Assembly (NCBI RefSeq): GCF_030144855.1
Contig: NC_082738.1
Span: 16,678,001 to 16,742,000, forward strand
Direction of reading: 5' to 3'
DNA length: 64,000 nucleotides
Origin: Hypanus sabinus
Lineage: Eukaryota
Below are positions 1-64,000 of this stretch, one piece after another. Made by a program: the position numbers and the translations under genes. The first letter of the stretch is position 1. Every line of letters begins with the position of its first letter. The notes beneath the pieces are model-generated. The model searched no databases. It was not told where the DNA came from and was given only the letters and a program-made list of their open reading frames with translations.

Positions 1-3000
1 AAAACAATAATATTTAAAAACTTAAAACAGATATTCAATACATAGGAGGGGTACATCTATTAGTTTCAGATTGATACATTAAAATCAGATTCTGACATCA
101 TATTTCACCTACATTTCTGTAAATATAAGCAGGACTGGAGACTATGCCTCAAAATTTTTGGCCTAGCATTAAATATAGGTTTAGTATGGAATAAATGAAA
201 TTAGTGTTGTGTCTAATTCACTACACCAAAGACTTTGTTGGCCCTAATACCAACAAATCTCAAAAGCTACGTCAGTTGGTAGACAAGAACTTAGATTTGC
301 TTAGGACCATTAATGCAGTAAAGCTGATTGCTTTGCAGGAACATTATGAACAATAAAAAAATCGATGCTGAGTTGTACAAAGAGACATTAAGGCATGCAT
401 CCAAAGACCTGCACAAAGGAGGAGAGGGGGTAAGGGATGTTTGACTTGGGCCTGGGCAAGTGAACAAGCAGCAATAAATGGCAGGGCGTTGGAGGAAGAC
501 AGAAGTTCACTCTAAGCAGTACAGCAAGCTTTCCCCTGCAGTTTATAGGGACTTGTTGTGCCCAGAATTTCCAGAAGCTCGAGAATATACACATCCCAAA
601 TTTGCAAATCTGGCAAGAGGCATTGCAGATAAAAGGCAAAATACATTCCATCCTGGAGCTGGACCACAGTGCAGATGTTGCTTCCTCGTACTATTCTGCC
701 AGCTGTGATGTCCATGCATGGCACCACTGTTATGTCCAACAACGCCCACATACTGCTGTAAGCAACTACGTAGCTAAATATTAAATACTGATGTTACAAG
801 TGTGGATGCATAATCCAGATTAAAGAAACAATAGAATAGTTCAGGAGAAATATGTTGCTCGTTAATAATTTTCAGTATAACTTTCAGTGTTACTGCCAAA
901 AGCAAGAAATTTTTTGAAGTACCTTCTAATTCTTAGAGGAATCATTAAGATATACTAGGGCATGTGCTGAGGAATGCTGATGACTAAGGCTTGCCATGCG
1001 GCTGTTAAAGAGTACTGCCCCAGGATATTAAATAAGTTAATTAAGGTGGTCCGCCAAACAATTTGAACACCTGGCTTTGAAGTTGGAACATCTTTTATCG
1101 GCTGTCCCAGTCAATTTCCATTTCAAAAAGATCTTTTCTGGTTGGGGAATATTTGTAGGCCAGTTAGGAAGTGTTCACAGGTGTAGGTACAGGGCTTCAC
1201 AGAGCAAGACATTTCTTTAAACAGTTTTTTTTTCCATTAATAGTTCAAATGCCGCTTTCTCTTCTCCTTTGACGGTTAATGAGGAAATGCATTTGCCAAC
1301 CCACCACTTCCCTTTATGGTGAGGACTTTGCAAAGAAGAATTTAACATCTGAGTCTTCTTGGCCGGAATGTGGGTTATTAGTGGGGAATAACATTGGTGA
1401 AACCATAAATGATATATAATTTAGCAGGAAATCCTTTGTACTGTATGTATCAAAGTGAATTTAAAATTAAAAGTCCAAGTGGAACAGATAGTCTTTGGAC
1501 TGCTTTCATGCTAACAGTTTGCTTCAAGCAGCTCCCCCCCCCCCACCATGAGATCCTAATTTGATCCCCTCCAACCGTTAACGTGGAACTTAGGATAGCT
1601 TTGGCTAAAATAAAATTCCAGCTCAACAATCTTTCATTTCTCTTTTAATGTTGTATATGTCTGGGCAGCTACACCTCTCTAGCATTGCACCAATGTACTA
1701 GTTACATAAGACTGAAGCCTGTCTGTCTGTCACCAGTACCTATGGCTTCCTGACTGTTCACTCAGGCTGTGCCTGGTGATGTACACTGACCAACAAAATC
1801 ACAAAATGAAACTTCAATGCCAGAATTATCAGCCTACCTCGGTTACGTCCCCACCTAGCTGCAGTTTCAGAGCCCATGAGAAGCGATTTCCTCTCATCTT
1901 ACCCTCCACAACCCACAGACAATCAAAACATTCAATGTCTAAAATCTCTTTCTCACAATGTCCTCTAACTATTAGCTTTGACTGCACCAAACACTTGGCA
2001 CCTGGTTTCTAATCCTTTTCCAATGTCTCCCATCTATCTGAATAATATTCTCCAACAAATGTCACGCTCAGACGCTTCCAGCTCTCTTTGTAGACTGGAT
2101 TGTTGCTTACCACCACCCCCTACCCAATCCACTGACCCATTCTCTCAAAGACCAGAGGGTGATTTAAACTTTGGACTTTTCAACTCTCTCTTGTCTCTTC
2201 TTTTCACAACTAACACTCTGGCAAGGTGCCTTGAGTTCAATTCGCTCTTTTGCGTTTCCCCCTAGAATCCACTTTGCTCTTTTTCTGGGTGTCCTCCTGC
2301 TTAAGCTACAGCATGGTCTCTTATATGGTTGCCGAGATTTCTGGCTAACATCCTCCTTGACATCAGACTGACATTCGTGAGCTCATCCAGCCAGAAAGCC
2401 CACAGGATGTGAATTGATGTTGCCCATTCTGTCACTGAAGTGACCTTTAAGGCCAGGGCATTTAGCCTGCAGCTGCTGCAAACAGGGCAACGTGCACAGT
2501 GGGCACTGATCATTGGAACGTGGAGGGGAGCCTATCACTAGCCTCTTGCTAGGCACATCTCTCGTGGTCAGGAGTGTTCTAGTTTAGCCCCACCTCATTG
2601 AAAGCATCGGGTGCAGCTGGACAATCTGCCCAAAGACTGGCAGTTAAAACACCTCTCAAAAGGATTTTGAAGCATTGTATTCTATAAGCTAAGCCGGTAA
2701 AGGTAAACCTATAGTATTTAAATTGGACTCTGAAAACCTTCTGATAGTTTCCTTTTGTCAGCCAGTTCTGGAAAGATTGAGTGGTTATTTCAAGTGGAAT
2801 GGAGTGTTATCAAAATGGGCAGTTGCATTTTTTTTTTGGCTACAAGTTTAAACTGATTCCTGTAAACCAATCGGATAAGAATCACTGTTAGAATCACTGT
2901 TATCCTTAAGTATTCAACCTGTCCATCAAAGTAGGTAGTAAAAGGAGAAAAAATTTGATACAAAGATTCCAAATGACATTGGAAGGAAATGCATCCCAAT

Positions 3001-3016
3001 TGCAGCTGCCCACTGA

Positions 3017-3475
3017 TTATTTGCAGACACTGACCCACTCATTGACTCTGCACTCATCACACAACACGTAGCAACACCAGTGGAAACGGCAGTTGCATCG
3101 CTCACTCCGGCTCTGTTTGAGGATGTTGTGCCCTCTCCCACAGCACAGACTGTCACAGTTATCCATCCCTTGGCTCGTTTTATTGCACACCCTTCCCTGT
3201 GTCCCTGGTGAGTCCGTGCCGAGGTCCTTCTCGCAGAAATCAGGGGACTTCTCGAAGTACACCATGTCCTTGTAAATCCGTCTCCTGTTTTGCTTCAGGC
3301 TGAACTGGCCTGTGTTTCTATTGTGAGTTTTGATGAAAACTGCGTTCTGGAACCGCTCCTTGAGCACAGCCCCGACCTGTCGGAAATCAGGGGTCACTTG
3401 CCAGCAGGTTTTGAACTGGCAACTGCCAGAGGTGCCGTGACATTTACACTTGCGTTTCATGTTGTCAATGACCGC
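3017..3475 (-). CDS. wnt10b: wnt10b last coding exon ([19 protein letters not shown]...VSVCK*)
   Basis: Wnt CKCHGxSGSC lipidation motif and C-terminal Cys array; acceptor tttcag|; TAA at 3017-3019; 459 nt. Confidence 0.96.
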
Positions 3476-6400
3476 CTGAAATTTAGAAGAAAAGCAATCA
3501 AACAGAAATACCGTAGGAAGCACTAGTGCAATGAATAGAGTGCAAACCCCTCTCCAGCACTCTCTAAACACAACAGACTAAGAGGCTAACACCTCAATTA
3601 CCAGAATACAATTGCTCCCTTTAAATACAAAAACGTCACTGGGAAAATGGAACAATAATAATGTGCATTTTATATCTCCTGTAATGAAGTTAAAAGCTTT
3701 TAAAGATACTTCACGTAAGTGTTGACACACAGAACAGTTGCCAAGTTACTTAAGGGGATAGGAGAGCAGATTACCACATTTTGAAGAGAAAGGTAGGCTT
3801 AAGAAGCATTTAAAAAGAGGAGACAGAAGCAGAAAAGTTTTAGGAGGGAATTCACGAGCTTGGGGCATCAGAAGCTAAAAAAACAGCCACCAATAGAGGA
3901 GGCGATTCAAAGATAATCAAGAAGCCAGAATTAGAGTTGGATAATGTCTCAGAGGGTTATGGGACAGTGAGTACTGGAGAGATGAGAAATGGGACCTGGT
4001 GCATGTTAGAGAACAGGCACCCGAGCTTTGGATGGCCTCAGGTTCATGGAAGACACGTGAGAAAGGCCATCCAGCAGAGCACTGGAAAGGTCAAATCTAG
4101 AGACAAAGTCTAGAAGCAAGAAAATTACCCAAGTGCAGGCAATATGAAAAAGGTATGCCCACATCCATAATGAAAGAGGGAGAATGCCTGGGATGTGAAC
4201 GTACAGGAACTTGAAAGCCCAGATGACCAGACTCAAGAACGGCTTCTTCCCCACTGCTATCAGGCTTCTGAACCAATCACCTCTTCCATATCCCTTCCCA
4301 GTGGATTTATAGTATGTGAAATTCGTTGTTTTGCAGCAAAGATGTAAATAACACTATAGCTTACAAAATAAATAATGCAAATAAAAAAGGAATGACAATA
4401 GAGTGTTCATGGGTTCATGGACCATTCAGAAATCTGCTGGTGGAAGAGAAGAAGCTGTTCCTGAATTGTTGAGTGTGGGTCTTCAGGCCATAACAGCAAC
4501 ATACAGTGCATTGAACGTTCAGGCCAATCCATTAACTTAGTGGTCAAGGGAATGAGATTTTTAATATTAAAACTTTCAATATATCATGAGTGGATTGTTT
4601 TGCAATATTTGACACTTTGTCGTTCTCACTTTGCAGCACCGTATGTGATGTGTTTGTCGTGATAGATATATCTTTCCAGTTGTGTATTATCTGTAGTTAA
4701 TTGCATGGGCCTTCTGCATCGCCTATATGGCATTTGATGACTGGCATCTCAGAATCAGAATCAGGTTTATTATCACCGGCATGTTACGTGAAATTTGTTA
4801 ACTTAGTAGCAGCAGTTCAATGCAATACATAATCTAGCAGAAAAAAATAATGATTAAAAGTTAAAAATAAATAAATAAACAAGCAAATCAATTACATATA
4901 TTAAATAGATTTTTTAAATGTGCAAAAACAGAGATACTCTATATTTTAAAAAAGTGAGGTAGTGTCCAAGGGTTCAATGTCCATTTAGGAATCGGATGGC
5001 AGAGGGGAAGAAGCTGTTCCTGAGTTGCTGAGTGTGTGCCTTCAGCATTGTTATTATCGATGTTTGACTACAGATGTCTTCTGGCTTAGTGAGTATTTTT
5101 ACATTTTTTTTCAGTTGCCTTTCTGTGCAGATGTGGTTTATTTTCTTGCTGATGTGCATTTGCAAGCTCACTTTGATTTGGTTCTTCTGCTGGCATGTGT
5201 TGCTGACTGATCATTATATAAAATTTATTTCCACCATCCAACCCCCTGTTCATCTGCTGCTCATCTGTAGCTTTGTGTGACTGTAAGGGTTGACTACTTC
5301 AATGCTCTCCGGTACCAGCACAACACCCTTCCCAACCCCAGTTTGCTCCAAACTCTGCTGCCCATTTCCTGTCACACAGGGTTCTGCTCAATTGCCTTGA
5401 ATGGGTGTGTCTTGCTGATCTACACTGTTTTCCCATTCTTGTTAGCTTCAATTTTTAAACCCCTCTATTTCCTCTCCTGTGACCTCTTCCTGTGCTCCAG
5501 ATGGAGCAGACTTAATAGGTCAAATGGCTTAATTCTGCTCCTATGTCTTGTGGTCTTCCAGCTTTACAGCCCTCGTACTCCTCTGATCTGGCCTCTTGCA
5601 CAATCCCACATTTATTTGCTCACTATTGGTCGCAGTGCCTTTAGATCCTGGTTCCAGGTTCTGCTTTCACAAGGTCATTCATCACAGAAACGGGCCCTTC
5701 AGCCCATTGAGTGCGTGCTGACCATCAAGCACCCATATAGTAATCCCATTTTGCTCTCCCCACATTCCCATCAAATCACCCCCAGATTCTGCTACTCACT
5801 GACACACTAGGGGCAAGTTACAGCAGCCAATTAATCTAGCAACCCACAGACCTTTGCGATGAGGGAAGGCACTTGAATTGTGAAGGAGAAAGAGATTGAG
5901 GCCCAGTTGGTGGTGGGAGTATCAATGCACTTGGGGGTGACTTGACAAGGAGAGAGGGAAAAGAACAGAGGTTCGTGCTCATAGATTTGGATGTTGCCAA
6001 ATGGGAGGAGGTTGCATTGGTGCATAAGCAGAACGGCCTGGTTCTGTGCACTAATGTCAGCAAAGAGATGACTAAGCACTTAACAATCCTCCAAGCTCAA
6101 CACTAGTTCAGGACTTTCAGAATACAATACACCATGCCTGGATGTATATTTTGTCCTTTTTAACAAAACATCAATCAATACCCTCAAAATTAATAGAAAT
6201 TTTGTAGAAGGATCTAGATAGAATGAATAGAAAAGACTTATTCTCATCAGCAGAGGGATCCAAAGTTAGGAGGTAAAGGTTTAGAGTAGCTGACAGAAAT
6301 AGTGGGAAGCTGGGTGTGTGGGGCACATTATCAAAAAGAATGATGGAGGTAGAAACTATGGACACACTTGAGAGCTATGAGCAGCAGGCAGTCCTGTAGA

Positions 6401-9400
6401 CCCAGTGCTGGACAGTGATATTAATCTTTGTGACTCTTCTTCAACCAGTACAGACTCACTGACCAAGTGACTTACTTCTCTGTGTGATAATTTCTCTATA
6501 TGCAAATCATAAATAATTTTGACATACTTTGAGTGAATGAGTCATAAATTGCAATGAATTGTAGGGAGAATTATCAGATGGGAGGGGTATGGAAGGCTAT
6601 GGTCCAGGTGCGGGTCAATGGGACTAGGCAGAATAACAGTTGAGCACAGACTAGATGGGATGAAAGGCCTTTTTCTGTACTGTAGTGTCCTATGACTCTA
6701 GATGGTAATCTAAACAGCTTTATGAGTCTATGTTACTGATTACTATATATCAAGAATGGTGAAATGGACCATCAATTGACATTGCACTTAAATAATCTGT
6801 AAATGACATGAAAACACATGAATTAAATGAAGTGAAGCCTGTTACCAGATGTACAAATGTTATTTATTTTTGCTCTCAAAAGACCAAACTGAAGAATCCA
6901 TGTCAAACTATTTTCTTCAGGAGATGATTGCCATTTCAGTTTGTGATTGTAAAGGTCATTTACAAAGTGACACAGTGGTGCTGCCTCACAGTTGCAATAA
7001 TGCAGATTCAATACTGACCTCCAACGCTGTCTATATAGAGTTTGCACCTTGTCCCTGTGACCACAGGGATTTCCCAGCTTCTTCCCAAATCCCAAAGGCA
7101 CACAGTTAATTGGCTGCTGTTAATTACCTATAGTGTAGATGGTTGGTGGGAGATTCAGCAGGGTGTTCTGCGGCACGTGTGACAGGAATGGATTACAGAA
7201 AAACTGGGATTGGTCTGAGAGCCACCATAGATTCAACAGACTAAATGCCTTCCTTCAATATTATAAGGGACTATGTGTATACAGTCAGGCCCCATTGCAA
7301 AACATTTAATTCATACTTCATTGGGACTCACTTAAGTGAGTCTTACCAGCGATAAGGGCTATTATTTCAGTTCTTCTGTCATATTGTGAAATTGCGTTCT
7401 GCGCAGTTGAGAATGTAACATCACATGAAGCAAGTAAAACTACATTAGAAAGAGCTTGTGGTTTCTTTGAAGTTTACAGGTCAATGCCCTCTACAGTATG
7501 AATCCATAACTAGGCTGTTTCTGAACTGAGTGAATGTAAGCTATATAGAAGCAATAAAAGAAGCTTTGAAACAACTATGTATAGCTTTCTGCCAAGTGCT
7601 GTCTCATTTGCAGGGTCTGATAGTCCATAGGCAGCTTCAAGTGAATCGGAGGACATTGTCAAGGGGTACCTAGGTGTGTGATAAAGGCATGCACCCTGTG
7701 CCCTCTTTCAGCAGCCTATGAAGGTATAGCTAACAAGAAAGACAAGCTCATTAAATAGATGGCAGTAAATGATACCAACAACTGAAAAAGTGTATTAATG
7801 AAGCAACCACAGTATCTTGCAGTGCCTGCTGGTTGAAAAAAACTGTGCAAACCAATTGACATCAAGTGACCAAAGCAAATGTTTACCTGAGCAGGACTGG
7901 CCTTGTGTCCATATTGCAAATATTCTTGTGGATAGTGTGGAGGGTTGTTGTAGGTTGCAACAGGACATGGACAAGATGCAGAGCTGGGTTGAGAAGTGGC
8001 AAATTGAATTCATCCCGGAAAAGTGTGAGGTGATTCATTTTGAAAGGTTGAATTTGAAGGCAGAATACAGGATTCTTAGCAGATTGGAGGAACGGGGGGA
8101 TCTCGGGGTCCACATCCATAGATCCCTCAGAATTGCCACACAAGTTGATAGGGTGGTTAAGAAGGCGTATGGTGTGTTGGCCTTCGTTAGTTGGGGGGAT
8201 TGAGTTCATTAGCCATGAGGTAACATTGCATCCCTATAAAAACCTGGTTAGACCACACTTTGTTCAGATTTGGTCGCCTCATTATAGGAAGGATGTGGAA
8301 GCTTTCGAGAGGGTGCAGAGGAGATTTACCAGGATGCTGCCTGGACTAGAGAGCATGCCTTATGGTTGAAGGAGCCTTTGGAGAAAAGGAGGAGGAGAGG
8401 AAACTTGATAGAGGTGTACAAGATGATAAGAGACATAGATGGGATGTATTGGACCTTTTCCCAGAGCAGCAATGGCTAATACAAGAGGACAGAGTTTTAA
8501 GGTGATTGGTGAAAAATATAAGGGGGATGTCAGCGATCAGCTCTTTACACAGAGAGTGATGAGAAAGAGTGGCGGATGTGTGGGGCACCTGTCAGGGATG
8601 GTGGTAGAGGCAAATACATAAAGGGTATTTAAGAAACTCTTAGATACGCAAATGGATAGTAGAAAAATAGAGGGCTATGTAGGTGGGAAGGGTTAAATTG
8701 GTCTTGGAATAGATTAAAGGCTAGCACAACATCACAGGCTGAAGGGACTCTACTGTGCTGTAATGTTCTATATTTTATTCCATTCATTCACTGATTTGGT
8801 GGTAAATAGCCATTTTTTACCTTATTGGCTTAATTTTAACTAATAGCTACTTTGATGAGTTTTCACGCAGATTGTTAGAGTTCAGTTCTGTGCACTTTGC
8901 TGTATTAAAATTAGGTAGATAGATCTGGCAACCTTACCTCTACCCATCTAATCATGTGCATTACCTTGAAACACTGATCATAAATCTTCTGATTAACATG
9001 AACTCTGCAGCGATCAGAACATGAAATGCAGCCAGTTGGCTGGATTGGAATGTGTTGACTGACTAGAAATCTCAGTCCCAAAGCAATTTTTAACTTATAC
9101 CCATTTTTGGTACATTTTTGATTTACACTTGTGAATGAGTTAGCTCTGCTGCCTCAATCACAGCACAAATTAACTGCAGACATTTTGCCTCCATGAAGGT
9201 GCCACAAGATGGCACACGCATCTGGAATAAGTCAAGACTCACCTCACAGCAGTTGTCGGTGCCTAGCAATGAAGCAGGCTTTAATGACAGAATTCACTGT
9301 TGCATTCAGTGCATCAGCAAAGCCTTTGGCCATCTGGAGGAAAAGATCAAGGCCCTGAACCTGACATAATATCTTATGGTCTACCAGTGAGCTGTGATCT

Positions 9401-12400
9401 CAACCCTTGAGTCATAGATTATCTACAAGTAGCCACCACAATAAACTAGAGCTACTGTGAACTCTGTCTCTGCAAGTCCTCCAAATCCATTAGCAGAATA
9501 AGGGAACCAACAGCAGTGTCCTTTCCCTAGTCAATATCCCCAGCAGCAAAGCCTAAATTATACTAAGTTGGCCACATTAGGCAGGCCACAGCATTTGCCT
9601 GCAGCTCACCTGACTCCTGAGACACACTCTTCTCCAAACTCCACCATGGAAAGAGACTGCCAGTGGACAAACTTCCCAAAGCCTCATTGCAGAAGTCCAA
9701 CACTCCCCACCATCTTGTGGGAATGCCTGGCCCATGATTCTCAAATGTGGAGCAGAAGCTTGAAGAGTGGCTCTAAGAGCTTTATCCATTTGTCAGGAGC
9801 ACACAGGAGCCCAGCATAAACAATGCAAGGAGTACACCTTCTCACAAGCTATTGACAACCACTCTTGTCACCCATCTCCTACCCCACTTGTGCAAGAGTC
9901 TGCAGGTCTCACATTGGCCTCCCCAGTCACCTCTGAGCCCATAGAGAAAGCAAGTCATCTTCAGTCCTGAGGGACTGCCCAAGAGAAATCCAGCATTCAA
10001 TAACTGCACTGAAATAGAAGTTACCTAAACAGAATAACTATAATTTTATAATCTTGTCCTGATTTATTACATGCCCAGTCCCGAAGAAGGGTCTCAACCC
10101 GAAACTTCGACTGTCTGTCCATTTCCGTAGACGCTGCCTGACCTGCTGATCTCCTCCAGCATTTTGTGTTTGTGGCTTTGGATTTCCAGCACCTGCAGAA
10201 TCTCTTGTGTTTATAATTTTACATTACTTTTTGAAAAGAAAAAAAACCGGCATTAATCCAGCAGGAATAGGATTTATTTGTCACATGCAGTGAAATGCGC
10301 CATTTGCGTCAACAACCATCCTTGGAAGGATGTGCTGGGGGCAGCTCACAAGTGCATCAACATAGCATGCCCACCACTTACTAATCCGTACATCTTTGGA
10401 AAGTGGGAGGAATCTCACATGGTCATGGGGAGAATGTACAGGCAGCAATGAGAATTGAACCCCGATCTTGTCAAACGAAGTGCGAACTGTGACACTATCG
10501 CGCTGTTGATGAGCACTTATAGCGCTGCTAGTGCACATTTTAGCGCCAGGAACATACACATTAATGCAGTTAAGCTGTGGTATAGACAAGCCCCTGCCCC
10601 TGCTTGTTTTCCATTTTGACGGGTTGCTGGCATCTATTTATTGCATCCCCTGAACAGAAAAGCTTGTTTGACTTTTTCAGAGTGTAGTTAAGAGTCTGGA
10701 GTCAAATGTAATCAAGAGCAGGGAAGGACAGCAGGCATACTCCCTTAAAGACATTCCTGAAAGTAATTTCCTGGCCACCATTAACCAACTTTGTTATTCC
10801 AAATTTACCTAAGAAATTGAATTTAAATTCCTCAGCAAGCAATGGTGGGACCTGAACTCAATGCCTACAGGAAAATTGCCCATACCTCTGGATACTTATC
10901 AAGTAACAGCCACTTTGCCACCATATACCCATTTAATTGAGAGGAGAGTTATTCATTTTACACTTCAGAGGGTAGTTGACTGAATGGTTGAGACAGAGGT
11001 TCCAGCAGATTTGTGGCTTCTAGCAGGATATTGCCATTACACACAAATCCTCCTGTCACAGCTCAAAACACTGAGAATCCATTTTGTAGACATTCAACAT
11101 TTTTTTGGGTTAAAGCATTGAGCATTATGCCAATTGACTGGCCAGTGCATGTATTCACCATGGGTGGCCTACCTGCCTTCCCAATTTGTTGTTGTGGAGT
11201 CTCATCCTCCCATGGATATCCCTCGATGTCTCTCGTGAGTCCAGAAAATCCCTGGAAAATTTCTCTGCAAACTCGATGTCATGGTTGCAGTCACCCCATT
11301 CCCACGAGTCCTGGATCCTAGAGAAAAGTCCCTCAGGCTTAGGAACAGAGACAGGGAGACCCTGGGTCAAGGCCTGTACCCGAAGTTGGTAGAGTTTGAA
11401 TCGCAAGTTCTGCTCATCTCCTCCTCTCTGCTTCTGGTCACATCCGCAGCCTTTCAGCTTCCCCAGGCTGCAGGCAGTGGCTACCGAGTGGGTGACCCCA
11501 GCAGCCAACAGGGAGAACATGAAGGCACTTTCACGGAACCCTGCATGGATGACAATAAGGTGGGAGTTGAAAGAGGGCTACTAAGAAATGTGCACAGAAA
11601 CTCATCTTATAGACGGTTAATGCTTAGCAACTTCCAATAATGCAGCATTTGGCTCTCAGCCTGCTTGGCACAGACAGTTCTCACTGTGACCTGATTGCCT
11701 TAAATGTCTCTTAAAGTCTGATGACCTCATCAATGCATAACTTATTGGTGTCTTTTTAAAGTGTTACTCCTGAATCTATAGTGTCTCCTGGAATCTTGCT
11801 AGCTGAGTTGGACTTGGCATTGTGGGGTCTAGATGGGCTCTGGCCTTCTGGAGGTGTATAGAACTGCCAGGATCAAAAGATCATTGGAGAGGGAGAGAGA
11901 GCTCAGAAATCGGTGAATGAGCTCATCCTTGAATGTGCATTACAAGATTCTGTCCAATAGAATAGGTTTTATTTTGATGCAGGTGATCTACCTGGACCAG
12001 AACTGCACCATACCCAGTAAAAGGACCTCTGTTCAGGAATACCATCACCTGTAGATAAGATGGGCAGGCAGGGAGGACACCTGCATGGTCAGTTTGGGCT
12101 AGGAGATGGCCTCTGGCACAATACCACACCTGGACATGATGGATGTAAAACAGGAAATGATGGAAATATGCACCAGGGCATCTAGAGAGAGAAAAAGAGT
12201 TAATGTTTGAGGCCATTTTCTATTTTTATAGGAAGGACATTACTGCACTGGAGAGGGTGCAGAGGAGATTCACCAGGATGTTGCCTGGGAAGGTGGGTTG
12301 CAGTTATGAGGAGAGACTGGATGGGCTGGTTCTGCAAGAGTACGTTTTGGAATAGCCAGGGCATACACTAAGTATTGAGTGGAGCAAGGTGAAGCAGAAA

Positions 12401-15400
12401 GTAGGATCATGGAACTTGGGGTGAGGTGTGAAGTATGTTTGGAGGCTCAGGTGTCACCAATCTGCACTTCTGAGCAACTTCAATTTGCCCACAGCCGAAT
12501 GTCCAAGGCCATCGCTGAAGGTCAGCACAGTCACCAAAAAGATTCCATGAGGAAAGGCTGCAGCTTATGGCCCAACCACCTGGTTCAACGTTGGGTTACG
12601 GCCCCACTTAGATTATCATTGCACCGCCATTATCGTGTCTATAACCAACACTCCGAGTTTATTAACCCGCCCACTTAACTTCACCACTCGATATGCCAGT
12701 TCATTAATTCATCCCACTGATCAAACTGCTAAAGGCCAGTAGCTCTTTCCTAAAATATATTGCTCTTGGCTTCATGAAAGCGGTAGTTCGGTTGGTATCT
12801 AACTAGAGCGTTATATAACTGAAACATAACTTCACCACCAGTTTCATGGGATAAATAGTTCCATGAGACTATTTAAATATTCTGTTTCAGTTCATCAGAT
12901 TGTAGTAACGGGCTCCTCGTTTCCTCTTTAATCCCGAGCTTGTACTATTCAGATCACACTCGGATCTCTCCGTGTGGATGGCAGCACGAATTGAACCGCC
13001 ACTGTCCCTGCCACTTCCCACGAAAAGCAAGCTAGGAGATAGGGAGGGAAAGAAGCACGTGGAACAGCAACACAGATAAATGTAATTAGAACACATGGCC
13101 CGAACTGGCAACAGCGATTCATCCCGTCCCTGACTCACATAGCATTTGGCCTGAGTTATTTGCAGATGTTTATGTGATGCTGAGTTGGGGGGTCATTACG
13201 TGCTGCACAGAATCAGCCACAGCCCGAACCGAACCTGGAGCCCCACGCACATCTGCAATTCATCCCGAACATCTGTTACTTTGTGTATTTTTATTATGCA
13301 AACGACCTCGCTCTCTTCAGCCCCTGTTCTCTTTTCTAAATGCCTAGCGTAGAATCAAAGCGGCCATGAATTGAGATTGGGGTACGCAGTTACCGGAGTA
13401 GAATCTAGAATTTGAAGCGATGTTATGGAATAACATGCGTGTAAAGATCACAGCGCCTTCAAATGGACCGCTTTGACAAGCCGGTTCCCATTAAATAGTT
13501 GAAACGCTACGTCTGAAATGCATCGCACGTTTATTTGAACCATTTGCTTTTCCAGAAGCATCAAAGCAACGTAAAATGTTTACGGAACAAAAGTACCATT
13601 AATTTGAAAATATCCTGGAATATATATTATTGACAAGTGTCAATGCCGTTAATAGGTGAAATCCATAGTGTGATGCCGCTGTGTCGATGAGGGAAGTTAG
13701 GAAAAGAAGATTGCAGAATCTAGGTAGTGTTTTTCAGGACCACCCCCAGACATTTGCGATCAATTAAATGCATTGCGGGCAATCTTATATTTCACTTAGT
13801 ATTTCGACTGAGGGATAAATGTTGTTCATCTCCCCCTCATGGAGCCGTGTCTTACCCATCCACCTGAGTAAACGTTAGTTTACCACCCCACTAAGATCAA
13901 CCCAAGGCGGAACACCCAATCAGCAACGCCGTGTCTGTAAATTAACAAATTAAACGACGAATGCCGGTGATAATAAACCCGATTCTGATTCTGATTTCGC
14001 AAAAAGTAGGCGCAACAGTTCATCTGTTAATTTGGCCTGTATAATCGGATGCTGCGCTATTTCCTTTACCTGCACCCCACCCCCCACCCACCCCGTCTCT
14101 CCCTCATCATTCGCTACAATGTGTTTCAGTACGAAAACCGCTGATGTGAACACCCTGTGTCCAGGTAACCTGTCCGCGCTTGGCCGTTTCCTTGGTGTTA
14201 ATCAGAACGCTATTTATACTATTAACCAGATCGAGAACCCCAGAGGAACTCAACTACCTAATAGAGTCTCAATCTGTAAGCCCTAAAGAGTGAGATGCGC
14301 AGTCTAAATTCGATCTAGGGATGAGTTTTAAATATAAACGCACGGTGTTTTGTTTTTAAGAATTGGTTCAGTTAGCCTGCGAAGGAAATCAAACACTGTC
14401 ATTAGTAAGCGATAAAACCAGATTAATTAGTGGTGCACAGGTGATTTGTGTGTGTGTGTAAGAGAGATAGAGAGAGAACTGGTGAAGAACGAATGAGCGA
14501 GTCCTCATCCATTGTCCTGGCAGTGGCTAAGATTTTGGTCACTGCTGAGGTTTCATTAATATTCGGGATATGCGGTCTGCATCACCCGTAATTTCTAGGA
14601 CACTGCCTTCCGAGAAACGGAATGATGTTAGGTCATAAGCTGTAACAGAATGGCCTGCTGTTTCTAATGCGCCTCTCACACCTCTTTAAAGCGCCTTACA
14701 GCCAGTATTAATATGGGAAAATTGGCTGCCATGTGCCCCAAATCACGACGCAATGTTGTAATGTGGGAAACGATGCAGCCAATTTGCCCACAGCAAAATC
14801 CCACAAGTAACAATGTACGCGTGAACAGATCGTTAGTTTTAGAGATGTTAGTGAAAGGATTAAATATAGGCCAAGGTACCATCCTTCCTCAAAATATTGC
14901 CAGGGAAACTGTTGTATCCACCCGAAAGAGGTCACCTGTGCTCTTTACAGCACTCCCTCAGCACCAACCAGGAGCGCGGCCCGAAATTTGGGGCCTGAAG
15001 TCTCTGGGGTGGGGTGAAAAGGGACAGTTCTATTTAGTAAGCCACGGACAACGCTAGAGCATGAAACCATGAAGTGTGAGAGTGCTTTGAATCTCTGTGT
15101 GGAATTTGTATTTTGTGTTGAAAGAGCGACGTTCAGAGAACAACTCTCCCTTCAGCAACAAACTCACGTCTAGTAGAATTTGGCATGTCACCATATTTTG
15201 TTTCTACACGCAGACGCGCACTCTCATGTTCATCACACACACACACACACACACACGCACACGAGCGCGCGCGTGTAGCAAGGGCGGGTTTGATGAAAAC
15301 TCGCTAAAGTAGGCCACCAAAGTTCTCGGAGCTATGGGCCAGTGCACTTTGCTTCAGTCTCTCACCTGGGGTTGTCAGCACAAATCCTTGGCGAGTGAAC

Positions 15401-16327
15401 CTTGCAAGTATCAACGGTACATAAACGAAACCCAGAGCGCGGTGCCACCACGTGTGTGTGTGTGTGTGTGTGTGGGGGGGGGGGGTAACTCGAAATGGAA
15501 ATCACACCGCCCATCTCCCTCAAGTCTTTACATCTCTTGTACATATATCTTGACTGTCCCTTTCCCATTTCTACTCCTAAATTCCATCCCGCCTCATTCC
15601 GTCGTTTTGCTGCTTGCGGAGGATGTTAGGAGGTTACAATTTTCTATTTTTTTCTTCCTACCTAAATTTATCTACCTATTCTATCCACCTTCCCCTTGCA
15701 CCTGAGCACCCACTGCCCAAACACGTTTCAGGGAAAATCCCTCTGGATCAGACATGCGCCTCCCTTGTTAACCCTTGCAGCCCCATAGCGGCGTGCATCC
15801 TGAGGCAAAAAATCAAAACGTACTGTACCTCTGTTCAGGATGACGGTGTCCTGCAGGATTTTTCCACCGTTTTCCAGGGTCGAACAGTTCCATCTCTGAT
15901 CCCAGAGCTGGTGCTGGCATTCGTGAATAGCGATCTGAATACCCTGAACCGCAGCCGCCGTGACATCAGGGCTCCTCACACACAACCCCATCTGGCGTCT
16001 GCTCAGTCCCGGCAGCGTCAGACAGACCGTGTTGGCAGTCAGGATCGGGTCTGCAGGTATCTTCAGCCCCAGGATCTCATTCCCGGCCACACTACACCGG
16101 AGAGAAATCATCAAACAAAAACATGTTTACTAATACACATGTTAGCCAAAAGAAAGAGTAAACGCGTTTTATAACTCTACTTTTCTTCTTTAATATTTCA
16201 ATTAAAAAGGACCATTTTTAAACCTGGCACAATGATAAGCAGCCACGCTAATTGTTTCTTACCGATAGACGGTGAGTGAGACGGTGAGAAGCAGAGTTGC
16301 GTGTCCTGAGGTTGGGAAAACTGCCAT
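3017..16327 (-). CDS. wnt10b: Wnt-10b, whole spliced CDS: join(16263..16327, 15829..16091, 11173..11540, 3017..3475); 65+263+368+459=1155 nt, 384 aa
   Basis: All junctions are GT-AG and keep frame (phases 2,1,0). [48 protein letters not shown] and [12 protein letters not shown] are Wnt10b-type rather than Wnt10a-type (NDILDLRLP, QMEVCVRHPDVAA). Divergent orientation to wnt1, as in mammals. Confidence 0.93.
3665..3960 (-). mobile_element. L2-type LINE 3' end, old
   Basis: aaaggtaggcttaagaagcatttaaaaagagg...tttaggagggaattcacgagcttgggg pattern. Confidence 0.5.
4750..5047 (-). mobile_element. Rex1-type 3' end with (TTCTGA)n tail; related pieces at ~4205-4490
   Basis: [16 protein letters not shown] in ORF 4974..5171; agaatcagaatcagg tail. 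Confidence 0.75.
6965..7270 (+). mobile_element. tRNA-derived HE1/V-type SINE (other copies at ~5670-5860, 10300-10510, 23000-23200, 47000-47195, 50720-50990, 63030-63330)
   Basis: gctgcctcacag...gagtttgcac.ttgtccctgtgacc..gggatttcc..cttcccaaatcccaaag family motif repeated across the window. Confidence 0.65.
7920..8770 (+). mobile_element. CR1-type LINE, 5'-truncated RT C-terminus and 3' UTR
   Basis: [36 protein letters not shown] and [31 protein letters not shown] across frameshifted ORFs. Confidence 0.92.
9780..9990 (+). mobile_element. RTE-type LINE 3' end (decayed C2H2 tail)
   Basis: acttgtgcaagagtctgcaggtctcacattggcctc..agtcacc reads [14 protein letters not shown], then gtcatcttcagtcctgagggactgcc. 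Confidence 0.55.
10076..10113 (+). ncRNA. Minimal type I hammerhead ribozyme motif (core variant) in a PLE 3' end (~10074-10211)
   Basis: Stem I CAGTC/GACTG encloses CCGAAGA-A-GGG..CCC-GAAA-CT-TC. Confidence 0.6.
11173..11540 (-). CDS. wnt10b: wnt10b coding exon 3 ([14 protein letters not shown]...HNNKLGRQ)
   Basis: ORF 11155..11520 plus upstream GFRESAF; acceptor atgcag|, donor CAG|gtaggc; 368 nt. Confidence 0.95.
14670..15060 (-). mobile_element. Deu-domain SINE (SacSINE1/AmnSINE1-like), old
   Basis: tgttgtaatgtgggaaacgatgcagccaatttgcccacagcaaaatcccacaa matches the Deu-SINE central domain as I recall it; orientation is inferred. Confidence 0.7.
15829..16091 (-). CDS. wnt10b: wnt10b coding exon 2 ([10 protein letters not shown]...TVILNRG)
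   Basis: Inside ORF 15728..16114; acceptor gtgtag|, donor AGAG|gtacag; 263 nt. Confidence 0.95.
16263..16327 (-). CDS. wnt10b: wnt10b coding exon 1 (signal peptide [22 protein letters not shown])
   Basis: gccATGG Kozak context at 16327, hydrophobic stretch, phase-2 donor CG|gtaaga matching the phase of the next exon. Not in the ORF track; found by reading the minus strand. Confidence 0.82.
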
Positions 16328-16978
16328 GGCAGGAAATTAAACCGGTCAAATAGATCGGTGCAAAGGACTTTTGGGAACCACACGGGAATAGACTTTACAA
16401 ACCAGGTCTGGCAGCGAGAGTATCAGGATAATTACAATCTCCTCCTCAGTGTCATGTTTCATTTCCTCGCTCAGCTGTTCTGTGTAGCCGCTAGATTGAG
16501 TCAGTCAGGGTTTTAAAAGTCACGGGAGGGAAAAAAGCATCCCCACTCAGTTCAAAGGCAGATTGAACGGAGATAGAACAGTCAGTCTTATTTTGCCAGA
16601 TCACTGACGCTATCTCTGTCACTCTCTACCTCCCTCTATCTTTATACTGTATTTCAATCGTTCCCTCCCTCACCCTCTTTCCTCTCTCCTCCTCTGTCTC
16701 TCTCTCCCACCCACACGCTTCCTCCTTCTCCCCCTCCCAGCTCTCATCCATTCTCCTTCAAGCTCTCCATCACTCCCTCAGTCTCTCTCCCACCCTGCCT
16801 CTCTCTTCCTCTTTCATCTCCCGTCACCTCCCCTCTTCTCTCCTGCTTCTAATGCAGGTGGATTAAACAAATCGCAACATTAAAATGAATACTTTGATCT
16901 TTATTGCCCGATCATGAATGTTCGGGCAATCTTTGAGAAGAAAAAGTTATTTGAAGTGCAACCGATGGGAGGAAGTGA

Positions 16979-17418
16979 NNNNNNNNNNNNNNNNNNNNNN
17001 NNNNNNNNNNNNNNNNNNNNNNNNNNNNNNNNNNNNNNNNNNNNNNNNNNNNNNNNNNNNNNNNNNNNNNNNNNNNNNNNNNNNNNNNNNNNNNNNNNNN
17101 NNNNNNNNNNNNNNNNNNNNNNNNNNNNNNNNNNNNNNNNNNNNNNNNNNNNNNNNNNNNNNNNNNNNNNNNNNNNNNNNNNNNNNNNNNNNNNNNNNNN
17201 NNNNNNNNNNNNNNNNNNNNNNNNNNNNNNNNNNNNNNNNNNNNNNNNNNNNNNNNNNNNNNNNNNNNNNNNNNNNNNNNNNNNNNNNNNNNNNNNNNNN
17301 NNNNNNNNNNNNNNNNNNNNNNNNNNNNNNNNNNNNNNNNNNNNNNNNNNNNNNNNNNNNNNNNNNNNNNNNNNNNNNNNNNNNNNNNNNNNNNNNNNNN
17401 NNNNNNNNNNNNNNNNNN
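16979..17418. other. Assembly gap (N-run); others at 23949-24100, 38060-38209 and 38488-38648
   Basis: Runs of n. Confidence 1.
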
Positions 17419-20400
17419 ACTTACTCTGCCTTTCTCATCTCTCTCTCGCCATTACATTTCCACCAATTTGTTTCTTGTTCTCCCGCTGTCCCGTCTAATA
17501 TAAAAAGGACAATTACAGACAAATTCAAGTTAAACCAATTTACGTACAAAATATTCCTTGAAAATCCGCCTTTGACTTTCAAACCAACTATTACAGTAAT
17601 TAATATAAACCACACATTGGAATCTAAATAGGTCCTATCCGCAAGCAATCCAGGAATCCCGAATATAGTGTGCTGTGGACTTCGGTTTACCCCCATTTCG
17701 TTCCCTTTGTATAGATTCCATTATTTACGTTATTTAAGATGCAGCATGTTTCAAAACACATAAAAACACACACACTGGACACCTATTGCTTTCTTGACAG
17801 CCACTGCAAATCAAAGCAATTCATTACACGTGAAGCCCTTGGAGACCTTTCTGAGAGAGGCGCCGCACCCATGCAAGTCTTTTTATGTCAACCCAGAGGA
17901 GCTGGGAAGGAACAATCGCAGTGCTAGCTAAGGTCAGTCAGCTCAAGAATGGGAAGGTGGAGGTGGCTCAAATAGTCGGGGCTCTGCCGCGAGAAGTAAC
18001 GACGTCCTCCCAGCACCTGCTGCTGAGGATGCGGTCAGAGTAGAAATGCGGGGCCACTCAAGTGAAACAAACTCCTGACCGGCATCTCTACTCGCCAATA
18101 AACAGCTATTGCAAGCTTTCTGTCCTTCTTTTGCTAAATTGTCTTCATGTTGTGCAGGTACTGAGATTGCTGCTGACTCCGGTAAGACAGATGATATATG
18201 CTTGTGCATTGTGCAAAGGTCAGGGAGTCCCACTTTTCTTCCCCTTCAGTCTGATACGACAGTTCTATTATTGCCGTCATATTTTGAGGCGGCTTGGTAC
18301 GAGTCGAAACTGCACTTCGCTAATCTCACACAGAACCAGAAACTAAACGAAGAGTCCTTTTGGGGATCCGAGTGTGCCGCCCGATAGATGTGATAAATGG
18401 CACATTGAAAGGCTCTGGATCATATCAGGACGGCATACAAGTGGTAGGCCGCATCGCAGTTGGCGCGGGGACTCTGCTGCTGCTTTCTCGTCACTAAGTG
18501 TGAAACAAGACGATAACCTCGCCTGCTATACTTCTATACCGATAATAAGCCCATACTCTGTCAACAGAATGTAACACTTTCTGAAGGTTCGATCCCTTGA
18601 GGGGCGGTCATTTACATCATCACTTGTGAGGCGATTTTTTTTTAAAAAACAGGATTAATGTAGGATTCGTGTAAAAGAGTGGTGGTGGTCGGCAGGGATT
18701 CGCTGGGCCGAAGGACTGGTTTCTCTGTTTTATAATTCTCACCGGAGAGATGCAGCAGGTTAAAATATCATTGAGCCAGCTCTTTGTTCTCGGGCGAATG
18801 AGATACTTGGCCTCTTGAAATTTAAAATTTAACGTGATCAACTGGCTCTTTTTAAGATCAATTGATAGAACCACTAGTGTTTATATTTGTAGATGTCGGG
18901 TCAATCAGTGAGAGCAGATCATGTACCAGCCTTGCCCTACAATGAGGGAGAGGGGCTGGCGGATGGGTGAAATACCTTAATACTCCCTCCACTCTACCCC
19001 CCCCCCCAAACTAATATTCTCACCCAAGTCGTGTCTATGGCTCAAAAATGAGGATGAAATCGCGCAGACCCACTAATAAGGTTGAGTCTTAACTGCCTCC
19101 TCGGTTGAGGGGCAATTAGGACTGGCATTGTCAGCGACGCCTACCACCCCAGCCGTGAGGGATTACGTATATGGTTTTCCAGCGTAGGGTGTTTTTCCTT
19201 GAATGCTCCTTTCGCCGTTCGCTTTAATGCAGGCTGTTCTTTGCGACAGCAGCAGAACAAAGCAACCATTGCCGACCAAAGTTGACAAAAAAAGTAGGGG
19301 GTCCCCTTGCAGACGCCAAGGCAGATAGGCGGAGGTGGTATGGTTGTGATTATATCAGCGGTCCCAGAAACGTGTGATTTTGAGATTGTGTCAACGAAGA
19401 TATACAGGGATGCTAAATATCACAATTGTAACATCGTGTATAGACAATTGCGTAGTATTGATTGCCGCAAGTTAATGTTGATAAATCGGGAATATTTGTC
19501 CCTTCGTGACATAATCTGAAATTACAATATGGAAATTGCAGTGAATGAAACAGAATGGGAGAACTCTCAACACGTTAATTAACAGCGCAGGTTTTGAGAA
19601 AGTGAGAAGTTTCAGTACACTCTTTGCTTTAGTAGTGATCAATAGTTTAAAGTACATCGTTACTAAGTTTTTTTTTGTTTTATAAATCCCCATTGGCTGG
19701 TGAATCAATGTGAGTTCCGATGTGTGGGGCATTTCATTACGCTCTCCCCAAACCTTGCAAATATTCAGGAGTTTCAAACAACACCTTCCTATTGTGACCG
19801 AAACTTCCTTCAGTAAATTTCCGCGTTTAGAAATTTTAGTTATTTCCCAAGCATCTATTTGATTAATAATGACATCCGAAAGTAACCATGTGGCCTGTTT
19901 AATCAGCGGCAGTTGATCTTGGATCTACAATTAGTTTGTAAACCTTGTCAATTCCAATATGTACGAGTGAAACACTTAAGGAAAAAGCAAGCGGCTTCTC
20001 GGCCCAGTTCTGTAGTTTATCTCGGCACTTTAATTTCAGTTGGCCGGAGGTCCGCACAGTGGATGAGATTAACGTGTTCCCCCATCTCTGATCACCCCCT
20101 CCTCCTGCCGACTTGTAAAAGTATTGCTGCTTAAGAGTTGAGTGTGGGTCCTCAACGTGTCTTATCCACAGGGGATTGGGAAATGCATGCTATTTGGGCT
20201 CGTCCGAGGGTTGGGTTAAAACACGTGGCTGTGGTGGAGTACGATTATTTTCCGTATCTGCCGACGTTACACGTGCGTGTTCAATACCCATTAGAACAAT
20301 ATTCATCTACGAGGCACTGACATCCTACAATGTGTACGGAATCCATCTGTTCCCCACTCACAATGACTTCGGGATTTAGCATCATCAAACAACTTTACAG

Positions 20401-20741
20401 ATCGAACAATTTACGAACAACTTTGGAAAGGATGAATCCTGTTAATGTCTGTCATGGGAGTGTTATTAATTATGCATTATTACTAGATGTAACGATGTTT
20501 TAAAGATGTCGAGAAAAGAGAGAGGGAGAAAATAGTCGATGTAGCAACTGGACTAAGACCTTGGCGAATGACGTTCAGAGTAGGAGGTGATAGATTTTAG
20601 ATCTGCCATTGCGCTTAACACATAACACAGCACCATTTTTCCATTGACGAGGCAAAGTCAAGACAATTTCTATTGCAGTGTCAGAGACAATCAGGGACAC
20701 CAAAAATTCGAGCCGTCTTCATAGTTAAAGTTCAAAGTAAT

Positions 20742-20743
<2 letters not shown>

Positions 20744-20812
<69 letters not shown>

Positions 20813-20828
20813 CGTGTGTGTGTGTGTA
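20744..20828. repeat. (TG)n microsatellite
   Basis: Long, nearly pure TG run; shorter ones at 15234-15262, 15452-15473 and 14447-14477. Confidence 0.97.
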
Positions 20829-20829
20829 A

Positions 20830-22075
20830 TAGTGTGTGCCATATACTATCCTGAGGTTCATTTTTGCAGGCATTCACAGTAAATACAAAGAAACACAATA
20901 GAATCAATGAAACCCCCCACACAACAAAGACAGACCAGTGTGGAAAATACAACAAACTGTGCAAGTAAATAAGCCATAAATACCGAGAACATCAGTTGTA
21001 GAGTACTTGAAAGTGAGTCCAAGTAAGGTTGTGAAATCAGTTCAGTATTGGAGTAAGTGAAGTTATCCCTGCCGGTTCAAGAGACTGATGGTTGAGGGAT
21101 AATAACTGTTCCTGAACCTGGTGGTGTGAGTCCCCAGGCTCCTGTACCTTCTTCCTGATGGCAGTAGCGAGAAGAGAGCATGGCCTGGATGGTGGGGGTG
21201 GTGGTGGGGTGGGGGGTGGATCCTTGATGATGGATACTGCTTTCCTGTGATCTGTGTAAATGTACTCGATGGTGGAGAGAACTTTACCTGTGATGGACTG
21301 GGCTGTATCCACAACTTTTTATAGGCTTTTCCGTTCAAGGGCATTGGTGTTTCCGTACCAGGCCATGATGCAACCAATCTATATACTCTCCACTGTATAT
21401 CTGTAGAAGTTTGTCAAAGTTTTAGGTGAATGCCAAAGTATTCACAAACTTTTAAGAAAGTAGAAGCTCTGTCGTGCCTTTTTTGTAATGGCAGTCACGA
21501 CCTGGACCCAGGACAGATCCCCTGAAATGATAACGCCGCAGAGGAATTTCATTTTGATGGCCTTAACCACCTGTGATTCCCTGATGAGGACTGGATCTTG
21601 GACCTCTGATTCCCTCCTCCTGTCGTCAATAATCAGCTCTTTGGTCTTGCTGACATTGAGTAAGAGGTTATTGTTGTGGCACCACTCAGCCAGATTTTCA
21701 ATCTCCCAACTCGTCACAACTTTGATTCGGCCAACAACAGTGTGTTTCAGCAAATCTACATAAGGCATTGAAGATGTGCTTAGCCACACAGTCATAAGTA
21801 TAAAAACGAATAGAGCAGCCTTGTGGTGCACCAGTGCTGATGGTGATGGTGGAGGAGACGTTGTTGTCACTCCGAATTGACTAGGGTCTGAAAGTGAGGA
21901 AATCGAGAATCCACTTCCACAGTGAGGTATTGCGGCCTAGGTCTTTCAGCTTATTGATTAGTTTTGATGGGATGATAGTGCTGAGTGCCGAGCTGTGACA
22001 ATGAAAAGCATCCTGATGTATGCATCTTCACTATCCAGAAATTCCAGGGTTGCGTACAGAGCCAATGAAATGGAA
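20830..22075 (-). mobile_element. Rex1/Babar non-LTR retrotransposon fragment
   Basis: LAEWCHNNNLLLNVSKTKELIID; HPGHALFSLLPSGRRYRSL..TTRFRNSYYP. Confidence 0.9.
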
Positions 22076-23332
22076 TTCCTGATACTGAAAATGCTGGAAC
22101 ATTCCAAATTACGGTCACAGCAAGTTAATGTTGTTCATACCCTGTTTTGATAAGTCTACACATTCAGTAACACCGCACGATTTGAGAAAGGGCGAAGTTT
22201 CAACACATTGTATCTCCAAATCCATACAAAAATTGCCAAACGTTGCAAAATAGATTTTAGATTGCAAGGACGTCAATAGAAGTAACTTGGGTCAGCGCTC
22301 CTTATCTTTAAAGTGAAATGGCAAACCGCAAGCTACGTATCACACAAATCGCTGCCACATCATGGATCCATTAGTCAGATCGATTGAGGCACTAACCCCG
22401 CGGAGTACCAATAATTTACATAGGCGACACGAAGCCCTAGACAGTTGATAATGAATCAGCAACAAAGTGATAAATGTCATTCCCAATAAATGGTTCATTT
22501 CGGTACGTGCTAGGGTATCTCTGGCCATGCTTTTTCACTACTTTTTTTTTCCAAAAAATGAAAAGAACGGTTACCACTTCTCGTAAAAGCTCAATAGACA
22601 GAACATTGAAAGCTATTAGAAAGTGCTGAAGGCAGAGGAGCCCGTGGAAGCTGTGAGACGCTTGGTTACATTCAGAATGTAATACAATAATCTCCCGAAG
22701 CGGCCTCTGCACCGGCGTTTCCTAACCGTGACCATGTTTCCGCGCAGAAAATGCCGCGAATTTCGGCACTCTAAAGCAGGTTACCAGTCGAATGTCTGGC
22801 GACGGTGTTAAACTATCGGATCAGGTGCCCAATTAAATACCTTCCCAAGTTCCTCTATAAAAAACATTTGACATGCGGCCACCTATCTCCAAAAGATAAA
22901 ATGGTCCCTCTCCCAGCTGTTAAACTGGGAATGCAACTGATATCGAAACGCGCACGCCCTTCCAATACACACATACTAAAGTTCCGGAGGCACACATTGA
23001 GATCACAGCTCCAGAGACCTGAGTTTAGTCCTGGCCTCCGGTGCTGTGTGTTTGGACATTCTCCTTGTAACCGCGTGTGTTTCCCGGCATGCTCGCGCAC
23101 GTCCTAAGATGTTTTAGGGGAGTAGGGAAAATCAACGGGGAAGTTGACAAAAATGTGGAGACAATGGGTTACAAGTGGAAACTGGTGGGTAATGGGGTTA
23201 ATCTATGTATTATCTATTGCTTCGTATGGAAATAATAGCTGACAATAAAGTATATGCATTCTCCATATCATACTCGTGCCCTCACACTGACTCCAGCGCA
23301 CAACGGCACAATCCAAGTTCATCTACTCTCCT

Positions 23333-23725
23333 CAAACACGAGGAAATCTGCAGATGCTGGAAATTCAAGCAACACACACAAAATGCTGGTGGAACACAGC
23401 AGGCCAGGCAGCATCTATAGGAAGAAGCACTGTCGACGTTTTGGGCCGAGACCCTTCGTCAGGACTAACTGAAAGAAGAGATAGTAAGAGATTTGAAAGT
23501 AGGAAGGGGAGGGGGAAATCCGAAATGATAGGAGAAGACCGGACGGGGTGGGATGAAGCTAAGAGCTGGAAAGTTGATTGGCACCTCTCACTTTCAAATC
23601 TCTTACTATCTTTTCTTTCAGTTAATCCTGACGAAGGGTCTCGGCCCGAAACGTCGACAGTGCTTCTCCCTATAGATGCTGCCTGGCCTGTTGCGTTCCA
23701 CCAGCATTTTGTGTGTGTGTGTGTG
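23333..23725. mobile_element. Penelope-like element (PLE)-derived fold-back insertion with hammerhead motifs and a 14-bp TSD
   Basis: About 130-bp inverted arms (~23372-23500 and ~23590-23718); TSD TCATCTACTCTCCT at 23319-23332 and 23726-23739. Confidence 0.85.
23622..23660 (+). ncRNA. Minimal type I hammerhead ribozyme motif
   Basis: CTGACGA (23628-23634), extra A, stem II GGGTC-TC-GGCCC, GAAA (23648-23651), CG, TC; predicted GUC cleavage after 23655; stem I is weak in this copy. Confidence 0.7.
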
Positions 23726-24751
23726 TCATCTACTCTCCTAGTCAGCTGCTCAATCCCGGCATTATCTCATACAGATAGACAGATGTCCACATCTCATGTG
23801 CTTGCCCGATCATCTACGTATATCAATACGCACCTCTTGCACACGAAGCATCCGCGATGCACACGCTATATTTGTGTATACTTCCATATAGCAGCACTGG
23901 CTCTTCAGGCAAATAGAGCTTTATATGCAACGACTCCAATTTCATTACNNNNNNNNNNNNNNNNNNNNNNNNNNNNNNNNNNNNNNNNNNNNNNNNNNNN
24001 NNNNNNNNNNNNNNNNNNNNNNNNNNNNNNNNNNNNNNNNNNNNNNNNNNNNNNNNNNNNNNNNNNNNNNNNNNNNNNNNNNNNNNNNNNNNNNNNNNNN
24101 AAGGGCAAAAACTTCCACCTTCCATTGTCATAGCTGACAGGGAGAGTGTTTATTCAATGCGCGCTCCCGAAATTGCTCCAGGTGCAGTTACTGGAAATTC
24201 CCCAGCACCATTCGCCTTCAAATGGATGAGCTGAAAGCAAAATTCAAAGAGTTATTGCAGTAACACATTTTTAAATCGTTTAAGTGATTTGATGTGTTTA
24301 TGGTCGGAACTAGTAGCACATTACGGTCTAGTGACCTACTGGTGTCCGTTACTGTACAAGCCAACAAGTCAAGAGGTTAGAAGACAATAAAATATAATTA
24401 ACTTTTATTGGTTTATTTCCCTCATTATTTGATTAGAAACATGTTATTTAAACAAATTTGTGCATCCATTAAAACCAGAAAAAATTGTATAACACTCTGA
24501 GCCATTTGCACCATAATCAGAATTAGGGCGGAATCTATCATAGATGACGGCATTGTTCATCAGATTCTTTAGCCATCACACGAGAGTAGAAGGTGAGGGT
24601 CAATGAGTGCGGTCTTTCCGTAACCAATAATTTATTTTCACAGGCCTGCCTTCACTTGGGCCATGACATGTCAACCTTACCACCAACTGCAGCATACAAT
24701 GTGAAAATGTCAACATAGGGTAATGTCCTTTAAACAGATGACCTCTAACTT

Positions 24752-25763
24752 GACCCTGCCTTATGCAGCTGGATCCTGGACTTCCTGTCAGATCGCCAGC
24801 AGGTGCTAAGAGTGGGTCCCTCACCTCCACCCCTCTGACTCTCAGTACAGGAGCCCCTCAGGGCTGCATACTGAGTCCCCTCCTTTACTCTCTGTATACC
24901 CATGACTGTGTCACCACCCACAGCTCCAATCTGCTAATTAAATTTGCCGATGACACTACATTGATTAGCTTCATCTCAAACAATAACGAGGTGGCCTACG
25001 GGGAAGAAGTCATCTCTCTGACATGGTGGCGTCAAGAAAACAACCTCTCCCTCAATGTCACAAAAACAAAGGAGCTGTTTGTGGATTACAGGAGGAATGG
25101 AGACAGGCTAACTCCTATAGACATCAATGGATCTGGGGTTGAGAGTGAACAGCTTTAAGTTCCTCAGTATACACATCATCAAGGACGTCATACCGGCTGT
25201 GTGGTGGGGAAAAAAAAGCACAACAGCACCTCTTTCACCTCAGACGGTTGAAGAAGTTTGGTATGACCCCCCCACAAATTCGAAGAACTTTCTATAGGGG
25301 CACAATTGAGAGCATCCTGACTGGCTGCATCACTGCCCGGTATGGGAACTGTACCTCCCTGAATCGCAGGACTCTGCAGAGAGTGGTGCGGACAGCCCAG
25401 CACATTTGTAGATGTGAACTCACCACTAGTCAGGACATTTACAAGGACAGGTGTGTAAAAAGGGCCCGAAGGATCACTGAGGACCCGATTCACCAAAACC
25501 ACAATCTATTCCAGCTGCTACCATCCGGGAAGAGGTACCACAGCATAACAGCCAGGACCAGCAGGCTCCGGGACAGCTTCTTCCACCAGACTGATGAACT
25601 CACACTGATTTGAGTGTACTCTATGTTACATTAAATGATCTATTTATTATAAATTATTATAAATTCCTGTGATTGCACATTGCACATTTAGATGGAGACG
25701 CAACTTAAGGATTTTTACTCTTCTTGTATTTGTAGGATGCAAAATAAACTCAATTCAATTCAA
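24752..25763 (+). mobile_element. Rex1/Babar non-LTR retrotransposon, 5'-truncated, frameshifted RT
   Basis: LTLSTGAPQGCILSPLLYSLYTHDC..IKFADDTT, LNVTKTKEL, FYRGTIESILTGCIT, FQLLPSGKRY, RLRDSFF; tail aataaa(ctcaa)(ttcaa)2. Confidence 0.92.
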
Positions 25764-26289
25764 CGCCTATCCAGCCTATCTACTAGTCTGCTGACCTAAC
25801 ATCAAAAGAGCACAGTGAGCTTACATGCGCTAAGGCACCCAACTCCATTAAACTATTTGTTATCACAAAGCGTAGAGGTCCGTGTTCCATTATAAACTTT
25901 TTTCAGATAATTGGGCATGTCCGAGCACAAGTACGTAAAGCTCTCCACCCTTACAGAGGTACTGAAATCAAGAAAGCAGTAAATTCGAGGGCGATATTGG
26001 GAGCAGAGAGAATTTCAAAACTCTGAACGACTCTCATACTTAATCCTAAAAAGCTGTATGTAAATCAGAAAACTGGTCGAGCGCCACCATACCAAAGTAG
26101 CGAGCTATCCAACATCACGGAAAACCGATCTCTAACCCAAATACTGCCTGCACGCCCAACGTCCCCTGTCAACCAGCCTTCATTCTGAACCCTGAAGATC
26201 AGCCTTGAATCAACCTGGATACCGGCCCATCGCCTACTTTGAACTGCCTTTAACGAAGTTGGATTTCTGGATTTTCTATTGCAATATAA

Positions 26290-26665
26290 GCACATATACT
26301 GCAGTCACACATAGGGGAACACATACACGGACGCAACATACACACGTACACATTACATTTACATTCAATTCTGAACGTGTATCCAGGCACACAGGCAAAC
26401 ACATGCATGCCTAGTCACGTAGACGTGCACGAATGCATATAAAATGATCTTGTACATTCGTGATTAAACACATGCACACACATACGTTCACACAAGCCTG
26501 CACAAATACATACATGCATGCATTCGTATGCTCACGTACAAACAGGCATATTCATAGGTACATATGCAAAAGTGTTCACATGTACACACGTAGGCATGTA
26601 TACATTCATAACTTTACGCACACAAACGCACATGCATGCAGACATACAAAGTTATGCATTCACTG
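26290..26665. repeat. Degenerate (CA/TA/CG)n alternating purine-pyrimidine low-complexity tract (similar at 40415-40725)
   Basis: Direct inspection. Confidence 0.8.
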
Positions 26666-26761
26666 GTGCAAGCAACGTCTTTCATCCGCACTCGGGCTGG
26701 TAGATAGATAGTGCACCAACTCTCCCCCAAAACACAGCAAACATGGATCGTTTCCATTCAA

Positions 26762-26767
26762 TTTATT
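26762..26767 (-). terminator. Candidate wnt6 polyadenylation signal AATAAA (alternatives at 26843-26848 and 27149-27154)
   Basis: TTTATT on the plus strand about 590 nt past the stop, with a GU-rich downstream tract (tgtttgctgtgttttgggg on minus, ~26724-26742). Confidence 0.5.
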
Positions 26768-27353
26768 ATGTAGTGTTTTCTATGGTTTTTGTAGAAATAC
26801 TGGATGAATACAAAATGAATCAGTCGATCTAAAAAGTAAACTTTTATTTTAAATAACCCATGTTCTTACCTATCTCTATTTAGTTCGAACTCTACGAACA
26901 CCATAAAGTCGTTTATCAAAGCTCATCTTCCTTTTAATAAGCCGGGGCAGCTAATAAGCCGGGGTAAAAACTTTCTGACATTTTATACCAATACAAAAAT
27001 AATTCTATATGTGTTCAGGCAGAAATTATATGGGATAATCATCTTTTAGGCGTTTATAATTCCAAGCTCTGCGTGATAAACACCTCCCTCCCTCGCCCTG
27101 CCCCCCCCCCCTTTCCCATAGCAGGTCTGCAGCTTGATGAAGGCTCTGTTTATTGAGGAAACTTCACCACTACGGAGACGTTTCTCTTCAGATTCTTCGC
27201 GATACTCCAAACTTAGGGGAAAGTGATGAGCATCTCTCTCCTGTTGGGGTGGAGGAGCTTCTGCATTGAAGCTAGAATTTTCTGTAAAGTTGTAACATCC
27301 TCTTCATATCCAATAGGTTATCTTTGGTTAATGACGTTGGGGTTGCAGCTCGG

Positions 27354-27815
27354 CTAAACGCAGACACTGAGTTCCTTTCTGACTGTGCATTGTTTGCACT
27401 GGACCACACAACACCACTGGAAACGACACTTGCAGTTCTCCTGGAAGCTTACCATCTCTTTTCGGTGTCCCCGGCCACAACAGAGCAAGTCACAGCCACT
27501 AAAGTCCAGCGCTGTCCCGTTACATACTCTGCCCCTTGTCCCTGGGACGCCAGTGCGCCTGTTGGGCAAACAGAAATCGGGGGACTCTGCGGAGTAAACC
27601 AGGTCTTCTTTGTCCGGCTGTTTGATGTTGTGGCCGACCGGGATCAGGGTCTTTCCGTCGTTGCCGCCCATCACCTTGAAGGCCCCATTGAAGCGTTCGA
27701 AGAGGCGGTCACCGACCTCGCGGAAATGGGGCATTTTCTTCCAGCAAGTTTTGACTGCACAGGAGCCAGATAAGCCGTGACATTTACACTCAGTCCGCAT
27801 ATAGTTCTTAATCAT
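27354..27815 (-). CDS. wnt6: wnt6 exon 4 (MIKNYMRTECKCHGLSGSC...ELSVCV*)
   Basis: ORF 27354..27815; acceptor atttcag|; TAG stop; full C-terminal Cys pattern. Confidence 0.96.
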   Translation of the reverse strand: MIKNYMRTECKCHGLSGSCAVKTCWKKMPHFREVGDRLFERFNGAFKVMGGNDGKTLIPVGHNIKQPDKEDLVYSAESPDFCLPNRRTGVPGTRGRVCNGTALDFSGCDLLCCGRGHRKEMVSFQENCKCRFQWCCVVQCKQCTVRKELSVCV

Positions 27816-30800
27816 CTGAAATTAAACAAGGAAGTGCAGAAACAGATAAATTAAATATGAAACGACATTCTTCAACACAGGAATATTTTACAACACGTAA
27901 CACATAAAAGGGCAGTATGGATTTCTTTCTGCCAGCAATGAAGATCTTTTGACGTTCATTTGCTGCTGTGATTAGGAAATTCGGCAACCAATTTGTGCAT
28001 TGCAAGTTCTCACGAGCAGCCAGGTAATATGTAAGGTACCGCAAATGCTCGACACCTGAGGTTTAAGTATCGGACTTCTCTGCTCTTTCTAAAATAGCGT
28101 CATCAGAACTTTTACATCCGCCTGAGAGGGCGAATGGGACCTCGGTTTAACACCTCCTACCGTGCGGCACTTGCTCTGCACCGCGCCGAAGCGCCGCCCC
28201 GATGCTTGCGCTCAGTTCTCCGCAGCGGGAGCTCCAACTTACGTCATTGGCTCCAAGTCGTTTCCAGATGTTCTGGAAGGGACGTGAACGGTGCTTCATA
28301 AATGCAAGGCTTTGAATTATTTCACTGACGCTAATTAAAACAATTGTATTTAACCATTTGTATGTTAATCTGTGCAAGATCTTGATTTTATGAATCCGGA
28401 AATGCATTGGGACTGTAATGTTTTAGCAATAGTCAATAATGGCCAATGTATGAACCTCTGGAAGAGTGAGGGAGGACTTGATTGAGACATACTAGATCCT
28501 GAAGGGTCTTGGCAGGGAGGTGGAAGAGGGTTTCCTCTGCTGGGAAAATCTAGGAATAGAGGTCCCTGTTTAAAAATCGTTCACTTAAGAGAAAAAAATG
28601 GCGACTTTTGTTTCTGAGGGTCTATTTTTGTGGTAGTACTATAAACTTTGTAGATTGTTGTTAAACGAGGGGTGAAAGGTTACCGGAGATAGGCGGGGTG
28701 CGGAATTGTGTACACAAGGGCGAATCGCATACGGATGGAACTGAAAGATTTACAGAGGGAGAGGTTCTTATGTTCACAATCCATTGGGTTACATCCAGCA
28801 CAGAGGGAGACCCAGTGTCTCTGGTCCACTCTATGCTCCACTCTAACTAACCATCTTGCTACCTGATACTACGTTGTAAGTCAATACACTTCGCGTTTTT
28901 TAAAAAACTTAAGTGTCTTAAAGGGTGTATCCCGTTTGCTAAATTAATGATCTGTGTGTCTCTTGGCTCACACTGAGCTTTTTTTTTGCCACTGAGACAG
29001 CAAAGTTATCTTAATAAATATTCCCGTTCGGTATCAGTTGATGAAGGGTGCAACGTTAGAACCTGCCTCACTCGGGCGTCAGGAGCTGGATGTGCGTTTC
29101 TGAGTGATCTCACTTGGCTACGGCAAGAGTCAGCACTATAGCATCTTCCTTCCAGGAGCGAATAATCGGCAGTCCAGGGCCTCTAAAACATTTGTAGATG
29201 TGGAAACTAGTTCAGGCATCCATGTTCTCATAACGGCAAAATCGCAGGAATATCCACTCAGTAGCCTCGTCATTATGTACCCCCTGTACCTGATAAAGTG
29301 GCCACTGAGTGTATGTTCGTAGTTTTCGGCTGCTGTAGCCCATCCAGTTCAACTTCAAGGTCTGACATGCTGTGAGTTCAGAGATGCTGTTCTGCACACC
29401 GCTATTGTAACGCGGAGTTATTTGAGTTACTGTCGCCTTCCTGTCAGATTAAACCAGTCTGGCTATTCTCCTCTGACCTCTCTTATTAACAAGGTGTTTT
29501 CGCCAACAGAACTGCCGTTCAGTGGATTTTTTTTTGTGTCTTTCGCAACATTTTCTGTAAACTGTAGAGACTGCTGTGCATGAAATTGCCGATAATTGCC
29601 GATAAGACTTTTGCACAGTTCTGTATTTGTCAACGTGGAGAGGAGAGCAGGTTTGTAAATCTGGTGGGAGCAAATGATGTTGGGAGTGGGGAATGGAGCG
29701 CCGTGGGAGGGGTGTGGGACAGGCGGCGGAGAAGGAGTGCCAAGGGTGGTGTGTGATTGACACAGGTGCAGACACACCCATCCCTGAGGCACCAGGCAAG
29801 GTCATTTGATTCCAAACAACTTGTTTATTGATCATTACAAAATGTCTCTCTGGTGCTTCCCACTCCCTCCTCTCTCCCTTCCCCTTTTCCTAATCATGAT
29901 TCCCCTCTCCCTTCTTCTTCCCACTCTCAGTCCACAACAGAGAACCATATCAGAATCAGGTTTATCATCATTCAAATATGTCATGAAATTTGTTTTTATT
30001 TTGTGGCAGCAGTACGGTGCAGTGCATAAAATTACTACAGTACTGTGCAAAAGCCTTAGCCACCCTAGCGATATACATATGTGCCTAAAACTTTTGCACA
30101 GTACTGGACACTTTCCATTTGCCTGCACTGAACCCAAATCACTGTATTCTTTCCTATCCAAGTACCTATTGAACTATCTTTGAAATGTTGTGATTCCATC
30201 TGCCTTCACTAACACCTCTGGCAGCTCAATCCAGATAACCCCTGTACTCTGTGTGAAAAAAAATGTACCCATCAGATCTCCTTTAACCTTAGACCTATGC
30301 TCTTTAGTTCTAGACTCCCTTGCCCTAGGGAAAAAGACTGTCCTATCTATACCCCTCATAATATTATAAACCTCTATAACATCACCCCTCAGCCTACTAT
30401 GTTCATTGATGATTGGTGTAAAGCCAGTGGTGCTGCTACAATATCTCTACTTGTAAGGATGATATATAAAAAAGAATAGGGCTATGGAAAGGGGCATGAT
30501 GAGCCCTGCCAAATTATTCATCAGTTCAACTTGTAATTCTTCCAAAGTCTAATTCTATATTTTTAAAGCAGAAGTGTAATTACAGTCTAATAAATATAAT
30601 TTATAGCATAAATATATCACTTTAAAATTGAATCAAATTATGTTAAGTTTATTTCCTACAATTCTGACTGTAGTTCAAAAATACATCTTTGGCTACAAAA
30701 TCCATTACAATATTCTACGAAAAAATATTGGAAATGTTCCATAATATGACTGAGTTCTAATTAAATGATACATACTTAAGGAATGTTTATGTGTCTAAAA

Positions 30801-33800
30801 ATATTTTATGTTCTAAAATAATGTGGTCCAAAAGATGGCATCTGGACGATCAAAGTGAACATGATTGTATATTGGAATATAACGTGTTCATTATTTTAGA
30901 AAAACTGTTTTAAAAGGTAGTGCTAAGGTTTTAAGATACAATTTACTTGTGTAAAGATGCATTTGGAAGAATTATTTATTATGCATTTAAAATTGTGCCC
31001 TTTAAGAACACATTCATAAAATTAATAGCTACTTGTTTTAAAATGTGTTTGTCTTCTAAAATAATGGTTTCCAAAAATATATTTAAAATTTCACTCAAAG
31101 TTTCAAACAAAGGAAATCTTCACTACCATTGTTAGAATGTTGTTACACATTGCAGCCACAGGAATTCTTACCCCCACATGAGCTGACTACCTTAACAACC
31201 ACAAACTTACAGTTGACAGCAAAGGACTGCTCTGGATAATCAGCACAGTGCAGGGAATCAACTCTTTTTGAAGTCCAGCACTACAAATATTTATATCAAA
31301 TTACGTTACCTGTATTTAGTAATCTAGGGAATCATAAATTCTCTCTGTTGGCTCTTTCTGCCGACATGGGCACTGACCTGAGACAATGAAGTTTCTGTGT
31401 CCCAATCTACATACTGGGCCCATCAGTAACTTCAATCTATCCCTCAATTGTTCCTTTTTAGTTCAGTTATGCATTTTGCAATGAGATTGCTTCCATCTGC
31501 TATAGCTATAATTGGATTTTGCTTCATTAAATATTTACTTAATTAAAGCATTTCAATTTGATTTGAATGGGTAAACAGCTTAACTATTAAGTATGTTGTA
31601 GATATTCCAGACATCATTTGGGAACATATATTTATCAGGATTCTGTATACTGAGTAGTTCTCCAAAAGTACAAGTTAAATTGTAAATTGGTCTTAGAAAA
31701 ACAATTTTAAGCTAGTCCTTTTTACCATAAATTTATCATCTCACAGCGATAACTGTTTCATATGCCTCTGTTTAATTAGCATAATTTATTATCTTAATAA
31801 ATTTTACTTTAAAAATCTATTTTTATGCCTTCTTTTGTTTATCGGCCATCAGCATTCATAAACGGAATACAACAAACACTACCCCTGCTAGTATAAGAGG
31901 GGAAAGATACAGAATATACAGTAGGCACATCATTATAGTTTTTCATGCTGGATGTTAAATGTTTTCTGGCCAGAGTGAAGAAAGGGGTATTTAATGAGGA
32001 AGGTAGCACCAACACAGTTCTTTCTATTGGCATTAATTGAGAAGCTAACTAATTTCTAATTAGTAGTTTATCCATTGAAAGATCATTAAAACAAATGTCA
32101 TTTGAAAACAGTCATCTCACATCCACTGCCTTGAAACAAATAAGCACGTTAATTCCCTGATATGTTTCAATTCTGGACCATTATGAATGAAACTGAGTTG
32201 ACTTTGCACAATTAAGAGCACCATTCATCCCTATTCTTGAGAATGGACTCTAGCTATATGAGAAGGAATTGACTAGTACAGTTACTGGGATTGCTGTCCT
32301 TGCATGTTCGGGGAATCTAACAAATAAAGAGACATTTAAGATATGATAGCTTTCTCTTTCTCTCCCAAACTGCACAATTATAACTTTGTTCTTAGTCTAC
32401 AAGATGAAATTAGTTTCTGACAGCTCCGTATGATAAGATTGACCCAATGTCACCACAGTATTGAGTGGTTTATTACTTTAGATTTGGTGAGTTCTACCAC
32501 AGATATTCAGAGATAACTTTTATAACTGGAATAACACATTAATGAATATTTAATGGAAGTACAAAACTTGATTTAAATCAGTTCTATATTGAATATGAAT
32601 AGAATGGCAATTCTTAAAGGCTTATCACAGGCAGCTATTAAAATACTGGAGGTCACTGTTCCTCTAAGAATGTTTGGCATTGAGTCAGGTATTAGCATTA
32701 GGGAAGTATGCAGACTAAATAATCAAAGGCTGTCCATTAAACTGAGGCTTTATAAGACCTTGGTTAGACTGCACATGGAGTATTGTGAGCAGTTTTGGGC
32801 CCCTTATGTAAGAAAGAATATGCTGGCATTGAAGAGGGTCCAGAGGAGGTTCATGAGAATAATCCTGAGAATGAAAGGGTTAATGTATGAGGTGCATTTG
32901 ATGGCTCTGAGCCTGTATTTGCTAGAGTTTAGAAGAATTGGGGAGGGGAGGAATTTCATTGAAACCTATTGAATGTCGAATGCCCCAGATAGAGTGGCTG
33001 TGGAGAGGATGTTTCCTACAGTGGGGGATTCTCTGACCAGGGCACATCCTCAGAATAGAGGGATGTCCTTTTAGAACAGAGATGAGGAAGAATTTCTTTA
33101 GCCAAAGGGTAGTGAATCTGTGGAATTAATTGCCACAGGCGGTTGTGGAGGCCAAGTCACTGGGTTTTCTTAGAGCAGAGGTTGATAGGTTCTTGATTAG
33201 TAAGGGTGTCAAAGTTACGGGGAAAAGGTGGGAAAATGGGGTTGAGAGGGATAATAAATTCTCAATAATGGAATGGCAGAGCAGACTTGTTGAGCCAAAA
33301 GGCCCAATTCTGCTCCTATATCTATTTAAAATTTAGTTAAAATTTGGTCTGATGCTCTTGATTATGGACATAAAATGCCATCTACAGCAAATAAATATTT
33401 ATATATTTTACCCAATTCCAAAACTTTGCTTTTTTTAAAATCATACGTGTTATGCTGAAAAGAAAACCTGTAATTTAGTGGAAACAGAGCTGTAGGGATA
33501 ATCAGCAAAGGATCATTTTGCTTAGGGTGGTACCACGGATCAATGCAACACTGTTTGCCCATTGCTAGCTGCCATAATGTGTATTACAATTAAACAGACC
33601 TGTAAAGTCTCCAATAAAAGAAAATCTGCAGATGCTGGAAATCCAAGTAACACACACAAAATGCTGGAGGAACTCAGCAGGCCAGGCAGCATCTATGGAA
33701 AAAAGTACAAAATGTCCTGCTGAAGGGTTACAGCCCGAAGCGTTGACTGTACTTTTTTCCACATATGTTGCCTGGCCTGCTGAGTTCCTCCAGCATTTTG

Positions 33801-36800
33801 TACGTTATAAAGTCTCCGGCTTTTTTTTTTGGAAAATAGTAATGTTACTCACCTGTTTAGCCCACCAAAATAAATCCTGTATGCGTACCAATAGTTTGTA
33901 CGTGATCCACTGGTTAAGCACCCTTCCGCTTTGGATCATATTGGTGTGGCTAAGCATTTAAACGATCAATTTGCAATATATTATTTACTACTTGGGTCCA
34001 GATCAATATATTCAACAGAATTGTTGTTATGCTATATTGAAAAAAAATTAGATTTAACATGGCAAAGTATGTGAACATACACAAGGATTTCATGTTTTGA
34101 CAAAGTGAGATTGTATGAATGTATTTAAGTTTGAAAGAAGATCAAAATCGATGAGAAACTTGGAACTGCACTGTATTAGAGCATTCCCTTTCTGCTAATG
34201 GAAAATGTGTTCCAGTACAGTGCAGCCTGTGGATTAAAAACTCTTTTGTGTGGCAGCTGCTTGGGTTTCTAAGTGGAATTAATTTTGAGAGTCTCAACTG
34301 GTCTCCAAACACCACTAAGTTGACAGCTACAAACAAAAAGAGCATAATGATGCCTTCTGAAAGGAATAGCAATGTTACCCATGACAGTACTGACCTGGTC
34401 AGGGGTGCAGCAGAAGAGCTGTGGAATCCATAACAATAAAATCCTTCATCTTGACAACTACATTTATCAAAAGATATGGTTTTCATATAGGGATGTAACA
34501 TCTGTGGGAAGGGACTGGTTATCTCATATCTAAATTAGTTTTGGACCATAACAATCCATTGGAATCTCTCCCAATCCTTAATCTCTGTACTATTATTTTG
34601 TGCATACTGATAGATTATTTCAATGCTATTAATTCTCTCTTATTGTTGTATTTAATATAATTATCTTGCACCATGCAAGTTACAAATTGTGGTATAGATC
34701 AATAATACTTATTGATACTTCCAGAATTCAAACTGTACAATCAGTATCTATCATGCAACTAGCAAATTCAGTTTACATGAATTTCAAGCTCTGGCTAGTA
34801 ATATATAATTACATATAAATGCAGCCACTGTATATACTGCAGTGTACATTTAGATAAACATGTTGCAATTCTCATAAACCCTTGGGAATTAAACAGGTCA
34901 GGCTGTCAGATGAGAAACTATTTTGTGAAATTGCTGGGTGGGACTACTGCAAATTGCTCAAAGCAGAGACCATTTTAATAGATGCTTTTAAGATTGAGAG
35001 ATTTTGATAGGGTAAACAATGGGAGGCAGGTCACATGTTCGAAGAGTCAGTGACCAATTAATTTAGGATTATTAATAATGGAGTTAGGAGAAATTTACAC
35101 AGAGTCACAACATGAAATGTTTTGCCACAGAGGGTATTTGATGCAGAGATAATTATATCTTTGCGGGGAAGTTAGATCTGTACTTAAAACAAAAAAAAAG
35201 GTGCAAAGCTATGGGAGAGAGAACAATATTGGAATTTTGCTTGAATTTTAGTTAAGCATGGAGATATGCAGACATGACAGGCAGGGGAGTCTCCTTGTGT
35301 TATGTAAGGCGCTATAGTCCTTTGAGGGCAAAAGGCAAGGCACATTGCTATTCACTTAATAATACAATTCTTTCTGGCAAAGGGGTTATATAGAATCTAA
35401 AAGCTTGAAAGAAGCTCAGTTTTTTCATACATTTTTTTCACATGATGTGGGTGTAATTGGCTAGCCCAACATTTATGCTCATTCCTGTTTGCCTCTCAAG
35501 TCAGCCACATTGATATGAGTCTGGAGTTGGCCAAATTAGGCAAGCTTTATTAGATTTCTTTCAGTGATCAACAATCTCGTCATTTCCTGGTCACCATTAC
35601 AGATGGGTCTTATTCCATTTTATTCTGATTCCAGATTATTGAATTGGCTGAATTCCTCAGATTCTATAATATTTGAACTCATGCCTTTAAGTCATTATGT
35701 CAGGCTTCAGGATTACTAAAAGTAAAAAAAAACTGCAGATACTAGAATTCTGAAATAAACATTTAAAACACCAATAACACTCAGCAGGTCACCTGTTAAC
35801 TCTGTGCTTTTCTCTCTCCACAGATGCTGCCTGACCTGCTGAGTATTCTCTTTTGTTTCAGATTTCCCACAGTTGCTGAGAATAGTATCTCACTGCTCAG
35901 CATTTTTCTGGCTCTCCCCTGTTCTCATCCACTTCCTATTTACATCTCCCCCAGTCAGATAAACCTTCAGCACCCTCTCTCAGCCAGCGCCATTTGTGAC
36001 ATTCTTTCTCTCTTGGTCTCCATGCTACCACGGCCATTTCCCTTCTTCTCTCTACACACCACTCCTCTCTCTGCAACAAAAACAAAACGTTCGTTCCCCA
36101 CCTTTACCTTGTTCACCTGAAAACCTTCAATCGAACCCTTCTTTCTCTCCTCACAGTTGCTGCTGGGTAAGTAAACATTGAATTGCTTGTACAGCACCTT
36201 AACCACTGTACCCCATAGTAACTGTTAAAACAAACTTTGGTATCTTACCACTCAGTAAATGCCGGAAACTAAATGTGAATATGAAGGGGGTGTAGATACT
36301 ATTTAACCAAATCAGTAACCAGCTAGCCAAAATGAAAAAAAAAATGCGGATACAACAGTAAGGATCAATATTGGCGGAAGTTGGAATGCTGGAAGCAGAA
36401 AATGACGGTATCTACCGAGTGTGTGTGTGAGAGAGTTTTCAAGCATTTAATTTGTGATGACCTGCCTTCAGAACTGTGGCTGTTAGCATTAGATGTCTAA
36501 CCGGCGAACGGCCCCACGAAGTATCCGACTGCCGCTCTGGTAGCGGTGATGAGAATCTAATTTTAAACATATGCAGAAGATTACAGATAATTCTAGACCT
36601 CAACCTACCAGCCGGCCTGCCTCGTTATTATGCAGGTCTATCAAGGACTTGATGTCACTTTGACCTTTTCTCTTCCTAGCGTCCATGAACTGTTTGGACT
36701 TAGCATAACCGAACTCCACGTTGTCTCCACATCCGCTCCATTGCCAAGGGTTCGCGTCCCTGGACGGTCCGAGAGCTGGAGCCATTGCAGCCCGGCTCAG

Positions 36801-39522
36801 ATCGTTCTCACAGCCGCACTGAAGCAGCTCTCCCCTGCTGCATGCCTGAGTCACAGCGTACACAACACCAGCGGAGGTGATAGAGTAAACGAAGGCCGTC
36901 TCCCTGATGTCTGCAAAATGGGAAGGAAGGGGGTCAGTATTGCGAAACGGTGTTAATGCTTGTTAACACACGTGACATCGTTGTGCATCTAATTATTTTC
37001 ACACGCATAAAGTTACTTCTCATATTCTACATACAGGCATACGATTCAGCCCAAATGATTAGTTTATATGCTGCAGAGGCTACACCCAAATCCCCCAAAC
37101 CATAAACTCCTCACCATTACCTTCTATAATTTTATCTCTCTTCCCCTTAAACCCACTGTGGTAAGGAGTTTGCATTCTAACTACACTCCCTGTAAAGAAA
37201 CATCTCAATTCTTGCCATCACCTTGTTTATCCCCATTGTAGTTTTTTAAAAAATATACGTAGGAAATGCTAAAGATTTTTCCTAAATTTTCGTCGTGTCT
37301 TTTTTTTGCTGTTCAAACTAATTTTTTTCTGTTTGTAATGTAGTTAAATTGATGGGGAAATGATTCCGGTTTAACCCTTTGCAGTAGAAGTAAAAAACAT
37401 CCGACCATCAGTAGGAACACAAGCTTGGTGTTGATAAGCCATTAGCTGAAGCACAAGAATGGATTGTGAGCCGGCCTCGGCACAATTGACCGCACTCTAT
37501 TTCTTGGTCGGATAACCTTGGGTTCAAAGCTCGCTCTAAGTTCTGGACAGACAATGAGAGGATACCGCGCTGTCGGAGAACAGTGTTTTCGACGAGAGTT
37601 CAAGCTAATGCACTATCTAATGTGAACATGAACGGTCCCTCAGGACTAGTCCCACTAATTCTACTAATTTTTTCATTGGTGCTTGTGGAACTTTCCTGTG
37701 CGTAAACCGGCTCCCGTGTTTTCTCCCTTACAACAGTGACCATCATTTTTCATTGGCCGTAAAGTGTCTAGGGATGATTTTTTGAAGCGATAAAATCCAA
37801 ACCCTTTCCTCCTATGTTGTAAATCACACCTAGAAATTTAAATACTATCGGTTTCTTGTTTATAAAATAAAGAGCGCGCGAAAGCCATATCAGAGCAAAA
37901 AAAAGAATATCCTGCCCCTCTCGCCATACGGCTCCCAAGCCTTCCTTGATATGTCTGTCTGTCCGTCTCGGTCCGTCTGTTGCTCGATCTTTTGTCCAGT
38001 CTGGACTAATTTCTTATTTAGTTCAGGGTTCCACCTACTGATCTACCTGTGTGACAGTCNNNNNNNNNNNNNNNNNNNNNNNNNNNNNNNNNNNNNNNNN
38101 NNNNNNNNNNNNNNNNNNNNNNNNNNNNNNNNNNNNNNNNNNNNNNNNNNNNNNNNNNNNNNNNNNNNNNNNNNNNNNNNNNNNNNNNNNNNNNNNNNNN
38201 NNNNNNNNNGTTAGCATTCCGTTGGCCCCGGAATTGCCCCTCTCACTGTTGCTGGGTGTCCTCACACTTGTTTCGGCGCCTCCGGGTAACATTCACACGC
38301 AGAAAGGCTTGACCCCTACTTCTTCCCTTCGGGCTTGACATTCTGGTCATTTTTCGCCTGCGACCCTTGTCTCGGCTCATACAAACAGTTAGTATCTCCT
38401 GTCGCATCTTCAAACCCACGACGAACTTCAAATACTTTAACTCGTTTTTAAATACATTCGTTCGAGTAACGCTTGGAGAAAGAATGGNNNNNNNNNNNNN
38501 NNNNNNNNNNNNNNNNNNNNNNNNNNNNNNNNNNNNNNNNNNNNNNNNNNNNNNNNNNNNNNNNNNNNNNNNNNNNNNNNNNNNNNNNNNNNNNNNNNNN
38601 NNNNNNNNNNNNNNNNNNNNNNNNNNNNNNNNNNNNNNNNNNNNNNNNTGTTGAAGAAGTTTCCCGAAGTATTTGTGGATAGTGCAGTTCCATCTGCGGA
38701 ATCGGAACTGGTACTGACACTCCCTGATCCCGTGCCGGACTCCCTTCGCCACCTCGCCCACGATCTCTGGTTCGGTTTGACACAGCTCGGCTTGCTTACC
38801 AGCCAAGCGCTTTGTTTTCCTGCAGATACTGTTGGGGTCCATCACCAGTGGGCTCCCCACGGCCCTGCAACGCGATATTTAAAGCAAAAGCCCATCGGGC
38901 AAGAATAAAAGTTACTCCATCCCAGTAAACCCCTAGTACACCTTGTACCCTTCTGGCTTCAGTCCCCCTGACCGGCTTTTGGTACAGTCAGACTGAACGG
39001 CGATTGGACCCAATACTGCTGAACTGAAATAACATTAAAGTCTTACTTGAAACGGAAGATACGCGTAGATGTGATGCTGCAGCCAGCCAATGTAAAATCA
39101 GCCTAGAGCTCTAAATCCTATTAAATAAGGTTAGTGGCATTTTCGTGAGTGGTTTCTTTGATTGAGTTTTGTCTGAGTCCGTTCAAGGTAACTCTGGGAT
39201 AATCCCAGCTGCAGGTGCCTTTGTATAGATACCGGGGAAGGGTTGTCAGCGCAGAGATCTCACGCACTGAATCCCTCTACCTGGCGTGTTCGCGTCTCAC
39301 TCTCTCAAGAAATCTTTTCCACAATTTTCCACCCACAGAGATCAAATATCAACCCCTCACCCCCACCCCACTACCACCCAAACATTCCCTTTTCATCCAG
39401 TAATGAGGCAACCGAAATAGCACAAAGTAACACTAACCGACTTACCACCAAAGACTGATGATATTCGCTGGACATAAAAGAAAGAAGAAAAATCCCAGCT
39501 GAGCTCCCGCAAAAGGCACCAT
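27354..39522 (-). CDS. wnt6: Wnt-6 (probable second vertebrate paralogue), spliced CDS: join(39446..39522, ~38647..38864, 36609..36910, 27354..27815), about 352 aa
   Basis: LWWAVGSPLVMDPNSICRKTKRLAGKQAELCQTEPEIV, QQDIRETAFVY and MRTECKCHGLSGSC are diagnostic of Wnt6. No stops or frameshifts in the visible sequence; visible splice sites are canonical. Confidence 0.92.
29254..29595 (-). mobile_element. Tc1-family transposase fragment with a small palindromic terminus (29255-29310)
   Basis: STERQFCWRKHLVNKRGQRRIARLV and VQNSISELT..TLK..WMGYSSRK resemble the Tc1 DNA-binding region. Confidence 0.8.
30038..30106. mobile_element. 69-bp Tc1/mariner-type MITE
   Basis: Perfect 16-bp TIR CAGTACTGTGCAAAAG / CTTTTGCACAGTACTG; partial copies at ~29603-29624 and ~41210-41260. 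Confidence 0.8.
32740..33320 (+). mobile_element. CR1 LINE 3' fragment
   Basis: LRLYKTLVRLHMEYCEQFWAPY..LKRVQRRF; LPQAVVEAKSLG. Confidence 0.9.
33613..33807. mobile_element. PLE-derived fold-back insertion with a decayed hammerhead motif and a 10-bp TSD
   Basis: Inverted arms ~33656-33709 and ~33749-33801; TSD TAAAGTCTCC at 33603-33612 and 33808-33817. Confidence 0.8.
36609..36910 (-). CDS. wnt6: wnt6 exon 3 (DIRETAFVYSITSAG...HNNEAGRL)
   Basis: ORF 36600..36863; acceptor ttttgcag|, donor CTG|gtaggt; 302 nt. Confidence 0.95.
37480..37800 (+). mobile_element. Deu-domain SINE, old (further fragments at ~13790-13880, ~27940-28250, ~58720-58810)
   Basis: gcttgtggaactttcctgtgcgtaaaccggct...cttacaacagtgac is the reverse complement of the 14750-14810 core. 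Confidence 0.6.
38647..38864 (-). CDS. wnt6: wnt6 exon 2 (AVGSPLVMDPNSIC...YFGKLLQQ); 3' end inferred because it runs into the N-gap at 38648
   Basis: ORF 38243..38860; acceptor ttgcag| at 38865-38867; last visible base 38649; two more nt needed to join exon 3 in phase 1. Confidence 0.9.
39446..39522 (-). CDS. wnt6: wnt6 exon 1 (signal peptide MVPFAGAQLGFFFFLLCPANIISLWW)
   Basis: gagATGG start, Wnt6-type signal peptide, phase-2 donor TG|gtaagt; 77 nt. Confidence 0.93.
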
Positions 39523-39719
39523 CTCCACGCACTCTCCGTCTAACACTGAATCCAGAAACTAGGGCCTCCAACCTTCTCCCTCCTTCGTCTCTCCTATTTC
39601 CAAACTCGCTCTCTCTCTTTCTCTCGAGCACACGCACAGACACACACACAAACACATAGCTGTCGTTCCGCTCTGGTCACTCGTGGGCCCGTCTCCGGCA
39701 GTGGGAGGTGGGATTTATT

Positions 39720-40092
39720 TTCTCTCTCTCTCTCTCTTCCCCTCCCTTTCTCCCTCCCTCCCTCTCTTCTCTCTCTGTTTCACTTTCTCTGTCTCTATCT
39801 GTTTCTCGCCCTCCTTTTCCCTTTCTCTGTCTCTTTCTTTCGCTCGTTCTCTTTTTCTCCTCTCCCTGTCTCCCTCTCCCCCTACGTCGCTCTTTCCCTC
39901 TCTCTCCTCTCTTACCCTCTCCTTTCTCCGCTTCTCTCTCTCCTATTTCTCTTTGTCTTTCTCCGTCAGCTTCTCTGCGTCTTTCTCTATCTCACTTGCC
40001 CTCTCTCTTCTCTGATTGCTCTGTCTGCCTGTCTGTCTCTCCTCTCCTCTCTCTCTCTCCTTCCCTCACTCAATGTCTACCCCCCCCCCCCA
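39720..40092. repeat. CT-rich polypyrimidine tract just upstream of the wnt6 start (a similar tract at 16610-16850 lies upstream of wnt10b)
   Basis: Direct inspection. Confidence 0.9.
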
Positions 40093-43000
40093 CTCCCTCG
40101 ATAGGGCAGACGAAGGTCAGGTCCGTGTCACAAAAGCTCCCCGGTACTCGTTCAGCCCCATCCTCTCGGGCTGTCGACCAGAACTAATACAGGGGTCCAA
40201 TCACCAGTTGGTATGCTTGCACTGCGAGTGGACCATGAAACGGAGACAATGAAGATTAGAGGTAACAGCGTCGAGGCTTGGATTCCAGAGAGCTGGAAGT
40301 GAAGCGTTTACTAGAAAAGTCTGACGCGGGGCAAGGGTTTCGATACCGGGGGAAGAGGATCAGGACTGGGAGATGGAGGTGCCAAGATCTGCACCTCTAA
40401 CCCTCCCCCACCCGCACACATATACTATTTACATAGATGATACGCATGTGCTATATATGCAGCCATTAGAAATACATCTTGTATCCGTAAAAATCGGACG
40501 CTAAACACATTACACACGCAGACATTGCGCACAATACGCTCATACATATTTACTGATATACGCGCGTTACATTCACTATGCACACAATATACACACATTT
40601 CACACACGTTATACACGAATACATGCAGAAACATTATATACAAACACGATACAAACATTGTATACTCACATTATTTATACGTATATGTTGCATACACAGT
40701 AAAACACATATACGTACGTACTTTTCAAAAATAAAAAAAATCATATAGAAGCTGAAGGGAAGCTTCTAAAATGTTGTAAGGATTGATAGAGTGGAGAGGT
40801 TTCGAGAAAATTCACTCTGAAGGTGATCTCAACGGAAGACCATCGTTGTAAGACGGCTACCAGGAAACTCAATGGGCGATAGCGAGTACCCTGTCCAGAG
40901 GGTAATGAGAATACAGAGCTTGTTTATCGCAGAGTGTGGTAAAGATACGCTTAAAAGAAAGTTAGCAAGAAGTTGAAGAGAATGGAAGATGATGAGTGAA
41001 GGAGGTTCCAGCTGAGCATAAATATACTGAGCGGGCTGAATGGCCTATTTCTATGCGGAGGACGAGCAGAGTATTGAACTTGATATTGATAGACTACAGG
41101 GATGAGATTGAGTGAGATACTGAGTGTGGGGAGACAGTGGGGTGTGTTGAAGGAAGGGTGTGGAGTAGGCACCGTAGAATAACTCACATTATGAAAATAC
41201 ATATGGAACAGTCTTAGGCACTATATATAGCTCAGGAGCTAAGGCTTTTGCACAGTACTGTAGTAATTTTATGTACTGCACCGTACTGCTGCCAGAAAAA
41301 AAATTTCATGACACACGTGAGTGATGATAAACCTGATTCTGATGTGGGTCTCTATTGTAGACCGAGAGTGGGAAGGGGGCGGAGAGAGGAACCATGGTTT
41401 GAAAAAGTGGTGTGGAGAGGGTAGAGAGCGGGAACCACCAGAGAGACATTCTGTAGACAAAGGTGTACCAGTGTTGGTTTGATCCAAGGATAATTTACAT
41501 CTCCCCTTTTCGCATCCCGACTTCAAGTAACCTTTGTCGATTGAGAATGAGATAAAATAATGAAGACAGACAGCAAAGACTGAAAATTAATACCAGCACC
41601 TCCTCTTCACTTTACGTTATAATAGTAGAACACAAACCTTGTCAAAAAGAGATATACACATACGTCTACACAAATAGCAAGAATTGGCTAACATACATAG
41701 ATAAAAATCAACGGATCAGAAAATCACTTATAGACAAAGCCTTTCTACCCCAACACATATGATACATACACATGTATATTATTTCGTTTACATATAACGT
41801 ATTTAGCGTCCACATATGTCTTTAAATAGTAAATACAATGCTCACCCAGTATATACAATATACCAAGCATATTTTCTCTTTCCAGTTGATTTCACTTAAC
41901 CATGGGAGAAGTGAAAGATTGTTAACTTGAATGCGAACTAGTTTTCTTAAATGGATAGACTCGATTTATAAAGTGAAAACAACACATTCAACTAAAAATG
42001 TTAATTCAAATGTAATTTCACGAGTTATGCAATTTCACATCTGAATTTAATTCCACTCATATTTAAGACCGCTTTAAAACAAAATTGAGCCCTGGATCTT
42101 TAAAGGCCGAGGCATTACAAAGGGGTCCCTAAATGGATTGCATGGTAATCCGTTTATTTGCATGATTGAGCCGGGGGAAACTGTCGAGCCCTTTCAGGTT
42201 GCTGTTGATAAATAAAGCGCCGAGAAAGAGATTCAGCGACTCCCTTCCCAAGCAATAATTTTAAATTCCTTATTCCAGTTCAATTCCATCCATGCATCCA
42301 CGCACAATCGTTAAACTGGGGGAAAGGTCCTGCTTGTTGGCTTGAACATCATCTCCCCAAACCCTCTCGCTTGTTTTGATCGTAAACAAACCCTATCTGT
42401 CAATGGCTCCCGTGGAGGTTGGGAGGACACAATCCAGGATATTTGTAAGGACACTGACGTTAAGAACGAATGCTTAGCAGGAAATGCGATAACAAACGAA
42501 ATTTACAAGAAAGTAACTTTGTGCCTCTCAGTCTCAATGTGTAATGAAGCCAGAACCAACCAGTCAAATTGTAACTGAAGGCCAGCAAGTGCAAGTCATG
42601 TCACAAACCACCTTTGCGCAACACAAGACGAATTTCCATTGAAAATTCAACAGAATAGCCCGCCCATGGCAAGGTTGCTCACTGATGTCAGAAATACTCA
42701 ATACATTACCAAAATATATTTTCAACATCGTATCAGGCACGTAAACATGATGAAAGTACCTTTACACCCGGGGCATAAATACCCTATCTCTAGGCAGTAT
42801 TACAATGCGCCAACAAAGCACAATCCCCCTATCTTGTCGCCGACGTTAAAATGCTCCACTTCCCACAGTATTTTGTTACTTATCAGTTATTTTACTTAAA
42901 TCTACATTTAAAGGCCCTGGTAGTTCAATACGCAGTGTAGACAGCGAGGGAAGTTTTGAATATAAAGTCACATAAATGTTTCCTTAATTTTATGCACATT

Positions 43001-43989
43001 TTGTCTCAAGTCATAAATGAAAATATCTTGATAAATAATCTTTATTCCCTGTACTAGGACATTCTGACTGTCAGCTGCAAGATGGGGATTTTCTTTAATT
43101 ACACGTCAGACAGCGATGTCAACTAACGGTGCGACGAAAGCAAGGTGCATGAAAAATCGCTGCTCTGGAGTCAGGAGCGTTACTGCGAAAGTAGCTTACC
43201 ATTGTTGCCGATAAAACAATAATTCGCTAATATAGCTTCAAAAGGTCTTGCTGAAATGCTTGTCTATAAATGATTAACTCATCTTGCAAAAGGACGTTCT
43301 AAATTAGTTGTCAGATAAGATATTATCCTCAACGATTTCATGTGTTGCCTCTAAACAATTCATTCCTGATGGCTGACAATATTCAAGAAGCCTCACAAGA
43401 ATTATAATAGCACAGTTATAAAAATCACTTTAAAAATATGTATGCGATGAATCTTGAATGTGCTATCATTGTATTTTTCATTTGCAGTGGCAATTAAGTC
43501 GAAACAAGTTGCTTGCCAAGCTCCCAGTTAATTAGGCAACTAGTGAGTGCAGGTTAACTGAAGTTACCGTCAACTGGCTCAGAATTTGTGGAGCCCGGGA
43601 GTATAACTACGTGGATTTGGCTCAAGCCAGCGGTTTATAACACGGGGCGCAGTGCCTGATGAGTACAGTGCCAAAGAATATGGACTTTAGAGAATAAAAG
43701 ACTTTGGCGAGATAGTAGAAAGGTTAGGTTTTTATTTAAAGCACACTAGGGATAAAAACCTGTTTAGTTTTTATTAGTGTATTAATATGATGGGAGGCTG
43801 AGATCCTGCTGGTTATGTTGCTATGTTCTCTCTTCACTTAAAAGTGGTTTACTCGGAATTATAAAGCATTATGTGTGCTTAACTAAAACTGATAAGTTGA
43901 AACTAAACCTTTAATCAGAGAAACCATAAATAGCCGATTGATGACTTCACAAATGAGTAAACAGATAGATAGAATTTGATGGGTCTGGC

Positions 43990-46700
43990 TGGACAGATGA
44001 TGTACTGTTTGTGGAAGCTAATGGAAATAATTGAGATTCATGGTGAGCACAACTGCAATCAGTGTTTGCAAGAGCATGAGGAACTTTAGCTCAGTTGATG
44101 AGCTGGAGCCCAAGGTTCAGACACAGTGATGGATCAAGGTTACTTCTGTCCATGAAGCAGTGAGCAGAGCTAACTCATGCTTTCTACCTTCACAATTTTC
44201 TTTGTTGAGTCAGGAGTAACATGTGTGTGACTAAGAGTGAGGCGAGTACGAGGCAGTACTGGAGGAGGATACTGACCACAGTACTGTGGTTTGGGATGCG
44301 TTCAGATTATGAGAATGCAAATAAATTTAAGAGAGATCGTAGGCAGTACATTAGGTAGCGTTCTCTGCATCAGGAGTGTGAGCCCAGTGCCAGGGATGAG
44401 CTTGTGGCTGGAGAGGAACTGCGGAAGGGGAAAAATCCTATGGCCTGGGTCCACGTGGGAACCAATAACATGTGATAGGATTAAGAAGGTATTTCTGCTG
44501 ATGGAATATGAACAAGTAGGGTCCAAAACAAATAAAGCAGAGCCACAAAAGTAATAAATGTTGGTCTACTACATGGGAACACAAGCAAATTGGCATTGAG
44601 TCAACAAAATAAGAGAACTGAATGAAGGACTCGAAGATTGGTGCAGGAAGAAAGGGTTTCAATTCATGAGGCACTTGCAGGAGTCCTGAAGAAAAAAGGA
44701 GCTGTTCTGTTGAGATTGCAGTCACTTAGATTGTGCTGGGACTAGTGTCCTAATGAATCAAATAACTGGGGATATTGATAAGGCTTTTAAGCCAAAAGTG
44801 CATGAGTGTATGTGTGCATGTGTGTGTCTTGGACAGGGGGCTTGAGCTGTTTCAGGTTGGAGTAAGTTAGAAAAATGAAAGAGAAATGTCAAGGTGATAA
44901 CACGAAATTGTGAAATGGGTAATGATAACCAGGCTGCCAAGAATGAATAGAACATGCAAACATAGGAGTTTATCAGAGTCAGAGTAGGAAGAATGATAAA
45001 AAGACAAACTGAAGGTTCTTTACCTGAATGACTGCAGCCTTTGAGACAAAGTAGGTGAGTTACTGACAAAATAGAAATATGTGAGTATAATCTAACATGG
45101 GTTTGAAATGGAACATTCCTGGATACTTTTAGAAGAGGCAAGCAGTGTGGGAAAAGAGGAGATGTAGCCTTGATAAACAAGGATGGGATAAAGCCAATAA
45201 AGAGCAAGGATCATAGTTCAGAAAATAAAGTAATATCAGTTTGGGTGGAGCTAAGATCAAGGGACGAAAAACATCAATGGAAGTTACTGACGGAACCCCA
45301 AACAATAGTGGTAAAGTAAGAGATAATATGAATCAGAAACTTAGAGACACATTTTAACAAGTTTAAACAATGATCATAAACTGGGAAAACCAAATCACCA
45401 GTTATCGTGTGGGCAAAGAATTGAGGGACTGAGAACAAGATTGTTTTCTGGACCATCATGTTAAGGAACAACTAGGGAACAGGATAGATTAGAATGTGCA
45501 TTGTGCAATGATAATGAATAGCAAGAGTTAATTATTTATGTTCATTTAGGGACCTCGAGGGAACTGCAATCATAATATGAAAATTTTGTGCATGAAGATC
45601 AAAAGGGATTTGGTTCAATATGAAGCCATGAGACCTGAGGTAGTGATGATAAGTTGGGATGTTATATTAAAAAGTGTGACAGTAGGCAATCAGTGGATTA
45701 AATTTAAAAATTAATACATGGTCTACAACAAATATATTTCCCCTTAAGGCACAAAAAAAAGGACAAGCAGTCCAAACATAGTTATCAAGAGAAATTAAAG
45801 ATAGTTTTAGATTTTGGAAAAGCCTTATAATGTCAAAAAGAGCAGTAAACATAAGGACTAGGAATACAACAAAATTCAGAAAATGATAACCAAGAAGTTA
45901 ATAAAGGAAGAGAAAGCAAAATATGAGAGTAATTAGCAAAAACCAGACATCAAGAAATATTATAAAAGATTAGCAAGTATTAATGAGAATCCCTTACATT
46001 CTGAGACAGGAGAAATCATACTGTAGAATAAGAAATGGTAAGGAAATTGAGCAAACATTTTGTGCCTTACTTCATGACAGAGGCACAAAAGAACTTCCCG
46101 GAAAATTCAGAGAACAATATCTGGAGAGAGGAAGAGGCTGAAAGTCAATAACTTTTATTAAAAAGCACTAGAGAAGTTAGCAAGACTGACGGCCAATGAA
46201 CCCTCAGGACCAGATGATCTGTATTCCAAGGTTTTGAAAGAGATACTTGGAGTGAAATCAAGATTCACCCGATGTATTCCTGGAATTGGGGGCCAGGGTT
46301 GTGGGAGGGGGATCGTGCAATGAGAAGGAACTAAATAGACTGGATGAAAAGTTCCCAGAATCTAACATAATAAGAGGTGACATGTTCGATTCTTAAGGAG
46401 CTTGACATGGTATATGCAAGAATGATGGTCCCTGGTTAGGGTATCTAGAACCAAAGGTCACAGATTCAGACCAAGGTTTCAGCTCATCAAGACTGAGGTG
46501 AGGAGGAATTTCTGCACCTAGAGGGCAGTGAATCTTTGGAATTTTTTACCCAAAGGGGCTGTGAGGCTTTGCTGCTGAGTATATTCCATGCAATTCAATA
46601 TATTGTTGAATATTAAGGGATACTGGCTTTTTCAAGAAAGTGCTGCTGATAAACACTAGCCATGATCTGTTGAATGATGGAGCAGCCACTTTTTTCTTTT
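43990..46700 (+). mobile_element. Heavily decayed, internally deleted near-full-length CR1 (ORF1 esterase, endonuclease and RT remnants)
   Basis: gtccacgtgggaaccaat (VHVGTN esterase block) at ~44450, ggaccagatgatctgtattccaaggttttgaaagag (GPD.L.P.VLKE-like) at ~46207, CR1 3' end at 46440-46690. Confidence 0.65.
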
Positions 46701-47199
46701 GCTTCTCATTCTGCTTCATCTCCCCTCACAAGCCCACCATCCCAGGAATAGCCCCATGTCTGGGAAAGAGCACTGGGCTTCATCTACAGGGATTTCTGTG
46801 CAAGGGACAAAGCACAGGATTTCTCCTGTCACCCACTGACTGTTGTTTAAAATCAGTGCTGCATACAGAAGGATGCACGAGGATTTTATCTAGAAATAGA
46901 AAGCAGCATTATTTTTTGTCTATAAAACCATAAGCAGAATTAGGCCATATGTCCCATCAAAACTGCTCCTTCATTTGACTATGGCTGATTTATTTATTTA
47001 TTGAGATACAGCACTTAGCGCTACATTGCACAGCAACCTACTAATTTAACCTTAACCTAATCACAGGACAAGTTGCAATGACCAATTAACCTACCAACTG
47101 GCAGGTCTTTGGGCAGTAGGAGAAAACCGGAACACCCAATGGAATCCAACGTGGTCACGGGGAGAACGTACAAACTCCTTATAGACAGTGGCGGGAAAA

Positions 47200-47660
47200 T
47201 TTTCCCTCTCACCATCTTCTTCTGCCTTCTCCCTGTAATCTTTGAAGCCCTGACTAATCATGAACCTATCAACCTCTGCTTTAAATATACTCAATGACTT
47301 GGCCTCCACAGCCGTCTGTGGCAATGAATTCCACACATTTACCACCCTCTGGCTGAAGAACTTCCATCTCATCTCTGTTCTAAAGGGACATCTTTCTATT
47401 CTGAGGCTGTGGCCTCTGGTCCTAGGCTCTCCCACCATAGGAAACATCCTCTCTACATCCACTCAATCTAGGCCTATCAATATTTAATAGGTTTCGATGA
47501 GGTCTTCTAAACTCCAGTGAGTACAGGCCCAGAGCTATCAAATGCTCCTCAAATATTAATCCTTTCATTCCTGAGTTCATTCCCATAAAACTCCTTTGGA
47601 CTCTCTCCAATGCCAGCACATCCTTCCTTAGACATGGGGTCCAAAACTGCTCACAATACC
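47200..47660 (-). mobile_element. CR1 LINE 3' fragment
   Basis: YCEQFWTPCLRKDVLALERVQR; RTRGHSLRI..FFSQRVVNVWNSLPQ. Confidence 0.9.
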
Positions 47661-47989
47661 ACACACAGAAGAAATCTTTAGTTATCATCCATAAACAGTG
47701 ATGTATACAGAAAAAAATGCTGAGTTATATCTAAAAGCAGGACCATGTACCAAAGTAAGGTTTAACCCATAAACAGTATTGTATACAGAAGGTACAGGAT
47801 TTCACCTGGAAACAACTGTATAGTGAAGGAAGCACTGTATTTCAACTAGAATCACCTGTATACAGGAGGAACCATTGCTTTTCATTTACAGGTGGAATTG
47901 ATGCATATCATACATAAACAGTACTACATACTGGAAGTAACAAAATTTCACTGATCATAGATGAGATAGCCCTGGATTTCATTTCTACA

Positions 47990-49275
47990 CCAAAACAAAG
48001 AATTCCAGATGCATTCAGTGGGTCAAGCAACATCAGTGAAGAGAGAAAAGAGAGTTATCTTTGGTCAAGGACATTTTTTTAGAAAACAAAGTGAGAAAGC
48101 AAGTGTGTTAAGTTTCAGAGAGGGGAGGGGGTAGACAGGACAGAGGGGTGTCTGTGATAGGATGCAGACTAAAGTTGTCTTTAAAAGCTTCCCTTGTGGG
48201 GCATATAAGAAAACAAATTACAACAAAAGTACACCCACATCTGTGAAGGGAAGGGTGAGGTGGGGTGGAGGGAGAGGTTACCTGTAGATGTAGAGTTCAA
48301 TGTTATGTCTGAAGAGCTTCAACCAACCTTTATAGTAAATGGAGCTGTTCTTCCTGGAGGTACATTGGGCATCATCAGAGCAAGGAAGCAGCTGGAAGAT
48401 GAAGAAGTCCGAGTGGGAATTGGATAAAAATTTTAAATTTCAGGTACCTGGAATCTCAGTGACACCCAGTCTAGAGGTGGATGCTGACTGAATACACTAT
48501 ATTGAAAAAGTGCAAATGAATCACTGTTTCATCTGGAAGTAAAGATTGGGTCATTGGATAGTAGGAAGAGAAGAGGTAAAATGGCCAATGTTGCAACTCC
48601 TGGAGTAGATGGGAAGGTACCAAGAAGAGTGCAGTGGGTGAAGGTGGGAGAACAGAGCAGGTAGTCACAGATGTAACAGTCCTAGGAATGCTGAAAGGGA
48701 TGTGCAGGATTGGAATTCTGTTGAAGAGGATAACCCATTGATTGTGGAGGCTGGTGGAGTGGAAGATAAGAAAGAGGGTGTCCCTGTTCTAACTCAGAGG
48801 CGATGAGTCTGAGAGTGGAGAAGAAATGCCTGAATGTCCTGCCAACTATAGTGAAAGAGAAGCCACAGTCAGGGGAAAAGAAAGTCATATTAAAGGCACT
48901 GAGAAACAAATGGTAAAAGGTGTGAAGGTGTGAAATGTAAATCAGAACTGCTGCTGAGACAAGAAAGCAAATGGCCAGCAGATCAGGCACTGTCCATGAA
49001 GAGAGAACTGAGTGAATGATCAAGCTAATTATACCATAAACAGCAAAGTACATTGTCTGAATGTGTTGAATTTGATGTTGTCCTGCAGTCTAAAACATAT
49101 CCATTCAGAAGATGAGATGCATCTTTGGGCCTCATTATTTTTGAGCATCTTTGGGCCTCTGCAAGAGGCCAGAGTGGCATGGGTGGTAAAGAGAGACGAC
49201 CAAAAACTTGATGTCCCCCCCCCCCCCCATGACTGAATGAAGGTACTCTGCAAAGCACTCACCCAGTCTGCATTT
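47990..49275 (-). mobile_element. Old degenerate PLE fragments (GIY-YIG endonuclease C-terminal region)
   Basis: The minus strand at ~49230-49297 resembles a decayed LYIGET..RLG..F.EHL.SV motif; PLE-type 3' end near 48000-48430. Confidence 0.5.
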
Positions 49276-52200
49276 TGATTTTTCCAATGAAGAGGAATTA
49301 TACCCCAATTTCAGTTTTAAGTATTCCTTTCACATGATGTGGACTGATTGGGAAAACTAAAACTGAGTTCTCAAGGTCTGTTTCATAGTGAAAGATGGTG
49401 AGGGCAACAATTTTCTATTTACAGTATTCATCAGAATTTTCTAGTCAGGCCACTTACATATTGTCTGATGCAAGTGTTTTGACATTATCATCCCTATTTA
49501 TTGCATCTTAATGTGCTGAGGCAGGAAGTTATATTTCATCTTCAGAGGCTTGATCAGGGATCAGGAAAATCAGAATCCAATTTGTTCACCTGTTGCTTGG
49601 TGGCATTCTCATTAGTTCTGATCGGGCAATGGTAAATTTACCCATTTTGAAACTGAAAAGTCTATCCAATGACTCCAGTGATTTAAACCAGTATAGGAGT
49701 TAGTGTCAGATCCAAAACACAAGTTTATATTTTGGGGCTGATTTGGGGTTTGAATTAAGTATTGTACACACAATGTAGGTAGAGAATAGGATCTGTAGAA
49801 TAGATTTAAACTGTCTTTCTTACATGGGGCAAAATCACTTCAGATTGAGAAGGGAACTTACTTTCAAAACAGGCACGCGTGGCAATGAATATTGTGGTGT
49901 TAGCACATGGACTTTCAATTCATGAAACTCCTTGGATATAGATCTTCAGCAGAAGTCATGATATTCTGACCTTTGCCTGGGAATGTTCTGCCTCCTAAAA
50001 CTCCATACTAATCACCATGATAGCCAATGAACAATGTTAACTGATAGGAACCAAAGCAGATTCATTCTTATCCCCAGTTATACAAGAAGCTAATCCGGCC
50101 ATTTGATAGCACATAGTTTTCAATTAGTTCTAAATATTTCAATACATATTACCTTTTTGAAACTGATACCAACTTTCCGAAAGAAGTAAGCTCACTCTGG
50201 TAATAAATACACAGTTAGCAGACTTTGAATTAGTTGCTTACATTATCTATGTCACTTAACAACTGTACTTGTCAGCATTGTAGTCTATTTATCTCCATCA
50301 TTCTAGGTCAGTAAAAGCCACACTCTTATCTATTATGCACAGAAAAATATATGTTTGACATTTCCTCTTTTGATGCATTAGGGACTTTTGAGTCCCTTTT
50401 CATATTTTCTGCGACTGGGGTTACAGGCATTTATTGCCCTTGAGAAGGTGGGGGTGAGCTGCCTCCTTGAATCACCACAGTTCTTCTGGTGAAGGTGCTC
50501 CCATAACACTGTTGGGGAGGAAGATATATTTACAAATCAGAGTAGTGTATGACTTGGAGGAGGGTCTGCAGGATGGGATGTTCTCTTGTGCCGACCTCCC
50601 CTAGGGTTTCTTGACAATGGATGTAGCCCAGGCATTTTGTAGATAGCAGGCACTGCATCTGTCAAGCACTCATCCATACAAGTGCAAAGTATTCCATAAC
50701 ATTCTTCATCATTGCCAGTATGGAAACATGCCCTGAAAGCCCAATGAGTCCACACTGACCATTAAACAACTGTCTATGTAAATCATACTTTTCACCTCCT
50801 GTCCTTATCAACTCCCCTACAGCAGCCAATTAACCCACAAACTGGCACATCCCTGGGATGTGAGAGGAAACTGGAGGACAGGGAGAAACAACTACAGTCA
50901 TAGCCGAAACATGCAGGCTCCACATAGACATTACGGAAGGTCAGGACAGAAATCTGGAGCTGTGAAGCAGCATCTCTACTAGCTGCCCACTTAGTAGGGT
51001 GAAAAAGTTTAGGGTGTCAGGAGATAAGTCACTCACCGTATGAGACCTGGCCTCCATTTTTCTGTGATTGGACCAGTTGAGTTTCCAGTCAATGGCAATC
51101 CCCTGGACGCTGATGGTGATAGACTTGTCAATGGGTGGGTGAACCCTATCTTTTTGGAGAAGATGATTCCATGACACCTATATAGTGAAAATGCCATTTA
51201 TCATTTAACACTCTAAAGTAATTTCTGTATGGGAAAAGTTAACTTGAAATCTGGTGCAAGACTTAATTATGTAGAACTAATAACAATAAATGCTGGAAAT
51301 ACTAGGCATCAAGGGCAGCATCTGTGAAAAGAGAACAGAGTTAATGTTTCAGGACAATGACCTTGCAACATTTCCATCTATTTTTTTGCGTTTTATGTCC
51401 ATTCCTTAGCATCTGCTTTCTGAATTTTCCTTCTCTATCACAGTTTCTCTGTTACCTAGACACTTTGATCAAGCATGTTGTCAATTCTAAGCTCCATATG
51501 AGCAAGACAACAGTCAATCGTTTCTCATTACAGGTACACCAGTGTCAATTGCTAATGAACCTTTTGCAAAACTAGACACAGCAGTCATCAGAAGTCACAA
51601 AGAAGACACAAAAATCAACTCCAAGAGTCAGGTCAAGCAAAACACAATCAACTGCCCCCAGCTGACAGCATCAATCCCAAATCATTGACTCTTCCGTTTT
51701 AATTGAATTATTTACTTCTGCTACAAGTATTTACTGCTTTGATTGTCTGAGTACGTTTTGCAGTGAGAATGATGTTTTGCATAACGTGAAAGTGTTTTGC
51801 CAGCTGTGTCGACTGCTTTGAGAATGTGGCTACTGTTTTAACCGGCGTGGTTAAGCGACTGAGAAAAACTAAATAGCTGGCCCACGCTTCAGCATTGCTC
51901 CGACGGGCCGAGAGCGCCACCCCGAGGTCAACTACAATCGAAAATCAGCTTAACGCAGAGCCAAACTGATGCTACCCATTTCTTGCTTCTTTCGAATTCC
52001 TCGGCGGCAATAAATAATTGTCTCCCGCTAATTTGAGGGAAAGTCGAGGGTTTGGCAAATATTGACGATGCAATTTGTATTAAATAGAACAATAAATCAC
52101 AGCTTCTGTTTCTAAAGTGAACTGCTCACCAATGCAGTCAACTTCAGCACACTTGGTTCAGTGTTAATACACTTCAATGTATTATTAAATAATATTCGGG

Positions 52201-53508
52201 AATTCTACCAGGAATCGTCTTCACATTCTGACAGCTGAACATTTAGTTAAATACTCCATTGATCATCTTTTTTGTTTTTAAAAAAAGTCCTTTCTGGCTG
52301 TGGAGACCAGGGAGGAAAGTCAAGCGGGATGATAACGGTTAAAGACGAAAGAATTGGGTATCTACGATTTAAAGAATCTCTGCACTTTCGCTGAACCTAT
52401 CTACAACTTTAATTCAAATCCAAATCATCGACCTGAACTGAGACAAACCAAGAGAGATATTATAAAATGTCTACTAGTTTTATCATACGTATCTGCAATG
52501 CCAGTTTTTTTTTTGAAAATGAGTTTGAAAAGCAGAAATCAATCAACTTTAGTCCAGATAAATTGGACTACAATATCTCATATATAAATATATCGCAGCA
52601 GTCACAGTAAAAACGATTCCTCCCTGATTAATATTTTGGGTTTAACTGAGGGGTGGTAGGAGGCGGGAATGGTTTCCTTATTTGTTTTCCTTTTAAATAT
52701 GAATATATTCAGCTGAAGATAGCCCTGAAAGAAACGCGAGCTTTTCGGGCTCGGACACACTGAGGGCGACCTTCAGCAATCTTCACTGTTCAGCCAAAGG
52801 AAAACGCGAAGCTGCGGCAGAGGCGTCCGGAATCATTTAAGTCTCAAGATCTGTCGGCGATTCCCAACGTATAACAGACGCAGTTTGAAAATGCTCTTGA
52901 TAAACAATGTAGGAAGCAACGCCAGAAACGATTCCTTTCGACGCGCATCTTCTCATTGTGCCCTGGTTATCTGAAGATCAGATTCAAAGATATATTTTTC
53001 TCGAAGAAACGTTTGTCTCGCTGTGGGAATAAATGAGGCTGATTGCTACAGAATTGTTTCAGTTACATAGCAGTAGCTTATTGCAGTTGCCCGAAAGTTA
53101 TTGAACAATAGGAGTGAAGTGGTCTTACATGGACATTAACCGTTTTAATCTGCTGTCTTTCAACTAGTGGATGATGGACAGATTGATGGAAAGCTCTTGC
53201 GTCCCATCTCGCAGGCAATAGGGGAAAGAATGTGTCGCGTTTCTACCATTGTTCCTCTAAACTCGGAGGCTTGCCGACACTTTTTTTTAAAGCTCTTTAT
53301 GCAAACTTATAAGCGCCGGGACGTCCCAGTTATGAGGCGCCTGTGACCAGGTTGGAGAGGGCGCGCCAAAAGCTACCTGTTCCCCTTAAGTTTACCTCCG
53401 AAACGTAATTATTTTGGGGGAGGGGAGGGGAACGGCAACTAACTTAATCCATATTATATATGCTGTAAATATATATTTACTTTATGATCATTCCTAACCA
53501 GCAGCATC

Positions 53509-53600
53509 ATGAAATTAGTTCTGGGATTCAAGACTCTGTGGTTTCTGGCGTTCTCTTCACTTTCCCACACACTGGCAGTAAATAACAGTGGGAGATGGTG
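53509..53600 (+). CDS. wnt1: wnt1 exon 1 ([31 protein letters not shown])
   Basis: atcATG start, signal peptide, donor TG|gtaagt; 92 nt. Confidence 0.92.
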
Positions 53601-56100
53601 GTAAGTTTTGACCAATATTAGTCGTCAGTGAAAACAATTTAGCGCCTCTTTAACAGGGGTAAAACAGGTGCGAAGTTATTAAATAATGATGGGAATCGAA
53701 AACATTGAGGTTGTTTATTCTGTTCATTGTTTTATTTCAGGGGAATTGTAAACATTGCGTCTTCTTCGAACCTATTGATCGACTCGAAATATGTCCAACT
53801 GGTCTTGGATCCAAGCTTGCAGCTGCTGAGCAGAAAGCAGAGGAAACTGATCCGGCAGAACCCGGGCATATTGCACAGTATCACAGGAGGGCTGCAGAAC
53901 GCCATCAGAGAGTGCAAATGGCAATTCCGCAGTCGACGCTGGAACTGTCCAACATCTCAAACTCCTAACGTCTTCGGCAAAATCGTTAACCGAGGTAGGC
54001 TCTCTTAGACGAGAATGAGAATATTTAATCCTGACAGGTGTCAACCAGGGGTACTCCAGCATTAGATCGCAACAGGCGAATTTCATATGGAAGTACTAGT
54101 CAAACCACCTCAAATCGCCCTAACCCTCAGTATCACCGGGTCACTCTGACGAGTGCAGCCTAGACTTGATCGAGAGGAAGACCCTGATCGGTATACTTAT
54201 AATAAAAAAGAAAACACTAGAGATATTCAGCAGGCCGGGCAGCATCTGTGGAGAGAGAAACAGACGCAATGTTTCAGGTTGATGAGCATTTCCATCATGT
54301 TTTGTGTTTTGTGTTAACTGTTTTGGATATAATCCAAGCCAGTCTAGTGTAGCCCGGTTCCCTATAGAAACTCTGATCCCACTAACGAGGTTACCCTGTG
54401 CACCAGGTGTGAAAGCAGATGTAGATGAGGACAACGGGCTCTCATTGATACACAAGCTGGGTCCATAGCGAAATCCCAAACAGAAGAAGCGATTGTTGTA
54501 CCCAAACTCTTCCTGAACCATATGAGCGCCCTATCTGAGAAGAGTCTGCCTAAGCCTGTCTAGGCTGGGAGTTCAGGGAACACCGATCCAGTATACTCGG
54601 TTCATATGAGACCGATCGGAAAGAGGTCTGATTTCGTGTAATGACCTGATTTATGTACTTGCCCAAGTTAAAGTTTCTTTTAACGCACAAACCCAGTTAT
54701 TACCCGGCTTGGGACTAGATTTGAAACGAAGCAGATTCGCTTTCCAGAGACACCCCTGGTCTTGGGGCATGTCCTGAAGTCAAATGGAGAAACTGAAATG
54801 CCAGGAGCTGCCACCTCAACAATCACAATTAAATCAAAATCCACTTGGTTATTAATGTTCCCTCTTCAACTAGGTGATCCTCTTAGAGTTGGTATTAGGG
54901 AGGTTTCCAACCTGATCCTAGTGCAGGGAAAGGGTCTGTCATTGAAAGCAGAGAGCGCTGGAAGCACACGGGATGTGCACAGGAGCTGAACTTTTATAGT
55001 TTGGAATTTCCAACCTCGCATTCCTGTTTGTTGCGAATCAATATCAACACCCAAGCTGGAAGGGTGAAACGGCCGCTCTGGGATCTGATACCGAGCAGAT
55101 TGATTTGGGTGAAGGTTAGTTTTCATCTTCACATTGTTTGTGGAGCAAAGACACACTCCTCAACCAGAGTCTCGAAAAACTACCCTGCACTTACTGGAAG
55201 CGCCGGTTCCAAGATTCGGAACACTGTTTGGGATTAGTGCCTGGGCTTCTGTTAAACCCACCCGTTCAACAGTTTTACACAAAGTTTGACTCACTTTTAG
55301 TTTAGAACTCTAGCCAGGCTTCTTTCTGCTTCCAATTCCCGCATTCTTTGGTTCTCGCTGTTGCTTTTTCTGCATCTCCCTTTCTACCCCTTTCTCCGTT
55401 TTCCGCTTTTTCGCGTTGTCTCCCTAATTTGCTGGTGAATTTCGCCCCTCCGGTTCTCCAGAGTTATGCTTGGTTCTCAGGCTCTCAACCATTCACTCCA
55501 TGTGGCGCCTGTCAGGTTTTTCCTGCATTTCCGTACGCATTTCGCACTTTCAACCTCAGTTTAGTTCTTCCAGAGCCCAACGGCTGTGCGCCTCCCCGCT
55601 TTTCTGCGTCCAGTATTGCGCCAAGCTCGCTCGCTGCGCCGTTCCCAGTCGGAGGTTCTTGCTCTCGGTTTCACCTTCTCTCTCTCCATTGCTTTGCTTG
55701 CCTCCTGACCCTGGTTCCGGCCTTCAATTTTTCCTTCTCCCCCGCCACATCTTAAAGTTAATCCATTCTCTGGTCGTCTCTTTCTAATTCTTGGTACTTT
55801 CTCTAACGTCTTCAATCCCTGTCCTCCCCTGCAGGCTGCCGGGAGACGGCCTTCATTTTCGCGCTGACCAGTGCGGCAGTGACTCATTCGGTATCTCGCT
55901 CGTGTTCCGAGGGCTCCATTGAGTCGTGTACGTGCGATTACCGACGGCGGGGACCCGGCGGACCAGACTGGCACTGGGGTGGGTGCAGTGACAACATTGA
56001 TTTCGGCCGCGTCTTTGGCCGCGAGTTCGTGGACTCAAGCGAAAGGGGACGAGACCTGCGCTATCTGACCAACCTGCACAACAACGAGGCTGGCAGACTG
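53509..56100 (+). CDS. wnt1: Wnt-1, partial spliced CDS: join(53509..53600, 53741..53994, 55835..56100); exon 4 lies beyond the window
   Basis: [37 protein letters not shown] and [37 protein letters not shown] are diagnostic of Wnt1; canonical GT-AG, phases 2,1,0. Confidence 0.96.
53741..53994 (+). CDS. wnt1: wnt1 exon 2
   Basis: ORF 53727..54008; acceptor tttatttcag|, donor CGAG|gtaggc; 254 nt. Confidence 0.96.
55835..56100 (+). CDS. wnt1: wnt1 exon 3 ([23 protein letters not shown]...HNNEAGRL)
   Basis: ORF 55879..56115; acceptor cccctgcag|, donor CTG|gtaacg; 266 nt. Confidence 0.96.
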
Positions 56101-56359
56101 GTAACGATTACATGATTTCAGTGCATGAAATACGGCAATAGAGTACGTCAGTAACAGAATGAGCGGGGTGAAGTGTGTTTGCAAAACTAAAAACGGATAA
56201 CTTTAGGAATGATCCTCTCTTCCAACATTCCAGTTATATTCCCTAACAGGAATTTCCAGCATTTTTAATTGGAAAATTGTCAGGTTGGACGTTCGTTGAA
56301 CTGCCGTCAAAATAGAAACATGACGTAGGACTTTTAACTTTTACCAGCAAAAGCAACGT

Positions 56360-57720
56360 GTTGTAGATTATGGAAATGTGAAATAAAGAAAGAAACGTTA
56401 TAATACTCAGGGGTCAGCCAGGATCTGCGGAGAGGAGAAATAGAGTTTCTGATCCAGATCAACGAGTTTTCTTTGAAATGTGGATAAGTTTTAGGTGGCA
56501 GACAAGGGTGAGGGTGGAGGGAACACAGGGGTGGAGCTTAGGCGGGACTGCAGGACAAGAGGTGGGAGTGCCTGCTGAGGGAGAGAGAGTGGTGAAGGTG
56601 CGTTAATCGCAGCTCCTCTGTCTGGGAAAGGTGTAAATAAAAGATGCAAAAGAATGGGAGAGAGAACAAAATAAAGCAGGAACTGTGGGGTACAAAACTG
56701 TGGGCCTCTGCGGGAAATCTGAAATTAAATAGAATATTAGAAATATCCAACAGAGCATCTGTGGAAAGTTAAAAAAAAAGTTTTTCAGTTTGATGATGAT
56801 TCATCAGAACTGACCAGTTCTGGTATATACTGGAAAGGCTGGTTATCTGCAATTGCTGAGTTGGCTGTTGATTAGATTGTTGTAACATGCCTATTCAAAA
56901 TACTGTTCCTTCCACTGGGTATCATTGGAGAAGTATTAGAAACCAAAGAAAGGGGTCAGAGTGGGAATGTGGTGAAGAATTAAAGGGATGGGTGACACAT
57001 TTGTCAACTACAGTTGAGGGGAAGTTCTGTGTCATCCTTGTGCAGTGGGCAGAGGTGTTCAATATGCATCCATTCAAGAGATGTGAGCTTTGCAGGCTGA
57101 GCCAGCATTTTGTGCCTATCCCTAGTTGCCCTGAAAAGGAGGTAGTGAGCTGCCTTCTTGAACCACTGCAGTCCCTGAAGTGTGAGGAGGGAGTTCCAGC
57201 ATTGGTGAAGGAATAGTCGGAGTGGTGTGTAGCTTGGAAGGCAACGTCCAGGGGTGGTGTTTGCCAATGTAGAGGAGACTACCTCATGAGCACCAAGTAT
57301 AAAAGTAGTAAAAGTGACAAGTTCTTCACCTGAAAGTTCTGTTTTAACCCTTGGATGGTGGAAAGTGAAGAGGTGAAAGGGCAGCTGTTGCATCCTGTGT
57401 GAGGTGAGAATGGGAATAGATATTGGCGGAGATAGAAAGGAGTCATAGAGGAGTGGGTCCTTTGGAATACTGAAAGGGGAGGTGAATGTTACAGAACATA
57501 TTCCATTGGATGTGGAGGTTGGTGGGGTGGAAGATGATGATCAGCCCTTGCTCTGGATGAGAGCAAAAATGTGGGAGGTGGAGCAGAGGCTTGTCAACCC
57601 TGGCAGAGGAAGGAACAGTGTGGGCATGTCTCCATCAGAACAGACGGGACAGAGACAGAAGAAGGGAATGGAATCCTTACAGGAAGCAGGGTGGCAGGAG
57701 GTTACCACAGTCACCCTGGG
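56360..57720 (-). mobile_element. Old degenerate PLE fragments interrupted by a LINE 3' end (~57085-57300, LQWFKKAAHYLL)
   Basis: Similar to the 48000-49000 fossil; hammerhead-like remnant CTGATGA..GAAA on minus at ~56781-56807. Confidence 0.45.
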
Positions 57721-58859
57721 CCTTACAGTCAGAACAGCAGTAAGTATATTTTTAATTTGTCAGGTTTTTTGGATATATTTAATTCAAATTACATCATTAC
57801 CAAATAATAATGCTAATATTGGGTGTCACTCTTTGTCTGTGAGGTCGCAAGGTCTTTAGTACTGGCACAATTAGCATGTGGGTGGAGTGAAGGTGAGGGA
57901 CTGCTCATGGGACATCCCAGATGCGCTGCTGCCAAATTCTACCAAGCAGCTGTGAATGGAGCATTGGATAAGCCAGCCCATGATGCTGACTGGTCTCTAC
58001 TGGCAACATTCCCCTCTCCCTCTTGTCCCAGAGGCAATGGACATATTCTTAACTAAGGCTCACATTGTCATTTGGTGGTGCTGATCCTGAATGAACAATC
58101 TTCGTAAAATTGGACGTGGGTTAAAATTGATCCGCCGGCTCCCAGGTTCCCCCTTGGCCAGCTGCACCATAAGTTGATCATTGATGCCAAGGGTATTCCA
58201 TTTCAAATAAGCACTTGTTGTGGGGAAAGCTTTTTGAATGACATTGCTCAAAATATCAGGCAGCTGCAGAGGGAAACGGTGAATGGGCCAGATCATTGTT
58301 TTCAACCAATGTACGAAGTTGACTGACTTAAACTGAGCCCTGCAGAGAAAGAGATGTTCCCCATTAGCAATGTACTCCACTTATTTCTCAAATGGCCCAA
58401 GTAGTTTTGTTGCTACTCTGTTGTAGCAATTTGGACAGAGCCAGCACCCACCCACAGCACTAATGAAAATAGGTATATCACATCTTTTGGTGACATTAAT
58501 TGAATGGTAACTTAGCTGGCAGATTAGGAAAATCTGAAATAAAGTAGAAAATGCTCAAAATACTCTGCGGGTCAGGGAGAGAAAACACTGACTGAATCTC
58601 CTCTTTCCCAGTTCTGACTGTGTTTCTCTCCACTGATGCTATCTAACCTGCTGAGTGTTTGTAACATCTGTTCTTATTACAGATTTTCAACATCTGCTGT
58701 TTTGTTATGATTTGCAGATTGGGAGAAACTCCCACTTTTTTTGTTTTGAATGGCATCAGATCATCTTTTACATAAACAGGAACAGGCAGATCGTACCATT
58801 AAGGTCACACCTCAAACTATACTTTATTAGAGTGGCGTCATTGTGTTTGACACCTCGAT

Positions 58860-59190
58860 AAGACATAAGACATAGGAGCAGAATTACGCCATTTGGCCCA
58901 TCAAGTTTTCGCCACCATTCAATCATGGCTGATTTATTTTCCTTCTCAACCTTCTCCATCCTGCTTTCTCCCTTTGAAACCCTTACTAATTAAGTACCTT
59001 TCAACATCCGCTTTAAATATACCCAAAGACTTGGCCTCCACAGCCACCTGTGGCAATGCATTCCACAGATTCACCATCCTCTGGCTAAGGGAATTCCTCT
59101 TCATCTCTGATCTAAAGAGGTATCCTTCTATTCTGGTTCTAGGTACTCTCGCTAATGGAAACATCCTCTGTCCAGGCTTTTCAATTTCTT
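58860..59190 (-). mobile_element. CR1 LINE 3' fragment
   Basis: SQRMVNLWNALPQVAVEAKSLGIFKADVERYLISKG. Confidence 0.85.
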
Positions 59191-60039
59191 AATTTTTATA
59201 CTATTCCAGCTTCACAATTTATGTCACAAAGACAAACCTGGTAACGTTCCCAAATGATCTACTACTTGGAATATTTTAAAATTCTGGTGGAGCCAGTGGG
59301 ATCCCCATCTCTTCGCTAATGAAATACTTCAGATGAGTTCAGATGTCAATAAGGCAATGTGGTCAGAGATCAAAATGGTAAGAAGACCTATAAGTAGCTG
59401 AGGTCCCCCATATTTGGAAGTCAATCACAAATCCAGAATTACAGAGAAATGGCTTTGATTAGAGAGGAGAGATTCCCATCTATCTTTATTAACTCAAAGG
59501 AAGTCAATCATTTGCCTGTACACCACGGAGCCTCAGACATACTTAGAAAGGTCAGTGTGCCTTGTCGGTAATTTGAGACTACATTAAATTACAAACAAGA
59601 GCAATCTTCATGAGGGCTGCTCCTCCACCCCAAGTCTTTCCAGGTCTTGAGGTCCCAGGAGCCCCCAATTTCAATGTCTTCCCTAGAAAACATTGCTCAC
59701 ATCTCTTCTTATGCAGTTGGCTCTGTGTTCTTATCTTGTGGGAAATTAGGTTAATTATGGAATCTTGACAACTTGGGCTTTAAATGTGTCACCTTCCTCA
59801 GTATTCCTTGCCAGGGTTTTCTCAAATTACATTTTTAATTGGTACAGTCACAGCATTAAATCCCAACCCATGATTTGACAACAGTTTGCCCAGACAACTG
59901 CAATCCAGGTACAAGAAATGGGATAAAACTATTATCTTGGTACATTAGAAGCTTGTTGGGTGGGTATGTATTATGAGAGTTGAGAAAAGAGAGAACTGCT
60001 CTGGAGCTTTTTGAAGTTAAGACCAAGTTACTTACATGG

Positions 60040-60292
60040 AGGGGCATCTATTTAGAACAGAGGTGAGGAGGAATTTCTTTAGCTAGAGGGTGGTGAATCT
60101 GTGGAGGCCAAGTCATTGGGTATGTTTAAGGCGGAGATTGATAGGTATTTAATTAGTCAGTGTGTGAAAGCTTCCAGGGAGAAGGCAGCAGAATAGAGTT
60201 GAGAGGGAAAATGGATCAGCCATGATGAAATGGTGGAGCAGACTCGATGGGCTGAATGGCTTAATTCTGTTCCCTACTTTTTATGGTCTTAT
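60040..60292 (+). mobile_element. CR1 LINE 3' fragment (further short CR1 pieces at ~6170-6400, 6560-6700, 12230-12330, 28460-28720, 30110-30400, 35000-35300, 40750-41060)
   Basis: gaggaggaatttctttagctagagggtggtgaatctgtgg plus the CR1 3' UTR shared with the other copies. Confidence 0.75.
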
Positions 60293-61420
60293 GATAGCAA
60301 AAAATGTTCAATTGCCATCAATAACATATTTCACATTGACAGGAACAGTACTAAATCACTCATTAGAAAAGTTCACTCTCTGATGGCATTGATGCCAGGT
60401 GATCTGCTGCCAGTGGTTGGGTTTGCATGATGTGATGTAATATGAAGTGTTCCATTCCAGTTCTGAGGTGTTTAAATAAGCAAAGCCTACCCTTTTAAAA
60501 CCATATCATTCTAACGCAAGGTCCAAAATGGAGTCAGGACATGGTTAATTGGTAGGGAAAGTCCAGAGGCTTGCAGCTGAGTTTCTAGCACCAGGTCAAA
60601 AGAAACCAAAGCAACTTTACAAAATACCCATACCTATTTTAACATGAAGAGAGTTTGTAAAATGTCATTCTGTCCTTTAAGGCTAGACAATTTTAAGTGG
60701 CAATAGATGATATCATTAAGCATTCAGCAGCCATGAGTTTATTGAACATTTATTTGTAGAAAAGTGCCAAACTGCACAAACAGGAATGGTCTTGTTTTTA
60801 GGGGGTCACTATATCTGAATTTTTTTTACTTTTTCTTTGTAAAATGTGACCTAAGTACTTGAAAGTGACATGAACATAGTGACAAATGAAGAATTAATGG
60901 AACCTTGGTCAATGGCAAGATCTGAAGCAATGTGTGGATTAAGAAAGAAAGAGAAATAGAGGGGTTTCTAGAACAAAGATTGAAGAAAAAAATATGTTTG
61001 GGCAATCAGTTGACTAAATCATGTGAGGAATTTGTAAACCAATTTAATATATTAAAAAAAAACCTTAGACTTTAAACACCAAGACAAGGAAAGCAAGGTG
61101 CAGAAAGTAACTTTAGGAATTGGCAGGTAGAAGAAAAGAAGCAAAGGGGCCTGAAAGAAAATAAAAGCATTGAAATGTAAAAGCAGCAATGAAACAGGTG
61201 GCAAACTGCACAGAATGTTTCCCAGGGCACAGAAATGTAAATCCGAGCTTGTAACCGTGAGCTGAGCTGCAAGTACAAAAAGTGCAGAGTGAAGGACGAG
61301 AGAGAAAAAAAGCAGAGAAACTGAAAACAACACACACAAAGTGCTGGGGGAATTAATAGCATGTGAAGCAAACTGAACTTATTGAAAAGTGGCTTCTGTG
61401 ATGCCAGAGATCTCAGGAGG

Positions 61421-61826
61421 AACACACACAAAATGCTGGTGGAACACAGCAGGCCAGGCAGCATCTATAGGGAGAAGCGCCGAGACCCTTCGTCAGGACT
61501 AACAGAAAGGAAAGATAGTAAGAGATTTGAAAGTGGGGGGAGGGGGAAATGTGAAATGATAGGAGGAGACCAGAGGGGGTGGGGTGAAGCTGAGAGCTGG
61601 AAAGGTGATTGGTAAAAGCGATACAGAGCTGGAGAAGGGAAAGGATCATGGGACGGGAGGCCTTGGGAGAAAGAAAGGGGGAGGGGAGCACCAGAGGGAG
61701 ATGGAGAACAGGCAGAGTGATGGGCAGAGAGAGAGAAAAAAAACAAACAACAAACAAACAGGGATGAGGTAAGAAGGGTAGGAGGGGCATTAACGGAAGT
61801 TAGAGAAGTCAATGCTCATGCCATCA
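61421..61826 (-). mobile_element. 5'-truncated PLE 3' end (ORF C-terminus DGMSIDFSNFR*, pyrimidine-rich UTR, partly deleted hammerhead)
   Basis: Near-identical to the 23372-23580 segment; stop at 61790-61792. Confidence 0.8.
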
Positions 61827-61839
61827 TAAAACCAAAGTG

Positions 61840-62880
61840 GTCAGTTAAAGAGGAGAAAGATCACACCATTTAACCTAGACAGGTTGCAATATAACTCAAA
61901 AAAGAGGAAAGGAAATGTGTCAAGACACAAGTTGAATTAGATGATAAAAGAGAAAGCAAACAGATTACAATCAAAGTTAAAAATGAGAAGTAAACAGGTT
62001 AAAGAGGACAAAATAAACAAGTCACAATGGAGATTAACAAACAGAAGAAGTAAATTAGCTATACTAGAAGCTGAAGCAGTTGTTAATGAACAGATCACAA
62101 GTCAGAGCAAACAGAAAATAAACATGTCACAATTTAGTCGAAAGAGGAAAGAGATTACAACAATGATGAGAAAGAAATTAGTCGAAATTAATTGAATGAA
62201 AAGAAAAGCAACTCACAAACATGGGAACATAGAGGTACAAGAGGAAGCATACATGGGTCACAAAAATGGTTAAAAGGGAGAGAGAAACAATGTTAAATGA
62301 GGTTAAATGAAGAAGAAAATAAAGTGCACAATGGAATTTAGAGAAGAGAAAGTAAACAGATCATTATAGAAGTGAAAAGAGGACAAACTAGGTCATCCTG
62401 GAGGTTAAAGATGAGCTAGTAAATAGGCCACAAGGGTGATTCAAGTGGAGAAAGTCAACAGGTGACAATAGGAGGGTTAGGTTGGTTAAAGCAGAAAAAA
62501 GGACATTGAAGATAAAGCAGATAAAGTAAAGATGACAACAGATGAAAGAGAAGCTAAATAGGTTATAAATGAGTTTAACAGAGGAGAAATTTAATAGCTC
62601 TCAATAGAGTTTAAATCAGCAGAAAGTACAGTAGAGTTTAAAAGAAAGAAAACAACACAACCACAAGCAAGATTAAGGAGAAGAAAACAAAGAAGTCACA
62701 ATAAAAGTTAAAAGGGAACATTTTACAGGGTCGTAATATATGTTATAGGAAGGTACATGGGGCAAAGTGGAATTTAAAGAGCAGGAAGTAACCCACTCAC
62801 AAATGAGGATAAAGCCAGAGAAAATACACAAGTCACATTATAGTTTAAAAGAGGAAAAAGACAGGAGGGCTCAGAGGAGA
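61840..62880 (+). repeat. Degenerate ~35-bp minisatellite, approximate consensus AAAGAGGAGAAAGTAAACAGGTCACAATGGAGGTT
   Basis: Recurring gtaaacag.tcacaat.g units, e.g. at 62352, 62419 and 62454. Confidence 0.7.
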
Positions 62881-64000
62881 CTGAAGGCTCACATTAAAGG
62901 GTAGGAAACCAGAAGGCTGAGTTTGATCATTTGGCGGTCTCCTGCAGTGAGACAGGACATACTAGGGAATAGAAGCATTCAGCACATAAATGGAGCATAG
63001 AATCCAATAACCTTGTAGCAACACAGAAGGAGGACATTCAGCCCACTCTTTGCATGCTGGCTTCAATAAGAGCCATTCCATCAGTCCCATTTTCCTTCTC
63101 ATTTTCCTGTAGCACTGCAGTTTATTTTCTCACATGCAGCTAACAAAGTTCCCCTTGACTCTTTTTGCTATTAATCTGCACCAAGGAAGAATTTACAAGA
63201 GCCAGTTAAGCTACCAGCACGTAGGAGGAACCCAGAGTACCCACGCGGTCACAGGGAGAACGGACAAACTCCACACAGTCAACGTCTAAGGTCAGGATCG
63301 AACCCAGATCTCTGGAGCTCTGAGTTCTGTGTAATGGAGCTCACAACTCCAATGGTAGAGCCTGGGTATTGGAGAAGTGGTGGTTGGAGTAAGTTCCCAA
63401 GGTGGAGATTGTTGTAGAGTGTTACCTTTCCTGGCTGAGAAACTTGAGGATTCAATAGTAGCTCAGTATCAATAAGAACCCTCGATTTACATTTCAAGGA
63501 TGACATAGAAAGCACTTGGTTGCAGCCTGGTAAATGGCATGACAAGAATGAATATCACAACAAGATGTAAGTGTATCTTTATATGAATTCTATGCAATAA
63601 TGAGACTTATGGTATATGAATTATCTGGATATATTAGCAGATCAGCATGTCTCTCAAGGCATTGTTGTACATGTAATTGGTAAGATTCCAAACTTTGATA
63701 GAAACAGTTAGTCTTCCTAAACAACCCAGCATTAGCAACCATTTCCACTTTAGCATAAGATATTTTTTGCGAGCAGCAACATTATTTGAGACGTCGATTT
63801 AGTAATTATATACACAGGATCAAAGGTTTGCTCTACCATTGAAAATTGGGCCGGATTGTACTGCCTGTGTTTCTGAAGAGAAACCCTGGCAAGTGAGTTC
63901 CAGTCTTGCTTGAAGCTGCTCTAGGTCCGGCAGAAGCTGTATTATGGCAGTTGCTACCACTCTGCTTCATTGCTGAATACATCAAACGTTGAGGCTGACT

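What the first reader, a model, noticed from the sequence alone, without database searches (positions are those of the whole stretch)
3017..56100. Intact ancestral Wnt10-Wnt6-Wnt1 three-gene cluster with a probable second Wnt6 ohnologue
Seen: a Wnt6 ORF with no visible lesion lies between wnt10b and wnt1. It is upstream of and co-oriented with wnt10b (~11 kb from the wnt6 stop to the wnt10b start) and divergent from wnt1 (~14 kb between start codons). Established: Wnt1-Wnt6-Wnt10 linkage is ancient (Drosophila wg-Wnt6-Wnt10). Human/mouse keep only the complementary pairs WNT10B-WNT1 (head to head) and WNT6-WNT10A (tandem), with a single WNT6. The layout here is the exact superposition of those two pairs. 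Inference: this lineage kept the Wnt6 copy that mammals lost from the Wnt1-Wnt10b paralogon after genome duplication. That would mean an extra Wnt ligand and a direct view of the pre-loss cluster. I cannot verify whether this has already been reported.
Basis: partly seen in the sequence, partly recalled or inferred. Interest (0 to 1): 0.88.

Follow-up and report, generated by a model that had tools for sequence, protein, structure and literature searches.

The report
Stingray Wnt10b-Wnt6b-Wnt1 cluster, already known
The window holds a real, intact three-gene Wnt cluster from the Atlantic stingray, with an extra Wnt6 copy that mammals lost, but this gene is already annotated in many sharks and rays and already published as wnt6b.

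Summary
The minus strand carries wnt10b (CDS 3017-16327) and, upstream of it, a Wnt6 gene (27354-39522). Wnt1 exons 1-3 (53509-56100) lie divergently on the plus strand. All visible splice sites are canonical. One gap removes about 2 nt and the donor site of Wnt6 exon 2. Wnt1 exon 4 lies outside the window.

My spliced models match RefSeq proteins of Hypanus sabinus at every readable residue: Wnt-10b, Wnt-6-like and Wnt-1.

- The Wnt10 gene falls in the Wnt10b clade.
- The Wnt6 gene falls in a chondrichthyan plus coelacanth "Wnt-6-like" clade. That clade is separate from the canonical Wnt6 that horn shark and elephant fish also have.
- The same arrangement is collinear in a skate chromosome.
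- Wnt-6-like and Wnt-10b share a contig in about 16 chondrichthyan-lineage assemblies.
- Gar has wnt1 and wnt10b head to head with no Wnt6 relic.
- dN/dS is 0.058, so the gene is under purifying selection.

It is not new. The skate genome paper calls wnt6b a "previously characterized" retained ohnologue. A 2025 preprint lists Wnt1, -6b and -10b as X-linked in elasmobranchs.

I could not test whether this stingray itself has a canonical Wnt6. The protein tree alone does not reject a chondrichthyan-only duplication (AU p = 0.139).

The parts
3017..3475 (-). wnt10b exon 4 with stop codon (3017-3019)
   Evidence: [10 protein letters not shown] and CCGRGH motifs; acceptor tttcag; Pfam wnt E = 8e-60
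11173..11540 (-). wnt10b exon 3
   Evidence: tblastn; cag acceptor and gtaggc donor; carries WEWGDC in place of WEWGGC
15829..16091 (-). wnt10b exon 2
   Evidence: RWNC motif; splice sites
16263..16327 (-). wnt10b exon 1 (ATG at 16327, signal peptide)
   Evidence: ATG/donor scan; the full model is 384/384 identical to Hypanus sabinus Wnt-10b P0476
16979..17418 (.). assembly gap 1, about 650 nt upstream of the wnt10b ATG, non-coding
   Evidence: flanks collinear with Rhinoraja
23949..24100 (.). assembly gap 2, in the Wnt6-wnt10b intergenic region
   Evidence: flanks collinear with Rhinoraja
27354..27815 (-). wnt6b (Wnt-6-like) exon 4 with stop codon (27354-27356)
   Evidence: CKCHGLSGSC motif; Pfam wnt E = 1.3e-59
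36609..36910 (-). wnt6b exon 3
   Evidence: tblastn; splice sites; Pfam wnt E = 8e-30; carries WQWSGC
38060..38209 (.). assembly gap 3, inside wnt6b intron 2
38488..38648 (.). assembly gap 4, cutting off the last ~2 nt and the donor site of wnt6b exon 2
   Evidence: exon 2 reads ...CTTCAACA and then N; the phase of exon 3 requires 2 more nt
38649..38864 (-). wnt6b exon 2 (3' end truncated by gap 4)
   Evidence: RWNC and ECQYQF motifs; ttgcag acceptor
39446..39522 (-). wnt6b exon 1 (ATG at 39522, signal peptide, GTAAGT donor)
   Evidence: 350/350 readable residues identical to Hypanus sabinus Wnt-6-like X2 P0443
53509..53600 (+). wnt1 exon 1 (ATG at 53509)
   Evidence: GTAAGT donor
53741..53994 (+). 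wnt1 exon 2
55835..56100 (+). wnt1 exon 3; exon 4 lies beyond the window
   Evidence: residues 1-204 are 100% identical to Hypanus sabinus Wnt-1 X2 P0599, and the C-terminal part has no plus-strand match
30769..31766 (.). conserved non-coding block in wnt6b intron 3
   Evidence: 79% identity over 1031 nt to the skate locus, while coding dS is about 1
33979..35265 (.). conserved non-coding block in wnt6b intron 3
   Evidence: 77.7% identity over 1301 nt to the skate locus
52559..53403 (.). conserved block just upstream of the wnt1 ATG (likely promoter or 5' UTR)
   Evidence: 80% identity over 865 nt to the skate locus

Best explanation
The window is a piece of an Atlantic stingray (Hypanus sabinus) chromosome. 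It carries the jawed-vertebrate Wnt1/Wnt10b paralogon in its pre-loss state: wnt1 lies divergent from a Wnt6 gene, which lies in tandem upstream of wnt10b.

The middle gene is the one RefSeq names 'Wnt-6-like' and the shark/ray literature names wnt6b. It is the second vertebrate Wnt6 ohnologue. Cartilaginous fishes and the coelacanth kept it. Ray-finned fishes and tetrapods deleted it, which left WNT1 and WNT10B head to head.

Shown here: gene order, intact reading frames, clade membership, conservation of the layout across chondrichthyans, purifying selection, and absence of the gene from gar.

Inferred: the gene encodes a working secreted, lipid-modified Wnt ligand. It has a signal peptide, every conserved Wnt cysteine, the CKCHGLSGSC acylation site and both N-glycosylation sites. 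Also inferred: it dates from the early vertebrate genome duplications rather than a later local copy. That rests mainly on its ancestral position and orientation and on the coelacanth orthologue.
For: Identity of the genes:
- Gene models with canonical splice sites.
- Pfam wnt matches.
- 384/384, 350/350 and 204/204 identity to H. sabinus RefSeq Wnt-10b, Wnt-6-like X2 and Wnt-1 X2.

Phylogeny:
- In the Wnt10 tree the window gene joins Heterodontus and Rhinoraja Wnt-10b inside the Wnt10b clade (SH-aLRT 99). Shark Wnt-10a sits in the other clade.
- In the careful Wnt6 tree, chondrichthyan Wnt-6-like plus Latimeria H3BIA9 form a clade (88/95). It is separate from Heterodontus plus Callorhinchus canonical Wnt-6 (97/86) and from bony-vertebrate Wnt6 (86/93).

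Two Wnt6 genes in relatives:
- Heterodontus has Wnt-6 on a 142-Mb contig, and Wnt-6-like on the 37.75-Mb contig that also bears Wnt-10b and Wnt-1.
- Callorhinchus has both genes.

Conserved layout:
- Rhinoraja CM130204.1 reads wnt1, then divergent Wnt-6-like (3,477,326-3,454,489), then Wnt-10b-like (3,435,557-3,419,472). It is collinear with the window.
- Wnt-6-like and Wnt-10b share a contig in about 16 elasmobranch assemblies, and Wnt-1 is shown on the same contig in about 10 of them. In Callorhinchus, Wnt-6-like and Wnt-1 share a contig. Accession numbers are often consecutive.

Loss in a bony fish:
- Gar has wnt1 and wnt10b head to head with no Wnt6 relic.

Function:
- dN/dS is 0.058 for wnt6b and 0.060 for wnt10b, stingray against skate.
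- The window gene keeps all 25 conserved Cys columns of the alignment, the acylation motif and the N-glycosylation sites.

Literature:
- PMC10115646 and bioRxiv 10.1101/2025.03.13.642935.
Against: - The protein tree alone does not reject a single chondrichthyan-only Wnt6 clade (AU p = 0.139).
- The three gnathostome Wnt6 groups form an unresolved trichotomy.
- A canonical Wnt6 in H. sabinus itself, and its adjacency to wnt10a, were not shown. A 10-kb flank upstream of zebra shark Wnt-10a holds no Wnt6 exon.
- Linkage of the coelacanth gene to Wnt10b is suggested only by adjacent UniProt accessions.
- Two nucleotides and one splice donor of wnt6b are unread.
Confidence: 0.9

Rival explanations
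1. The middle gene is a lineage-specific (chondrichthyan) duplicate of canonical Wnt6 that landed between wnt1 and wnt10b. On this reading it is not a 2R ohnologue.
For: The AU test does not reject all chondrichthyan Wnt6 and Wnt-6-like sequences as one clade (p = 0.139, delta lnL 12.4). The two horn shark copies are 81% identical.
Against: - The gene occupies exactly the ancestral slot and orientation, divergent from Wnt1 and tandem with Wnt10.
- Latimeria H3BIA9 groups with it (88/95).
- The best tree keeps canonical Wnt6 of sharks, chimaera and bony vertebrates together (73/76).
Confidence: 0.06
2. The three-gene layout is an assembly artefact or a recent translocation specific to this assembly.
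For: There are four N gaps in the region, one of them touching a Wnt6 exon.
Against: - The window is collinear with an independent skate chromosome over positions 2-53403, including across every gap.
- The same gene order and orientation are seen in the skate.
- The genes share a contig in about 16 chondrichthyan-lineage assemblies.
Confidence: 0.01
3. The pair is the canonical Wnt6-Wnt10a pair, and the odd one out is an extra Wnt1 ohnologue.
For: Some stretches of the Wnt10 protein look Wnt10a-like by eye. This is my recollection of the human sequences, not a test.
Against: - The Wnt10 gene is inside the Wnt10b clade (SH-aLRT 99), and shark Wnt10a genes are separate and on other chromosomes.
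- The Wnt1 part is identical to the annotated Wnt-1, which belongs to the one Wnt-1 cluster at 90% identity that I found for chondrichthyans.
Confidence: 0.01
4. The Wnt6 copy is a decaying or non-functional gene that only looks intact.
For: The otherwise invariant WxWGGC motif reads WQWSGC in myliobatiform rays (Hypanus, Hemitrygon, Mobula) and WQWEGC in Narcine. Two nucleotides and the exon 2 donor are unread.
Against: - dN/dS is 0.058 over 323 codons against skate, equal to wnt10b.
- All conserved cysteines, the acylation site and the glycosylation sites are kept.
- The terminal branch in the tree is short.
- The skate paper reports distinct expression for retained ohnologues including wnt6b.
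Confidence: 0.02

Closest known systems
wnt6b / RefSeq 'protein Wnt-6-like' of cartilaginous fishes (for example XP_059811939 Hypanus sabinus, XP_078287444 Rhinoraja longicauda, GCC20381 Chiloscyllium punctatum)
   Same: It is the same gene. The model is identical at all 350 readable residues to the H. sabinus entry. It falls in the same clade, and it has the same neighbours (Wnt-1 and Wnt-10b) in every species checked.
   Different: Nothing substantive. The window copy lacks 2 nt and a splice donor because of a gap.
Mammalian WNT10B-WNT1 (head to head) and WNT6-WNT10A (tandem) pairs
   Same: The same subfamilies and the same relative orientations. This rests on established knowledge (Nusse 2001, Trends Genet 17:443, from memory). 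Gar shows the head-to-head wnt1-wnt10b pair directly.
   Different: Mammals and gar have no Wnt6 between WNT1 and WNT10B. The stingray has one, intact and under constraint.
Invertebrate Wnt1-Wnt6-Wnt10 (wg-Wnt6-Wnt10) cluster
   Same: Linkage of the three subfamilies. Supporting observations: amphioxus and lamprey have Wnt9-Wnt1-Wnt6 clusters (PMC6060547), a bivalve has consecutive Wnt1 and Wnt6 locus tags, and a sea urchin has Wnt1 and Wnt10 on one contig.
   Different: The stingray cluster is one of two post-duplication copies, so its Wnt10 is specifically Wnt10b.
Zebrafish wnt6a and wnt6b
   Same: All are Wnt6 subfamily members, and one shares the name 'wnt6b'.
   Different: They are not orthologous to the shark/ray wnt6b.
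- The teleost canonical-type gene is two locus tags from wnt10a in Electrophorus.
- The divergent teleost type sits between a chpf-like gene (Fringe and CHGN domains) and a cdk5r2-like gene. From my knowledge of human 2q35, this is the WNT6/WNT10A paralogon.
- Both teleost types nest inside bony-fish canonical Wnt6.
The shared name is a nomenclature clash.

Membership tests
Wnt ligand family (Pfam PF00110) | Wnt domain detected by profile | tested here: met
   Exon pieces of the Wnt6 and Wnt10 genes hit PF00110 at E = 1e-59, 8e-60 and 8e-30.
Wnt ligand family (Pfam PF00110) | Conserved cysteine framework, acylated serine motif (CKCHGxSGSC) and N-terminal signal peptide | tested here: met
   25 of 25 conserved Cys columns and CKCHGLSGSC are present. 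A hydrophobic N-terminus lies in exon 1; no dedicated signal-peptide predictor was run.
Wnt10b (as opposed to Wnt10a) | Groups with Wnt10b of other jawed vertebrates in a tree that also holds Wnt10a of sharks | tested here: met
   The Wnt10b clade has SH-aLRT 99, and the window gene joins ray and shark Wnt-10b with 99. The model is 384/384 identical to H. sabinus Wnt-10b.
Wnt1 | Orthology to vertebrate Wnt1 | tested here: met
   Residues 1-204 are 100% identical to H. sabinus Wnt-1 X2 and 95-99.5% identical to other ray Wnt-1 proteins. The gene belongs to the chondrichthyan Wnt-1 cluster. No Wnt1 tree was built, and exon 4 is not in the window.
wnt6b ohnologue (chondrichthyan/coelacanth Wnt-6-like) | Falls in the Wnt-6-like clade, apart from canonical Wnt6 of the same lineage | tested here: met
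   In the careful tree the Wnt-6-like clade has 88/95 with Latimeria, and canonical shark plus chimaera has 97/86. The AU test of a single chondrichthyan clade is not significant (p = 0.139), so clade separation is supported but not decisive.
wnt6b ohnologue (chondrichthyan/coelacanth Wnt-6-like) | Lies between Wnt1 (divergent) and Wnt10b (tandem, downstream) | tested here: met
   Shown in the window and in the skate. Wnt-6-like and Wnt-10b share a contig in about 16 elasmobranch assemblies, with Wnt-1 on the same contig in about 10.
wnt6b ohnologue (chondrichthyan/coelacanth Wnt-6-like) | A separate canonical Wnt6 exists in the same genome, on the Wnt10a paralogon | not testable with these tools
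   No tool searches this eukaryotic genome. Both genes are shown in Heterodontus francisci (different chromosomes) and Callorhinchus milii. Adjacency of canonical Wnt6 to Wnt10a in sharks was not seen within 10-kb flanks.
wnt6b ohnologue (chondrichthyan/coelacanth Wnt-6-like) | Absent from the same slot in bony vertebrates that lost it | tested here: met
   The gar wnt1-wnt10b interval has no Wnt6 exon (best E = 0.096) and no DNA similarity to the stingray interval.

The most novel reading that the evidence does not exclude
wnt6b may be kept in cartilaginous fishes partly because its introns and flanks carry enhancers that serve the whole wnt1-wnt6b-wnt10b landscape. Two blocks of 1.0 and 1.3 kb in wnt6b intron 3 stay 77-79% identical between stingray and skate although synonymous sites are near saturation, and nothing like them remains in gar. 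A second strand: all elasmobranch Wnt10b proteins and the myliobatiform-ray Wnt6b proteins have changed the otherwise invariant WxWGGC motif. This could mean altered handling or receptor binding of these X-linked ligands.
Probability: 0.15. Interest if true: 0.45.

Novelty: already known. Interest (0 to 1): 0.2.

Why it matters
The locus is a clean living example of the pre-loss state of a classic developmental gene cluster. It shows that the mammalian WNT1-WNT10B and WNT6-WNT10A pairs arose by reciprocal gene loss after genome duplication. This is already recorded in three places:
- RefSeq annotations of many sharks and rays.
- The little skate genome paper, which cites an earlier review.
- A sex-chromosome preprint that places Wnt1, Wnt6b and Wnt10b on the elasmobranch X.

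The scan adds no new biology. Its useful by-products are the demonstration that shark/ray 'wnt6b' is not the zebrafish 'wnt6b', and a few leads on motif changes and conserved non-coding blocks.

Tried and rejected
- Wnt1 exon 4: searched the window with Wnt6 and Wnt10 exon 4 and with the C-terminal part of stingray Wnt-1. There is no plus-strand match after 56100.
- Six other long ORFs in introns and flanks have no Pfam match.
- Canonical Wnt6 beside shark Wnt-10a: no Wnt6 exon within 10 kb upstream in zebra shark. The horn shark Wnt-6 locus returned no DNA and no neighbours within 10 kb.
- Look-ups for the red stingray and the coelacanth failed. Either no record matched the exact product or the sample file was too large.
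- I deliberately did not fetch the public H. sabinus locus, so as not to read the letters under the N runs.
- The Kuraku 2021 review and Hara 2018 paper are not held in the library. The skate paper's supplements do not mention wnt6b.
- The AU test did not reject a chondrichthyan-only duplication.
- The Rfam scan found nothing at gathering thresholds.

Full report
**What is in the window**

The window has 42% G+C, depleted CpG with islands, and four N runs.

Motif scans of the six-frame translation and local tblastn found Wnt exons in three groups. Splice-aware modelling gave three genes in which every visible junction is canonical AG/GT.

- **wnt10, minus strand.** Exons are 16263-16327, 15829-16091, 11173-11540 and 3020-3475, with the stop at 3017-3019. 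The product is 384 aa.
- **Wnt6, minus strand.** Exons are 39446-39522, 38649-38864, 36609-36910 and 27357-27815, with the stop at 27354-27356.
- **wnt1, plus strand.** Exons are 53509-53600, 53741-53994 and 55835-56100.

Pfam PF00110 matches the exon pieces at E = 1e-59 to 8e-30.

It is 11,027 nt from the Wnt6 stop to the wnt10 ATG, and 13,987 nt between the divergent Wnt6 and wnt1 ATGs.

**Gaps, tested first**

- Gap 1 (16979-17418) lies about 650 nt upstream of the wnt10 ATG.
- Gap 2 (23949-24100) is intergenic.
- Gap 3 (38060-38209) is inside Wnt6 intron 2.
- Gap 4 (38488-38648) abuts the 3' end of Wnt6 exon 2. The exon reads up to two bases of a codon and then N. The phase of exon 3 requires two more exon bases and then a donor.

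I wrote X at the two affected codons and did not fill them. With the two X, the model is 352 aa and aligns without indels to 352-aa orthologues of other rays. The two sides are therefore in frame with each other.

Single-copy blastn matches to two loci of the skate Rhinoraja longicauda form one collinear chain. It runs from window 2 to 53403 against CM130204.1 3,415,535-3,487,309, with anchors on both sides of every gap. I found no sign of a misjoin.

Wnt1 exon 4 is not in the window. Neither paralogous last exons nor the C-terminal 166 residues of stingray Wnt-1 find a plus-strand match after 56100. The third gene is therefore only partly present.

**Whose genome**

A library-wide phmmer search with Wnt6 exon 4 supplied full-length seeds. 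Three profile searches and three cluster look-ups then gave named relatives.

My models match RefSeq proteins of Hypanus sabinus:

| Model | Identity | RefSeq protein |
|---|---|---|
| wnt10 | 384/384 | Wnt-10b |
| wnt1 exons 1-3 | 204/204 | Wnt-1 isoform X2 |
| Wnt6 | 350/350 readable residues | Wnt-6-like isoform X2 |

Red stingray proteins are 99% identical. The window is Atlantic stingray, and all three genes are already annotated there. The Wnt-6-like and Wnt-1 isoforms carry consecutive accession numbers, and all three lie on one 69.7-Mb chromosome.

**Which Wnt10 and which Wnt6**

In a Wnt10 tree the window gene joins skate and horn shark Wnt-10b. This group sits inside the Wnt10b clade of bony vertebrates (SH-aLRT 99). 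Shark Wnt-10a proteins sit in the Wnt10a clade.

In a careful Wnt6 tree the jawed-vertebrate sequences form three groups:

1. Canonical Wnt-6 of horn shark and elephant fish (97/86).
2. Canonical Wnt6 of bony vertebrates (86/93). A fast-evolving teleost clade is nested among the ray-finned fishes.
3. "Wnt-6-like" of sharks, rays and elephant fish together with coelacanth H3BIA9 (88/95). The window gene is here.

Horn shark carries both kinds. Wnt-6 is on a 142-Mb chromosome. Wnt-6-like is on the 37.75-Mb chromosome that also carries Wnt-10b and Wnt-1. Elephant fish also has both.

The tree alone is not decisive. Forcing all chondrichthyan sequences into one clade costs 12.4 log-likelihood units, and the AU test gives p = 0.139. 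The stronger argument is position. The gene sits in the ancestral slot and orientation next to Wnt1 and Wnt10b, and a coelacanth orthologue exists.

**Conservation of the layout**

- In the skate, Wnt-6-like (3,477,326 to 3,454,489) lies upstream of and co-oriented with Wnt-10b-like (3,435,557 to 3,419,472). It is divergent from a 374-aa Wnt gene annotated as Wnt-1.
- Wnt-6-like and Wnt-10b share a contig in about 16 elasmobranch assemblies, and Wnt-1 is shown on the same contig in about 10 of them. In elephant fish, Wnt-6-like and Wnt-1 share a contig. Accessions are often consecutive, for example three in a row in Narcine.
- In gar, wnt1 and wnt10b are head to head. The interval between them has no significant Wnt6 match (best E = 0.096) and no DNA similarity to the stingray interval. 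This is the mammalian state.

**Is the gene in use?**

- Stingray against skate gives dN/dS = 0.058 over 323 codons for the Wnt6 gene. The value for wnt10b is 0.060, with dS near 1 and 0.7 respectively.
- The protein keeps all 25 conserved cysteine columns of the alignment (one lies in the signal peptide), the CKCHGLSGSC acylation motif and both N-glycosylation sites.

I infer a functional secreted Wnt ligand. I did not examine expression myself.

**What is known**

- The little skate genome paper lists wnt6b among "previously characterized" retained ancestral ohnologues with distinct expression. It cites Kuraku 2021, Dev Biol 477:262. I could not read that review.
- A 2025 preprint reports Wnt1, -6b and -10b among eleven signalling genes shared by the X chromosomes of five elasmobranchs. 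It discusses the H. sabinus assembly. From my own knowledge, its other X-linked genes (Acvr1b, Acvrl1, Gdf11, Dhh, Gli1, Igfbp6, Stat2, Stat6) are human 12q13 genes, which is the WNT1/WNT10B neighbourhood.

**A naming trap**

Zebrafish-style wnt6a and wnt6b are both co-orthologues of canonical WNT6.

- The divergent type lies between a chpf-like gene (Fringe and CHGN domains) and a cdk5r2-like gene. I recognise these as human 2q35 neighbours of WNT6 and WNT10A.
- The canonical type is two locus tags from a Wnt10a-type gene in Electrophorus.
- Both nest within bony-fish Wnt6.

The shark/ray "wnt6b" is a different, older paralogue.

**Limits**

- I could not search this genome for its canonical Wnt6.
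- I could not show Wnt6-Wnt10a adjacency in a shark.
- I could not confirm coelacanth linkage beyond adjacent accessions.

**Verdict**

Novelty is "already known", and interest is low.

Noticed in passing
window 11173-11540 (wnt10b exon 3); proteins P0476, P0269, P0270 and others: The Wnt motif WxWGGC, which was unchanged in the Wnt10a and most bony-vertebrate Wnt10b proteins I compared, is altered in every elasmobranch Wnt10b examined. It reads WEWGDC in stingrays, sawfish and two sharks, WEWSDC in skates, and WERGDC in most sharks and Narcine. Coelacanth Wnt10b reads WEWSGC.
   Followed up: partly
window 36609-36910 (wnt6b exon 3): The same motif reads WQWSGC in myliobatiform-ray Wnt6b (Hypanus, Hemitrygon, Mobula) and WQWEGC in Narcine. 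It reads WQWGGC in sawfish and skates and WEWGGC in sharks, chimaera and coelacanth. This looks like a ray-specific relaxation at a normally fixed glycine.
   Followed up: partly
window 30769-31766, 33979-35265, 17548-17973, 22311-22546, 52559-53403: Non-coding blocks are 77-83% identical to the skate locus over 0.2-1.3 kb, although synonymous sites are near saturation. They are candidate enhancers or promoters of the cluster. None is detectable in the gar locus.
   Followed up: partly
window 10083-10168, 23377-23462, 23628-23713, 33655-33801, 61427-61477: A repeat unit of about 86 nt occurs several times in the window and dozens of times in the two skate loci. Two inverted copies form the arms of the fold-back element that another reader flagged at 23319-23739. 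Rfam gives no hammerhead match there even at E up to 1.
   Followed up: partly
window 56101-64000: Wnt1 intron 3 must exceed 7.9 kb, whereas introns 1 and 2 are 140 nt and 1.8 kb. The stretch holds repeat-derived matches to the skate loci and no Pfam-recognisable ORF.
   Followed up: partly
L003 (Danio aesculapii), P0185/P0361 (Electrophorus voltai): Teleost 'wnt6a' and 'wnt6b' both belong to the canonical WNT6/WNT10A paralogon. The shark/ray 'wnt6b' therefore shares a name but not orthology with zebrafish wnt6b.
   Followed up: yes
P0227 (Owenia fusiformis), P0542/P0192 (Potamilus streckersoni): An annelid gene model of 636 aa scores as both Wnt1 and Wnt6, so it is probably two adjacent genes fused by annotation. 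A bivalve has consecutive locus tags for Wnt1 and Wnt6. Both are incidental support for the ancient linkage.
   Followed up: no
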